A model generated the notes under the pieces. The model did no database searches. It had not been told where the DNA came from and saw only the letters and a program-made list of their open reading frames with translations. Shown piece after piece: positions 1-64,000 of a DNA stretch of 64,000 nucleotides; position 1 is the stretch's first letter, and the number at the start of each line of letters is the position of its first letter. The DNA is taken from the IMG/VR virus record IMGVR_UViG_3300032167_000097. One strand, given 5' to 3'. This stretch comes from an uncultured virus (IMG/VR IMGVR_UViG_3300032167_000097) (taxonomy: Duplodnaviria > Heunggongvirae > Uroviricota > Caudoviricetes). The position numbers were made by a program, and so were the translations under genes.

Positions 1-250
1 TTCTTTCTTCGTCATATCTAACAACGCTAAGAATTTCATCGGCAGGAAACTCAATAATATCTCCCTCGTATATCTCAATACCATTCACATCTTTCCTACC
101 TATATATTCCATTAATATAATTTCATCAAATGGTACACTGTAATTACCACCGCCAGAATAACTAACAATTGCTTTCTTGGAATTAAGATGTAGGCTATGT
201 ACTTTTTCAATCTTATTGTTGTACCAACATCTATACTTTAGTTCTCTCAT
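1..250 (-). CDS. YopX family phage protein (runs off window edge)
   Basis: Manual translation MRELKYRCWYNNK...MEYIGRKDVNGIEIYEGDII matches the YopX pattern; AGGAG RBS upstream. Confidence 0.8.
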   Translation of the reverse strand, partial: MRELKYRCWYNNKIEKVHSLHLNSKKAIVSYSGGGNYSVPFDEIILMEYIGRKDVNGIEIYEGDIIEFPADEILSVVRYDEER

Positions 251-3200
251 TTCTACTCCTTTTATACTGATAAAATATTAGTTTGGTCTAGTAAGCCATA
301 TATCTTGGTGTTACATATTCCTTTAATTTTCTTTCTTCTACATCAATTACTTCCAGTCTATTTGCCGGAATATTATTTTCTTTGGAAACCTCTCTACTTG
401 CTCCATAAGAACTCCATGCCCATACATAATATGGTTCGCAGGTTTCTTTATCTCTTACTTCATAAAATATTTTTGATGCCATAATTTATCTCCTAAATCA
501 AAGTAAAGTTTTATTCTATAGGTATCATTCTTGCCATATTATTACCCATGTGTTCTACTGCATGAAAATCTGTGATTGCTTGTAAATAATTGCACTTCTT
601 AGTATCACAAACAACACATTCTCCTTGAAATTTACAAACATAATTTCCAGTATATGTCTTACTTTTAAATAAGCATTCTTTAGGTTCATTTGGCATTTTA
701 TCTACAATAATTTTCAATATTAAATCCTCCTGATAAAAGCAAAATTTGATTAACTGTTTAATTAAATTTGTCGTCATAATCTTCTACCAGATCATAATCC
801 CCACACCACATGTCTTGTCTTGTATTATTTTTATTCTCAAACTCACAGTTACAAGGATAGTCGTCTGCAAAATTATTTCTATTATGCTGACAAGTGTAAC
901 AGCATTCATCAGTTGCTAAATCTCTTCTCATTTTTTATCTCCTATCTACAAATAAAAAACTATACTAAATCTGTATAATGTATTAAATGTATAAACCCTT
1001 TTGAATCTTTATAATATCTATACCCCAATGCATTACTGTTTGGCTTTTCAACTTTACCGTAATATTCTAATTCTTCTTCATCTTTACAATCAGTAGCAAA
1101 ATATATTCTATTTTCGTGTCTTTTATATTTTGCACGTAATGGGAATTCTACATTTGTATAATCCATAATTCTTCCTTTCCTCCGAATAAAAGAGTTGTTT
1201 TATTGCCTATCATTTTTCTCTCTTGTTTCATATTTTTCTTTTCCTTGATAAATTTCAAAGACTTTTCTACAATAATCACATTTGCAGTCTGAAACCCCTT
1301 TAGTTATAAGGTTTCCAATCTCTTCTCCAAAGAGAATATTGATTTCTTCGCCACAATACGGGCAATCAACTAAAATCATAAAATTCCTCCATTTGACAAT
1401 AAAATGAAAATTTGATTTACTTCTTTAATAACTCCCATCCCTGATACCACATAGAATTTGAATTTGCATACTCTTTAATCAAGTTAAGCATTTCATTTTC
1501 TTCCGGGAAAAATGGATCACGCTGCTTTGTTGAACTAATCCACCCAAGTGCATTCATCATGAACTGTCCGAATCTCATATCAGGAAATGAATGCTTATGT
1601 ATTTCTTTTAACTCTGCATAAAATGAATCTAATCTATTTACATCTCTCATATTTACTTACCTACCAATATCCATAACCTTCTCTTCTTACTAACTTTCAG
1701 ATTGTCTATAAAATCTAATTTATTCAACTCAACCATTAACTCCGGTTTGTTTCTTCTTATTTCACTAACAGATGGATAGATACCAATATCAACTAAGATT
1801 CTTGGTAAAAATCTTTCTTCTGTATAATATGTTTTTTCTTTTTCAACCCTATTCCAATCGTCTTCATCAAGCGAAAACATTGTATAAGGTTCTACAATTG
1901 GTTTTCCTATTACTATATTTTCTATGTACATTTTCTCTATCCACCTCCTAACGATTATTTTTTGTTTCTTGGAATGGCATAAACGATCTCTGATAATGAA
2001 GCGCCAATTACATAAATCAAAAAACACATTCCAAAGAAAATTTCCCAATCACTAAATATAAATTTTAAAATTTCTAACATTTCACACTTCTCCAAATCAA
2101 ATCAAATCAAATTGATAATTGATGATGTTTAAATCCAATTTAAATTAACTTCATCATTTAGAACTCTTTCATAATCTGCTTTCTTATTCTTTAACTGTCG
2201 TTCTAAACTACGGATTTCACCTTCGATACGTTCTAATACTTTTTCCTTACTCTTGGTAGCACCTTTCTTAACGAAATATTTGCCACCACAATACATTCCA
2301 CCACTATCAATTGCTACGTGCCAATAGTCGTTCTCATCATATTCCCAAATATTCTTGCCGGAATGCTTGTCTACTTCATTAAAATCAAACAAGAATTCAA
2401 ACTCATCAAAGTTCTCATCTGTTAATTCAATGTACTTGTCGCCAAAATATGTATCTACCATATACCAAGTATCATCGCTTTCTCTGTGACTAACTTTAAA
2501 AGTCCAATTAAAGCAATGATATAAATTGTCCCAAAATAATGAAGGTCTATATCTTTTGTCTGGTTCATGTGTATATAAACCAGTCTTTATTAACTTCTCT
2601 GCATTCTCTTTTGATAGCATCTATTTACCTCCTAAACCAAACCGATATTTTATTTAGTATTTTTTATTATCTTATTAAGCCACTCTTTTAAATCATTAAT
2701 AATGTCGCTATACATCTCAACGATTTCACAGCCATATTTTTCACTATATTCTTCTTCTAATTTTTCAATTTTTTCATAAACATCATTAATGGTTATACAC
2801 GGCATATTAGTTCCTCCATCAAACTGCATTTCTATTTACCATACATGTAGGTCACAATAATGACCTTCTAAATTAAATAGTGGTTGAAATTCACAATTAA
2901 TTTCATCTCTTCTTGATTCCATTGTGAACTCAAAGTTACCATTTAATTTTCCTGTGCCAGTAACACAAATGTTATCTGTCTCTATATCTCCAGTAATTAA
3001 TCTTGCTTTTGCCACTAATTCATAATCGTAATATGGCTTAAATGAATCACAAGAAATATTGACTGCTCTTTTATCTTCCTGCTTTTCATATTTTGGATAA
3101 CAACCATTTGAGCCTGTAGTTATATAAATCGTGTCAGAATCTTTATTGATTCTAAATAAACCAATAAGAACTATATTCTTTTCATCTCTTTCTCTTAAAA

Positions 3201-4262
3201 TAATCTGTCCTTCCAACGGATAATAATAGGAAGGAAGAATATTATTTAATCTTACTTCTTTCATTTTTTTCACCTCACGATAAAACGGCACTTTTATTTA
3301 CTTAAATCTTGACCAAATATCTTCTTATATGATCGTTCTGTTAACCATTCACAATATTTCGCACAATCTTCTTCATTAAGGAATACTGCTCTGTATGAAT
3401 TTGCTTTCTCATAATCAAAATCAGAAGATGCATATACCTCACCTGAAACTTCGTAAACATCACAATTATCCTCATTCTCAACAGTATAATATCTGTTATA
3501 AAAATCAGCATTGCTATCAGAAGAAAAATTCTTTTTTCTTACATAGATTTTTGAAAGTGTTGCTTCTAGAGGATAATACTTGCAATAACATTTGGCACAC
3601 TGACAATCTTCTGTATACTTTTTGCCTTGCGGTGAAGAAAAATGTATTTTTCTATCATCATCACACTTATCACATTTTTCTCTATACATCCTGATATATG
3701 CTGCTTTCCAACCAACAGTAAGATAGTCACCTAATAATTGATGTAGTCTTGCTTTCTTCCATTTTTCTTCTGACTCTTTTGCTTTTCTGATTGTAGTTTC
3801 TGCTTCACGCTTCGCTTCTTTTACTTTGTTTTCATATTCTTGAATAATTTTATTCTTATCTCTCTTAAAGTCTTCGAGTTCGGCTAACTCTTTTTCCAGC
3901 GATGCTATTTTTTCTTTGATTTCATCTTTAACAGAGTTTCTTAAAGCATCTTTAAATTTTTCTACTTGTTGTTCGAACTCACTAGGTTTTCCCCAGTAAT
4001 CATCATAGTCATAATACATATTCTTTTCTTCACCTCATCAAATCAAACTTTCATCTACTAATAATAATCATCATGATCATCTTCTCTATCTAAAATTCTT
4101 TGAATAATTTTCTTCTGTTTATTATTTAATGTGCTGTAGTCCAATTCAAATTCACTACAGCTTCTACGTCTATTCCATCCGTCATCACAATCCCATGAAT
4201 GACGGTATCTGCAATGGTCACATGCACTCATTTTTTATCTCCTAATCAAACTTTAATTTATG

Positions 4263-4540
4263 ATACATGATTGACTTCACTCTCAGCCTCACCCATTGCC
4301 TTTACGCATGGCGATAATTCAGCTTGTCTATCGGAGAGCAAGGGGGTTGGTGTTTCCCGTCCCAGCTTACGTTGGTATTTACTCACGGCGTTCGACCTAC
4401 ATTCACATAAATGTATAAGAACTTTTTGTAGTGTATCGCTACTCACCTATTAAGAGCACATTTCTTTAACGTCCCGTACTATGTACGACCAACGAATCCG
4501 ACCGCCAATCACAGCCGTGGTATGTTATCTCAACCAGACG
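4263..4540 (-). ncRNA. Candidate structured non-coding RNA
   Basis: GC-richer island with several hairpins (CGTAC-ATA-GTACG; TACATT-N6-AATGTA; GTA-GCGA-TAC GNRA loop), no convincing ORF, bounded by motif A sites. Confidence 0.45.
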
Positions 4541-5783
4541 ATCAAACAAAACTTTTATTTATAGTTAATCTCTTCAAATGTATTTGTTTCCGGATTGTAT
4601 CTATAAGGCAATCCATTGGGGGCATAATACGGATAATGCACCCTGTAGCCACCGTATGTATAATCTTCGATGTATACTATTCTTGTTGCCGAATCATAGA
4701 CTAAATTTCTTCCAATATTTTTAAATTGTGCAAACTGATTGGATGATATATTTTCACTATTTGATACATTTACTTGAACTGGCGGCTCAAGCGAACAACC
4801 AACTAAAGATAATGTTAAAATACAACCAATTAAACAAATCATTATTTTTTTATTCATAATGTTTTCTCCTTTAAAGATTCTAATCAAACTCAGTTTTTAT
4901 CTACTACAACTTCATATTTATCATCAATATTAATTCCAATGACTTTACATAATTTATTGAAATCAACATTGATTTGTTTATCTGCAATCATGGTATAAAA
5001 AATTCCATTATTATAATCACACATTGGTTCATAACAATATTTTGCATCTGAAGAAAAACAATCTAGCAATTTATCTCTCTCCACATAATGCTCATAATGA
5101 TGACCATCACAGCTATGACAAATCCATCCATATCCTTTAGGATGTCTCCATCCACATTGTTGTGGAGAATATTTTTCTTTATCACTTCTAAGTACTCTTC
5201 CACAAATTCTACATCTTACATGGTGCGGTTTACTTTGCCAAACCCTTTGAGTCCAATCTTCGTATTTATTCCAAGACCAACAATAGAATTTATCAAACAA
5301 GTTATTGCTAATACTAAACATCATAATTTACTCTCCAATCAAATTTTTATGCTCTAAAGCTAATACAATCTGATGTGGTAGTTATATATGGACTATATGT
5401 GGCAATAGTTGTCTTACCTGAAACATCATTGGAAATCATATGGTAGAGTTTTAAATAATCATCAACTGACATTTTCTTAATTTCTGCATACAGTTCTTTT
5501 ACATTTTCAAAAGTTTTATCATACTTCTCTACCTTTTCTTTCATGTCTACGAGCTTTTTAGCAAAATCATGATTTTCTCTTTTAAGATTTTCAATATGCT
5601 TATCCTTCTGAACACAAAACTCAGCAAGCTTCTGTTCTTTATAATTGTTGAGATATTCATCAATAGGATTAACTTCTTCTACTTCAGTTTCAGTTACTTC
5701 TTCTACATTCTTAAATTCTTCACTCATTATTTATCTCCTTTACTCATCAAATCTGTTTTTTATTGGGTTATATAAACCCATAT

Positions 5784-6164
5784 TTATTTCATACCATTCC
5801 ACTGTTCTACCAACTCATTTTTAGAATCGTAATATCCAGTTTTCAATCCACAGCCGTCTTCTCCTAAAAAGTTGTCACATTCTATACAGAAAGAATCGTT
5901 AATAGGATTAAGTTTTACTTCATGACCACATATAGGACATGGTAACAAATTCACTTCGTCTACTTCAATTTCTTCAATTATTTTAATACATTGTTCTAAC
6001 TGTCCTTGACATTGCTCTAATTGCACCTGTAAATCATCAACATGTACCTGCAAATCATCGGCTCGTTTTCTCAATCCAAATATACAAACAATTAAAAAAA
6101 TAAGCCCAAGAATTAATACTACACATATCATTTTTAAGATTTTATTTTTTAATTTATCTTCCAT
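5784..6164 (-). CDS. Membrane-anchored coiled-coil protein with C-terminal Lar-like Zn ribbon
   Basis: N-terminal hydrophobic helix, coiled coil, LLPCPICG...IECDN...CG...VEQWN motif. Confidence 0.55.
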   Translation of the reverse strand: MEDKLKNKILKMICVVLILGLIFLIVCIFGLRKRADDLQVHVDDLQVQLEQCQGQLEQCIKIIEEIEVDEVNLLPCPICGHEVKLNPINDSFCIECDNFLGEDGCGLKTGYYDSKNELVEQWNGMK

Positions 6165-7574
6165 TTAATTCGCCTCCTATAATACTGACCAATTTGGCTT
6201 TCTATTTACTTCATTAACAACATATAAATTGCTACCGGATAATACATGTAATCTAAAATTACATTGAATAAGAAGTACCATCTGTAGAACTTAAAATCTT
6301 CAACTTTGTCACTAAATGCTGACATATTTGCTTGCTTAATGCCACTATAGAGACAAGTAAATACCTGTAAGGCAGAAAGGATTAACATGTATGTCGTACC
6401 AAGTTTTGTTCCTAACACTATGTAAAAAATGATAAAAAACAGTTCTAAGATCCATGTCATTATAAGTGCCGCAACCTTACCTTCTTCTTGGTATTCACCC
6501 ATATTTACAAGTGACTTTTGATTCTTTTCAATTAATTCTTGAATCTTTTTCATATATAATTTTTTACTTAACATCTTTGGTGTATTCTTAACTCTACAAA
6601 AGAGTAATACAAATAAAATTGTTAATGCTAAAATCTTCATCTCATTCCTCCATCAAACAGATTTTTTATTTAGATAACATCATACTCTTTAGTTCTTGTT
6701 CTCTATCAAAAACCAACTCGCTATAGCCTTTAAATCCTAAATCTTGCTCTAACCATTCGATTCTTGGATTGTCTTCGACCTTATAAATATGTTCAATTTC
6801 TACTGCTTTAAGAGCGTCTTTATAGACAATTCCTCTACCTATTGGAAATAATTCAAGATATACTCGTTTCTTCCAAAAAGTTTTCTCACCTTTGAATCCA
6901 TTTATATATCCAATTCTCTTAGCTAAATCTTCAAATACTGTTTCTTCATTATCATATTTTTCAACATAATTCTCAGGAACTTCGCCATATCTATAACAAC
7001 AACGCCCACTTATTTTTTCTACTTTTACCCATTCACCATTTATGTTGAGTCTTACATTTATTTTTTGTGTATAAACTGCTTTCATTTGACCTCCTAATCA
7101 AATCTCGATTTGGTTTACTTTTCTTCCTTTGGTATTATTTCTGCTTTGCTACAAATAAAAGCAAAAACTAACAAAGAACAAATGCTTTCTACGCACATTA
7201 ATACATAATTGAAAATTGGCACATTGTTAGTTACTAATGCTCTAACCATAGTCGTGATTATTAGTAATGCACTCATAACAAATAACCATTTCAATACCTT
7301 TATTAATGTATTTATTTTTTCCACATTTCTATTATCCATTACACTCTCCTTAATAACACACTTGTTTAATTTTGTTCAGTTTCTGCCATAGGTATAAAAT
7401 CCTCGAATCCAGAACTCTCGTTACAGTTGTATTCAAAATTAGCGTAGCTCTGCCATCTCCGATCTGCTTCTGCTTTCTTCCTATAACATGTACTCTTATA
7501 AGGACAATTATTGCTTGTACAAAGCGTTATGTCTGCCATCTTGCGCCTCCCGTCATCTTCTCCCAAATAAAAAC

Positions 7575-7928
7575 TTACTTTGATTTACTTCTTTTCTTCT
7601 TTTCTTTTATATTAAGCTTATTCAATTCTCTAAGAATATTACTGTTGATAATATTCATGATTACTTCATAGTTTCCATATTCATTACTATAAAAAGGTGT
7701 ATATACAGAACCATTAGTCGTATAAACATCTAATGTTACTTTCCCACTTGGTAATTCAACACTGATAATTCCTTCTATCGTTGTGATTTTATGATTGTGT
7801 TTATATACCGGGAAAGTATATCTCCATAAATCATCATCTGCATTTCTAACCCTTCTGAAACCGTATCTAATTAATTTTGATTCTGAAGGATATAACATTT
7901 TGTATTTTTTATTGATTAATCGTTCCAT
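7575..7928 (-). CDS. Hypothetical phage protein
   Basis: 117-aa ORF overlapping the nrdG 3' end. Confidence 0.6.
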   Translation of the reverse strand: MERLINKKYKMLYPSESKLIRYGFRRVRNADDDLWRYTFPVYKHNHKITTIEGIISVELPSGKVTLDVYTTNGSVYTPFYSNEYGNYEVIMNIINSNILRELNKLNIKEKKKRSKSK

Positions 7929-8434
7929 CTAATAGCACATCCTTTTTCAAGTGATTTTTTAATGTCTATAATTCTCTGGTTTGTACTTCCTGCCCAATGA
8001 TATTTTGCATCTGCAAGAGCTTCTATGTATTGTCCGTCTACAAGGACATCACATAAACTAATAATTCCTAATCTTAATTTATCTTTTGAATAATCAGATT
8101 TAATAATGTCTTCATATTTAAATCCTGTATAAATCCAAATATCTTTTGTCGGAAATTTATTTTTTATCTCAGTAACCAACGAATAAATTTCATGTAAATT
8201 TTCACTATAAAGTGGATCGCCGCCGCTAAAAGTGATTCCCTTAATGTAATCTTTATTTAATTGTTCAAAAATTTCTTCTTTTGCTGCTAAATCAAATTCA
8301 ATACCACTATTACGATCCCATGTCTGAGGATTCTGACAATTATAACAATGATGGTCGCAGCCCGAAACGAAGAGGACTACTCTGAGTCCTTCTCCATTTC
8401 TCATATCATCATGTAAAATATTATGATAATTCAT
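7916..8434 (-). CDS. nrdG: Anaerobic ribonucleotide reductase activating protein (radical SAM)
   Basis: NGEGLRVVLFVSGCDHHCYNCQNP (CxxxCxxC), GITFSGGDPL, WAGSTNQR; probable start MNYHN at 8434. Confidence 0.95.
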   Translation of the reverse strand: MNYHNILHDDMRNGEGLRVVLFVSGCDHHCYNCQNPQTWDRNSGIEFDLAAKEEIFEQLNKDYIKGITFSGGDPLYSENLHEIYSLVTEIKNKFPTKDIWIYTGFKYEDIIKSDYSKDKLRLGIISLCDVLVDGQYIEALADAKYHWAGSTNQRIIDIKKSLEKGCAIRWND

Positions 8435-8435
8435 A

Positions 8436-10583
8436 TTACATTGATTTCCTTTCTGCAATTTCCGCCATTTTTGCATCATTTAGACGAGTATCACCATGAA
8501 CTCTTGAATATGATAAATAGCCATTCATTCTGTCAATTTTCGTAAGATTCCTGCTTCCACATTTCGGGCAGACATCCATCTCCAGTTCCTGATGACCGCA
8601 ATCATCACAGTACGCAAGAGATAGATTTACGCCTTCATAAAATCCCATATCCATTGCTCTACGAACCAAAGTTTTAATTGCTTCTAAGTTATAGTCAATA
8701 GGATATTTAGCATACTGAATTCTTCCTCCAGCCGACAAATCCCAAAAACGATTTTCTAAGTCTTGTTTTTGAATAGGAGTAATGTCTTCTGTTACATGAC
8801 AATGGAAACTGTTTGACACATACTCTTTGTCAGACACACCTTCAATAATACCGTATTTCTTACGGAACTGTTTTACCTGAAGACCGCAAAGGTTTTCTGC
8901 CGGAGTGCCGTAGATCGCATAGAGATTGCCATCTTCCAATTTAAAACGGTTTACTTCTGAATTAATATATTTTAAAACTTCTAATGCAAACTCGCCATCT
9001 TCAACCAAAGACTTTCCATTATATAATTCTTGAAGTTCATTTAATGCAGTTATTCCAAAACTTGCAGTCATAGGCTTTAATAAAGATTTGATTTTCTCAT
9101 GTGGTTTTAAATTTCCACCAAGAAATCCACCTTCACAATATGCCAAAGGATTTGTTGAAGCTCTCAACTCTCCTAAATAAGCATAAGTTCGAATGTGAAG
9201 TTTACGAATTAAATTCAAATAATAATCCAACACCTCATAAAAATCTTTATTTTCTTTTCTTGCTTTTGCAAGAATCATCGGTAAATGCAGAGAAACTGCA
9301 CCGATATTAAAACGTCCCACAAAAATAGGTCTATCGTATTCATCCGCTGGATTCATACCGCCTCTCTCATACCATGGTGAAAGGAATGCACGGCATCCCA
9401 TAGGAGAGATGACTTCTCCATACTTATGATACATTTCTGATAAAGTTGTATTTCCATCAAGGCTTAACCAGTCAGGATACATTGTTTTTGAAGAAGTTAA
9501 AATACCTTCTTCAAACAAATCTTCGCTTTCTGCTCCTTTTCCATGAAGTTCTTTTGTGTATAGAAAAACTAATTTAGGAAATAATACAGGTTTCTTATTG
9601 TTCTCTTTCCCTTGGCCTTTTCTACGAACTTCTAAAAATGTTTTAGATGCTAATTTTGACCATTTATCTGTTCCTAATCCAAAAGTAATTGTAATGAAGG
9701 GATAATCACCTCTACTACTTGCTACAGTGTTAAACTTGTATTCCCATCCTTGATATCCTTGCTTCATTTCATACTCTACATCTTCATTTGCAGAATCTTC
9801 AGCGTCCTTTTGTGATAAACCTTTAGATAAATATTTTTGAACATATTTACTATAAGACTTCTCTGCATAAGGAGCTAAAACTTTATCAATCTCAGGAAGT
9901 GTAAAACCACCATACTGCTGGCTGGCTGCAGAAAGCACGATATCACCGATAACGTCAAACGCAACATCAAGTGACTTCGGCTCATTGTACCAAACATTAC
10001 CCATTTCAAAACCACCAGTAAGAACTTTTTGTACATTAAACAGGCAACAATTCATTGTGTCCCTACGAGCAGACATATCATGTACATAAATATATCCGTC
10101 ACGACAAGCCTGGATCTCTTCTGTTGTCATAAAGAATTTTTGATATAATTCTTTATTTAATTCATTAAAAATCAAACTTCTCTTAGTAGATACTAAGGCA
10201 CTATCAGTATTTGAATTTTCTTTGTCTCCAATATACATAATTGTTTGGCTTTTTTCATAAACAGTATTAAGCATCTTTACAAAGTCTTGTTTGTAATTTC
10301 TATACTGAATATATCTTTCGCCAACAGAAGGGAATAACTCCATTAGTACATTTTCAACAATAGAATGCATGTCTTCTACCGGAATTAATTCTTCTTCATA
10401 ATCTTCAACGAAATAATCTTCTTCATTAATACTTTCAAAAACATGTTTACAGATATTTGCATAATCAGAATCTGTTAAATTTTCTAAAGCTCTCTTTGCA
10501 GCAAGTCCTACTGCATTAATAATTTTTTGTTCATTGTATTTTTCTAATGTTCCATCTTTCTTAATAATTTGCAAACTAGCCAC
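8436..10583 (-). CDS. nrdD: Anaerobic ribonucleoside-triphosphate reductase (class III)
   Basis: N-terminal ATP-cone (IIKKDG), SPMGCR, YGTPAE, C-terminal CxxC..CPKCG and RMNGYL glycyl-radical motif. Confidence 0.97.
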   Translation of the reverse strand: MASLQIIKKDGTLEKYNEQKIINAVGLAAKRALENLTDSDYANICKHVFESINEEDYFVEDYEEELIPVEDMHSIVENVLMELFPSVGERYIQYRNYKQDFVKMLNTVYEKSQTIMYIGDKENSNTDSALVSTKRSLIFNELNKELYQKFFMTTEEIQACRDGYIYVHDMSARRDTMNCCLFNVQKVLTGGFEMGNVWYNEPKSLDVAFDVIGDIVLSAASQQYGGFTLPEIDKVLAPYAEKSYSKYVQKYLSKGLSQKDAEDSANEDVEYEMKQGYQGWEYKFNTVASSRGDYPFITITFGLGTDKWSKLASKTFLEVRRKGQGKENNKKPVLFPKLVFLYTKELHGKGAESEDLFEEGILTSSKTMYPDWLSLDGNTTLSEMYHKYGEVISPMGCRAFLSPWYERGGMNPADEYDRPIFVGRFNIGAVSLHLPMILAKARKENKDFYEVLDYYLNLIRKLHIRTYAYLGELRASTNPLAYCEGGFLGGNLKPHEKIKSLLKPMTASFGITALNELQELYNGKSLVEDGEFALEVLKYINSEVNRFKLEDGNLYAIYGTPAENLCGLQVKQFRKKYGIIEGVSDKEYVSNSFHCHVTEDITPIQKQDLENRFWDLSAGGRIQYAKYPIDYNLEAIKTLVRRAMDMGFYEGVNLSLAYCDDCGHQELEMDVCPKCGSRNLTKIDRMNGYLSYSRVHGDTRLNDAKMAEIAERKSM

Positions 10584-10594
10584 CTCATTCTGTA

Positions 10595-11020
10595 TTAATC
10601 TAAATAATATCTTTTTACATAGTCCAACATCGCATCCATGTTTGTGAAAACCTTAGAGCACATACAGTACTGCCACGGATGAAGCTGCTGTTCACTTTCA
10701 TTTAATCCAATTACAGGAATACCTTTTTCATTTGCAATAGCCAACTCAGCCATTGTCCCTAATGATCTCATGTCATTAAAGTTAAGAATTATTAAATTTG
10801 AAGTCTTAACATTATGTAAGTCAAACTGCATTACTTCTAAATCTGAATCATAAAGAGAACTATCATACATATTGTAGAAATCTACTGGATTAAAGCATTT
10901 TACTTTATAATCACACTCATAGTTTTCAAGATTCTTTTTTACTGCCAGTCTCCAATTGTTCTGTTCTTCATATGATAAATCTGTCATGCCACCGGCCATA
11001 TAGATTTTATAGATGTTCAT
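10595..11020 (-). CDS. Nucleoside 2-deoxyribosyltransferase-like / nucleotide hydrolase
   Basis: KIYMAGGM, DL..VKTS, SLGTMAEL..A..KGIPVI motifs. Confidence 0.8.
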   Translation of the reverse strand: MNIYKIYMAGGMTDLSYEEQNNWRLAVKKNLENYECDYKVKCFNPVDFYNMYDSSLYDSDLEVMQFDLHNVKTSNLIILNFNDMRSLGTMAELAIANEKGIPVIGLNESEQQLHPWQYCMCSKVFTNMDAMLDYVKRYYLD

Positions 11021-11022
11021 AC

Positions 11023-11571
11023 TTATCTTCCTTTCAATTCTGAATAAATATTATGAATAATATTTGCCATTACATCAGGTTTGAGTCCCATATCATTTCT
11101 CAAACAGAAGTCAACATTTGAGATAATATCTGCAAAGTCAATATCATCTGCGTTTAATCTTCTACGAGCTTCAGCTGCGTCATCTCCACGTTGTCTTAAT
11201 CTGTTCCAGATAGTTTCTTCATCAGCCATGATGTAAAACGCAATCGGATTTAACGTTTTCATTTTTCTAATCTGTCTTAATCCTTCTGGATTAACAATAA
11301 ACACTTTATCACTTGTCAAATCCTTAATAGCAGCTCCGTAATACCAAGTCTCTCCGGAGGCTACGTTATAATGTGTTGTTTCTGCGAAAAATCCTTCCTT
11401 TTCTTTCTGAAGAAATTCTTCTTTTGAGATAAAGTTGTAAGCAACTCCATCAACCTCACCTTTTCTTGGGGGTCTTGTGGTATAACTCACAACTGATTTA
11501 TAACCCATTTTAATTAATTCTTTCTGCAATGTGTCCTTACCACTTGCTGACTTCCCACATAACAAAATCAT
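11023..11571 (-). CDS. gmk: Guanylate kinase
   Basis: P-loop GKSASGKD, SYTTRPPRKGEVDGVAYNFIS, WYYG. Confidence 0.92.
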   Translation of the reverse strand: MILLCGKSASGKDTLQKELIKMGYKSVVSYTTRPPRKGEVDGVAYNFISKEEFLQKEKEGFFAETTHYNVASGETWYYGAAIKDLTSDKVFIVNPEGLRQIRKMKTLNPIAFYIMADEETIWNRLRQRGDDAAEARRRLNADDIDFADIISNVDFCLRNDMGLKPDVMANIIHNIYSELKGR

Positions 11572-12287
11572 GATTTATCTACCTCCTCATCAATAAAGAT
11601 AAAATTTTGTGCATAAGGAAGTGTTCTTGCCCACGAAATGAAATTAGGAACATTATGGTCATCTTGTCCTGACCACTCGTTCAATTTATGAAATCTTCTT
11701 TGTCCTTTACTGCACATACCAAGTAAATTTTCATAATTCATAGTAACGGTACGAGTTTGCAACCATGATTCAGGCAGCCAACGAATAAGCTCTTTCCAAT
11801 ACTTCTTATCTTTTGTTTCGAGATATTTCTTACGAAGGTTTTCAAGATACTGAATAGTATCATTAACAAAGTTTTGTAACGAACAGTCTGCCATAGGTTC
11901 ATCATTTATAACATAAAGCCCATCCTTACAATAATCATCAATCTCAAAACAATCTAAAGTAATAGGTTTACTTGCCATCTTGTGCATTGTACTTGTGCTA
12001 TTCGCAACTGTAGCAACTTTATAGGTATCAAATTCCTTCCACCAATAAAGAGGAGCTGTAATATCTACACTTACAAAAATCTGACGAAGGAATTTTCTAT
12101 GCTCACTACCAGCTCTGATTAATGTCTGAGCAAGTTTCATATCATTTTCACCAATTGTCGCCTCAATCTGATGTGTACTAATATCATAATCAAATTGACT
12201 ATCACTCTTATCCCAACTCTCTTTAGGATTTCTCATACCACGTAAGGCGCCTTCAAAATTAAAAACTTGTGTATTTTCAAATTTCAT
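11568..12287 (-). CDS. thyX: FAD-dependent thymidylate synthase (ThyX-like, phage type)
   Basis: GMRNP..SW, EHRKFLRQI, APLYWWKEFDTY, NSTSTMH, LPESWLQ, RRFHKLNEW. Confidence 0.8.
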   Translation of the reverse strand: MKFENTQVFNFEGALRGMRNPKESWDKSDSQFDYDISTHQIEATIGENDMKLAQTLIRAGSEHRKFLRQIFVSVDITAPLYWWKEFDTYKVATVANSTSTMHKMASKPITLDCFEIDDYCKDGLYVINDEPMADCSLQNFVNDTIQYLENLRKKYLETKDKKYWKELIRWLPESWLQTRTVTMNYENLLGMCSKGQRRFHKLNEWSGQDDHNVPNFISWARTLPYAQNFIFIDEEVDKS

Positions 12288-12290
12288 ATA

Positions 12291-12527
12291 TTACTCAAAC
12301 TCCTTCATTACCTCAATAAATCTGTCAATTTCTTCATTATCATCACTGTGTAATACGACATCTACTGGTTTGCTAAGATCCAATGTGTAAATACCCATGA
12401 TAGATTTAGCATCAATCACATATCTGTCTCTTACAATATCAATATCAGATTCAAATTTTGATACTGCCTGAGCAAAGTTTTTTGTTTTAATAAAATCGTT
12501 TAAATAAATTGTTACTTGTGTCTGCAT
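12291..12527 (-). CDS. HPr-family phosphocarrier-like protein (no His15 motif)
   Basis: IDAKSIMGI Ser46 motif; GLHARP motif absent. Confidence 0.85.
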   Translation of the reverse strand: MQTQVTIYLNDFIKTKNFAQAVSKFESDIDIVRDRYVIDAKSIMGIYTLDLSKPVDVVLHSDDNEEIDRFIEVMKEFE

Positions 12528-12560
12528 TTTTAAATCTCCTTTTTGTTTAATTTTGTATAG

Positions 12561-13427
12561 TTATTTGTAAAAATGATGCGAAGCATTGTCTGTAAACAGA
12601 TATCTTGCTCCGTTAAATGTATTTGTTTTTGAGTTACTATGAAAATATAACGCTCCATCAGTTGTGTCTCCAATTTCAAAAGCATATGCACAAGCTAATA
12701 TTGTATCTTCTGTAGGTTCTACTCTTTGATACGCTCCGTTTCCGATTGTCGAAAACTGATGTGCGGTTAATAATTCCGGTAAGGTATCCTTAAACACCTC
12801 GTCATTCATTCTATTAAAGATAACTGAAGCCACATTGCAGCGTTCATCAAACCCTCCAAGTCCTCCGACTTCTGCTTCTACAACGCCATACAATATCTCC
12901 AATTCTTCTTCCGTAAAATAATCTTGTATAGTTTCTGGCGAATCAGAATGTTTATTAATAAATTCTTTATACTCTAAAAACCATTCTTTCTTATCGCCTA
13001 CATTCTTTCTAGACATTAATGCTCGATATTCTGCTTCTGCTTGATTTTTCGTTATATAATCCAAACTCACATAAGCCGTAATAATCTCAATCATTTCAAT
13101 GTCCGGACGTTCATAATCATATTTAATACAACCCCATTTATTATTGTACTCATAATATGTAATTTCTGTTCCGGCTGGCAGCACATCATATATTTCAGAA
13201 CTCAATGAAGGTTTCTTTCTTATATTAAGATTTGCTGTTGTCCAGCCGGTAAAAATTAATGGAGGCTGTTTTTCTAATGTTTTTACTTCAATATCTGTCC
13301 TTTTTGCTTTTGCATATATTAAGGTTTCATCTTTTGTTCCTTGTAATTCTACCGTGTTATTAGTAAAGGGAATGAAACAAAGCATTATCCCTAAAATCAG
13401 AATTACAATAGCACTTATTTTTTTCAA
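12561..13427 (-). CDS. Secreted SH3b + SleB/Hydrolase_2 cell wall hydrolase
   Basis: Signal peptide, LNIRKKPS SH3b motif, VVEAEVG...VASVIFNR...QFS...GALYF. Confidence 0.85.
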   Translation of the reverse strand: MKKISAIVILILGIMLCFIPFTNNTVELQGTKDETLIYAKAKRTDIEVKTLEKQPPLIFTGWTTANLNIRKKPSLSSEIYDVLPAGTEITYYEYNNKWGCIKYDYERPDIEMIEIITAYVSLDYITKNQAEAEYRALMSRKNVGDKKEWFLEYKEFINKHSDSPETIQDYFTEEELEILYGVVEAEVGGLGGFDERCNVASVIFNRMNDEVFKDTLPELLTAHQFSTIGNGAYQRVEPTEDTILACAYAFEIGDTTDGALYFHSNSKTNTFNGARYLFTDNASHHFYK

Positions 13428-13656
13428 TTATCTATCTCCTCTACCAGTTATTTTGTTGACTTCTTCCCGAAGAACGTCTTCAAAATGAATTCTTTTGCCC
13501 CTTGTTTGATCATGACATTTCGAACATTCATTGTATCTATAATTCCTATCCTGTTCAAAATGCATGACATTCTTCATTACTTTATTACATCTTTGACATA
13601 TCATTTACAAGCCCCCTTGTGTTAGTTATTTAATTTTGTTTAGTTAATCTAAAGAT

Positions 13657-13685
13657 AATATATCACCGCCGTAATTATTTGTCAA
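13657..13685 (-). promoter_or_regulatory. SigmaA-type promoter flanked by two motif B copies
   Basis: TTGACA-N17-TATATT with TG extension; motif B at 13694 and 13629. Confidence 0.75.
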
Positions 13686-13700
13686 CACTTTTATTTAATT

Positions 13701-13952
13701 TTATACAGTTAATTTATATAAAATAATTGGATACCCTTCACCGTAATAAAAACTATCATTCCAATCAATAAATTCTACGGCCTCTTCGTAATCCATTCCT
13801 TCATTTGTAATTAGCCATTCAACCATTTTATCGTAATCGTATACCGCTCTGTTATCACTCGTAACACCTATGAGAGCATCATCATATGATGGGCTGTCAT
13901 ATATAATAACATCTTCATATCCTTCGTTTTCAATACGTTCTCTAGCTGTCAT
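13701..13952 (-). CDS. Hypothetical acidic phage protein
   Basis: 83-aa ORF with GGAG RBS. Confidence 0.65.
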   Translation of the reverse strand: MTARERIENEGYEDVIIYDSPSYDDALIGVTSDNRAVYDYDKMVEWLITNEGMDYEEAVEFIDWNDSFYYGEGYPIILYKLTV

Positions 13953-13962
13953 GTGTCACTCC

Positions 13963-14226
13963 TTAAAATTCTTCATAATATTTTTCTTCATTAATTTCTT
14001 TTTTATTTTTTTCTGCTTCTTTTACAACCTTTAATGCATCCTGCCTATCTTCGAATATGTATTTACCTAAAGTCGAATAACCAAATAGATAAGCATGTTT
14101 TTCTCTCTTCTCTGTTCCTACGAAGTACTCACCTGTTACTGTTCGAAGTTTTAATTCTAAAACTTCATATATACCAACTGTCGGCATAATTCTTGCATAA
14201 TATACTATTTGTCCTTTTTTTAACAT
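13963..14226 (-). CDS. Hypothetical phage protein
   Basis: 87-aa ORF with RBS. Confidence 0.65.
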   Translation of the reverse strand: MLKKGQIVYYARIMPTVGIYEVLELKLRTVTGEYFVGTEKREKHAYLFGYSTLGKYIFEDRQDALKVVKEAEKNKKEINEEKYYEEF

Positions 14227-14248
14227 TATTCTTTATTCCTTTATATTT

Positions 14249-14779
14249 TTATCTGATATAATTTTTTAAATAATATTCAAAGTATCCTCTTATGAACAAT
14301 CCTGAATATTTAATGTCCGGCATAAAGAACACCGGAATATTATATTTAAACCAAAAACTATGAATCGCACCCCAATAAGATTTCTTATTATACTTAGTTT
14401 TGTAATTGCCTGTTGCAATATCTGAATAATTGGCATTCTCAACGAGTAATACTTTATCTTTTGGTGCAAGACACAATTCTTTCTCAAATCTGTCTCTTTC
14501 AGTTGTTAGATTCCCACTTAATTCTTCAAGACTGCCTTTGCGCTCTATGGCCACTTTATTCATAAAATATAAATCTCTTGGTATTCCAAGCTTTTCATTT
14601 TTAGGTATCATAAAACTATAATCGCCACGATCAAGTGCTTTGGTTTTATATTTGATATTCTTCTTATCAAAGTATTCAAGTATATGATTATTAACACGTT
14701 CCCTGGTATCTACAAGGATAATCATAGAGGAGATTAACTCCTCCATTTCCTTGTCCGTATATTTATAAACTTCTATCAT
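14249..14779 (-). CDS. ERCC4-domain nuclease
   Basis: ILVDTRE, LDRGDYS, IERKGSLEEL; start MIEVY overlaps the dnaE stop (ATGA). Confidence 0.9.
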   Translation of the reverse strand: MIEVYKYTDKEMEELISSMIILVDTRERVNNHILEYFDKKNIKYKTKALDRGDYSFMIPKNEKLGIPRDLYFMNKVAIERKGSLEELSGNLTTERDRFEKELCLAPKDKVLLVENANYSDIATGNYKTKYNKKSYWGAIHSFWFKYNIPVFFMPDIKYSGLFIRGYFEYYLKNYIR

Positions 14780-17217
14780 AAATCTGTACCATCCTTTACA
14801 ATATATTTCTGCAGCCAATATTCATATTTATCTGGCACAGCCCTATAAATCTTCTTACCGGTTTCTGGATTAATCTCTCCGGTAGGTTCTTTTTTGTTAT
14901 CCTTCTTAATAGAAGAGATAAATAAAATGTCGTTTTTATTGAATGGGTCTGCATTGAATCCTCTTGCCCACATCTTAACTTCTCTTGTTTTTCCTGTACG
15001 AATTTCGTGCAATTTGACGTTTATTATTGTTTTCTTGATATCTAGTTCGCTAACGTAAAACAGATGCTTATTTACTTCAGAATTACTGTATGTAATATAG
15101 CCTAAACATTCATTTTCATAATGTAAATGATTATATATTGTTGTATTAGGATACTCATACACGTTCACCAATTCTCTTAATAAGTCCAAAGTATTAACCT
15201 TAGTAAACATTTTTTCAGTTTCTTTTTCGGCATACTTTTTAACCAATTCTTCACTGCATTTAATTTCGTTTAGTTTATCCTTTTTGAATTGTTTCTTACC
15301 GTAAATATTGTTGAATAATTCAACTTGAGTAAGTAACATATTAGGATGACCAAACTCTTCAAAGAAGTTTAATTTAATTAATATTTCAAGCTGCCTACTA
15401 TTTACAGATGTGTTCTGAATATCAATAAGCAAGTCAATAAATGTTTCATATTTATTATCTCTTAATTCATATAACTCATCTGCCATCTGTGAGTTACAGA
15501 ACTTAATTGATTCAATACCTTTGTAAATACCACTATCATTACATGAATATTTCGCAACAGAATGTCTAAACTTAATTGGATAAATTGTAATTCCTAATTG
15601 TTTGGCCAAAGCAGTTCCATTATTAATATCATCATCATTATTAGCATTGTTAAGATATGCTGTAATAAACTCTCTTGGATAATAATATCTTAAATATCCA
15701 CACAAATAACCAATCATTGAATAACCGGTAGAATGGTTGTATCCAAACTGATAATTAGATGAGTCTTCAATAATCTGCAAAAATGTCTTAGCCTCTTCTT
15801 CTGCTGTTTCTCTAGGCTTATCAGACTTACTACAATATCCTTCAAGAATACCCGGCAGAGCTTCTTCAAGTCTGTCTTTCTGTTTACGACCAATTGCTCT
15901 ACGAATATTATCAGCTTCTGAACCACTTAACCCACATATTTCTGTAAGGAATTTAATAGTGTCTTCCTGAAACACCAGGAATCCGTGGTTGTCTTTCAGA
16001 AGTTCATCAATAATTTCTGACGGATTTTTATTTTCCTCTCTTGCAAGTAACCTCTCTCTATAACTTTCACCGGACGGTCTAATACTTGCATTCACTAATG
16101 ATAAGTCGTTTACTTGCTTACAACCCATTTTCTTTAATGAATCATAGGCAAATTGCGATTCGAACTGGAAGACTCCAACAGGGCTATCGGTTATATGCTG
16201 CCACACTTCTTGGTCATCCCAATCAATTTCGTGCGATTTAGGATATTTAATCCCTGCCAACTCACAACAATCTTTAATAATTTCTACGTTCTTTAATCCA
16301 AGAATATCATATTTAACCAATGATATTTCGTGAATCTCTTCCATGTTGATAGAAAGAATACGCTTACCATCATTCCAGAATGTTCCATAATTGTCTGGTA
16401 ATGTTACAGGACTACAAATAATTCCTGCCGGATGCATTGATTGAGAAATTGCTGTATTAACCAAACCATCAAAATAATAAAATATATCAGGATACTTAGC
16501 CTTTGTTTCTTCAGGGTTGACTTCGTATTCTTTCTTGATTCTTGCAATATTATCAAGCGAGTACGGATTATTTTTAATGTCTTTATTAGTTTCTAACCAC
16601 TTATCAGATAAAGCCCTACCAATTTCATCAATAGTACCCTTGTCTGATATCGTTCCTATTGCTAATACATACGCAGTCTTGTCTATACCAAATTTCTCTA
16701 TGATATGTTCATATACTAAATGGCGTTGTGTTGGAGAAATATCAACATCAATATCACCAATTTCTTTTCTATTTTCATTACAGAAACGAGAAAAAATAGT
16801 ATTCCATGTTAAAGGGTTTACATCAATAATATCAGTAAGATATGCTATCATTGAGCCGCCAACAGAACCTCTACAGAACCCAACCGGTATTCCATTCTCC
16901 CAACACCACGAAACAAGTTCTGACATAAATAACATAAAGCCAACCATACCAATTTTCTTAAATACACGCATTTCTTCTTTAACCATCTGCTTGTATCTAG
17001 GATCTGGTTTGATTACTCCACGTTTAAGTTTGTCTTGATACATATCATTAATTCGTTTTTTAAGAACCTTTTCTTCATCATCATAAAGAATAGGATACTT
17101 AAATGATGTATCTAACTCAAAACCTTCTACTGAGTCAGCCATACGATTAGTATTCTCAATAGCTTCTAATATCACATCCATAGGCAATGAAGCCTGCTGC
17201 TTAAACATTTCAACCAA
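14776..17217 (-). CDS. dnaE: DNA polymerase III alpha subunit, polymerase part (in frame with upstream PHP part across a TAA)
   Basis: RGSVGGS, GDIDVD, HPAGII, VKYDILGL, GVFQFES, LVFQE, YQFGYNHS. Confidence 0.92.
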   Translation of the reverse strand: MVEMFKQQASLPMDVILEAIENTNRMADSVEGFELDTSFKYPILYDDEEKVLKKRINDMYQDKLKRGVIKPDPRYKQMVKEEMRVFKKIGMVGFMLFMSELVSWCWENGIPVGFCRGSVGGSMIAYLTDIIDVNPLTWNTIFSRFCNENRKEIGDIDVDISPTQRHLVYEHIIEKFGIDKTAYVLAIGTISDKGTIDEIGRALSDKWLETNKDIKNNPYSLDNIARIKKEYEVNPEETKAKYPDIFYYFDGLVNTAISQSMHPAGIICSPVTLPDNYGTFWNDGKRILSINMEEIHEISLVKYDILGLKNVEIIKDCCELAGIKYPKSHEIDWDDQEVWQHITDSPVGVFQFESQFAYDSLKKMGCKQVNDLSLVNASIRPSGESYRERLLAREENKNPSEIIDELLKDNHGFLVFQEDTIKFLTEICGLSGSEADNIRRAIGRKQKDRLEEALPGILEGYCSKSDKPRETAEEEAKTFLQIIEDSSNYQFGYNHSTGYSMIGYLCGYLRYYYPREFITAYLNNANNDDDINNGTALAKQLGITIYPIKFRHSVAKYSCNDSGIYKGIESIKFCNSQMADELYELRDNKYETFIDLLIDIQNTSVNSRQLEILIKLNFFEEFGHPNMLLTQVELFNNIYGKKQFKKDKLNEIKCSEELVKKYAEKETEKMFTKVNTLDLLRELVNVYEYPNTTIYNHLHYENECLGYITYSNSEVNKHLFYVSELDIKKTIINVKLHEIRTGKTREVKMWARGFNADPFNKNDILFISSIKKDNKKEPTGEINPETGKKIYRAVPDKYEYWLQKYIVKDGTDL

Positions 17218-17223
17218 TTCATC

Positions 17224-17922
17224 TTAAGATTTATATGTTAAATCAAAGGAATCTTCATCTGTGTATACTATCTTTTTCGCCTTTTGTAATATACTTCTAC
17301 ATTCAGCTTTGTAAGAATCTAAACTATGTGTGTCAGTACCTGCAATTAATGGTATGTTATATTTTTTTGAAGCCATAAGCAGCATTGAATTATAATGAAT
17401 TTGGTCAGCATTATTATGTGGCTGAACTTCATAATAATCATAAGATTGTAATAATCTATCATATATGTCTTTGCATGCGTTCTCAGATTGTGGATACTTG
17501 CTTAACGGCGATGCTAAACAAGCACTGATTTTTATAATATTATCTGATATAGCAAAGTACTCATCAAAACTCAAACGTGGCTTATAATAGAAATGATCTT
17601 CTTGAGTAGATAAATCTATTAATGTATTAAGTTCTTTTACACCATCATGGTTCTTTGCAATAAGAATTGTATGATAATTATCACGAACTTTTTCATCTAA
17701 TGAGGCGGTTAAGTAAACTTCACAAGCATGAATATATTTTAATCCTTTTTCATTTGCATACATTTTCTTTTCAATCCAATTATATGTATTACCATGTTCT
17801 GAAAATGCAATTGCTGTCTGTCCTAATTCAACTGCCTTATTTACATATAATTTATAATTAGTACAACTATCAAGCAAAGAATTTTCTGTATGCAAATGAT
17901 ATACTGTATAATTACGATCCAT
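17224..17922 (-). CDS. dnaE: DNA polymerase III alpha subunit, N-terminal PHP domain
   Basis: YHLHTENSLLDS, AFSEHG, FYYKPR, SACL, GTDTH; ends at in-frame TAA 17224-17226. Confidence 0.9.
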   Translation of the reverse strand: MDRNYTVYHLHTENSLLDSCTNYKLYVNKAVELGQTAIAFSEHGNTYNWIEKKMYANEKGLKYIHACEVYLTASLDEKVRDNYHTILIAKNHDGVKELNTLIDLSTQEDHFYYKPRLSFDEYFAISDNIIKISACLASPLSKYPQSENACKDIYDRLLQSYDYYEVQPHNNADQIHYNSMLLMASKKYNIPLIAGTDTHSLDSYKAECRSILQKAKKIVYTDEDSFDLTYKS

Positions 17923-17924
17923 TT

Positions 17925-18860
17925 TTATGATACCTTTCTCTTAAAAACTTTCTTCTGAATAACATCTAAATAATTTGGTATGTTTTTTAAAATAAGTTCA
18001 TCAATAATTTTAGAATCATCAACAGTGTATTTTGCATATCTGACATCTTTACATAACATTGGTTGTAAACCAAAATTTTGATTAACCTTATTTAAATAAT
18101 GTTGTACCTCATCCATAGTCCAATCACCAAAACATATTTCCCAATTATTATGACTGCCACTACAGCATTTTGAACCATCATCAAGCATATGAGTGCAAAA
18201 ACCCATCTCATCTAATTGATCAATTTTTTCACATCTGCTCATACTACGAATGCTTGCCAAAGACTCGATTGCTCTAGTTATAAATCTATATTGTCTCTGT
18301 GTATGATATAACTTACCATTAAATACTTTATCTTTTGCATCTATACAAACTGGTTCGCTTAAACATAGATTTTTTAATATTTCATATTTCCAATACAAAT
18401 AACCCTTTTCATCTTCTGCATGTGACTCAATATAAATAGGATATTTTTCTCGTTTATCAATATGACCGTCACCCAATGTTCCGGCAAGAATAATTGAATA
18501 TTGTAAAGGTGTTAATGTTGCGTGTTTTGCATATGTCCTATTAGAAAGGTTATGTTTTTCTCTTGTCCATTTTTCTAAAACTCGTTTACTATAACCAGTT
18601 TCTTCTGCTAATTGCTCACAACTTTTACCTTCAACAATAATTTTTTGATAACACCAGTCATAATCTTGATATTCCGCTTTAAAATTAGGATTATTATCAC
18701 GAATATATTTCTGTGGTAATCCTAATTTTGATGCCTTTCGTAAAATAGCTTGTTCTGTATGACTTGGTATTTTCTTCGCAATCTCATTTGCTGATAACAT
18801 TTTTTCATAACACTCTTCTAATATTTTTACTTCTTCGTCTGTCCATAAAATTTTAGCCAT
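17925..18860 (-). CDS. Free-standing LAGLIDADG homing endonuclease with N-terminal HTH/Myb-like region
   Basis: IILAGTLGDGHI and THMLDDGS motifs; YLYWKYEIL; WTDEE N-terminus. Confidence 0.75.
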   Translation of the reverse strand: MAKILWTDEEVKILEECYEKMLSANEIAKKIPSHTEQAILRKASKLGLPQKYIRDNNPNFKAEYQDYDWCYQKIIVEGKSCEQLAEETGYSKRVLEKWTREKHNLSNRTYAKHATLTPLQYSIILAGTLGDGHIDKREKYPIYIESHAEDEKGYLYWKYEILKNLCLSEPVCIDAKDKVFNGKLYHTQRQYRFITRAIESLASIRSMSRCEKIDQLDEMGFCTHMLDDGSKCCSGSHNNWEICFGDWTMDEVQHYLNKVNQNFGLQPMLCKDVRYAKYTVDDSKIIDELILKNIPNYLDVIQKKVFKRKVS

Positions 18861-20485
18861 TATATAACACCCATTTCGTAACTCTGCATAATAACCTTTA
18901 GCATAAATGTTCTTGCAAAAAATCCTGAATCTAATTCACCATATACTTCCATAGGTTCATTCATCATTGCAGCATCTTCTAATTCTTCATAATCACATTT
19001 TGTGTTCCATTCAATAAGTTGTATATAATCGGCAGGCTTAATTACGAGGTGCTTTCCGTCTTTAAAACTGCCAATAGAATAATCATTAATACCGCTAACT
19101 TTGAACACTGTAGCCTTAAATCCTTTACCACTAATTCGATTAAGTAATTTAATCTTATCTACAAGTGTTCTTGTTAAATCACTCAATTCAATCCAAGCAT
19201 CTACTTCTGAACATTGTTCTGTGGTCTGTTTAATTTCGTTTAGTTTTGAGTTTACTTGATTAAGAAACTCATCAAAATCATCTTTCTTAATCTCAATACC
19301 GCTTGCTTCTTCATGTCCATGTAATTCTGCCAATCCAGTTTCATTACATAATGCCATAAAGTCACCATAACCAATACTTCTCATAGATCCAGCATACTTA
19401 TCACCAATATCTTTCAAAATAAACATTGGCTTATTATATATTTCTAAACACTTATTTCCTATTAAACCGGAAATACCATATTCGCTTTCAATAACTGTAT
19501 AAAGTGCATTATTATCGCTCTGCGATTCAAAGTCTTTTTCAATCCATGGCATCAGTCTTTCAACTTCTTCGTTTTGGATATCTTTACATTCTTCTAATAA
19601 TTTCTTACACTTAAGAACCTCTTTGTTATCATCAGATAAGAACATCTGCAAAGCAATTTCGTTTCTACCAATACGACAGCTTGCATTGATTAATGGTGCT
19701 ACGCTAAACAGTACTGATTTACTATTAAACTCATAACTACCAATAATCTTTTTAATCGCAAGATTCTTTAGATTATCCAAACCTTGTTTAATAATATATC
19801 TATTCTCCATACTTGCTTCAGATACATCTGATACGTCAGCTAAAATACCCACTGCAGCAAGGTCAACTAAATCTTCTGCATAGTCAGTAAGTTCTTGCTC
19901 ATCAACGTAACAACAAAATTTATAAACTACGCCCGCACCGGATAACGCAGGATTATCGTAATGAACCTGTGAAGTAACTAATGTAATATAATCCCAATAT
20001 GCAACTGTCGGATCTACTGCATGGTGGTCTAATACAATAACATCAATATCTTTCTTGTTTAATTTTGAATAGTTTTCTGCGGTAGCATCTAAACTATCAA
20101 CAATAATTAATAAATCTGTTCCGTCAAACTTGCTTAAATCTTGTCCTAACAGACCGTGCATCTTACCTTCATTAATAAATGTTTGGCATTCTACACCAAG
20201 ATTTCTGAGATATCTTGTCATAATCGCACCGGAAGTAATTCCATCGGTGTCCGTGTCAAACAACACAGAAATTTTGCTTTTATTTTCAATATGCTTCATT
20301 AATAATTCGTACGCTTTATCAATATATAATAAACTGTTTAAAGGAAGCATATCTTCTTCAGTAGGATTTAAAAAATGTTCTGCATCTTCTATGCCTCTTT
20401 GTTCGAGTATTGTATTAAATATATCTTCTTCATACATTCCACGGCAATCTGCTTTTATGTTATAATTCGTCTTCATCACTGTCAC
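18860..20485 (-). CDS. recJ: RecJ-like ssDNA exonuclease (DHH family)
   Basis: DTDTDGITS, IVLDHH, LSGAGV, AVGILAD, APLINA, GSMRS, GHEEASG. Confidence 0.92.
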   Translation of the reverse strand: MTVMKTNYNIKADCRGMYEEDIFNTILEQRGIEDAEHFLNPTEEDMLPLNSLLYIDKAYELLMKHIENKSKISVLFDTDTDGITSGAIMTRYLRNLGVECQTFINEGKMHGLLGQDLSKFDGTDLLIIVDSLDATAENYSKLNKKDIDVIVLDHHAVDPTVAYWDYITLVTSQVHYDNPALSGAGVVYKFCCYVDEQELTDYAEDLVDLAAVGILADVSDVSEASMENRYIIKQGLDNLKNLAIKKIIGSYEFNSKSVLFSVAPLINASCRIGRNEIALQMFLSDDNKEVLKCKKLLEECKDIQNEEVERLMPWIEKDFESQSDNNALYTVIESEYGISGLIGNKCLEIYNKPMFILKDIGDKYAGSMRSIGYGDFMALCNETGLAELHGHEEASGIEIKKDDFDEFLNQVNSKLNEIKQTTEQCSEVDAWIELSDLTRTLVDKIKLLNRISGKGFKATVFKVSGINDYSIGSFKDGKHLVIKPADYIQLIEWNTKCDYEELEDAAMMNEPMEVYGELDSGFFARTFMLKVIMQSYEMGVI

Positions 20486-21491
20486 CTATAATTTTAATTT
20501 CGTTGTCTAATATATATCTTAATTGTTTTTTCCCCATATCTGATGGAGAAACTTTGTCTGTATAATTACCTTTTGTCCAATCCCAGTAACCAAGTTTTAC
20601 TTCCGAAAATCTTGAATAACCTTTTACCATATTAATATTTCTCATAATGTTCTCTAAATCATAACCAACATCATGCATAAAAATAATCTTTTCTGGATTT
20701 AGCTCCAATAACATCTGAACCTGTTTATTACTGATACTTCCTGAACCAAGTGCAACACAGTTACGAATACCATACGAGTGGCACTGCATTACAAACTTCT
20801 CACTCTCTCCAACATATATGGTATTGCCTACCAGATGACTATAATTCTGTGCATACCCGTAGAGCGTAAGCGAGGCCTGGCAAGGCATTAGATAGTAATA
20901 TTTCATTTCTCCATCAGCCACTTCATAATTACACCTTGCTTTAGCACCCATTAACTGTCCTACTTGGTCATATATAGGTATCACAATGCTCTGTGATTCG
21001 ACATCATATCTAAGATTGAAATACTTTTGACTATCTAATGATATATTATCTCTAATAAATCTTTTATTGCCACAACGCCTGTAGCACTTTAAGACGGATT
21101 CATCATAGACACGAACTTTACTAGTGTTTTTCTTTCTTATCTTTTCATAAAAACCACCAAATACATATCTCTTACTATCAAAGAAATCATAATAATCTGT
21201 AATGCCAAGAACATTCTTTACTGTATTAAGTACATCAGAGAAGGTAACTTTACGCTGCTCTATTATGTAAGAGAACAAATCTTTATTAATGTTTCTTGCA
21301 TAATCATTTACATACAAATAACAATTGTTTTCTAGCCTTATTACAATTGATTTCTTACTACTATGTTCATCTCTGCCGAATGACATATATGTGTTTCTAA
21401 TAACTATGTTACAGTAGTTGTAATGCTCAAGTACATCTTTGAGCTTATCTGGATTTGACAATAATTCTTTTTTAATATCCTCAAGCATCAC
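20460..21491 (-). CDS. Phage DNA primase (Toprim)
   Basis: IVIPI, LYGY, YVGESEKFVMQ, MHD; between helicase and RecJ as in SPbeta-like phages. Confidence 0.8.
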   Translation of the reverse strand: MMLEDIKKELLSNPDKLKDVLEHYNYCNIVIRNTYMSFGRDEHSSKKSIVIRLENNCYLYVNDYARNINKDLFSYIIEQRKVTFSDVLNTVKNVLGITDYYDFFDSKRYVFGGFYEKIRKKNTSKVRVYDESVLKCYRRCGNKRFIRDNISLDSQKYFNLRYDVESQSIVIPIYDQVGQLMGAKARCNYEVADGEMKYYYLMPCQASLTLYGYAQNYSHLVGNTIYVGESEKFVMQCHSYGIRNCVALGSGSISNKQVQMLLELNPEKIIFMHDVGYDLENIMRNINMVKGYSRFSEVKLGYWDWTKGNYTDKVSPSDMGKKQLRYILDNEIKIIGDSDEDEL

Positions 21492-21510
21492 ATTTTTTCA
21501 CCAACTTTCC

Positions 21511-23067
21511 TTATGTTATCTGCCCATGTTTGATCCTTGCCTGACACACCTCCCTGAATATACAATGATCTCCATCGAATTTCAGAAGGTAAGCACATCC
21601 GGTATCACTTGAATTTGCTCCCATTCGTGTTTTTTCCACGAAAAGAACTTTATATACAGCCGACGGGTCTGGTTCATATTCTTCTTCTACCCATTTACCG
21701 CTTTCTGTTTTCACTAATCTAAATGGGCGGCAATAGAATTTACTCTTCTTATCAAGTTCTTCCGGATACAAATTTCTCATCAAAAACAAATTCTCCAAGA
21801 TTTCCTTGATCTGTTTTGAATTAGATAATACCGAGCTATCAAGAAACAACTTACCTTTCATATACTCTGCCAACTGAACTGAAGCTAACATAATAATATT
21901 ATATTTCTTGGCAAGTTTATGTAGACTGCGGCTATTAGAAACCAAAGCCAAATCCGTTCTATTACTACCAAAATCTTCTTCTTGAATCTTAAATGTGTCG
22001 TATAATACAGTATCATAACCATGACGCAGCACATTCTCTCTAATCTTCTTCTTTACGGTAGACATATCTGCATCAGCAATTGAAATAATTTTTACACGAT
22101 TACTATAATTTTCTTTCCAAAAATCTTGAACTTCTTTTAAATATTTTCTATCCTCTGTATCAATCTGCCCTGAAGTCATCTTTTTCTTTGTAAGTTTAAA
22201 ATATCTTGTATATTTTCCAAGCATCCATACAAGGAACTTAATCTTAAATCTTTTAACATCTTCTTCGTTAGTAATGATTAAGACTTTTCTATCATAATTA
22301 AGCAAAGCCATAATGATTGTAATAAACCACGTTGATTTACCGGTTGAACTATATCCGCCCAACATTGTAAATGTACCAGGCAATAAGCCTCCTACCTGTC
22401 TCGATAAAAAAGGAAAACAATTCATAGGGTTAAGGTTTACGTCAAGTGTTGCCTCATCAAACGGAACACCGTTTTCAATTCCTTCTTCACATTCGTTAAT
22501 AAATTCATCCGAGAACTCTGTAATTTCCTCTTCTTCAATCACCTTACTTGAATAACCGGTACCATACTCTGACAAACGAGATTCATACCAATCAATAACC
22601 TCTTCCGCATTCATTTTTCTTAATAACTTCAAAGGAGCTACTTTCTTTTCGCCAATCATAATAGGCGAAATCAAATTAAATCCATCTAAATGCATATTAC
22701 AAAGGATATTTTCTCTATATAAAATATCAATGTACACATCGAAATTCTGTACATTAATAATGTCAATTTGGTGCTGAATAGTTTCCCAACCACCACGTTC
22801 TTCAAACTTTTCAATTACTTCATCACTGCAATTAGAAAGAATTGTTACTTCATCTAATGTATAAAAACCTTTACTACGAAGATTTTTCAATAATGAATAA
22901 TAAAAGTGTCCATCAGATGTTATAAAGTCTTTGGCTTCCAACTTCACTTCATCTAATAAAAGCATATCCTTGAAAAACGAACTCACAACATTGCCTTCGA
23001 TCTCGATTCTTCCTTTGAGAAGCTGCGGGATATATTTATCTGTAATTCCTGTTAAAAATTCAGCCAT
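21511..23067 (-). CDS. DnaB-like replicative helicase
   Basis: Walker A GGYSSTGKST, ITNEE, VLYDTFK, ASVQL, VEKTR. Confidence 0.88.
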   Translation of the reverse strand: MAEFLTGITDKYIPQLLKGRIEIEGNVVSSFFKDMLLLDEVKLEAKDFITSDGHFYYSLLKNLRSKGFYTLDEVTILSNCSDEVIEKFEERGGWETIQHQIDIINVQNFDVYIDILYRENILCNMHLDGFNLISPIMIGEKKVAPLKLLRKMNAEEVIDWYESRLSEYGTGYSSKVIEEEEITEFSDEFINECEEGIENGVPFDEATLDVNLNPMNCFPFLSRQVGGLLPGTFTMLGGYSSTGKSTWFITIIMALLNYDRKVLIITNEEDVKRFKIKFLVWMLGKYTRYFKLTKKKMTSGQIDTEDRKYLKEVQDFWKENYSNRVKIISIADADMSTVKKKIRENVLRHGYDTVLYDTFKIQEEDFGSNRTDLALVSNSRSLHKLAKKYNIIMLASVQLAEYMKGKLFLDSSVLSNSKQIKEILENLFLMRNLYPEELDKKSKFYCRPFRLVKTESGKWVEEEYEPDPSAVYKVLFVEKTRMGANSSDTGCAYLLKFDGDHCIFREVCQARIKHGQIT

Positions 23068-23554
23068 CTAACAATTCCCTTTCCAAGTCGTACATTGCAC
23101 GTCTTTTCTTTTTTGGTTTATATTTGATATCTAAAATCTCATACTCGTTATCTGTAATATAAGATTCATCATCTACTTTTATATAATCAACAATATTATT
23201 CTTAATAATTGTTGTAAAATATCGTATCTTTCCATATTCAGAAGTAAAAGTCTTACTCATACTTCGTTCTAACATTGCTTTATTGTCACACAAAAAAGAA
23301 TAAATTTTATCATACGGATGTTTAGCAGATATTTCTTTTAACTCTTTAAATATTGCAGAGTTAATCACTTCATAACCGAAAATCTCATTAATCATTTTGA
23401 ACGTATTATCTTTGTCTGCTGTCTGTTTAAGTTTTTGTTTATATTCTTTTTCATTGCAATAATACTCATTCTTACCATTAACTGTTACTTTATAAGCATC
23501 ATTACGTTCTTTTTTTTCTCCGCACACACGGCATTTAACCAACAATAATACCAC
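23060..23554 (-). CDS. Zn-finger replication protein (possible helicase loader)
   Basis: KCRVCG...YYC; directly upstream of the helicase. Confidence 0.5.
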   Translation of the reverse strand: MVLLLVKCRVCGEKKERNDAYKVTVNGKNEYYCNEKEYKQKLKQTADKDNTFKMINEIFGYEVINSAIFKELKEISAKHPYDKIYSFLCDNKAMLERSMSKTFTSEYGKIRYFTTIIKNNIVDYIKVDDESYITDNEYEILDIKYKPKKKRRAMYDLERELLDG

Positions 23555-23569
23555 CCACCTTTAATAGAA

Positions 23570-23595
23570 ATAGGGGACGTGTTTCAGTCCCCTAT
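23570..23595 (-). terminator. Intrinsic terminator-like hairpin
   Basis: ATAGGGGAC-N8-GTCCCCTAT. Confidence 0.65.
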
Positions 23596-23611
23596 GTAAT
23601 TTAATTGGCAA

Positions 23612-24715
23612 TTATGCCTTTAAAATTTCATACATTCTATTCAATCCATCTTGGTCAGCATCATCAAGCTTTCCGCCAAACTCAGCAATAATCTCCTTGA
23701 CCTTTGCCTTTGTGTCCTTGTCAGCAGCCTTAAACAATGCACGAATTTCATCTGTGGTTACATCTGTTGTTGTCTCTTCAGCTGTTTCGATATCGTCAAT
23801 ATCGTCTTCTACTTCTTCAACCACAGGTTCCGGTTTAGGTTCTGCTTTCTTTGTTTTCTTAGGAGCTGAAGCAATTGTCTTTGAGTTCTTAATACCATCC
23901 TCAATAACCTTTACAAAGTCTTCTCCCATATCCATCTTGTCAAAAATCATATATTCTGGAACTGCATCCGGTGCAAATCTTGAACCGGCATCAATTAATG
24001 ATGTTCCTCTGAAATATAACTTTCTGATTTCAGTAGTGGCATACTTCTTTGCATTTTCTCCTTCTCCAACTGTCTCAAGATTTCTGTCAATATATCCAGT
24101 AAGTACTAAGTCTGATATATCTCCAAATGCACTCTCATAAGCATTCTGAAGATTAGAAGTTAACATCTGATAACTATCTTCCTCAAGACTACCTTTTTCT
24201 TTAACAGGTTTCATCTTTGTATGAGCAATTGTTACTACACCAAATCCAGCCTTTTTAAGTTCTGTCATATACTCTTTAATCATTGAAGCTGCCATTTCAA
24301 CTCCGGCATTATAACCTCCGAAGGCGGCTTTAACAGACTTAACTTTCTTGTTAGGGTTTTCAATGTTGTTTAAGCGAACAACTTCTGCCTCAAATGCAGG
24401 AATCATTTCATCAACAACATCGAAACCGATAATTTTAATGTCGTGCTCTTTACCTTTCTCTTCAATTAACCATTTCTTTAAATCAACAAAATCTTTATAT
24501 GTATCTACATGCGTACTGTTGACATTATCAAGAAGTGTGTCACCGAACTCGTGTCCAATTTCAACTAAAAGTCCCTTTTCCGGATCTCCATATTTAGCCA
24601 AAATCATATGCTTAAATAAACTAGACTTACCGAACTTTTTAACACTTCTTAAATAAATAGATAATTTACTAATATCTGCATCAATTGTTTTTACTGTAGG
24701 TTTTTTAAACGCCAT
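23612..24715 (-). CDS. AAA_24/Sak4-like ATPase (ssDNA annealing)
   Basis: KKFGKSS P-loop, IIGFDVVD, FGGYNAG, IAH, AGSRF; acidic linker. Confidence 0.75.
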   Translation of the reverse strand: MAFKKPTVKTIDADISKLSIYLRSVKKFGKSSLFKHMILAKYGDPEKGLLVEIGHEFGDTLLDNVNSTHVDTYKDFVDLKKWLIEEKGKEHDIKIIGFDVVDEMIPAFEAEVVRLNNIENPNKKVKSVKAAFGGYNAGVEMAASMIKEYMTELKKAGFGVVTIAHTKMKPVKEKGSLEEDSYQMLTSNLQNAYESAFGDISDLVLTGYIDRNLETVGEGENAKKYATTEIRKLYFRGTSLIDAGSRFAPDAVPEYMIFDKMDMGEDFVKVIEDGIKNSKTIASAPKKTKKAEPKPEPVVEEVEDDIDDIETAEETTTDVTTDEIRALFKAADKDTKAKVKEIIAEFGGKLDDADQDGLNRMYEILKA

Positions 24716-24776
24716 TTTAAATCTCCTTTTATATTAATTTTGTTTAGTTTAAGAGAAAGGGCAAATGCCCAATCTC

Positions 24777-25952
24777 TTAAATTTCATCGTCATCAAATAA
24801 GTCGTCTGTTTCTTCATCAACAACTGACTTAATAACCATATCATCAGCCGTATAAGCTGTATCATTTCTTCCTTTACTAAATCCACGACCAACCTTTAAG
24901 AACTGATACTCCTGAATTCTATCTCCATATACAGAGCCACCCATATCCTTACGAATATCGTCAAGCGTAATTAATCCAAGCTCAAGATCTTCTTTCTGTT
25001 CGTCAGAAAGCATGTCTTCTGTAATTTCTACTCTCTGTGCACCATTAAGCATTGATACTTCAACACCATATTCTTTAATACTGTCATCATCAACAGTAAA
25101 TTTCTTAACAAGAGCTTTTGCTAACTTCTCATTCTCAGCAGAGAAAGTAATGGTCATCGGCACAGGAATATTCCCTTTGCGATTACTGTCATATTCCATA
25201 GACCAACCGGACACATAATATTTACCCTTTTCCTCTACACTCATATCATCTAAGCTCTCAGAACCGAATAATAATGTAATATTTGCTGTGCTATACTCTT
25301 CTGCATCATCAGCTGCAAGATAAATTCTCTGAGGAACATAATTCTCATATACTCTTTCATTTTTCTCTGAATAAGAATAATTTCCATTACCACGAATTAA
25401 GAACTTCTTGTCTTTGTACTTGCCGCTATCAATTACCTTCTTGATAAACTCAATGAAGTCTCCTTCATAAATAAACTCATGATGTTTCTTTAAACTCTTT
25501 TCATATGCTTCATTTACTTCCGCTTCATCTGCAAGGTTTACCTCGGCAAGCTGTTCATCGGTAACACCTTTTCCTTCTTTGATAGCATCTACCATATTTT
25601 TTAATTTATATCTTCTTCCCGGCTCTTCGAGATCAAATACAAACTTTTTAAATTCTGCTACATCTGCTAATTTCTTAGAAGTCAATCTGTCTTTGAATGG
25701 AATTGTAAAAGACTCGCCTTTCTTTTTAGTTCCATCTTCATTAACTGTTGCTTTGCTGAATGTGTAAATATCTCCGTGCCCATCAGCCCAACAACCTGCG
25801 TCAACCTGCAACATATGTCTGTTGTCGCCACAAATCGCATTAAATCTTAATGATGTTTTTTTCCATCCGGAATCATAAACGTTTTCTGTGTACGGTTTAA
25901 ACTTGTCAGTCTCTTTACCAATACCTAATTTTCCTAACATTTCAAAATTCAT
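24777..25952 (-). CDS. Phage ssDNA-binding protein-like (SPbeta YorF-like position)
   Basis: Directly upstream of the Sak4-like ATPase; acidic tail DDLFDDDEI. Confidence 0.55.
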   Translation of the reverse strand: MNFEMLGKLGIGKETDKFKPYTENVYDSGWKKTSLRFNAICGDNRHMLQVDAGCWADGHGDIYTFSKATVNEDGTKKKGESFTIPFKDRLTSKKLADVAEFKKFVFDLEEPGRRYKLKNMVDAIKEGKGVTDEQLAEVNLADEAEVNEAYEKSLKKHHEFIYEGDFIEFIKKVIDSGKYKDKKFLIRGNGNYSYSEKNERVYENYVPQRIYLAADDAEEYSTANITLLFGSESLDDMSVEEKGKYYVSGWSMEYDSNRKGNIPVPMTITFSAENEKLAKALVKKFTVDDDSIKEYGVEVSMLNGAQRVEITEDMLSDEQKEDLELGLITLDDIRKDMGGSVYGDRIQEYQFLKVGRGFSKGRNDTAYTADDMVIKSVVDEETDDLFDDDEI

Positions 25953-26023
25953 TTTTGCCTTTTCCTTTCTGCTTTATTTAATTTTGTATAGTTGTTTATA
26001 TTTTTTAAATCGCTTCTCAGCGA

Positions 26024-26218
26024 TTAATAATATCTTTCATCAAAATTCGGATTTATTTGTTCTTCATATTTTATTGCTTGTGTTGTACCACATATCGGAC
26101 ATTTGACAAGTTTTGTATTAGTGCTGCCACAGTAATCCCAGTATGTTTCTTCTTGAAAATACACAAAATCATCTCCGCATTTTGTACATGTTTTATTGTG
26201 TTTACTTGATTCTTCCAC
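26024..26218 (-). CDS. Small Zn-ribbon protein
   Basis: CTKC...CPICG. Confidence 0.55.
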   Translation of the reverse strand: MEESSKHNKTCTKCGDDFVYFQEETYWDYCGSTNTKLVKCPICGTTQAIKYEEQINPNFDERYY

Positions 26219-26234
26219 TCATTCATTTCTCCTT

Positions 26235-27575
26235 TCACAGTTTGTCTGACTCAGTTGCATCAAAGGATTCCTGAATAAGTTCTTGTGCTTCTTCCATATC
26301 CGGAGCATCAGATGTGTCTTTAATGATTCCTTCAATGCATTTGAAGGTAAAGCTCTTTCTCTTGTAAGCAGTAAACTTACTTCGATTATCAATTCTTGCA
26401 ACCACACCTTCTGCTACATGTCTTGAATCAATTTCATCAGGAACATCGAGCCATTTGTTTACTCTTTCGTTTAAGTCTTCTACTGTAGTGAATAAAAACT
26501 TATCAAGAATAGGAACAAACTTACAACCCATTCTTTCACACCACATCTTCACTTCTTCTGTAGGAAGTTCTACAACCACTCCATCTTCATTAGTAAAGGT
26601 CATTCTGTACACATACATATCGCTTTCGCCAGGTTCACAACCATATGTGAATACAGTTTCTTTACCATACATCTTTTCAAATTCTTTGTCTTTGACTAAC
26701 TTATTGTTGCATCTTCCCATAATAGGAGTCGATTCATTAACCCAACCTACTACTTCAAAGAAAACTTCCATACCTTTAGGCAATTTATCTTTAAAGAAAT
26801 CATGATATGGTTTTCTAAAAGCATTACTTCCATAGTATCCTTCATCTTTATTAAAGTTGTTTAAAACCACTCTTCTTGTACCGGTTACTAAGTTATATGT
26901 TTTTGTTTCTTTGTCCTTTAGTCTAAATATTTTTTTTAGAATAGGATTATGTCTTTTCTTAGTAACTTGAATTGCATTTGAACAGCGTTGACTCGATCCA
27001 TGAAGCTTACGAGTAAGATAAACAATATCTCCTTCTTTAAAAGCATGAAGATTATAATCAAGCTGCGAAGTATCAATATGTTCATCAAAGAATGGATAAG
27101 ATACTACTTCTTTTTCAAACTTCTTCTTGTGCTTTCCTTGGCTATTACTGTGTTCTCTTTGAGGTCTATTTCTTTTTGGAATGTATTTTTTGCAAATTTC
27201 ATGACCAGATAAAACAGTGATTTGATTGCCATTTTCGAGCTTAGAAACGTCAGTAAAATCAGCCAAAACTTCAACCGGCAAAACTAAACCTTCCGACTTT
27301 TCTCCACGTAATCTTACTGCTGTGATATTTCTCTTAACTGGATCGAGATAACCACCTATGTTGTTACCATTCTCATCTTTTTTACGAACTAAATTATTTT
27401 TAGTCGCAAACTCTTCTGATAACTGGCCATCACTCGGAAAGAACACGACCTTCTGACCTTCGTAATAAGATAGGTCTACAATAACATTTTGTCCGAACAC
27501 TTCCACGCATTGTAAGCGATCAGCGTTACTATGTTTTCTTAAATTATGTAATGTTGTAATATATCCACAATACAT
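26235..27575 (-). CDS. RNA ligase (DRB0094/Rnl2-like) with N-terminal tRNA-binding OB domain
   Basis: HSNADRLQ and RLRGEKSEGL (OB domain); ligase motifs TRKLHGS, FFEVVG, AEGVV, YKRKS. Confidence 0.85.
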   Translation of the reverse strand: MYCGYITTLHNLRKHSNADRLQCVEVFGQNVIVDLSYYEGQKVVFFPSDGQLSEEFATKNNLVRKKDENGNNIGGYLDPVKRNITAVRLRGEKSEGLVLPVEVLADFTDVSKLENGNQITVLSGHEICKKYIPKRNRPQREHSNSQGKHKKKFEKEVVSYPFFDEHIDTSQLDYNLHAFKEGDIVYLTRKLHGSSQRCSNAIQVTKKRHNPILKKIFRLKDKETKTYNLVTGTRRVVLNNFNKDEGYYGSNAFRKPYHDFFKDKLPKGMEVFFEVVGWVNESTPIMGRCNNKLVKDKEFEKMYGKETVFTYGCEPGESDMYVYRMTFTNEDGVVVELPTEEVKMWCERMGCKFVPILDKFLFTTVEDLNERVNKWLDVPDEIDSRHVAEGVVARIDNRSKFTAYKRKSFTFKCIEGIIKDTSDAPDMEEAQELIQESFDATESDKL

Positions 27576-27746
27576 TAATCTGCCACCTCACTTTCGAGAT
27601 GGACTTCTTTTGTCCCACGGACTTCACTACCCTGCTTTGCAGAGCCTATCATCAAGAACCAATCTCCTTAGTGATAGTAATAATATTTATATTTCTCTTC
27701 ATAATTTTTGTTTTATGTCGTACTTGTGCACTGAATACGACTGTAA

Positions 27747-27820
27747 TGGATCATATAGGACTCGAACCTATGACCGACCGGTTATGAGCCGGTTGCTCTA
27801 ACCAACTGAGCTAATGATCC
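27747..27820 (-). tRNA. tRNA with CAT anticodon, probably tRNA-Ile2 (alternatively elongator Met)
   Basis: GGATCATTAGCTCAGTTGGTTAGAGCAACCGG-CTCATAA-CCGGTCGGTCATAGGTTCGAGTCCTATATGATCCA; canonical cloverleaf, CCA not encoded. Confidence 0.93.
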
Positions 27821-27889
27821 TTGTTTGCTAGGATATACCGCCTAGCATTCGGTTTTATATTAAGAGGAGGTATGTTGTTTCTGTATGAG

Positions 27890-27982
27890 CTGGGCTAGTT
27901 GGATTCGAACCAACAAGCGAACACCGTTACAATGTTCTTGCGGGAGTCAAAGTCCCGTGCCTTACCATTTGGCGATAGCCCA
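27890..27982 (-). tRNA. tRNA-Gln(TTG) with a 26-nt variable region
   Basis: Acceptor TGGGCTA/TAGCCCA with G discriminator; anticodon arm CGGGA-CTTTGAC-TCCCG; T arm GTTGG-TTCGAAT-CCAAC. Confidence 0.88.
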
Positions 27983-28106
27983 TCATTGGCAGTTTTTTAA
28001 GATACTGCCAAACTTTAAAGGAGGTAACAAAAATACTAGAAATCTTCGTTATTTAATTTTGTATAGTTAAATACAAAATTTATATGTTCCTCGTTGGAAC
28101 AATTAT

Positions 28107-28135
28107 ATATTAGCACACATTTTTTCAAATGTCAA
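28107..28135 (-). promoter_or_regulatory. SigmaA-type promoter for the tRNA/RNA ligase/replication genes
   Basis: TTGACA-N17-TAATAT with TG; motif B at 28144 and 28052. Confidence 0.75.
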
Positions 28136-28165
28136 CACTTTTATTTAATTTTGTTTAGTTATTTT

Positions 28166-28615
28166 TTAATGAGCAAATAAATCTGCTTCGTGGATCATCA
28201 TTACATCGTCAATCACTTCTTTTCCGAATAATTTCAAATCCCTTTCCTTTGCTTTTTCAGACTGTTTCCATGCCATATACGGACGCATATGTAATCCTAT
28301 TAATAAAGAAATATATTCTTTATCAATAGAAAATGGATATTCATAAAATAAACATTTATAAGAACCAACAGAATCATGATTATAATAATGAGCATCTTCT
28401 GTTTCTTCTCCCTTAGAATTAATATAAGTCTTAACATCAGGTTTCCCAATATCATGTGTTAAAGCAGCATGAAATACGCTATTGAAACAACTTCCGTTAT
28501 GAACTGAAATATACTTTGCTGCTACTTCCATATGGTTTCCAAGTGTTAACATATGATGTTGATTGTTCTGTTCAAAACTTCTCAGTTCTTTTACATAATC
28601 AACAACATTGCCATA
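28166..28615 (-). pseudogene. HD-domain protein, probably a 5'-truncated remnant of a kinase-HD RNA end-healing enzyme
   Basis: ALTHDIGKP, HYYNHDSVG, IGLHM, IHEAD; the frame continues upstream of the ATG (YGNVVDYVKELRSFEQNNQHH) to a TGA, and the RBS-linked ATGs are out of frame. Confidence 0.6.
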
Positions 28616-28645
28616 TCATTCACTCCTTCCTAATCTAATTTCTTA

Positions 28646-30259
28646 TTATACCAAAAATAAAGAAACCTTTTCTACTAAATCTTTAGAAATACCACTCAAC
28701 TCTAAAGCTTCATTGCTAATATTTGCAATTGTAGCATTTAACTCCTGGACACTAGCATTTGTTTCTTCACAACCAGCAGCATTCTCTTGTGAAATTGCAG
28801 ATAAACTAGAAAAAGCATCCACAACTGTTTCAGAAAGTTTATTTGCTTCTGTACATGAATTGTTAATTACTCCTACACTTTCTACAACATGACTGATATT
28901 ATTATCTAATACAACAATTTTGTCATATGTATCATTGATACTAACAGACTGTTTATCCATATTCTCTACAAGACTTTCAACTGATACAGTTACATCATTG
29001 TAACTTTCATTTAACACCTTTAAAATATTTTCAATATCACTTGAAGCATCGTTTGATTCAAGTGCCAACTTGCTAACTTCATCAGCTACGACAGCGAATC
29101 CACGCCCTGCATCTCCTGCGTGTGACGCTTCAATAGATGCATTCAATGCTAAAAGTTTTGTCTGTCCAGCAATATCTTTAATAATTTTTGTTGCTTTATG
29201 AATATCTTCAATTGCTTTCGCAGTATTTGCTACTTTTTCTTCTACGCCTTTTAATTCTGTATTAGTAGTTTCATTAATTGTTTTTAACGTTTCAATATAA
29301 TTCAAAACATTTTCTTCAATTTTTTGCATATCAGAAGAAATATCATTTAACTCTTTAATCTGTTCCTGAATTGCAGAAATTGAATCATTAACACGAATCA
29401 TACTTTCAGATGCTTGCTGTGTACTATCTGCTTGTTCCATTGCACCGGAAGCAATTTCTTCTACAGCCTTATTAATTTCATCTGTATTATTAGAAACAAC
29501 ATCTGTCGATCCACTCATTTCTTTTGACATATCATTAAGTTTATATGCAATATCCTTAATATGTGTAATTGTATTTCTTAAATTTTCTGCTAATTCTCCT
29601 GCTTGTTTATAGATTTCTCCTATTTCATCATCTGATACTTTTTTATCTGTTTTAACTCTGAAATTACCTTTGCTCACTTCTGTAATTAAATCTGTTGAAT
29701 TTTTCATAAGTCTTGTCATATGTCTAGCAATCAAGATAATTACAATAACAACTATAAAAATAATCGAAAATGAAGACACTAATAAAAGTTTAACTGTTTT
29801 TCCAATAACCGCCTGAGCATCCTCAGTTGGTTTTCCTGCGAATGTCATGCCGATAAAATCGTTATTTTCGTCATACGTTGGAATGTAATACCCAAAATAC
29901 TCTTTTCCGTTTACATTTGCATTTGTCGAAAAGTATTCTTTCCCACTTCTTACTTCTGCATAAATAGTCGAATCTGCCTTCGTTCCTTCTGAACCATACA
30001 CTGTTGTTATTGTTCTTACATCATCATGAAAAACTGTCACATCAACATCAAGTGCTTGTTTATAACCATCTAACACTTCCTGTGTGTCATTGTAATCAAG
30101 CGAATATGCTGTTGCTTTTAATGCTTCTTCAATTTCCATTGTCATGTTCTTTTCAAGACTATTTACTGCGCCGATACACATAACAACGCTTGCAATAAGA
30201 CAAGGAATAATTGAAATCATCATAATTTTTGTCATAAAGTTCATTTTAATCTTTCTCAT
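28646..30259 (-). CDS. Methyl-accepting chemotaxis protein (TM-Cache-TM-HAMP-signalling)
   Basis: [45 protein letters not shown]; two TM helices. Confidence 0.95.
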
Positions 30260-30531
30260 TTAACACTCTCCATTCTACCGATAATATAACGGTTGTTTGT
30301 TGGTTTTACTGTTTCAAATGTTGTTTTCTTCCGCAAGCTGTTCTACAATTCCGATTTTAATAACTTAATCAGCTTTTCAACAAATTCTTTCATCTCTCCA
30401 TCACTAATTCCATTGTGTTTAATTTTGCATAGTTAAATCTATTTTTATCAACTCTTTATTATATTAAAGAGCTGATTTTATCTTTCGTATGGTAAATTAT
30501 TCCATTATTTCTAATATTTAATTTTATTCAG

Positions 30532-30792
30532 TTATGAAATGTAATAAGTAGTATCTCCCTGTTTGATAACAAATTCTTCTTCACTATCATCATAATCAAC
30601 CTGAAATTTTTTCTCATTAGTAATATGAAGCATTAAATTTCCGCCTTCTACATAGATTTCTTCATCTTCTACACTAATCATATCTGGAACAACAGCGTTA
30701 TTAATGGTGCTTCCATCACAATCCATTGTTATGTACAGCAACTTCTCATTCTCGATTTTGTCATTTACTCTTTTTACTAATTTTGAAACCAT
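30532..30792 (-). CDS. Hypothetical acidic protein
   Basis: 86-aa ORF with AGGAGG RBS downstream of a promoter. Confidence 0.65.
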   Translation of the reverse strand: MVSKLVKRVNDKIENEKLLYITMDCDGSTINNAVVPDMISVEDEEIYVEGGNLMLHITNEKKFQVDYDDSEEEFVIKQGDTTYYIS

Positions 30793-30824
30793 TTCATTGT
30801 CCTCCTTATTAAAAAGTTAATATA

Positions 30825-30853
30825 ATATTAAAACAACCCCCTCTAATTGTCAA
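30825..30853 (-). promoter_or_regulatory. SigmaA-type promoter
   Basis: TTGACA-N17-TAATAT; motif B at 30866. Confidence 0.7.
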
Positions 30854-30906
30854 TATTTTTATTTGTTTAATTTTGTTTAGTAGTTGTTTTTATTGAGAGC
30901 ACCATA

Positions 30907-31839
30907 TTAAACTAGGTGCTCTCCGAATTTCCTTATATAAGAAACTCTAAGTCTCTTCATATCATATCCATATCTGTCTTCGATTTCTTTTGCATAATCA
31001 GAGTAAATAAAATCTTTACCAGATATGCTGAGTTCTTCGCTTCTTCTGTTGATATAATCAATTTTCCCACTCTCTGTAAGAGAATTGGGCTTCATCCATT
31101 CTGCCACACCTAAGAATTCAAAGTTTCTTAAAAGCTTTCTATATATCCTTCTCCCTTTGTGAAAATCGCTAATATCAACCTGACAATTCGGATAGTTTTT
31201 AACTATATACGGTTCGTTTAATAATGGCATTTTCCTTTCTGTAGTTCCGCCTACCGGATAATAGTCCGTTGAATCAAATGATTCTTTTGCAATTTTAATT
31301 AATTTGTCTGACACTGTTAATTCTCTGCCAGTACACAACATAACAGTTTTACGTTCAAGATCAAAATCTTCATATTTAAGATTTGCAATCTCACAAAACT
31401 CTTTCCCTTTAATACCTTCAAATAATGCAATCATAATAAATGCATCGCTTGCATTAGGTATTATTGTGAACCAGTTATATAATGTATCTTTTGTTATTAT
31501 AGATTTATTGATGGCCGCTTTGTTAATACATTTAAACAACATATCATTGTTCAACTCCGTAAAATGATTTTGACAATCATCAACCATATTTTGTTTTAAA
31601 CACCAATCAACATATAAAGTCAAATGACTGTTAATTACATTCAGCGATTCTAATGAAGATACATTCATTGTCTTATAAAAATCAATTATTTCGTAAACTG
31701 TAAAACTACTTACGTCTTTCCCGTAACGAGATTCAAATTCTTCTGTTTTATTAAACAAACGTGGTAAATATCCCTCTGGTGTAAAAGTAGTGCTTTCCTT
31801 TTCATTGATATACCTTTCTTTAATACTCTGGTTATACAT
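30907..31839 (-). CDS. MrpR/YopR (SroF)-like integrase-fold master repressor
   Basis: MYNQSIKERY..., LFEGIKG.EFCEI.NLK..D, SLTESGKI; no HxxR catalytic motif; last gene of the trio. Confidence 0.75.
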   Translation of the reverse strand: MYNQSIKERYINEKESTTFTPEGYLPRLFNKTEEFESRYGKDVSSFTVYEIIDFYKTMNVSSLESLNVINSHLTLYVDWCLKQNMVDDCQNHFTELNNDMLFKCINKAAINKSIITKDTLYNWFTIIPNASDAFIMIALFEGIKGKEFCEIANLKYEDFDLERKTVMLCTGRELTVSDKLIKIAKESFDSTDYYPVGGTTERKMPLLNEPYIVKNYPNCQVDISDFHKGRRIYRKLLRNFEFLGVAEWMKPNSLTESGKIDYINRRSEELSISGKDFIYSDYAKEIEDRYGYDMKRLRVSYIRKFGEHLV

Positions 31840-31851
31840 AAAAACACCTCC

Positions 31852-33069
31852 TTAAATAAGTTTACTTACTGTGTTTATCAACGTCTTATTGACATTGACA
31901 TTTTTTATCTCCTTTTGTACTTCATTTTTAAATGCATTATCAATTTTCTCTATCGCTTTTGACAAGTCAGATTCTATATCGAAAGCAACAAACATAATAG
32001 CCAGCTCTTTGAATCCATATATCTTATCAATATATACAGGGTCAAATTCTGATAATGCGTTAAATTTACCTTTTATATCATTTGCGGCTCTAATAATATC
32101 CGAGTTATTGTATGGTCTTTTCTCTTTGAAATAAAAATATTCAATGAAATCTGATAGTGCTGCGTAATTAATTGTTCCACTATTACGACCAATCAATCCT
32201 TTGAAATCAAATGTGGCCATTTCATTTAATCTATCAATGACATTATTTGATGCTCTGTTTATATTCATTGTTCTTGAATTTGACTGAGACATCTTTGTTT
32301 TCTGGTCTTCCTGGAAAATAAATTGTCTTGTTTTCTCATCGGTAAAGTTAATAATTCTAATTTCCATCGGATATTGTATATCCGGCTCTTCATCATGCAA
32401 CTCGCACATTGCCAAGTATCTGTGATAACCGTCAGAAATATCAAAATTATCAAGACTTTTAATAACCAGTTCTCTTTCCTTTTCATCATAATAAAAATCT
32501 GCATCAGAATCATATGGTATATTTAACGTAATAGGTGTTGGAATGTACTGATTCTTTTGCATAAGAGCCTTAATTGCTTTAATGGCAATTTTATTCGGTA
32601 CAATTTTAAATAAAATATTTTCGCCTCGAACTATCTTTTTCATAACTCTCTGTGCATTTACGTTGTATTTAATCAATTGTGCCCTTCGCAAATCCATAAA
32701 GAATTGGCTGTTCGTTGCACCAATCCATTGACTATCGTTTACTTTTTCACACTTAATTACAAGCGGAAAATGTATTTGTCTTATCTCAAATTTTTCATTT
32801 AAATACTGTTCTATTTCTATTTTAGTAAAATATTCTTCTTTATAATTTGTTTCATCTGTTGCATCTATTCCGTCTAACAAGCAAAATAAAAGAAATTCTG
32901 TCTGCTCATCAAACATGTATCTCGAAATCATGTCCATAGTTGTGCCAGTAGGAATTTCATATTTGTCTAACATATATTCTCTTATTTTTATACATGTTTC
33001 ATTGTTAAAATTAATCTTATCACATTTCTTACTTAAGAACTGTTCTAATTCTTTTCTATCTTTTAACAT
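31852..33069 (-). CDS. YopQ (SroE)-like DndB/ParB-fold protein
   Basis: YNVNAQR, TPITLN, ISDGYHR (DGQHR-like), FIFQEDQKT; start MLKDR with AGGAGG RBS. Confidence 0.7.
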   Translation of the reverse strand: MLKDRKELEQFLSKKCDKINFNNETCIKIREYMLDKYEIPTGTTMDMISRYMFDEQTEFLLFCLLDGIDATDETNYKEEYFTKIEIEQYLNEKFEIRQIHFPLVIKCEKVNDSQWIGATNSQFFMDLRRAQLIKYNVNAQRVMKKIVRGENILFKIVPNKIAIKAIKALMQKNQYIPTPITLNIPYDSDADFYYDEKERELVIKSLDNFDISDGYHRYLAMCELHDEEPDIQYPMEIRIINFTDEKTRQFIFQEDQKTKMSQSNSRTMNINRASNNVIDRLNEMATFDFKGLIGRNSGTINYAALSDFIEYFYFKEKRPYNNSDIIRAANDIKGKFNALSEFDPVYIDKIYGFKELAIMFVAFDIESDLSKAIEKIDNAFKNEVQKEIKNVNVNKTLINTVSKLI

Positions 33070-33132
33070 ACGTGTATACCTCCTATTTGCCAACATTATA
33101 TTACATTTATATAATTTTGTCTAGTAATATAT

Positions 33133-34116
33133 TTAAAAAATGATTTTTGACATAATATCACACGATTTTGTTTCACCCTCCTTTTTTTGTCCTCTAATAT
33201 ATAATTCTGTCGTTTGAGGGCTGCTATGATCCATACAGCTCTGAACAAAATATATATCATGTGTTTCATTTAACAACTGCGTTCCGTAAGTAGCTCTTAA
33301 TTTATGAGGTGTAATATGTTTTCCTTCTATTGATTTCGAATATTTATTTACCACTCTATAAATTGAACTCTGATCCATCCTTGTTCTTTGATTAGAAATA
33401 AATAAAGCACTCTCATTTACGCCGTCCAAAATAATTTCTCTTTTTATTAACCAATCCTTTATATATTTCATTAAATCTTCTGATATTAAACGAGTACGAA
33501 TTTTATCTCCTTTTTCATTAGTAGTAAGCGTCATATTATCAAAATTAATGCTGCTTACATCTAATTTATATAAGGCAGAACATCTAATTCCCATGTTTAA
33601 GAAAATCATTATAATTAATAAATCTCTTTCTTTCCACGCTTCTTGTCTTGCAATCGCCCTGTTTGTTCCGGTTCCACTTTTTACCGAAGATAGATATTTT
33701 TTTATTTCTCTTTTTTCAAGATATCCCTTTTCTCTTTTTTCTTTTGTATCCTCTCTTTCTTTAAATTTTGGTCTTTCAATATATTTCATTGGATTATCAG
33801 AAGTTTTATTGCTTGCGATTAAATATGTCGCAAATTTTTTCAATCCGGAATAAACACTTATTTGATATGGAGTTGTCATGTCTTCGATAGTAGATAAAAA
33901 ATTAGTATAATCATCAAGTCCAATATCTACGATTTCTTTTTCTGTAAAATTAATAAAATTTACAACATAGTTTAAATAATCATATTTGGTTGAATATGCT
34001 AATCTACTTCCCATATAATTATAAAAACCTCTCAAATAATTCTTATCTGTATTATTTTGTATTATTTTATCTATTTTCTTTTTATATTTATTATCATATG
34101 CTTCTTTTCCATTCAT
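33133..34116 (-). CDS. Tyrosine recombinase (XerC/D-like; YopP/SroD position)
   Basis: MGIRCSAL (R), EKGDK (K), TPHKLRATYGT (HxxR), DHSSPQTTELY (H, Y): full catalytic set. Confidence 0.92.
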   Translation of the reverse strand: MNGKEAYDNKYKKKIDKIIQNNTDKNYLRGFYNYMGSRLAYSTKYDYLNYVVNFINFTEKEIVDIGLDDYTNFLSTIEDMTTPYQISVYSGLKKFATYLIASNKTSDNPMKYIERPKFKEREDTKEKREKGYLEKREIKKYLSSVKSGTGTNRAIARQEAWKERDLLIIMIFLNMGIRCSALYKLDVSSINFDNMTLTTNEKGDKIRTRLISEDLMKYIKDWLIKREIILDGVNESALFISNQRTRMDQSSIYRVVNKYSKSIEGKHITPHKLRATYGTQLLNETHDIYFVQSCMDHSSPQTTELYIRGQKKEGETKSCDIMSKIIF

Positions 34117-34126
34117 ATAATCCCTC

Positions 34127-34354
34127 CTATTGAATTTCTTCTAATTTTTCAATAACTTCATCTAATAAATCTACAGCTTCATCCATACAGCTAATCGCCT
34201 CTTCTGACTCCTCTCCTCTCATTGAACACTGAAGATTTTCTGGCATGCTATCAAAAGCATATTCTTCTTCACTTAATATATCTTTAAGATATTTTTTTAT
34301 TGTTTCCATTTCTTTGATAGTTCTCGATATTTTATTTCTTCTTTCTTTATTCAT
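34127..34354 (-). CDS. Hypothetical coiled-coil phage protein
   Basis: MNKERR...DSMPENLQ.S.RGE motif; in the repressor operon. Confidence 0.65.
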   Translation of the reverse strand: MNKERRNKISRTIKEMETIKKYLKDILSEEEYAFDSMPENLQCSMRGEESEEAISCMDEAVDLLDEVIEKLEEIQ

Positions 34355-34372
34355 AAACTTTCCTCCTTGTTA

Positions 34373-34924
34373 TTAATATCTTCTTGTATGACTACTATGC
34401 CCTCGAAAAACTCGTCCTCCTAAATCTGTATATTCCTCTTGAGTTATTTCTTCTTTTTCTTGTACTCCAAAAGAAACCTCCGCTTCATTATCATTATAAT
34501 AACACTTCACATAGTATCCGCCGATGCCATCATAATCTGTATCTCCATACAAATAATATCTCTTCATGGTAGAAAGTTCAGTATAATAAAACCTATTTTT
34601 AAATTCGGGATAGTATAGATCTGCAAACTTTTTTCCTTCTTTAATTGCTTTATTAATCCTTTCCTGATTTTCTCTTTTTATTCTGTCCATACGAGAATCT
34701 GCCAATGTCTGACCGGTTTTTACAGACTTAATTTTTCCATCATGTCTATAAACTCTTTTGCCAGTAGAAAGCATATACTCTCTTCCGTGACTATCTGTCC
34801 ATGTAAGGCTGTTTTCTTTTCTTGCCTTATCTTTAAGCTCTCCATCATATTTCGCATCTTTAAAAGTATCAATAAGAAACGCTCCTCCAGTAAATACTGC
34901 TGCAAATACTCCAAATAATCCCAT
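34373..34924 (-). CDS. Membrane-anchored hypothetical protein, first gene of the repressor operon
   Basis: Hydrophobic N-terminus MGLFGVFAAVFTGGAFLI. Confidence 0.6.
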   Translation of the reverse strand: MGLFGVFAAVFTGGAFLIDTFKDAKYDGELKDKARKENSLTWTDSHGREYMLSTGKRVYRHDGKIKSVKTGQTLADSRMDRIKRENQERINKAIKEGKKFADLYYPEFKNRFYYTELSTMKRYYLYGDTDYDGIGGYYVKCYYNDNEAEVSFGVQEKEEITQEEYTDLGGRVFRGHSSHTRRY

Positions 34925-34949
34925 ACTGACCTCTCCTCTCCTTTACTAC

Positions 34950-34978
34950 ATTATACCAACAAATACTAAAACAGTCAA
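34950..34978 (-). promoter_or_regulatory. Near-consensus sigmaA promoter of the repressor operon
   Basis: TTGACT-N17-TATAAT with TG extension; motif B at 34985 just upstream of -35. Confidence 0.8.
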
Positions 34979-35018
34979 TATCTGTATAATTTTGCTTAGT
35001 TAATTAAGTCAGAATATT

Positions 35019-35057
35019 AAAAAGACACCGGTTATACCGATGTCTTTCTTTTTTTTG
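35019..35057. terminator. Bidirectional intrinsic terminator
   Basis: AAAGACA-CCGGT-TAT-ACCGA-TGTCTTT with A and T tracts on either side. Confidence 0.75.
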
Positions 35058-35058
35058 T

Positions 35059-35289
35059 TTATGCAGTTGTCAGCAGACCGATCCTTAACTCAATCTGCTC
35101 TAATCCATCAACAATTTGAGCGTAACCACTATCCTTGTCAATGTATGTATTGTCGCCATCATATGTGCCTTCGATACATTTTGCGTTATAAATCATTTCC
35201 ATTTTATTATATGCATCTTCACTGTCTTTGCACTGAATAAGCTTAATTTTAGTGTTAATACTATTTGTAATTGCTAAAATTGTCTCCAA
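35059..35289 (-). CDS. Small protein under an SOS-box promoter (candidate antirepressor)
   Basis: 76 aa, TTG start with AGGGGG RBS, monocistronic. Confidence 0.55.
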   Translation of the reverse strand: METILAITNSINTKIKLIQCKDSEDAYNKMEMIYNAKCIEGTYDGDNTYIDKDSGYAQIVDGLEQIELRIGLLTTA

Positions 35290-35393
35290 TGATGCTTCCC
35301 CCTAACTGTTAAATACATTATTTGGTTATTAATTCTATTTTAATGTTGGAATATAATAATACACACCGTTAGTATCATAACGCCAACCAAAAC

Positions 35394-35407
35394 AGAACAA
35401 ATGTTCG
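35394..35407. promoter_or_regulatory. LexA/DinR SOS (Cheo) box
   Basis: AGAAC-AAAT-GTTCG just downstream of the -10 element. Confidence 0.7.
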
Positions 35408-35414
35408 TGTTATG

Positions 35415-35443
35415 ATTGTATTATAATTTCTTTTCCTCGTCAA
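35415..35443 (-). promoter_or_regulatory. SigmaA promoter adjacent to the SOS box
   Basis: TTGACG-N17-TACAAT. Confidence 0.65.
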
Positions 35444-35546
35444 GACATAAATCCAACATTATTTCTTTTGTTCTCCTTTCTACCTTAATTATATCATGTA
35501 TTTAATATTAATTATCTGGTAGTTTATGGGTATAAGCATCTTATAA

Positions 35547-36170
35547 CTATTCTTGCAATTTTTCTTCTTTGCGTTCCATCTTACAAATACTTACCTCGTA
35601 AGCAATCTTGATTTCCACTTCATTATCTGCAATTTTCTTTGTATATTCCCTACTCTGAATTCTTCCCCAAATCCTGCAACGCTCACCCACTTGGAAGCTG
35701 CTTGAATATCGGGCGTTTCTTCCCCAGCTGATGCAGGGAATATAATCACTTTTTCCGTAAGGACGATTTATTGCTAACAAGATGTCGGCCACTTCCCTTC
35801 CTAACGGTGTTGTTCGATAGATTGGATTTCTACAAATAAATCCTTCTAAGAACACCTCGTTAACATTTTCATGTTTGTCTAAAACCTTTATTTCATTAAT
35901 AAATACATAAAGAATAAGTTTGTTCTTATCTTCCTCGTGAGCATTTCGAGATCTGAATTGACCGTTAACAGTTACATATTTGTTAGTATAATTTTCTCTT
36001 ACGTTAATTGTTCTATCAGATACTTGAATTGGTAGCGAATCATTTATTCCACTATCTCTTTCTACTGATAGCTTTGTCATGTAGAACTTTTCACCAAATA
36101 GCTCATAGCTAAATGCGAACTCTGCTGTAATCATTCCGCTAATAGTTACTTTGTTGTTTTCTACATTCAT
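35547..36170 (-). CDS. ssb: Single-stranded DNA-binding protein (clostridial double-OB type)
   Basis: NNKVTISG, GEKFY, YRTTPLGREVADILLAINR.YGKSDYIPCISWGRNA, GRIQSREY. Confidence 0.88.
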   Translation of the reverse strand: MNVENNKVTISGMITAEFAFSYELFGEKFYMTKLSVERDSGINDSLPIQVSDRTINVRENYTNKYVTVNGQFRSRNAHEEDKNKLILYVFINEIKVLDKHENVNEVFLEGFICRNPIYRTTPLGREVADILLAINRPYGKSDYIPCISWGRNARYSSSFQVGERCRIWGRIQSREYTKKIADNEVEIKIAYEVSICKMERKEEKLQE

Positions 36171-36361
36171 CCATTTTTCTCTCCTTTTATTAATGTAAAA
36201 ATTTGTTACATCTACACTTTACATCTACTCTATACAACTGTCAGTATTCAAAAATATCCAAATTTTCACAAAAAAATAGTAGAAAAATTGTTCTAAAAAT
36301 AGTACAATCTTAAACGAAATATTTTTTACGCTATATTTTACAAAAGAGGAGAAATAAAATT

Positions 36362-36994
36362 ATGCCAGATTCACGTTCTGAAAGAGTAAAACGATTTGCC
36401 GAAATGCACACAAAGGCCAGAGATAAGGCTGGAAGATCTCAGGAATTTATGGCATTGGAGCTTGGTGTAGCAAAGAAAACAGTTCAAAACTGGGAAAAGG
36501 GTATTAGCTCACCTTCCTTTTTTCAAAGTCTTGAATGGTTCCGGGTTCTTAATATAAACCCGATGCCTTATTATTTATCTATTTTATATCCGGATAAATA
36601 TAGTACAATACAAAATGCATCTACAGATGAAGAAGTTAATACGGCGTTTTCCATTTTAACAGAGCAATTATCTATAAATGATAAAAAAGCCTTTCTGTAT
36701 TTTTATTATGGAGAACATGGCAGCCCTGCCAATACACTTATTCAGTTATTGTTAGCTCATGCCCACACTCCATTACAAACTCGTATTACCCAGGCAACCT
36801 TAACTTATCACATGTATGAAATGGAGAAGGAGCGTGATAATTTGATTTGTACAGATGCAATACTTCCTGATATAGATCAGTTAAATAAATCCATTATGAG
36901 AGCCAGGATATCTGCTATTCACCATGAATATGGTTACACTCTATTAAATGAAGATGATGAAACAGAATTTGAAGACGAAGAAGAGTCAGTATAA
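36362..36994 (+). CDS. XRE-family HTH transcriptional regulator
   Basis: SQEFMALELGVAKKTVQNWEKG; AGGAG RBS; the only convincing plus-strand gene. Confidence 0.85.
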   Translation: MPDSRSERVKRFAEMHTKARDKAGRSQEFMALELGVAKKTVQNWEKGISSPSFFQSLEWFRVLNINPMPYYLSILYPDKYSTIQNASTDEEVNTAFSILTEQLSINDKKAFLYFYYGEHGSPANTLIQLLLAHAHTPLQTRITQATLTYHMYEMEKERDNLICTDAILPDIDQLNKSIMRARISAIHHEYGYTLLNEDDETEFEDEEESV

Positions 36995-37012
36995 AAACTG
37001 ACTCTTTTACTT
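36981..37012 (+). terminator. Intrinsic terminator
   Basis: AAGAGTCAGT-ATAAAA-ACTGACTCTT followed by T-rich tail. Confidence 0.75.
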
Positions 37013-37582
37013 TTATTATATATGTTATATTTACTTATTGTTTTTCTTCATAGTTTTCAACACATCATTATACGACATACCAAATAATTGACCAACAAAG
37101 AAAATTTGCATGTCTAGTCCTTTGGCTCCATAACGTGATTTATTTATACTAAGAGTTTCCAAACATTTTTCTAATGTTATATTTGTATTCAAGTCTTTCA
37201 TTTTGTTTTCCTTTTGTTCTATAAAATTCTCAATGCTTTCTTTACAATCTTTACAATAACATTTTTCTGGATTAAACATCTTGTTCATATTTGTCATAAT
37301 ATTCTGTGTCGCCGTATCAAAAGCAACCCGGTTATCATTTGTTGGATTAATATCTTTTCCATAAATATCAATCGTATAATATGTATTTCCTTTTATTTCT
37401 TTTCCACATCTACTACATATATATTTTTTCATTTTTGTTTCTCCTAATCATAAAACCCAACTTGTTTATATCATATGTTGCAAACAAGTTCATCAAAGAA
37501 TACTTTTATTCACATACGATAAACTTGTTTGTAAACCAGTTTACAAACAACTTCCTGTTGAATCAAATTTCACTTTTATCAA

Positions 37583-38341
37583 CTACGCAGCAACATAATT
37601 TTTATCATTCCTGATATCTAATTCATAACTATACAAAGCTTCGTATACTTGTTCCGGAATAATATCTTTATATTCATCTGCAAGTACTTTGATATATTTT
37701 CCCTTTTCCTTGGCATATCTTGCATACGCTTCCTCTACCGTACTATAAACACCGAGTTCATCATGATTGTATTGTGCCAAATACCCATTTTCAACTTGTA
37801 CGATACCATTAGGAAGACCACGGTTATTGCTTTTATTCGTAAACAGCATACTAATTCTCTGTGGAATTACCAAGCATCTATCCGGTGCATATACCTTATT
37901 GCCTGGATATAAAATATCTTTGTCAACATGAAGTCTTTCATCAACATTATATTTATGTTCCTCATACCAGTCTGCAAAGGTGTGAAAACAATGCCATTCA
38001 CTACACACCGTTGCTTTTCCATAATATGCAGGATACTTTTCTTTTTCCTTTTCTCCATAACAACGAGCAATAATTTCGTGCCAAATATTATATGTTCTTG
38101 AAGTTTTTCCATCAACTTTTGTTGGGTGATCCCCAATACCAATATAACCAACACCATGTACAACTCTATCATATGGATTTTTAACTACGCCTCTTCTGAA
38201 ATTTACATATGTCTGATGCTTTTTGATATAATGAAACTCATCTAAAAATTCAATATCTATATCCTGAGCATTAACATATCTAATAATTCTCATAGGTGTT
38301 CCTCTTGTGTTTCTATTTATCTCGTATAATCTTTCGTTCAA
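37583..38341 (-). CDS. HNH-like phage homing endonuclease
   Basis: WHEIIARCY, VCSEWHCFHTFADWY, LHVDKDIL.PGNKVY, LPNGI; the HNH asparagine appears replaced (QRISML). Confidence 0.65.
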   Translation of the reverse strand: MNERLYEINRNTRGTPMRIIRYVNAQDIDIEFLDEFHYIKKHQTYVNFRRGVVKNPYDRVVHGVGYIGIGDHPTKVDGKTSRTYNIWHEIIARCYGEKEKEKYPAYYGKATVCSEWHCFHTFADWYEEHKYNVDERLHVDKDILYPGNKVYAPDRCLVIPQRISMLFTNKSNNRGLPNGIVQVENGYLAQYNHDELGVYSTVEEAYARYAKEKGKYIKVLADEYKDIIPEQVYEALYSYELDIRNDKNYVAA

Positions 38342-39103
38342 TATTAACTCCTTTCATAAAAGTAAAGAAAACTAGAATTCTATTCTACTCTTTCTAAATT
38401 ATCTTTTGCAAAAATACTACCAACATCACAAATATAACCATATTCATCATGAATTAATTCATTGTATATTCCACCATCTTCTCGACATTCTTTTTCAAAA
38501 TTATAAGCTTCTTTTTCTATAAGAATATCTCCTTCTTTTAATTGTCGAAGGTTTGCAATACAATCTGCTTTTACTTTATATTTATCTCCTATCATATCAA
38601 TACCTCCTAAATCAGCCTTTGATTTGTTTGCCATCTTTAATATACACTCCATCAAAACCATCTTTAGGACGCATGCCTGTTTCCCAATAACTCATTGCTG
38701 GAATAACTATCAAATCTCTTTTGCGTTTACCACATTTAATACATTCTGCTCTCCAACATTCCTGAAAGCAATCATCTTTAAAAATTGTATCTTCATAAAT
38801 TCTTTTCTTATATTGATGAAAACAAATCAATTTCTTCATACTTACCCCTCCATCAAACCATTCTTTTATCTACTTTATATATTCTTGAATTATTTCTTTA
38901 ATCTGGCTTACTTTATCAGCAGTGAACCAATCATCTCCACCATCATCTAAAGTCTCCCATACTTCGTTATCAATTCTTTCAAGAATTTCTTCTAATGTTT
39001 CTTTTAATTCTTCTTTCATAATTTCTCCTATCCTACTAAATCAAACCCGTCTTTTATTATTTTAACAAGCTATCTTATTCATTTCAACAATATTTTCCAT
39101 TTC

Positions 39104-39721
39104 TTAATGCTTATGGAAGTATACTGCATCTCCTTTTTGCATCCTCCAACAATGCTCTGAAGTATTCACACATGTTCCACAGTTTCCACCACACTTATTT
39201 GCATTGTCAGGTATCTTCGAATCACTTTCTGTTCCGAACTCAACCCAAGCAGTAGGTAGATTATGAGGATTATCACAAATCCATTCTCCCCAATTGCTAA
39301 GTACAAGAATTAAATTCTTAGGCTTTCTGTGATTGTTTAAGTATTCATTAACTAACTCATACTTCTTAGTAAAACATAAGAACTGAGTTCCCTTATGCTT
39401 TCTAGCCAACCAACACATTCCTTCTAAATATCTTTCGTTAACAATGTCTCCTGATGAATGCCAACGGAAGAACTTATATGGTAACATATTCAATTGGTTA
39501 TCTAAAATAGAAAAGAACCTATCTGCATCTTCTATGAATGCATCCAGATTCCTTTGCAAACTTGTTTTAACATTGTTGTATGTAAAGTTCCCTTTGCAAG
39601 CATAACATCCTTTTCTACAAGGAGCGTCTGCTCTACAGGTCATTACTGCTGGAAGATTAACTGTTCCAATACCAATTCCTAATTTACTTACTGTGTTACT
39701 GATTCGTGGATATACGTTCAT
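39104..39721 (-). CDS. Gp88-family phage protein
   Basis: NLPAVMTC..APCRKGCYA, FFRWHSSGD, CFTKK, CGGNCGTC...CW, YFHKH. Confidence 0.75.
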   Translation of the reverse strand: MNVYPRISNTVSKLGIGIGTVNLPAVMTCRADAPCRKGCYACKGNFTYNNVKTSLQRNLDAFIEDADRFFSILDNQLNMLPYKFFRWHSSGDIVNERYLEGMCWLARKHKGTQFLCFTKKYELVNEYLNNHRKPKNLILVLSNWGEWICDNPHNLPTAWVEFGTESDSKIPDNANKCGGNCGTCVNTSEHCWRMQKGDAVYFHKH

Positions 39722-39742
39722 AATATTCTCTCCTTTTCATAT

Positions 39743-39774
39743 AAAAAAGACACCAGATATTTTCTGATGTCTTT
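39743..39774 (-). terminator. Intrinsic terminator
   Basis: AAAGACA-CCAGA-N5-TCTGA-TGTCTTT; preceding A tract gives a U tail on the minus strand. Confidence 0.7.
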
Positions 39775-40841
39775 GTGATTAATTTATTTTGTCTAGTTTT
39801 GCTTATCAAACGAGACTTTTATTTGCTCTCTGCTTTTACTTCCGCTTACCAAATCAACAAAGGTTTATTTGCCTTTTCTACCAAAGAATAACTATGTCCC
39901 TTTCTATCATTGCTTTCTATAAACTCTTTAATAAGTCTTTCTGACTCTTTTACAAACTCATCATATGAAAGAGATAAATCAAACAAATCTGTTCCATCTA
40001 CATAATCGTAAGGCATTTGTGTGTCACCTTTATACCCATATCCAGTATCTTCATTAGCTACATAGAAATCGTATGAATATGCTAATTCAAATACATCATC
40101 GTCATAACCGTCATAATAATATTTTATTAAAACGTCCACGCAAATCTCACCAATTCGAATAAAACCAATATAGTTGTCTACGAGTTCCCGTAGCTTCTCT
40201 TTATCGTTCGTATAATTTCTTTCTGTTAATTCATTCCAATTAAATTTCATAATCCTCTACCTCCTAATAAAATGTGAGTTTTATTTACTCTCTTCATAAT
40301 CGTTTACTGTGCGACTTAATACACTAACCGCCCATTCGTCCATGTGTCCATACTGTGATATCTGTGAAGCAATATGGATAATATCCTTCAATTGTTTTTT
40401 GTTTTCATTTACACCAACATCTTTAAAATATGTATAAAGAGCATTGGATAAAGTAACTAATTCACCAGATTTAAATTCAATAATTGCACCACTTTGTACA
40501 AATTTATCATCACCGTTTATAATCTGTTTAATTTTTGCCATGTCTATTCCGCCTTTCTATAACATTGCTTGAATGGTATCTATCAAATTCCAGTATTCCA
40601 TTCCATATAACTTTGCATCATTACCACCTTCATACCGGTCTTTCTGTTCGGTTTCATCTGCACAAGGAATTTCAATTCCTTTTTCATCAAGCAAGTCTTC
40701 AAACAGTTCTACAATTTCTGTTGCAAGCTTACTCTTTTTATTTTCTTCAATCTCTTCATCTGTAAGATTTTGAATTCTTCTTAATTCTTTTACATAATCA
40801 TTCATGTTGTTTACCTCCTAAACCAAAGACGAGTTTTATTG

Positions 40842-41174
40842 CTACTCTTCATCCCACACTAAATTTACATTGCAAAGTGGGCAATTTTCTTCTCCACGAT
40901 GTACTTGATGTTTGTTTCCTAATGCTTCACACACAGGACAAGAATACTTGATATAAGCACCATTTGGCATATAGTGATATGCTAATGGTTTAACTCTTGT
41001 TATTTTCTTGTGTACTGGAAGATTTTCTCCTTCTTCTTCACCTGCTACTGTACCTTCAATTACTGTTGGTTGATAATCTAATTCATCATAAAGCATTCGC
41101 TTTCTCATTCCATCAGTTTCAAGCAGCCAATTAGGTGTGTTTGATTTCATTCTATCTGCATCAATTAATCTCAT
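40842..41174 (-). CDS. Zn-ribbon phage protein (paralog of 53524..53856)
   Basis: MRLIDAD N-terminus, CPVC...CPLC. Confidence 0.75.
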   Translation of the reverse strand: MRLIDADRMKSNTPNWLLETDGMRKRMLYDELDYQPTVIEGTVAGEEEGENLPVHKKITRVKPLAYHYMPNGAYIKYSCPVCEALGNKHQVHRGEENCPLCNVNLVWDEE

Positions 41175-42897
41175 ACTTTATTCCTCCTAACCAAATTCCG
41201 ATTTTATTTATTTAAACTCTTCTGATACTTCCATTGCTTCAAACTCTTCTTTTCCAAAAATTTCAATGTAGTTATATGTATCATTTTCCAGTTCTAAATC
41301 AACTGCTGAATTATTATCATATAATTGTATATTTCCTTTGTAATAAGCATCTGCAACTTTATCTTCAGCTTCTAAATAATCTTCAGCTTCAACAACTACC
41401 GTTCTTGTTAATAATTCTGTTACCTTTTCTGCATATTTCATATTCAATTCCTCCTTAATTAAATCCTGATTTGCTTTACTCGATTGTAAACACCGTTTCT
41501 ACAATACAATCCGTGTGCCAAAAATATTCTGTATCATCTGTTCTACAATATCCATTGTGTTCATTGCTACCAAGAGAGATACGTTCATCTGGTGAGTAAT
41601 CCATTTTACTTTCTAACACGTTTACACTTCCTTTAAGAAGATTGATTTCCCATTCGATCTGTTCTTTTGCTTCTTGTTCTGTTCCTCTAACTACCAAAGT
41701 TAGTCGTTTACTTTTAGTATCAAATTTTGTTACTGTATAAATACGTTTCATATCAATTCCTCCTATCATAAAATCTTGCTTTTATTCATACTCATTTATA
41801 CATAAGCTAATTCCATATTTACATAATGTTGCTCTGTTTATGTACAAAGTCTTACCCTCAAACCTAATTGCTTCTTCTTCCTTGTCGTAAAACTCTGCCT
41901 TTGGTGGACGCAATCTTCCAGTAAATACTCTATTTCCGGTATCCCATAAAGATTCTGTTACAAGAGTTACATCTTTTGATAATTTTGTTTTTTCAATCAT
42001 GTTATCTACCTCCATCAAATTGTGTTTTGGTTTACAGTACAAACCACCAGTTATTGCATGTGCTTTGTAGCTTATCTGTATCAATCTCATCTCTGTCGCA
42101 GAATCTTTCAATTCCTTCTGCGGAGCCTCTTGCTTCTGAATATCTACAAATCCAAATCTCTCCATCGAAATCATCAATCTCAATCTGCTCGTCACCACTG
42201 ATTTCTCTTTCAAGTTCCTCTGCCCTTAATATCAATTCATCTGTTCTATCCATATCAACACCTCCATCAAATCACTCTTCTATTGCTAGTTCAATAAGTT
42301 CTTCAATTTCATCATATGGTATATTAACATCCCACCAATCAATCTCTGATGTTCCACCATCAATCTCTACTGTTGGCGAAATACAACACTCACCATAAGC
42401 AGCTTCAATATGATTGGTTGGAAATTCAATACTAATTTCCATTGATACCGCATCAGGATATTCTGGAATATTAAATTCATATAACATTTCCTTTGGTGCT
42501 GTAAAATACAACGTTGTAGTTTCATATTCTTCGTCATCATATCTTTCATCAAATTTAATTCTTTTATCAATCATAATTAATTCCTCCTTAAAATCGTCAT
42601 TCTATCAATACTCATCAAACACATCTACAAATCTAATTCCATATTCTTCTAGCCTTGCAAGAATAAAATCTCTTACATCAGAAGAGAAATCTGACGCATC
42701 ATATTTATCAATTTCAAAATGCTCAAACAATTCTTTCAGCATTTCATAAGCACCACCCCAAAGAATATCCTCGTACTGTTGATCCGTGGTGCAAGCAAAT
42801 ACTTCTTTCCCGTTTAATTTAACTTTCTCCCAACAATATCTGCCCATATTTTGTAGCTCTTTATCATCTTGTAATTCATCTATTGATTTAAATTCTT

Positions 42898-43086
42898 TCA
42901 TACATATACCTCTAAATTATTTTCTTTTACTAACCGCTGCCATACCATTCGATTCAATCTTAAATTAATCACTATATTGTTTTTTCCATTTGTATAATAG
43001 TGATGACTTCCTTTAATCCGTACTAATCTGTACCCATTATTCAGAAGCACCCTTTCTGCTTCCCGGAACTTCACTTCTCTACACAT
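42898..43086 (-). CDS. hicA: HicA-family mRNA interferase-like protein
   Basis: KFREAERVLLNNGYRLVRIKGSHHYY; probable start 43086 with GAGG RBS. Confidence 0.75.
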   Translation of the reverse strand: MCREVKFREAERVLLNNGYRLVRIKGSHHYYTNGKNNIVINLRLNRMVWQRLVKENNLEVYV

Positions 43087-43171
43087 ATAACCACCTCTTT
43101 TCTCTTGACTTTTTCGTTTGTTAGTTTTATATTGGAGGCAGAAAGGTACATTAAGCACCTTCCTGTTTTTC

Positions 43172-43282
43172 TTATAAAAACAAATTAATCAAAATTATTA
43201 TCCAACCGAGCAAGGAAATAATTTCGATTATGAGCTTAGTTAACTGCCCACACAGTTTTCTAAGCTTTTTTATTTTCTTCAT
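43172..43282 (-). CDS. 36-aa basic/hydrophobic peptide, candidate type I toxin
   Basis: MKKIKKLRKLCGQLTKLIIEIISLLGWIIILINLFL with GGAGG RBS; below the ORF-track cutoff. Confidence 0.55.
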   Translation of the reverse strand: MKKIKKLRKLCGQLTKLIIEIISLLGWIIILINLFL

Positions 43283-44843
43283 AAAAACAAAGCCTCCATT
43301 ATAAATTTTATGGCCAGTGGGATTGCCGCCCATCTTTTTTATAATTATTCACACCAACCGTCCCAATATGGAACATAATTACCAGCAAACATACAATCAA
43401 TTACCCAATGATTATTCTCTTCATATACCTCATAATCTAATAAGTAATCACCTATCTCTTCCCACAAGATATTATCAATTTCATCGGCAATTTCTTTTGT
43501 ATCAACATTAACAATTGAACTTCCGCTTTCGCTTATTCTTACTGCATGACACATTAAATCATAAATATATTCCCTTGCTTCGCAGTCAATTGTTTTCTTA
43601 TATTCCTCAAGAACATTTTCCATATAATCTTGTTGGAATTTTGATACTTCTTCATAAAGAATTTCATATTCTTCATCGTATAATTCACGCAGCCGATCTA
43701 CGTATTTACTCATTTTCTTGTTATATTCATTTAATGTCATCTTTAATTATCCCCTTTCAAAGTAGCTTCAAAATTTCTCTTTCCCTCATCAACTAACCAA
43801 TGAGCAACATTAGTGAACTGATTGCCAACTTCTTTTACTTTGTTCTCACCGTTCTTAAACGGAATAAATCCAAAAGCATAATCTGTTACACCGTATGTAT
43901 TATCTCCATAATCTCCGGCAAGTTCTGCCAATAATGCAAGTGCTTCATAATATTTATCAACCATATCTGTTTACCTCCCATCTAATCCATCATTCCACAA
44001 TTCCAATAAATATTTGTTGCACCAATTTCCTCTAACATTCTCTTTACCTTGTCTACATGAGGTGTCCAACTGTTTTCGCCCTGCCAAGGACTACATGCTG
44101 CCATTTTGTATGGTTTACCTTTGTACTCAAAGTTCATTCCTGCTCCAAGAACACAACATCCCTTGTCTCCGGTTTCTCTACTTAATTCGTACCATGTCTC
44201 CATGATTTCTTTTAATTCCAATAACACGCCGTCTTTACCAAAGTAAATATATTCCGGCTCTGGCTTTACGTCATTAGAATAATCGGTGAACTCGATTTCC
44301 ATATCATCATTTGTTGGATAACAAGTTAAGTTCCAAGCGTCTCCAAGCTCATAATACAGATTGTATTTATCAAGAATGTCCATGAATTTCTGTTGCATCT
44401 TGTCAGAATATTCATCCCATCCATTTAATACATGATAGAAATTTCCCTCAAAACTCATACTAAGGATATGCTCTGTGTTCACACACTCAAAATAATCCAA
44501 TGGTGAAATATCTTCCTGAACATCACAGCCGAAACCAAGGAAATTCCATTCTTTATCATATTTGCTATGCCATAAGTGACGTTTGTTATTGAAGTAAATA
44601 CATACATCTCCAATTAACTCGTGTTCTTTTAAGAATTCCTCAATTTCCTTAACCAATTCCTCGATTTTAATTTTACTTAGTTTCATACAAATACCATCCT
44701 CTCATTTGTTCCATTTTCATATTCATTTATAATTTCTTGTACCATTTTCTCTTGCAATGCCTGTTCTCTTGTCTTTGTCGAACATCGAATATACCGTTCA
44801 ACATACGCTTTACTTCGTTCTGATAAATTATCCCAACTCATAA

Positions 44844-45167
44844 TCATTCCTCCTTTATCAGCTCTCCTTTTAAATACAATTTTTGTTTATAGCGTCTATG
44901 TTCTTTTACAATAGAACTCCATTCTTCCTTGTCTGGTCTGTAATCTCTCCAATGCTCTTTACATCTTGCTTTTACTTTTTCAGCCCTTTCTGGATTTACT
45001 ATCTGTCCAATCCGTGACTTACTACAACCAAACATTTCACCAAGTTGATTCCAAGAGTATAACCCGGTCTTATATAAAGACCGAATTTCCTCTTGCTGTT
45101 CCGTTGTAAGTTTTCTGCGTCTGTCTTGTGTTTCTGACAGTTTAATTTTTTCGCTTACATATGGCAT
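44844..45167 (-). CDS. HTH DNA-binding protein
   Basis: RRKLTTEQQEEIR...SWNQLGEMFGCSKSRIGQIV. Confidence 0.65.
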   Translation of the reverse strand: MPYVSEKIKLSETQDRRRKLTTEQQEEIRSLYKTGLYSWNQLGEMFGCSKSRIGQIVNPERAEKVKARCKEHWRDYRPDKEEWSSIVKEHRRYKQKLYLKGELIKEE

Positions 45168-45178
45168 GTAATTCCTCC

Positions 45179-46282
45179 TTACATATAATCAAATTCAAAA
45201 TCAATCACATCATTCATGCAAACAGTAGGATTATTCTGGAAGAATTTGAACCATGCTTCATGTTTTGTTGAAGCCCATGCCTTATCATAATCGGTTTTAC
45301 CTTCTTTGTTTGTGTATGTTACATAAATATTGACATAATCATAGTCTTCGTCATCAAAATAATCACTGTATCTGTCATAATATTTTGAATTGTAGCCACC
45401 ATAACTGTATTCATATCCATATTTATAACCATAAGCCGCTTCAACATATTCAAATTTCTCGCACTCAACTGTAAGAAGTTTAAGCACAACATTAATCGTA
45501 TTAAACATCTCATTAATATTTACTTCTTCTCCGAGAGTATGAGCGTTGTAATATCCACAACTCAGATTCACAGCAGCAACACCAGCGGCCGGAGCTAAAA
45601 TGGAAATATCTGAGAAACTTCCCCATGCTTCCTTATATCCTGTATTCTCTTCAATAAACTCTGTAAACTCAGGATTATCACATTCGTAGAACACTGCGTC
45701 ATTTCCGTTTGCTCTATCAAGTTCGATCATGTATTTTAATTCCTCAAGTTCACTAATTGATTCTGTTTTGCAGAATTTCTTTGAGCCAATGCCTCCGGTT
45801 TCTTCATCTTCACAGAAAAGAATATATGGTTTGCTTTCTGACTGACGAATAATTTCAAGAATCATGTAGATTCCACAACGATCATCTCCTCCAATTCCTT
45901 GAGGAGATGAGAGAACATATTCTTTCTTCTCATTTATATATTCATAGAAATCCTGCACTGTGTTTGCATGTACTGTATCCATGTGAGCAGTTAACAATAC
46001 TGGCAAATCTCCCTTTGCGTAGATGTAACCATCTCCTATAATTACATCTGTATAACCATTACTTATTAGTTCATAAGGGAGCTTGTCTTTCAATTCTTCC
46101 TGCGTGTATTTACACAGTTTTACAAATTCCGGGAACTCTGTCTGATTTTTTCTTCCTTTATATACATAAGACTTCTTTGTTATATTTGATAAAGAACCAA
46201 AATTACTAATACTGCTCGTTGTGCCTTTCGTAACTCTCTTTGTATAATTTTGTTTAGTTTTCTTCTTGCTTTTATTTTTCAT
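45179..46282 (-). CDS. M20/M28-like zinc peptidase
   Basis: LLTAHMDTV, GIGGDDRCG, EDEETG, ELDR, NLSCGYYNAH. Confidence 0.8.
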   Translation of the reverse strand: MKNKSKKKTKQNYTKRVTKGTTSSISNFGSLSNITKKSYVYKGRKNQTEFPEFVKLCKYTQEELKDKLPYELISNGYTDVIIGDGYIYAKGDLPVLLTAHMDTVHANTVQDFYEYINEKKEYVLSSPQGIGGDDRCGIYMILEIIRQSESKPYILFCEDEETGGIGSKKFCKTESISELEELKYMIELDRANGNDAVFYECDNPEFTEFIEENTGYKEAWGSFSDISILAPAAGVAAVNLSCGYYNAHTLGEEVNINEMFNTINVVLKLLTVECEKFEYVEAAYGYKYGYEYSYGGYNSKYYDRYSDYFDDEDYDYVNIYVTYTNKEGKTDYDKAWASTKHEAWFKFFQNNPTVCMNDVIDFEFDYM

Positions 46283-46283
46283 A

Positions 46284-48449
46284 TTAAACTGCCTCCTCTT
46301 CCATATTTGCTGCAACTTCATCTTCGCAGTCTACACAACAATCCTGTTCATCATTCCAATCATCTACATGAACGTGTGTTTCGCAATGCTCACAATAATA
46401 AACTTCATCTTCCGGATACCAGTTCCCATCGTCTAACCCTATATATCCTGCATTAGAAGCGCAATCACAGCAACAGAAATGTCTTCCATCTTCTGTTTCT
46501 ATATGTTCATCTCTTCTTGAATGTATACAGTGCCACTCATCACAATATTCGCAAAAGTAGAAATCTGCGTAGTCAAGTGCGTCATCGCATACTCTTCCAT
46601 AATCTTCAATATATGTTGATTCGCCAACTTCCCATTCTTCGTGGTATTCACAGTAGAAACAACAATCTTCGCAATACCATTCTCCGTCTATATAGTGCAT
46701 ATCTTCATCATCACCTCTGCAACCGCAATCATAACACACTTTTCCGTCTTCATAACAATCCCTGCACTCAATTGCTTCTGCCCAACTATGTGAGTATCCA
46801 CAGTTAGGACAGATTGGATCGTGGCCAACTGTAATAATTTCTCTGTTAATCTCATCTGTTCCTTCTGTTTTCAGATAAGACACATTACAATCACTAAAAT
46901 TTGTGTAGTCTCTGTAATGAGTTCCTTCTGAATAAATCATGTCATCACACTCACTAGTACCTTTTACATTCTTCCACATATTAGGAGCACCAAGACAATC
47001 TGATATTACTTTCTGTGCAATTTCACGAATCTGCTTATAAATACCGGTTTCTCCATCAGTTGCTTGAGGATATACACGAGCCTGAATAAGTTTATCTTCT
47101 CCCATGTGGAACATGTTTCTGTTAATCTTATCCTGTAACTCAAGCTTGTTTCCGTTGTATTCTTTATCTACTGTATAGAACACGAATGAACTTCCGTCTA
47201 ACATGTAAGACATAGTACCTGAAGAGTAACAGCCAGAATAATCATTCGGCATACCTCTTTTATTTGATTTGTCAATTGTGTGACAAGAAGCCCAGCTGTT
47301 TCCGAATGACATTGTAAAGTAATCAATCGGATGTAAAGACAAGATGGTATGTCTCTTAATGGTAAGAGGATTGATTGTATCTGAGAACTTTGCAAATTCT
47401 CTGTTCCAAGACGCATCTTTATCAATGCCTGCGAGTTTTGCTACTTTTCCCACAATTCTGCTTACCTTCTGTCCTGCAACTGCTTTAACAGATGGGAACC
47501 AACCGTTGACTCTCTCTGCGAACTCTTCCGTTGCAAGCTGTTCTCTGTTCTCATATAACAAATCCGAAAAACTGACAATGTTATTTTTAAGTTGTAACTG
47601 TTCATAATCATAAGAATGATAGTCTGTAAGGTATACAATACCTTTGTTTTCTGCATCCTTATATTCTTTAATTTTACTGTCCCATTTTAAATACTCTGCA
47701 TAAATTCGATCCTGTTCTGCTTTTGAAATATGGTATCCATTTTCATCAAGAGAATTAAATGCTCTGCGAATATAAATAAGTCTTTGATAATACTTAATTA
47801 TTTCACGATAAGAGAATACCCCAATCTGTTTTTCTTTAAGAAGCAATTCTGTCGCTGTGTTTGACAGGTATCTTCGGAAATCATTTAAGATTCCTTTATC
47901 ACAACTTCTTGCGAAGTCTGTATCGAATGCAATCTGGAATTTTCCGTTATAATTCGGATGCTGCTTAAACAAATTAATCAACCAACCCTTGTTTTTTACC
48001 CATTCGTCAATAATCTTATCCACTGCATCTTCCGTTGGATTGTAATCATATTCTTCTAACAACTCCATAATGTCTGTCCGGAGAGTTTCTCTTTCCTCAT
48101 CCGTAAGTTCATATGCTCCGTATTTTTCTTTATTCATTCTTAATCCCATTTTTTCTTCCTCCATAATTTCATCACTTTTAATTTTGCTCAGTTCTTCTGC
48201 TGTATAACCAGATACTAACGTGGCATTCGGGTAAATACTTATAAATTTTTCATAGCTACATGGCTCAAAACGCTCAATATCTACTGGAGTGTTTGTGCAT
48301 CTATCCCCATAATTGTGCGCAACAATTGTCACCCTCATCCTTTCCGTGTTTAAGACTTCATCAACGATACACAACGCCTCTTCTGTTGTATATGAGTATT
48401 TTCCTCTCGTTCTTTTTGTTCCTCTTACTAACATTCCCTTCTTTAACAT
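46284..48449 (-). CDS. Large hypothetical protein with Cys-rich repeated C-terminus
   Basis: 721 aa; WASCH motif; many CxxC/CxxH units in the last ~180 aa. Confidence 0.7.
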   Translation of the reverse strand: MLKKGMLVRGTKRTRGKYSYTTEEALCIVDEVLNTERMRVTIVAHNYGDRCTNTPVDIERFEPCSYEKFISIYPNATLVSGYTAEELSKIKSDEIMEEEKMGLRMNKEKYGAYELTDEERETLRTDIMELLEEYDYNPTEDAVDKIIDEWVKNKGWLINLFKQHPNYNGKFQIAFDTDFARSCDKGILNDFRRYLSNTATELLLKEKQIGVFSYREIIKYYQRLIYIRRAFNSLDENGYHISKAEQDRIYAEYLKWDSKIKEYKDAENKGIVYLTDYHSYDYEQLQLKNNIVSFSDLLYENREQLATEEFAERVNGWFPSVKAVAGQKVSRIVGKVAKLAGIDKDASWNREFAKFSDTINPLTIKRHTILSLHPIDYFTMSFGNSWASCHTIDKSNKRGMPNDYSGCYSSGTMSYMLDGSSFVFYTVDKEYNGNKLELQDKINRNMFHMGEDKLIQARVYPQATDGETGIYKQIREIAQKVISDCLGAPNMWKNVKGTSECDDMIYSEGTHYRDYTNFSDCNVSYLKTEGTDEINREIITVGHDPICPNCGYSHSWAEAIECRDCYEDGKVCYDCGCRGDDEDMHYIDGEWYCEDCCFYCEYHEEWEVGESTYIEDYGRVCDDALDYADFYFCEYCDEWHCIHSRRDEHIETEDGRHFCCCDCASNAGYIGLDDGNWYPEDEVYYCEHCETHVHVDDWNDEQDCCVDCEDEVAANMEEEAV

Positions 48450-48711
48450 TATTTTTTCTCCTTCCTTTTGTTTAATTTTGAATAGTTAAAAGTAGAATTT
48501 TATTTAGTAATACTTTTCAATACAATATCCACCACGATTAAACCAACACATTGCAGAATTTATATCATAAAATCTACAAGCCTTTGATTTATCTTCTGTA
48601 TAAAGTGGATTGCCATATTTATCTACACCAGATACATAAATGAATTTTCCATTTTGCATTTTATGTACTATCCAACATCCCATATTGTTTCCTCCTTATC
48701 AAATGAAACTT

Positions 48712-50712
48712 TTATCCATAATACTCTGTTTCAAATTCAAAACGAATTTCATAATCATTTTCGCCATCATAAAGTTCACATGTGCCAACACAATCACTAA
48801 AAGTATCTTCATTGCATAATTTCAAATTCTCTTCACTATCATTTACCGGATAAATACCAACTATAAATTCTGTTCCCATTCGTAGCAGCTCGGCTATTCT
48901 CTTAATAGGGAACATCTCATCAACTTCTTCTTCGGATAAATCATACAAGTCAATTTCACTTCCATTTGTATTGTTATATAAAACCCACGGAATTAAATCA
49001 CCCTTACATCGACAATCTAAACTGTTAGGATCATAGTCAATGTCTCCATGAATGTCTAATGTCAATTCAAAGTTTTGTCTATCTTCCGCATAAGATACCT
49101 TTAACCAGTCGGGTGTATATCCTATATTGTTTTTACTTTTTGCGTTTAGATATAATCTCATATCTCTTACCTCCGTTTAATCAAATATAATTTTTATTTA
49201 CCATTCTTTTTGTTCTGCAAGTAAGTCTTCAAGATATGAAACATCATCCATCAAAATTATTTCATCATCCGTTTCCATTAACATTCCAAATTCTGTTCCG
49301 GTAACAGACAAGGTATAATGATCAGGAACATACATAAGCATTTTCTTTAACTCTCCTACATTTGTTGCAGTTAATCCTAAAGACTCTCCGTTTATTGTTA
49401 CTGGTTTCCACATAAAACATATCTCCTTTCATCAAATACAAATTTTATCTATCAACTTCTTTTGCAATTTTATTTTTATGCTCATTATAATAGTCTTCTG
49501 TGTACCAACAATAACAAAAATCAAGGTCTTCATATTGTTTTACTTCAACAATTTCAAAATTATCTTTCGTTATATCATTTCTGTACCAACCACTATCTAA
49601 TATGGTTTCAATATGATTTTCTGCATCTTTAATTGTTTCAAAAGTGTTATCCTTAATAAAAGAACCATTTTTACTCATAATGCCTGTACAATCGTTCCAG
49701 ATATATCCTAAACATTTTTCTTTCTCATCAACACATTTAATTATAAATCTAATATACTGTTCTTCACATTTACTTTGATAACCTTGTTCAAAAATTTCTT
49801 TATATAAGTTTTTTCCATCTTCTGAAATTCTAAAGTTATCATAGTCATCACAATGAGTACATTCACAAGGATGTTTGTGATAATTCTTACACAGTAGACA
49901 ATTTTTAATTACTTTTTTGCCTTTATAAGTCATCTTAATCTCCTTTCGACCATCAAACACGAATTTGATTATCATTATTAATCATCTGTTTTTTTGAAAT
50001 ACCAGGGATATGTATACTTTTCAAAACCTTCTCTTATAATATCAATAACATAATTCAAAGTTTCATCCTTTGAAATATATTCATAATTTAATGGTGCAAT
50101 CGAAGACACATCAAACGCCTCGCATATATATAAAGGTTTGCGTTCTTTGAGCCTATTTTCTGCTTCTTTTTTACTTATTCTTTTATATTGTTCGTGGACT
50201 TCATTTATCTTCATAATAACCTCTCTTTAAAGCCTCTAATTCTGAATAAAGGCTTTTCGTTTCTTCGTACACTTGTTCAAAAAGGTCTTGAAGTCTTTTG
50301 GCTACACCTAATTCAACATCTTCCCTATTTACAACCAATGTTCCGCAATCAGGGCAACATAAACAATCTTCGTCACTGTCAAGTGCCAAAGTTATTTTAC
50401 CTGCGTCAAAATCGTTCTCCCATTTGCATTTACAAACAGGACATTCTGTTGTTTTTTCATAAATTAAGTATTTCATTATTTTTTCTCCTTCTCTTAATAA
50501 AATGTTGGTTTGGTTTATAGTTCTTTAAATTTAATTTTTCTTCCACAATAAGGGCAAAACTTTAAAAAGTGTTCTTGCTCTGTACTTCCAAAATGAAAAG
50601 CGTCCTTATATTTTATATTAGGTTGACAATCCATTTTTTTATACTTTACCCATCTAGTAGCATCGTTCAAATTACTAATTGTAATTTTCCATTGACAATA
50701 CTCTTCCATCAT
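48712..50712 (-). other. Array of short hypothetical genes (accessory array 3)
   Basis: ORFs separated by motif A at 48486-50497. Confidence 0.8.
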
Positions 50713-51184
50713 ACTTTTAATCTCCTTTCATACGATAAAATGTAAACACTACTTACCAACCAAAATGATTGAGAATATGAGTAATTTGTGCATTTGCTAA
50801 TTTAACCTTTTCTTTATCTGGTTCAGCACCCTCTCTGTCAGATATATAAGTATTCTTTTCTGCTTGAAGTAAAGTAGATTTAATAAATTCAAAATCTTCC
50901 ATTGACATATTAATTGTTATATTTACCATAATTTTTAATTTCCTTTCTTTATATAATTTTCAATTAAATATTTACCTAATCTAGCTTCATCTTTTGTGGA
51001 TGTATAAATATCACAGATACCACAATCTCCAGAAACACAATTATTGCAAACAGTTTTCATTTTTGATAATTTCATAGCAATATATTCGGCTTCTCTTTTA
51101 TCAGAAATAGGTTTTAAATTCCACCAAACATAATCAAAATCATTATTACTCATAAAGAAAAACTCCTTATTTTTTTATATTTTT

Positions 51185-51213
51185 ATTATAACACTCATAT
51201 TATAATTTGTAAA
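51185..51213 (-). promoter_or_regulatory. SigmaA promoter
   Basis: TTTACA-N17-TATAAT with TG extension and upstream A tract. Confidence 0.7.
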
Positions 51214-51252
51214 CAAATTTTTTAATAATATTATAAAAAATCCTATTACCTT

Positions 51253-51627
51253 TTATTCTTTTTCAAAATAAAAAGTAATAGGCTCAATATGTTCTTCTAT
51301 CAATCCATATTTTAATGCTAATCTATATTGAAAAGTCTTCTGTAAATTAAACATAAGTGTTGTAGTTAATCTATTTCTAAAAGTTTCTAAATCCATAGTA
51401 GATTTATAGAAATTACATTGTCTACAAGTAGGTAAAAGGTTATCCAAAGCGTACATTTCTTCTTCTGTCATATAAGAATGTATGTCAGAGTTTACATATA
51501 CAGACTTAATATGGTCTATTTGCATATCTTTATATTCTAAATCACAACCACAATAAGCACATTTATGATTATATTTATCATAAACTAATAATCTAGTTTT
51601 CTTTGGAATTGCTTTATGTTTTGACAT
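51253..51627 (-). CDS. HNH endonuclease
   Basis: CAYCG...QIDHI...NLLPTCRQCNFYK. Confidence 0.88.
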   Translation of the reverse strand: MSKHKAIPKKTRLLVYDKYNHKCAYCGCDLEYKDMQIDHIKSVYVNSDIHSYMTEEEMYALDNLLPTCRQCNFYKSTMDLETFRNRLTTTLMFNLQKTFQYRLALKYGLIEEHIEPITFYFEKE

Positions 51628-53286
51628 TTTCTCAACTTTCCCCTCTGATTAGATTTAAAATATAATCATAAGATAATTCATAATATTCGCACTCTGCAAA
51701 TTTATCTTCAAAAAATCGCTTTTTGTCAAAGTTGTCAATATGTGGACATCTAGTAAACATATTTTGATTTAACTCACAATACATACAACAATTATCCTTA
51801 TTTTGACAATAATCACTTAATTGTTTCCACTTATCCATATTTAATTCTCCTACATATCTATATTTTCATATAAAATAAGTTCATTATCAGTAATTTCTAA
51901 ATGATTTTCTTCCTTACCAATAAATTTATGATACTGTGTTAATTCTAATTTCATTTCTTTAACCAATTTTTTCATTTCATTTTCAGCCAATTTATCAGAA
52001 TATGTAATTTTTATTTTAGTATTATCACTCACTAAATCCCAAGTAATTATATTCTTTTGGGAAATATATATTGCATTTAAAATATTCAATAAATTATGAT
52101 TATTTATGACTTCTTTATCATTGATATTCATAAACTGTGGTAATTCAATTCCTAATAAATATATTAAATCTGTTAAAGTAGCATTAGTATTTTTAACAAT
52201 ATCATAATATTCTGTTATTTTTTTATTACCACCAACTAATATATCTTCCATATCACAAGTATAAACATCAAGAGTTATTTTAGATGCAAATACAATAAAT
52301 AAACCCAATGAAAAAGGTATTATAGTAGTACAATTCAAACCATAAATAATTAATACTAATCCAATAATAATAAATCCATATGTAATTATTGAAAATCTAG
52401 TTCTCCTTTTCTTATAATCCATACATAATTCTAAATTTTTTAATAGTTCATTCTTCTTATCTTCATAAAAATTACTTGATGTATTATTTATAATTTTCAT
52501 ATAATCACTCCTTTACTAACATACTAGATAAATGGTTTGCTTTATCTAATCCTAATTCAATTAGAGTTTTCATTTGTGCGTCAGTAATGGTATAATTACC
52601 ACCAACATAAACACTATATTCATTATCAAATAAGGATTTATAAATTTTACACCAACCGTGTTCTTCTAAATATCTTTCTGGATTATCTGTATCAATCATA
52701 CCAAAACAAATTTCACTTGCTAAATTGATATGTCCTTGATAACCACAATGAAAATATTTTCCTGTTGGAGAAATCCAACCATATTTTGTTTTAAAATTAT
52801 TAGATTTCTTTTCTTCAATTTCTGTAAGGGTGTCTTTAAGTTCGTCTTTTACTTTTGGTTTAACATATTTTGTACCAAAATCTTCATAGAAATTATAAAA
52901 ATCAACTCTATCACTTTTATGTGTCTGTGCCCAAAGCCAAATTCCACCTAAAATTGATGATGTAGGTATAATAAAAATTGTATGTTTATCAACTTTATTA
53001 TTCATAAGTAAATTCATAAGTAAGGCATCTCTATCCTTATCTTTTACCATATCCCATTTTTTAGTTCTATTTTCTTTCCAACAAACTAATGTATACATAA
53101 TAGCACCGTCCTTATAATAAACCCTCAAACATTTTTAATAGTCTATAAGTTCCATCAGCATTTGACTGTTTACAATTTACAGCATTTCCGTCATCGTCTG
53201 TCATCTTATGCCATTGATGGTATAATGCTGTATGAATTTGTTTAATTTGTGTTTTTGTTAATTTAATCTCTATTTTCTCGTCCATT

Positions 53287-53520
53287 TTATTCTCCTTTTA
53301 ATTCATTTGGTTTTTCTATATAACACCAATGAGTGATTTGTGATAAATCTGCAATAAGACCGTCTTTATGAAAATGGTCTGTAAAATATGCTATTTCAAT
53401 ATCACAATTTTCAAAACTTGATACTTTACGAGTGGTACATACTAAAATCTTTTGAATACGACCATTATCTTTTGGTAATCCGTCTTCTATTTTTACCCAA
53501 TCAAATTTCATTATAATCAC
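53287..53520 (-). CDS. DUF551-like phage protein
   Basis: WVKIEDGLP...ITHW. Confidence 0.6.
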   Translation of the reverse strand: MIIMKFDWVKIEDGLPKDNGRIQKILVCTTRKVSSFENCDIEIAYFTDHFHKDGLIADLSQITHWCYIEKPNELKGE

Positions 53521-53523
53521 TCC

Positions 53524-53856
53524 TTAATCTTCTTCCCATAATAAATTTACATTACATAAACAACAATTACTTTCTCCCCTATGTACTTGATGTTTATTTC
53601 CTAACGCATCACATACAGGACAAGAATATTTAATATATTGATTATTAGGCATATAATGATGTGCAATAGGTTTAACCCTTGTAAATCTTTTATGTGTAGG
53701 TAAATTTTCTCCCTCTTCTTCTCCGTCTACCTTACCATCAATTACAGTAGGTTGTAAATCTAATTCATCATATAACATTCTTTTTCTCATACCATCAGTT
53801 TCTAATAACCAATTAGGTGTATTTGCTTTCATTCTATCAGCGTCAATAACTCTCAT
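53524..53856 (-). CDS. Zn-ribbon phage protein (paralog of 40842..41174)
   Basis: 91/110 identical residues by manual alignment. Confidence 0.75.
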   Translation of the reverse strand: MRVIDADRMKANTPNWLLETDGMRKRMLYDELDLQPTVIDGKVDGEEEGENLPTHKRFTRVKPIAHHYMPNNQYIKYSCPVCDALGNKHQVHRGESNCCLCNVNLLWEED

Positions 53857-55537
53857 ATAATTTACCTACCTTTCAAACTTATTCCATAGAAAAATCTTAT
53901 TTTTTATAAAAATCTATTGTAAAAGTATCATACATTGAACTACATTTAATTAATTCAACAACTCTACTTAATCCATCAATAGATTTATAACTTCTATGCC
54001 CAATCATATAAAAATAACAATGAATATATCCAATATCATTTAAATAAATATCCTCTACTGGAATACCCCATCTATTAGGTACATAAAGTTTATATCCACC
54101 TATGGACTTAATTTCATATAAAAATTTATATAATTCTTCATTATTTTTACAAGATTTAATTACTTTCCTAAATAAATTTTTATCTTCTACATATTTATCT
54201 AATAAATCTCTATCCATTTTTACTCCTTTTCTATATTTTTAGGAATTTTACCAATTCCCTTTGTCCAATCTATTAAATCATCGATAGTATACCAACCAAA
54301 ATTATCTACATCCTGATGATAAGGGTTTAACCAAAAAATAAGTTCTTTTTTATTTTCGTCTTTCCATCTAGGAGATAAAGCCAAATATTTTTTATTTGCT
54401 TTTTCTAAAATTTTCTCAATTTTAGTTTTCTTAAATGCTTTTTGTAATGCAATATAATCTAAATCAGCGTTTTTAAGAGATTTAATTGTTTCTTTAGGTA
54501 ATCTTGACTTGATACAGAATTTAAGTCCACCATTTTTAAATAATTTAGATGGTGCAATTCCAACAGCAATATCTAACTTTAAAAATGCGTTATATAATTC
54601 TTCAAGTTCTGATTTATATTCGTCAGTAACTAAAATAGCAAAACTTTTCTCATCCCAAGCAGTAGCCATTCCATTTTCTTCTAACTTATATACCCAATAA
54701 GATAAAAAATCTTCTGTAATTTCCATATAATAATAAGGAGATAACATAAGTAACTTACAATTAAGATTTCCATATTTAATATCTTGATAGATTAAATTCT
54801 TTGGAACTGTAGTTATCATTCTTCCATCAATACCAATCTTATTTTTATCTACTTTAAAATCATATAAAATACCAGTAATTCCCCATTCGTGTTCAGCACA
54901 AAAATCAGAACCTAAATCAATTCCAACTACTTTATCATCAATTTTCATAAATTCAGCATTTTTTCCATATCTCATAAATAAATTTCTCCTATTATCAACA
55001 CAAATTTTTATTAGGTTAATACCTCACTTCTGACCAATATATTGACGAAAGTAATTCATCAACTTCTATTTGTAATTCTCCAGCATTTTCAGATATACCA
55101 CTTACAGCCTTTGTACCTCGTCTATCAATATTATAAGGTTCTGTTGTTACCTTAAAAACATCTCCATAATTCAGACCATATACACATTTAAAAGTTCTTC
55201 CAATCCAATTCATTTTATATTATCCCCTTTAATTGTTCTGTAATTTGATAAATTATTGCCATTCACGACCACATTGGTCGCAACCGTGTGCATAATAATA
55301 ACATTGATTTCCAGCACAATAATGTCCGTAATTGTATTCTTGATTCATACAAGCCATTTCTGACTTTTTTGGTTTTCCATTTTTATGATAGTAACCATTA
55401 TTTGTACGAAATTCTATTTCTTCTTCTGTTAAAGGATTTTCTTCTCCAATTCTATAACCACCATTTACCCAAATAATATTATATCTTTTCATAATATTTC
55501 CTTTCTTATTTAAATCAATTATCTTTAATATATACTT

Positions 55538-55615
55538 ATAATATCATATATTTTAAAATTTGTAAACAATTTTTATAAATAAAAAACACCAACCAATAAT
55601 GATTAGTGTTTTTAT
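55538..55615 (-). promoter_or_regulatory. Terminator hairpin followed by sigmaA promoter
   Basis: AAAAACAC...GTGTTTTT hairpin (~55582-55613), then TTTACA-N17-TATTAT. Confidence 0.6.
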
Positions 55616-57199
55616 TATTTTTAATTTAATAATATCTTTTCAAGTTCTCTTATTCTATCAAATTTTTCAGCAAATAATGTGGGTGTATTTAATATTTCCT
55701 TAATCTTTATTTGCTTTTCAAGTGCGTCAATTCCTATATTAAAAGCATCTATCTTTCTATTGTCACTTTCCCACGATTTTTCTTCCTTTAAAATTTTAAT
55801 AGCCTGTTGTTCATTCATATAAATTCTCCTATTCTTTAACTAAACTATTACTTAAATAATTATATCCCTCTTCATAGGTTAAAAAGTATTCAGTATGTAA
55901 ACCCTCTAATGGTAATTCAATATAATCGTCAAAAATATCTCTACAATTCCAATATACATTACCATTTGAAAATTCTATTTGCTCTCCGTCAACAGGATAT
56001 ATAGGGTGTATTACTGTTTCATCATATTCTTCTCCAATAATATACAGAACGCTAGGTGGATTAAAACTTAATTTTAATTCTTCGGCAGTATATCCTAATT
56101 CTTCATATTCAGCTAATTTACGAATAGCAACACCACTATGATGAGAGTCCATTTCACAAGGCTCTAGTTCGTGATTATTGTTTTCTCTGTCAATAAACCA
56201 TACCATATCACTTGTGTTTGATTTTCTTGTTAATCTCTTCATATTAAACTCCCTATTCATATTTATCTTTTAATCGTTGTAACTCTGCTAATTCACGCTC
56301 TTTTAATAGTTGTTCTTCTCTTAATTCTTTTTCTTTTTCTTTTCTTTCTCTTATCATTTTATACCAATCTTTATGCTTATCAGCATCTTCAAATAAGAAA
56401 TCAATAGGAAAATTACCACTTGTTGAGTCATACATATCATAATGACTATCATAGGCTGTAATATAAACAGTATCATCATCAAATTCTGTCTTATCTGATT
56501 CTAAAGTATCAAATTCAGCAGTTAAAAAACCAATTTCTCCAACAACATCATAAACTCTTTCCATTATTTTTTCATAATTTTTAAGCGTTTTTAACACTTC
56601 TTCTTTTGATAAATCAAACATATAAAAATCTCCTTTATGTAATATATTTTTTACTTTGTTACATTATTTCTTAATCGTTGACACTTTCTTCTCCAATTTC
56701 TATTAGATTTTTCAAGTTCTTTAATTCTCTTTTTTAATAATTCATTTTCATTATCAATGATACCATTTTGAAAAGCGTTCATAAGCATATCAATAGTTTC
56801 TCTTTCATATAAGCCACATAATGAATCTTCTTTATAAAAATCTAAATCAACATAAACTCTATTAAGACTTTCCTTAAACTTATTATTAATAAATTCGTCT
56901 TCATATTCCTTTGGTATTTCAATAGTAATTTTCATATAATTCACAGCACCTTTACATCATAATTTTGGTATTTATTCTTTATAGGTAATTCACATAAATA
57001 TTTCCGAGTTTTAAAACAATCATCACAAATTGTAATAGTAGTAATATTAGACTTTTCATAATAAACAATATTATCTCTTTCAACTTTAAAATTAATACGA
57101 ATTTTTCTGGCTTTTTTATTTTTATTATGACAATATTTACAAACACAATTAGCATCCCTACTAATTAAATTAAAATTTCTCATATTTATTAACACCCCC

Positions 57200-57592
57200 T
57201 TAATATCCATATCTAATTCTTTCATTTTGCATTTCGTCAATAGGTTCAACATCTTTTACCCAAATAACTGCTCCCTTTGGATGTTTATAATACCATATAT
57301 CTTCAATAGGTTCAACATCAGTTATTTCCCAAGCATAAGGTTTCTTATACCAATTTGTTAATTCTTCAAAAGTCATAGTAAGACAAGCCTTATCTTTATT
57401 GCTATCCCAATTCTGATAAGTTAATTCAGTTGAACTATTTATTTTACAAATAGCCCTAACTCTACTACTACCACTTTCTAATAAATATATAGATTGACCT
57501 ACTTTTTTAGTATCAGAACCCCTTATTTCTAAAGTTTTCTTACCACTTATAATAAGGTCTAACCATTCTTTTTTAATAATAAGTCCGTACAT
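57200..57592 (-). CDS. ASCH-domain protein
   Basis: LIIKKEWLDLIISGKKTLEIR, YAW, HPKGAVIWV. Confidence 0.85.
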   Translation of the reverse strand: MYGLIIKKEWLDLIISGKKTLEIRGSDTKKVGQSIYLLESGSSRVRAICKINSSTELTYQNWDSNKDKACLTMTFEELTNWYKKPYAWEITDVEPIEDIWYYKHPKGAVIWVKDVEPIDEMQNERIRYGY

Positions 57593-59141
57593 ATCTTTTT
57601 CCTTTCTTAATATGGAATTGTTCTACCAATAGGAACTACATAAACTGATACTCCACCTTGATTATTTCCAGTCCAATAACAAACATCAGTAACAAGATAT
57701 TGATGATATTCTTTTAAAATTTCCCCACTTTGATTAGTTTTACCCATATCATTAGGTTCAAGAATATCTATATGCTCTCCAATTCTAGGAATAGGAAAAT
57801 TATCTATTTTTATTTCAGTAATTTTAGCGTCACATCCGTCTTCATCAAAATAACCACCAGTACCACTTTTTACATAAACTTCAATTTCCATTATTATTTT
57901 ACCTTTCTATCTCTAACATAAATTTTTATAAGTGATTTGTTAATACAATTTTTCTAAACCTTAAATAATTTTTTTCAAAATGATTTGGATAATCTAATGG
58001 TGTAAATTCATTAGATTTAAGTTCAAATACACCGTCAACTATTTTACGAAAACTAAATCCTTTATTATTTGGATTTAAAATAATACATATATTTGCATCA
58101 TCTACAAAATGATAATTATAAGTATCATCAGTTCTATCTTTATTTCCACTTCTAGCTATTAGTTGCCAACCATAATTCTCTTTATATGGTTTAATAAAAT
58201 CATTTATTTCCTGTTCTGTCATATAATAAATATCCTTTCAATAATTTAATAATACGATTTAAATGGTTTACTAATTCTCTCTAACATTTCTATTTTTTCT
58301 TGTATAATATCATACTCTTTTTTCAAATTATCTAACCATTCATAATCTTCTGGGTATCTCCTAGTATTAGAATGATATAGTGTTTGATAAATATACTTTT
58401 TTCTGTGTTTTAAATTATGTAATTCTCTTATAATATTCTTTCTATAATTAACAAACATACCTATACTGAAAGGTTTGTTGAGTGTGTTACCCTCTGCTTG
58501 ATGCAGTTGAACCCCAACCTAGGGATTCAAATAGCCCTGAATATATTTTTATTTATTCATCATTACTGGATGAATAATGGTATTGCTAATGTCATTATTA
58601 CAATTCCTATCATAATATATAGACAATAATACATTAGCGTGAAAATAGTATCAGAGTTTCTTTTTATCTTGATTTTTCTATAAATAAACCCAGCAAGGAT
58701 AAATAGAAAACCTATTACAAAAATCACAATTCCTAGAATTATATTATTCATTGAATTATCTCCTTTATATATCTAACTTTTTTCGATTACCATAGCCCTG
58801 TTTATAATTTTACATCTTATATTTTATATATACACATAATAGCAATATAACCACTATTTAAATCACTTCCTTTAAATCTTATCTAAATTACCAAAAACAT
58901 CAATATAACATTCGTGAAATACAGTTTTCTTAACATCATTTTCATCAAATACATCAATCCACGCTGAAATTACTCTATCGTGTTCTCTCATATATTGAAT
59001 TTCTTTCTTTGCGTCTTCAATTCTTAAAAATCCTGTGGATTTAGAACATAACCAGGGCTTTGTATCTACATCTTCTTGAATAATAAGTGATACCCAAAAT
59101 AAACTCTTTTCCAATAAACTCTTTTCCATAATATCTCTCCT

Positions 59142-59294
59142 TTAATTAAGATATAAAATACACGCTAAATAACCATAATAATCTGAACCATTATGACTAA
59201 TGGTTACATTTACTACATCTTTATCTCGAATAAACTCATTTATGTTTTTTTCTAATTCTGATATAACATCTGCTCTTATCAATTCAACTTTCAT
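59142..59294 (-). CDS. Small Cse60/DUF2758-like protein
   Basis: Manual translation MKVELIRAD..SELEKNINEFI..KDVVNV...ACILY. Confidence 0.45.
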   Translation of the reverse strand: MKVELIRADVISELEKNINEFIRDKDVVNVTISHNGSDYYGYLACILYLN

Positions 59295-61037
59295 TTTATG
59301 TATATCCTTTTCTTGTTAAATTATATAAAACTACTGACAAAATTTATCAAGTAATATTTCTAATTCTTTTAATTCCTTTTCAGTTTTTAACCCATCTGAA
59401 ATTTTTTGCATTGCTAATTCAATAGGATTTGTTTCTGTTTCGTCAATCCAGTAATCACTACAAATTGTATTATATACATAATCCTTTCTATTGAATAGTG
59501 TTGGAATTTTTTCAATTTTTTCTTCAATTCTTGTGTAAAATAAATTCCAAGAATCATACCAAAAAGTTATTCTAAATTCCCTATTCTCAATAATTACTGT
59601 TTTTTCCCATTTATCCTTATTCATTCTTGTTTTCATTTTAGTTACCTCATTCTATAATACGAACTATATTTTCATTTTCAGAACTGTCACTTAATAAATC
59701 AATAATTGCTCTAAAATGTTTTCTAATTTCCGTACTATGATTTAATCTTGTTCCACCTTGACGAGTGGCTATTACTACATTATTATCATTATCATCTCTT
59801 ATATAAGTATTTATTACAATATCTCCATCTTCTTTTTGAATAATTGATAGTGTATTATGATTACTATAATCGCTACGAATAATTACACCCTTTGCCATAT
59901 ATAATCCTTTCTTATTCTGTATCAACTTCATTAAGTCCAATTATTTGTCTTTGTTATATTGTTTTTTACTTTCTTCATTGTCTTTTTGAATACCTTTCCA
60001 AAAATTCTCTTGCCCCTCTTTTGCAAGTTTTTCATTTGCACCACAAATACCACAAGCAATAGAACCTAATCTATCATAATCGAAACAAGATTTTCCATCA
60101 TCTAAAGGACATTTTTCATAACCATATTCCATAATTAAAATCCCCCATTTAATAAATAATCTTTTGCATACTCATTTCCAAATTTCTTATACATATATTC
60201 TCTATATATTTTAGTTACATCACCAGAATGATGATATACTTTCACATTAAAATCGTCTAATTCATAATCATCATCAATGATAACAGTTGCACTAGGATTT
60301 TCTTTTAAAATGTCTTCATCCCATTCAGGAATTTCAATATATCCAGAAAGACCAATAGAAATATCATCTTTTACGATTTTTAAATCATTGATTGTTGCAC
60401 CATCGTCAGTAAACAATATATATAACTCTTTTAATTCTTCTTCACTTAATTTATTTACCCATTTCATAATAAAGTTCTCCTTACTTTTTAATCTTCCATA
60501 TCATATATTGCTTTAATTAATTCATCAATTTTTACTGTATCTTTCATACAATATAAATTTGCCATTCTTGAACCTATATAATTATGAACTAAACCCATTT
60601 CTACTAATTTATTCATTTCATTAGGATATGATAATTCATATTCTCTTAATGAATAATCTCCATAGTGGTCATCTTTCTCTGTTCTCCTTATTTCTTCTAA
60701 ACAACATAATAATACTCCTAATTCAAATTCAACTCCGTCAACAGAAATGAATTTTGTAATTACAGGTTTTTCATATACATCAATTTTCATAATTTATAAT
60801 CCTTTCATTCCATAATGTTCTTCTGCTATATCAAAAGATACTAATGCGTCTTCAAGTTCTACCTTTGTATTACATAATGCAGGTAAATGTTCCTCACATT
60901 CTACAACTAGATTATATAAATTTTCAAGTTTCGCTCTAATCTCTCTCATTTTATTTTGATATTCTTCATTTAAAGCACATTTATTTAATCCTTTTGTCGG
61001 CATATCTTTTCTCCCTTTTCATTTAGTTTATGTATTT

Positions 61038-61114
61038 ATCATATCAAATTTTTAGGAATTTGTAAATAATTTTTTAAGCAAATAAGGAGAAATTATAAAA
61101 TAATTTCCCCTTAT
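61038..61114 (-). promoter_or_regulatory. Terminator hairpin followed by sigmaA promoter
   Basis: ATAAGGAGAAATTAT/ATAATTTCCCCTTAT hairpin, then TTTACA-N17-TATGAT. Confidence 0.6.
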
Positions 61115-61118
61115 AAAT

Positions 61119-61361
61119 TTACTTTATATACCAACTATCAGTTTCAAGAAATTCAATAGTTTCAAGTTTAGGATTAACCTTTTTAAGTTTATCTCTATAC
61201 TTATCAACTAATTCCCCACCCTTACCAATCATAAGACCAGGTTTATCAGTACAAATTTTAATAGTATCTTTAAAATCAGCAAAAGCACTTACCATAATAA
61301 TACTCTTAACTCCTGCCTCATTTTTCCATTCTTTGATTATATTTGAAATATCTTTTTTCAT
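61119..61361 (-). CDS. Stand-alone KH-domain protein (ribosomal protein S3-like KH motif)
   Basis: IKICTDKPGLMIGKGGELVDK. Confidence 0.65.
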   Translation of the reverse strand: MKKDISNIIKEWKNEAGVKSIIMVSAFADFKDTIKICTDKPGLMIGKGGELVDKYRDKLKKVNPKLETIEFLETDSWYIK

Positions 61362-63490
61362 TTATTTATCTCCTTATTCTAACTCAATAATCTTATATTC
61401 TTCAATTTCATCCTCATCAGCAAGTTTCATAAGTTGAATTTTAAACCAATCTAAAAACTCTTTTTCTGTTAAGGTTGTAATTTCCTCATAGTTACTTAAA
61501 AATATCTTCATCATATCCCCTTCGGAAATTACATAATCATACATCTTATTTGTTCTAATATGTACCTTATATTTAGTAAGAGTTAAGTCAATTTCAGTAA
61601 TATATTCACTACCATAATTACAAGTTGGACAACCACCATAACTGTAACTATCATCTTCATAATTAACTAACCCACCATCAACCATTTTAATTAACATTTT
61701 ATATCATCTCCTTATTATTCAAATAAATCTCTTAATTGTCTTAAATCATTTATTAACCAAGTACATACAGTTTTTGCGTCAGTATCTCCATTTGAACCGT
61801 CTTTAGCAACATCAATCATATTATCTAATTCGTGTCTAATTCTTTCAACTTCATCAAATGTGAGAATTGTTACATCTTTCATCATAATAACATCTCCTTA
61901 TTTTTCTTTCCAAAAAATTGTATTAAACCAATCATTAGGAAGTTCTTCATTTCCATTTTTAAAATCATCTTCTTTAGTTTCTAAAAAATCCAATATTGCA
62001 ACCATTAAATCTTCAATACTTGTAATTTCTTTATCTATTGTTTCTTCATTAGTTACATATTTATTTCCGTATATAATATTCATAAAATACCTACCTTTTG
62101 TTTAATTTATTTGCTTTATATTCTGCTTGTCTTTTAAATAAATAACATCTTTTTAGTCCGTTAATTCCGTACCATTTAAAACAACAATTTAAATGCCCTA
62201 ATAAACTATAAGGTAAAACTTTATATGTATAAGAATTATTATTAAAAATTTTATCTACTTTCCATAATGTCATATTTATTTCTCCCTATTTAGCACAAAA
62301 CATTAAAATTTCTTGTTCTGTTATTTCTGGAACAATTTCACTTATTGTACTAGCAAGATATGTATTATCGTCAAACTGTTCAATTAAATAGTTAATTGTA
62401 TTTTTTAATAAGTTGTATGTAAAATGGTTTTTCATTGGTTCAGGAAATTCAGTTCTCATATATTCCATAAATCCATTGTCATCAAACCATTTAGTTGTTT
62501 CATATACAAATCCATTGTCACAACTATTACTATTACATTCATAATAATGTTGACAATTAGCACAATCTTTCATATTTATGATTCCTTTCTATATAAGTCT
62601 TATTTCTCCTTACCAATTTCCGTCTGTTATTACTAAACAACCTAAATTATAATTACTACCGTTCTCATTATATCCAACACTATTATGATAAAAAGCTAAT
62701 GGAAAATAACCATCAGGACATTCAAGTAATAAAGGCTTATCAAAGTCAATATTTTCTTCCTTACAAAATCTAATTATGAATTTATCAACTTAATTTTTTA
62801 AACAATACAATTTTTCCAGTAACAATTCTGAAATAGTAAATTTCATTATTATATTCATAAGTTGCTATTTCAACATATATTGGTTCTTCAAATATATCAG
62901 AAGATAAACAAAATCCGTTATCTAAAATCTCTTTCATAAATGTTAGTTGTTCTTCTGTATATTCAAATATTTTCTTTGGGTTCATTTTATTTCTCTCCAA
63001 TTTCTTTATTTAAAATTGTGTTTCTATCGAGCCATTACTTGTGATACCTCTTCTACAGATTGCATAGCAGAACCAACCGTTATATACATCCAATCTAACT
63101 CATCAATGTCTTCTTGTGCTATACCATCGGTTTCACTTGCATTAACAATATCTGTATGTAATGCTTTTAAATTATCAAGTAAATTTTCAAACATTTGTAA
63201 TATTCCGTCATACTGTTCATAAATATTTTCCATACTTATTTCTCCAATCAAATCATTATTTATTTCTCTATGCTCTCAACTTTATGAATATCTTCTTTTC
63301 TATATTTTTTCAATTCCTCAAGATATTCAACAATTTGCTCATACTCTTTCTCCTTATAATAGTCCATACGATTCAGACTTTGCTTCGCCTTTTCTGCCTT
63401 TGTTTTATATTTATTTATAAGTCCATCAATAGTATATTGTTTCATATCTTTTTCTCCTTAATTTATTTCGTAACTGTTTTCTATGTATAT

Positions 63491-63589
63491 AATATAACAC
63501 ATTTTTATAAATTTGTCAATAAATTTTTTAAGCATATTAAATAATTTTTAATAAAAATAAGAGAGATTATATAAATAAATCTCCCTTAC
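63491..63589 (-). promoter_or_regulatory. Terminator hairpin followed by sigmaA promoter
   Basis: TAAGAGAGATT...AATCTCCCTTA hairpin, then TTGACA-N17-TATATT. Confidence 0.6.
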
Positions 63590-64000
63590 TTTTTCATTTC
63601 TTTTAATTTTTCATTTGCTTGTTCTTTTGTTAAAAAGATAGTTTTTCCAATATTTTTAATATCTTCTAATCTAAAAGATGTAGCACATACAATATAATAA
63701 ATTGAATCGTCATAATTAGCTCTCTGTGAAACAATTTTATATACAAAATCTCCCTCTTTACAAGGTAATTCTAGTAATAATCCATTTTCTGCCTTTTGTT
63801 CATAATATCCTAATTTTTGAACAATCTTATTTACTTTTTCAGTATCTAATGCAGGTTCTCCCCAATCAATATATTCTGTATCATAAATATCTGCAATAAA
63901 TATATTTTTTTCTTCATCAAATTCAGTTAATCTATTCATTATTACATCTCCCAACAAATTCACTAACAATATTGCATAATTCATTATAACAATCCGTACA

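Follow-up and report, generated by a model that had tools for sequence, protein, structure and literature searches.

Arrays of short genes in this phage genome carry an inverted repeat with a variable 6-bp centre at most of their junctions, which raises the question of what binds this repeat and what it does there. The window, a stretch of 64,000 nucleotides, is an SPbeta-like phage of gut Clostridia with a conserved yopP-yopQ-mrpR module. A preliminary description had read the repeats as integron-like sites of single-gene cassettes, with operators of a dimeric repressor as the alternative. In this study, the observation was confirmed and the interpretation was partly supported.

Sequence and placement of the junction dyads

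The dyads at the junctions of the short-gene arrays are real. ATMAAA-N6-TTTKAT had 23 exact matches in the window, compared with 0.49 expected (maximum 2) in 100 dinucleotide-preserving shuffles. With up to one mismatch, there were 39 matches, about 34 at intergenic junctions in three short-gene arrays and five inside genes (14922, 20677, 26039, 27209, and 58650). Such a site lay no more than 70 nt upstream of 26/44 array gene starts (14/23, 7/14, and 5/7 for arrays one to three), of 1/10 gene starts at 42.65-48.48 kb, and of 1/41 in the low-GC region at 50.75-64 kb. None of the 39 gene starts in the 7.6-37.45 kb core had a site within this distance, in agreement with the earlier statement that core junctions lack dyads.

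On the coding (-) strand, the order is stop codon, N6, TTTGAT, 0-5 nt, GGAGG, and ATG. The stop codon touches the left arm or forms part of it, as TAA, TAG, or TGA within ATAAAA, ATAGAA, or ATGAAA. This is the layout previously described, in which the dyad abuts or overlaps the upstream stop a few bp before the next RBS. In the window, each arm is 6 bp long, and conservation beyond the arms is limited to the stop codon and the RBS.

All sites here and below are read on the (-) strand. Array 1 includes ACCAAA-ctaata-TTTTAT (270..287), ATAAAA-ctttac-TTTGAT (497..514), ATCAAA-ttttgc-TTTTAT (733..750), ATAAAA-caactc-TTTTAT (1186..1203), ATAAAA-aacaga-TTTGAT (5746..5763), and ATAAAA-aatctg-TTTGAT (6652..6669). 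Its head is ATCAAA-gtaagt-TTTTAT (7567..7584), directly after the NrdG-side genes. Two dyad copies fall in a non-coding control region, where ATAAAA-gtattc-TTTGAT lies (37492..37509). ATAAAA-gtctcg-TTTGAT (39805..39822) is followed by a terminator-like hairpin (39774-39746). Further junctions carry ATAAAA-ctcaca-TTTTAT (40267..40284), ATAAAA-ctcgtc-TTTGGT (40822..40839), ATAAAA-tcggaa-TTTGGT (41190..41207), ATAAAA-gcaaga-TTTTAT (41768..41785), ACCAAA-acacaa-TTTGAT (42014..42031), ATAGAA-gagtga-TTTGAT (42266..42283), ATAAAA-ttctac-TTTTAA (48486..48503), and ATAAAA-gtttca-TTTGAT (48698..48715). The positions previously given as examples (1186, 3280, and 49952) were correct.

In this study, we newly found that the same dyad exists in SPbeta, with 16 matches compared with 0.41 expected in 50 kb, and 45 sites genome-wide with up to one mismatch. 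Mirror conservation around the 6-bp centre reaches about 11 bp per arm in SPbeta, where pairing at the outer arm positions does not exceed the level expected of independent positions (at k=4, for example, 16 compared with 14.2). Half-sites in the window also vary independently, giving A.G or C.T mismatches with no compensatory change. Together, these results indicate a DNA dyad, probably bound by a protein, and not an RNA stem.

The dyad is strictly phased with the stop codon and RBS, and the linker is constant at about 40 nt. This would suit a motif working in mRNA as a small intercistronic hairpin or protein-binding signal, with an effect on translation, coupling, or processing. In Cluster K mycobacteriophages, the SAS/ESAS repeats adjoin start codons, and passages of PMC3203893 propose a role for them in translation. 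However, besides the half-site variation, the stem would consist of 5-6 A-U pairs, its commonest form contains an A.G mismatch, reverse-complement symmetry belongs to duplex DNA, and two copies are non-coding. We consider this explanation very improbable.

Conserved centres and mosaic breakpoints in related phages

N6 differs in all 32 strictly defined sites of the window, as the preliminary description had stated, which taken alone is not significant because few chance collisions are expected. In this study, we newly found that the centres keep their order in related phages while the intervening genes have no detectable similarity. The related genomes and loci are designated G3, G4, L015, L071, L121, L122, L123, L133, L135, L136, L137, L143, L152, and L153. 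Six consecutive sites are common to the window and L015, identical at 35/36 nt in N6, 31/36 in the left arms, and 35/36 in the right arms, and similarity was detected in only one of the five slots between them (tblastx, E≤0.01). GACGGG, GAATGG, (TTCTAG), and GTGAAA occur in identical order in the window and L123, whose arrays gave no tblastx match at E≤0.1. The number of common centres was 4 for the window and G4, 2-3 for the window and L071, 2-5 for the window and G3, 4 for L133 and L136, and 2 for L152 and L153, compared with 0.03-0.13 per pair expected by chance (P from <5e-5 to 6e-3). Flank similarity was absent from 40/44 same-centre pairs between genomes. Centre and arms were equally conserved in genomes with MrpR homologues only about 40% and NrdG about 60% identical.

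In array 1, the centre of ATCAAT-tatcaa-TTTGAT (2106..2123) recurs at G3:46093 and L071:867. ATAAAA-tatcgg-TTTGGT (2636..2653) has its centre and TTTGGT arm in common with G3, L015, and L071, and ATAGAA-atgcag-TTTGAT (2818..2835) shares its centre with the same three between unrelated flanks. The centres of ATAAAA-gtgccg-TTTTAT (3280..3297) and ATGAAA-gtttga-TTTGAT (4037..4054) were found at L015:13375 and L015:13005, respectively. ATAAAA-gttttg-TTTGAT (4541..4558), at which a conserved 310-bp element begins, has a counterpart at L015:12638 with a single nucleotide changed in the centre. The centre of ATAAAA-actgag-TTTGAT (4883..4900) recurs at L015:11028, G3:44566, and G3:45501, and that of ACCAAA-tcgaga-TTTGAT (7097..7114) at G3:44110. 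Farther along, ATAAAA-gtgaaa-TTTGAT (37562..37579) shares its centre with L121/L122:5732 and L123:10538, ATAAAA-gaatgg-TTTGAT (38852..38869) with L121/L122:3711 and L123:9713, and ATAAAA-gacggg-TTTGAT (39040..39057) with L123:9510. The last array matches G4 at ATAAAA-attata-TTTGAT (49180..49197; G4:3369), ATAAAA-tttgta-TTTGAT (49431..49448; G4:3178), ATCAAA-ttcgtg-TTTGAT (49952..49969; G4:2983), and ACCAAA-ccaaca-TTTTAT (50497..50514; G4:2570).

The order TGTAAG > GATGCA > GTAAAA > AGACTG > GATAGT is likewise kept in SPbeta, phi3T, SPbetaL3, and SPR, and the GATGCA-GTAAAA slot measures 812, 812, 2254, and 278 bp, respectively. We also newly found that mosaic breakpoints in SPbeta-like Bacillus phages fall preferentially at site-bearing junctions. 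In four such phages, breakpoints fell at 20/29 site-bearing and 25/125 other junctions; the phages are related, and the counts are not independent. Positions no more than 10 nt from a site account for 2.2% of bases but for 28 of 119 HSP ends; the other 91 ends (76%) were away from sites. In metagenome contigs, 14/24 joint ends were within 8 nt of a site (6.8% of the stretch). A crude test of Clostridial loci showed no enrichment, with 7/280 ends near a site compared with 3.4% expected. In the window, the homology of gene 1417-1650 to G3 (86% aa) stops at the first base of the dyad ATCAAA-ttttca-TTTTAT (1399..1416), and an HSP to L123 (85% identical) stops at the first base of 39040..39057.

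Single ORFs between two same-centre sites look like insertions, which is also new here. L133 has an ORF between ..ACAAAG.. and ..CAAAG.. ahead of a gene that follows a single site in L136. In L143, an ORF lies between two AATTGC sites, as against a single site in L135, and L153 carries ATCACG, TACACG, and ATCACG in tandem. Two moved genes (40842-41174 and 53524-53856 of the window; L123 and L137) have the ORF alone in common and not the flanking arms. The window gene at 49198-49413 matches a G4 gene one slot further on, again in the ORF only. The cassette claim was borne out in part: ordered centres, breakpoints, and same-centre insertions support sites that delimit units exchanged between related phages. 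The resemblance to integrons breaks down, since the variable centre remains at its slot and does not accompany the gene. The dyad is also an 18-28 bp sequence-specific site, whereas integron attC is long and structure-specific. A Tn916-like tolerance of non-matching centres had been invoked as well, whereas the data point to centres that must match.

These patterns might arise as a by-product, if the relaxed homologous recombination of the phage itself crosses over at the dyads because nothing else of 18-25 bp is conserved between the unrelated genes. Identical stretches of 18-25 bp would suffice for ordered centres, for breakpoints at sites, and for duplicated sites, with no need for a site-specific enzyme. 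The window encodes an AAA_24 protein (23612-24715), which we take to be Sak4-like, an SSB, and a DHH protein, presumably a RecJ-like exonuclease, for recombination, and some arrays have no adjacent YopP homologue. Crossover of this kind has been proposed for the PeSLs of T4-type phages, a precedent in which, according to a passage of PMC2839356, conserved intergenic motifs recombine, so that genes are shuffled and mini-circles arise. Laboratory phi3Ts-SPbeta hybrids were mostly joined at homology, with 15/16 unique recombination sites at such regions (bioRxiv 10.1101/2020.05.06.055103). However, the identity islands at some common centres (GTGCCG and TCGAGA) are just 15-19 bp, which is short for homology-driven exchange. 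A centre as conserved as the arms in diverged genomes is also unexplained unless exchange is very frequent, and the explanation offers no role for a symmetric dyad whose 6-bp centre is free. We regard this explanation as rather unlikely, though it deserves serious weight.

Candidate binding proteins

The tyrosine recombinase that the preliminary description had singled out is a conserved neighbour with an intact, invariant active site. This Xer-like YopP homologue (33133..34116, (-) strand; 327 aa) is the candidate enzyme. In its alignments with XerA, XerD, and XerH (E from 3e-19 to 2e-12), the R, K, H-x-x-R, H, and Y residues are present as R178, K202, H271, R274, H297, and Y306. All six are invariant in 29/29 distinct YopP homologues at 23-63% identity. 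SPbeta-like phages have yopP among their core genes, and the literature passages on yopP give it no function.

The second module member, the YopQ homologue (31852..33096, (-) strand; phrog_5732), has a weak DndB-like Pfam match below the family cut-off. In the by-product explanation given above, the dyads would have a regulatory or architectural role as binding sites of a phage DNA-binding protein other than YopP, such as this ParB/DndB-like protein or an early regulator.

The third member is an MrpR/YopR/SroF-like protein with a tyrosine-recombinase fold (30907..31839, (-) strand; 310 aa), a homologue of the SPbeta master repressor. Since it is encoded nearby, the dyads could be its operators. 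Seated at every junction of the early arrays, it would block lysogenic transcription through them, much as Cluster A mycobacteriophages use stoperators. A passage of PMC9283540 gives the precedent that such repressors can have dozens of sites across a phage genome. In SPbeta, MrpR binds the repeated SPBRE, which is often directly upstream of an RBS and reads, in seven upstream regions, as a 17-bp dyad with similar centre-to-centre spacing. In the window, only early-type arrays carry the dyads and the mrpR operon promoter has none, and some SPbeta dyads adjoin SPBRE (aimR, yosX, and yorE). However, the two form separate sets in SPbeta: about 30 dyads at yoq/yor/yos/yot junctions are outside the MrpR ChAP-seq peaks, all ten of which are assigned to SPBRE promoters. 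In addition, the phi3T homologue SroF is a monomer on its asymmetric 26-bp box, where it contacts 24/26 bp and reads the central 6 bp, as described in a section of bioRxiv 10.1101/2025.11.27.690993. Such binding does not fit easily with a symmetric site and free centre. The arms are nearly identical in phages whose MrpR is only 30-47% identical, and slot-specific centre conservation is unexplained. Because of the SPBRE peaks and the SroF binding mode, the operator alternative is disfavoured for the known master repressor, and we consider it improbable.

A proposed slot-specific exchange of genes

We tentatively favour the reading, with a chance somewhat short of even, that the dyads are slot-specific recombination sites, probably for the Xer-like YopP recombinase. 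They would be double-stranded DNA sites for a dimeric phage protein, and crossing over at them would let SPbeta-like phages swap, acquire, and lose single-gene cassettes. We infer that a protein binds the dyads, that this protein may be YopP, and that exchange may be site-specific and not homology-driven.

The likeliest enzyme, the YopP homologue, would bind one arm per monomer (6 bp conserved in the window, about 11 bp in SPbeta) and exchange strands across the 6-bp centre. For a tyrosine recombinase, the centres of the two partner sites must be identical. Because one genome has roughly 34 sites that all differ in centre, we propose that these cannot recombine with one another and so leave the genome intact. 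In an encounter between related genomes, each site could recombine with its own counterpart. Two such events would swap everything between the two sites, and one event with a circular piece would leave an inserted gene flanked by two same-centre sites.

Several observations run against this reading. No circle, empty slot, deletion, or other recombination product turned up in the metagenome contigs, which by their nature could not reveal one. The 6-bp window arms are short for a tyrosine recombinase, and short-homology recombination at a conserved regulatory site would give an equal comparative pattern. Moved genes carry the ORF without flanking arms, most Bacillus HSP ends are off-site, and the crude Clostridial test was negative. 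G3 carries the recombinase (63% identical), yet it has no exact site in 137 kb and few degenerate ones. L133 and L136 have 10 sites each and no YopP homologue within 10 kb; four and three PF00589 genes, respectively, lie elsewhere in their genomes. If slot-specific recombination by YopP is true, the gut phage and SPbeta would have a built-in system for exchanging accessory genes.

The phage genome and its relatives

Searches for DNA similarity in near and distant modes found no deposited phage similar to the window. Pfam and PHROG matches included anaerobic NrdD/NrdG, a DnaB-like helicase, a primase, an RNA ligase and a chemoreceptor gene, and the replicase was of the PolIII-alpha type with a LAGLIDADG gene in between. 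The same two databases identified three adjacent genes on the minus strand. The first (34116-33133) belongs to the integrase family, the second (33096-31852) to phrog_5732, where it also gave a weak DndB-like match, and the third (31839-30907) carries an MrpR_N_CB domain. Bacillus phage SPbeta (SPBc2) has the corresponding genes in the same order, yopP-yopQ-yopR(mrpR). The product of the third gene, a relative of the SPbeta master repressor MrpR, matched the YopR/MrpR crystal structures (E 4e-12). A search for its homologues yielded 40 IMG/VR loci, together with genome contigs that carry the labels Lachnospiraceae, Clostridiales, Gemmiger and Solibacillus. No match was obtained when the YopP homologue was used as a single query against genome contigs. 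Words from the first short-gene array (about 270-7584) were present at 40-70% in six faeces metagenome runs. Both hallmarks of SPbeta-like phages were found, namely the yopP-yopQ-mrpR module and, in a large genome, a replicase of the PolIII-alpha type. Based on the gene module, the distribution of the homologues and the words in faeces runs, the window is an SPbeta-like phage of gut Clostridia.

Several genes outside the arrays were also observed. An Rfam scan found two tRNAs and nothing else; these genes, Met(cat) and Gln(ttg), lie at 27747-27982 (minus strand), and Gln(ttg) is 94 nt long. A full-length methyl-accepting chemotaxis protein gene (sCache_3_3 and MCPsignal) at 28646-30259 (minus strand) is an unusual phage cargo, and no homologue of it was found in the two related genomes G003 and G004. 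The PolIII-alpha replicase is split (14776-18860, minus strand) into a PHP-domain gene (17224-17922) and a polymerase core (14776-17217), and a LAGLIDADG/GcrA-domain gene (17925-18860) lies directly upstream of the PHP gene on that strand.

A DNA dyad at gene junctions

The preliminary description had claimed an inverted repeat with a variable 6-bp spacer at the junctions of short genes. Exact copies of ATMAAA-N6-TTTKAT numbered 23 in the window, whereas 100 shuffles of it averaged 0.49 and never exceeded 2, so the repeat (the dyad, with two 6-bp arms around a 6-bp centre) is real. When up to one mismatch was allowed, 39 dyads were found, about 34 of them in junctions and 5 within long genes. 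Nearly all genes are encoded on the minus strand, and the layout there bore out the described placement: stop codon, centre, right arm (mostly TTTGAT), 0-5 nt, GGAGG and ATG. The upstream stop codon abuts the left arm or is embedded in it, as the TAA, TAG or TGA of ATAAAA, ATAGAA or ATGAAA. A dyad was located upstream of 26 of the 44 gene starts in the three short-gene arrays (about 270-7584, 37492-42605 and 48486-50514). None of the 39 gene starts in the replication and nucleotide-metabolism core (7.6-37.4 kb) carried one, in agreement with the absence reported there; elsewhere the counts were 1/10 (42.65-48.48 kb) and 1/41 (low-GC, 50.75-64 kb). The centres were also as varied as had been claimed, all 32 strictly defined sites having distinct ones.

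An inverted repeat of this kind could be read as an RNA element. The commonest form, ATAAAA...TTTGAT, carries an A.G mismatch, and the two arms vary independently among the window sites. Because of these two properties, the dyad is a DNA element and not an RNA stem, and we regard the RNA reading as very improbable. Conservation in the window covers 6 bp per arm, the outer positions being occupied by the stop codon and the RBS. Between 36 and 51.5 kb, 60 promoter-like sites were found against 81.7 expected, that is, no enrichment in the arrays; terminator-like sites numbered 7 against 4.3 expected, and none coincided with a dyad.

Other sequence elements were observed in and around these regions. 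TTGTTTACAAA, considered as a possible promoter operator, showed no enrichment, with 5 matches against 6.6 expected. Another word that recurs, AAAATTAAAC (often in the form ACTAAAnAAAATTAAAC), precedes -35-like hexamers by a few bases at about 30860, 30520, 30400, 34990 and 48470 and at many places in G003, and could represent a promoter or UP-type element specific to the phage. A 26-bp near-perfect palindrome at about 37524-37550 lies between two non-coding dyads (37562 and 37492) and is followed by a second partial copy, and the region looks like a control region adjoining the divergent HTH_3 gene (36362-36994, plus strand). The low-GC block at 50750-64000 contains 41 short genes at 25% GC, with no dyads and no homologue in G003 or G004. 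Its promoter-like sites are strong (TTTACA-N17-TATAAT), for example the one at 51213-51185, which follows a terminator-like hairpin (51282-51242) and is the nearest strong promoter-like site to the arrays.

The same dyad was found in SPbeta, where 50 kb contained 16 copies of ATAAAA-N6-TTTTAW (0.41 expected). Genome-wide, 45 dyads with no more than one mismatch were counted; most are at yoq, yor, yos and yot junctions, and the left arm often includes the TAA of the gene. Compared with the window, the RBS of SPbeta is further from the dyad and mirror conservation extends further out, to T at -5 (18/26 sites) and A at +22 (25/26), with C/T at -4 and G/A at +21, and T/A at -3 and A at +20; the dyad thus measures about 11+6+11 bp. 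Pairing of these mirror positions was no commoner than independence predicts, so the SPbeta dyad is of the protein type. Among the relatives, the exact window motif occurred 0 times in the 137 kb of G003 and twice in G004; G001 and G002 are the window's own contig.

Order of centres and gene turnover between relatives

The related locus L015 encodes an NrdG 60% identical to that of the window and carries six consecutive dyads after nrdG. Their centres are ACTGAG, GTTTTA, GTTTGA, GTGCCG, ATGCAG and TATCGG, and the window counterparts, in the same order and with no extra site, are ACTGAG, GTTTTG, GTTTGA, GTGCCG, ATGCAG and TATCGG. By manual count, identity over the six sites was 35/36 nt in the centres, 31/36 in the left arms and 35/36 in the right arms. 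The five slots, as we call the intervals between consecutive dyads, are unequal in length (342/1610, 504/367, 757/370, 462/476 and 182/246 bp in the window and L015, respectively). A tblastx comparison (E<=0.01) detected similarity in one of the five, the slot with a 310-bp element that is 91-98% identical between the two.

This 310-bp element (4245-4559, minus strand) is itself flanked by two dyads. A search with its conserved 22-mer at 4530 led to 9 IMG/VR contigs, which for the most part have nothing else in common with the window; 7 of the contigs were new, and most of the 7 were without dyads. Its word depth in faeces runs was about 30, compared with about 5 for its neighbours. The element had no Rfam match and a fold z-score of 0.15, that is, no fold signal, and it contains a possible 62-codon ORF (4258-4446).

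Shared orders of centres were also found in other relatives. The order ATGCAG > TATCGG > TATCAA is present in G003 and in the 1.2-kb contig L071, and CCAACA > TTCGTG > TTTGTA > ATTATA of the third array is the order in G004. GACGGG > GAATGG > (TTCTAG, a 2-mismatch site) > GTGAAA of the second array is that of L123, whose MrpR is only 40% identical and whose arrays gave no tblastx match to those of the window at E<=0.1. Ordered sets were also common to other lineages (four centres in L133/L136 and two in L152/L153). By chance, 0.03-0.13 shared centres would be expected per genome pair (P <5e-5 to 6e-3), and every shared set was colinear. A search with the 18-mer of the ATGCAG site yielded 7 IMG/VR loci, among them three chance matches (L034, L036 and L038), and 0 new relatives; the 18-mer of the TATCGG site yielded 76 metagenome loci, with L071 as the sole true relative.

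We then have 44 pairs of same-centre sites between genomes, for which 150 nt on each flank were compared. Flank similarity was absent in 40 pairs, present on both sides in 3 and on the left only in 1; a small number of the 40 must have arisen by chance. The stable island is the centre with the right arm, and the left arm, which holds the upstream stop codon, changes most often. In these comparisons, the centre stays with its slot while the flanking genes change.

Bacillus phages gave a similar picture. The order TGTAAG > GATGCA > GTAAAA > AGACTG > GATAGT is kept in SPbeta, phi3T, SPbetaL3 and SPR, in which the slot GATGCA-GTAAAA measures 812, 812, 2254 and 278 bp, respectively. The GATGCA 18-mer and the AGACTG 18-mer are each shared unchanged by the four phages, in three or four different flanking contexts, and the point at which SPbeta and phi3T diverge falls within the right arm at GTAAAA. 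When megablast HSPs between these four SPbeta-like phages were taken at a minimum length of 100 bp, 28 of their 119 ends were within 10 nt of a dyad, a zone that covers only 2.2% of the sequence. The suggestion that breakpoints between relatives fall at the dyads held in part. Junctions with a dyad were breakpoints in 20 of 29 cases, against 25 of 125 for the other predicted gene junctions, which served as the control (an odds ratio of about 9 by our own arithmetic, the counts being not independent in four related phages); most HSP ends, however, lie elsewhere. In the window stretch, 14 of 24 joint ends of metagenome contigs were within 8 nt of a dyad (6.8% of the stretch), and these joints have the dyads themselves as their short sides. 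All blastn HSP ends of the Clostridial loci showed no preference for dyads (7/280 against 3.4% expected) in a crude test dominated by the fragmentation of weak HSPs inside conserved genes.

We consider that the dyads are probably crossover points by some mechanism. One mechanism would be short-homology exchange at sites of another binder. Short-homology recombination at a conserved regulatory site, as proposed for the promoter-early stem-loops (PeSLs) of T4-type phages (Arbiol et al. 2010, PMC2839356; see also Comeau et al. 2014, PMC4122927), would give the same comparative picture. Joints in laboratory phi3Ts-SPbeta hybrids are reported mostly at regions of homology (bioRxiv 10.1101/2020.05.06.055103); where they share sequence, the hybrids' parents resemble each other too closely for a crossover to be assigned to a site of 18 bp. 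We regard exchange by short homology as rather unlikely.

Some arrangements resembled insertions. L136 has a single ACAAAG site followed by a gene X, and in L133 an ACAAAG site is followed by a 72-codon ORF with its own RBS, a second site (A)CAAAG and gene X. One ORF lies between two AATTGC sites in L143, and L135 has a single AATTGC site; L153 carries ATCACG, TACACG and ATCACG at three successive junctions. Same-centre sites on both sides of a gene would be the expected trace of the integration of a circle at that place. A gene between same-centre direct repeats could equally be the expected substrate for deletion by recombination. Moved genes share the ORF only, as seen between L123 and L137 and for 49198-49413 of the window, which is one slot further on in G004. 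Two 110-codon paralogues of the window (40842-41174 and 53524-53856) are 83% identical, with homology exactly from ATG to stop. The former lies between dyads and the latter in the low-GC block.

Candidate proteins for the dyad

In alignments with XerA, XerD and XerH, the YopP homologue (33133-34116, minus strand) has the catalytic residues (R, K, H-x-x-R, H and Y) at the corresponding positions. Its best solved relatives are XerA, a XerC-like protein, XerD and XerH, and IntI4 reached only E 1.5e-4. The six catalytic residues were invariant in 29 of 29 distinct homologues of 23-63% identity. The gene yopP is listed as a core gene of SPbeta-like phages that is active in the lysogen, where we noted no function for it (PMC10516654). 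As SPbeta is integrated by the serine recombinase SprA (PMC10516654), YopP is not needed as an integrase. No sequence similarity was found between the YopP and MrpR homologues. The YopP homologue is the best candidate protein for the dyads.

The preliminary description had given operators of a dimeric repressor as its alternative, and for an MrpR-like repressor this is now unlikely. The ten ChAP-seq peaks of SPbeta MrpR are reported at promoters carrying the SPBRE (PMC10516654), which is a different element. The SPBREs of named SPbeta upstream regions read ATACA-N7-TGTAT with a constant A/T centre, and the pattern ATACA-N5-9-TGTAT occurred 0 times in the window; in SPbeta, dyads and SPBREs are separate, coexisting sets. 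SroF, the phi3T homologue of this repressor, is described as a monomer on an asymmetric 26-bp box, contacting 24 of the 26 bp and reading the central 6 bp (bioRxiv 10.1101/2025.11.27.690993). The dyad arms also ignore the divergence of MrpR, being near-identical in phages whose MrpR is 30-47% identical. It is improbable on these grounds that the dyads are MrpR operators. Three SPbeta dyads lie directly beside an SPBRE, in the aimR, yosX and yorE promoter regions (SPBc2 76170, 129296 and 99497; L005, L156), and because the copies adjoin there, the two elements may interact at these promoters.

Comparison with known systems and biological meaning

Judged by the features that define each of them, the dyad system is not an integron, SPBRE, stoperator or PeSL system. 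By analogy, it may work like PeSL-mediated shuffling and, under the reading that we favour, like heterospecific-site cassette exchange. In Xer/dif core sites, two inverted arms, each about 11 bp long, flank a centre of 6-8 bp, and dif is a single-copy site that resolves dimers; inverted arms around a centre are also the geometry of the heterospecific lox/FRT sites used in engineered cassette exchange. The SPbeta dyad has the dimensions of a Xer/dif core site, and an Xer-like recombinase with a full active site is present in the same genomes; the centres differ within a genome and match between genomes, as would be expected of heterospecific sites. Unlike dif, the dyads number 30-45 per genome, and their conservation in the window is limited to 6 bp of each arm. 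The literature searched yielded no example of a natural system built on many heterospecific sites.

Integron attC sites are 57-141 bp long, are recognised by structure as folded single-stranded DNA and travel with their gene. An integron-like cassette system had been proposed for the window, and the arrays of promoterless single-gene units with their own RBS, the recombination-site-like repeats and the presence of a tyrosine recombinase are features in common. This proposal was not sustained, as the site is an 18-bp sequence-specific duplex dyad, the centre stays with the slot and the moved genes share the ORF only. In addition, the recombinase resembles Xer proteins and not IntI, the arrays are 3-16 kb from its gene, and no attI/Pc platform was seen in the window.

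Stoperators are 13 bp long with one consensus, and many are found in short intergenic spaces at stop codons. Those of Cluster A mycobacteriophages (PMC9283540; see also PMC6550527) are described as present in dozens of copies across the genome, as are the dyads, and as asymmetric sequences at which a monomeric immunity repressor stops transcription elongation (PMC9283540), whereas the dyads are symmetric with a variable centre. PeSLs are likewise described as short conserved motifs between small non-essential genes in plastic regions, at which insertions, deletions and replacements occur between related phages and exchange between nearby copies can release a gene (PMC2839356). However, a PeSL consists of a sigma-70-like promoter and a terminator hairpin with one consensus for all copies, whereas the dyads have no promoter or terminator, measure 18-28 bp and have their own centre per copy, conserved slot by slot. 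The SPBRE is also a repeated element of SPbeta-like phages, often just upstream of the RBS (PMC10516654), and is bound by a protein of tyrosine-recombinase fold (MrpR/YopR/SroF), but it occurs in about 10 copies at promoters, with another sequence and a constant A/T centre. The ESAS of Cluster K mycobacteriophages is similar in being an imperfect inverted repeat with a variable spacer directly upstream of the RBS of non-structural genes; it is described as of unknown function, with 17-bp arms and a 4-13 bp spacer, and as going with a gene family (PMC3203893). The dyads differ in having a fixed 6-bp spacer and in not going with the gene.

Under the reading of the dyads as site-specific sites of YopP, the Xer-like homologue would act on them, a 6-bp centre and an Xer-like enzyme fitting each other. 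Tyrosine-recombinase partner sites need matching centres, and this rule would account for the variety of centres within a genome, for their constancy between genomes and for the identical centres on the two sides of inserted genes. Several observations weigh against the YopP reading: the lack of any recombination product among the metagenome contigs, a kind of data in which none would show, the arms of only 6 bp in the window, the moved genes that share the ORF alone, the location of most Bacillus breakpoints elsewhere and the negative result of the crude Clostridial test. The same applies to G003, in which the recombinase is present with hardly any dyads, and to L133 and L136, which have dyads, no YopP homologue nearby and other integrase-family genes in their genomes. 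We consider it quite possible, if short of probable, that the dyads are sites of YopP.

The fuller reading, which we put forward tentatively, is a natural cassette-exchange system in SPbeta-like phages from Bacillus to gut Clostridia, in which each genome would have 30-45 heterospecific sites, the centre would be the address of the slot, and the conserved Xer-like recombinase YopP would act to trade accessory genes slot by slot. Co-resident phages or prophages could trade or insert single accessory genes in this way, and such exchange would leave the gene order unscrambled and the phage's own DNA undeleted. The dyad is a real, unusual element, and no description of it was found in the literature searched, the 1999 SPbeta genome paper being outside that search; the reading would reveal it as an abundant sequence element of SPbeta. 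If the centres do act as addresses, the dyads would offer genetic engineering an existing collection of orthogonal recombination sites. If true, the reading would assign a role to YopP, whose gene belongs to the core set of the model phage SPbeta, and would explain the fast turnover of accessory (anti-defence and host-takeover) genes with kept gene order in large temperate phages.
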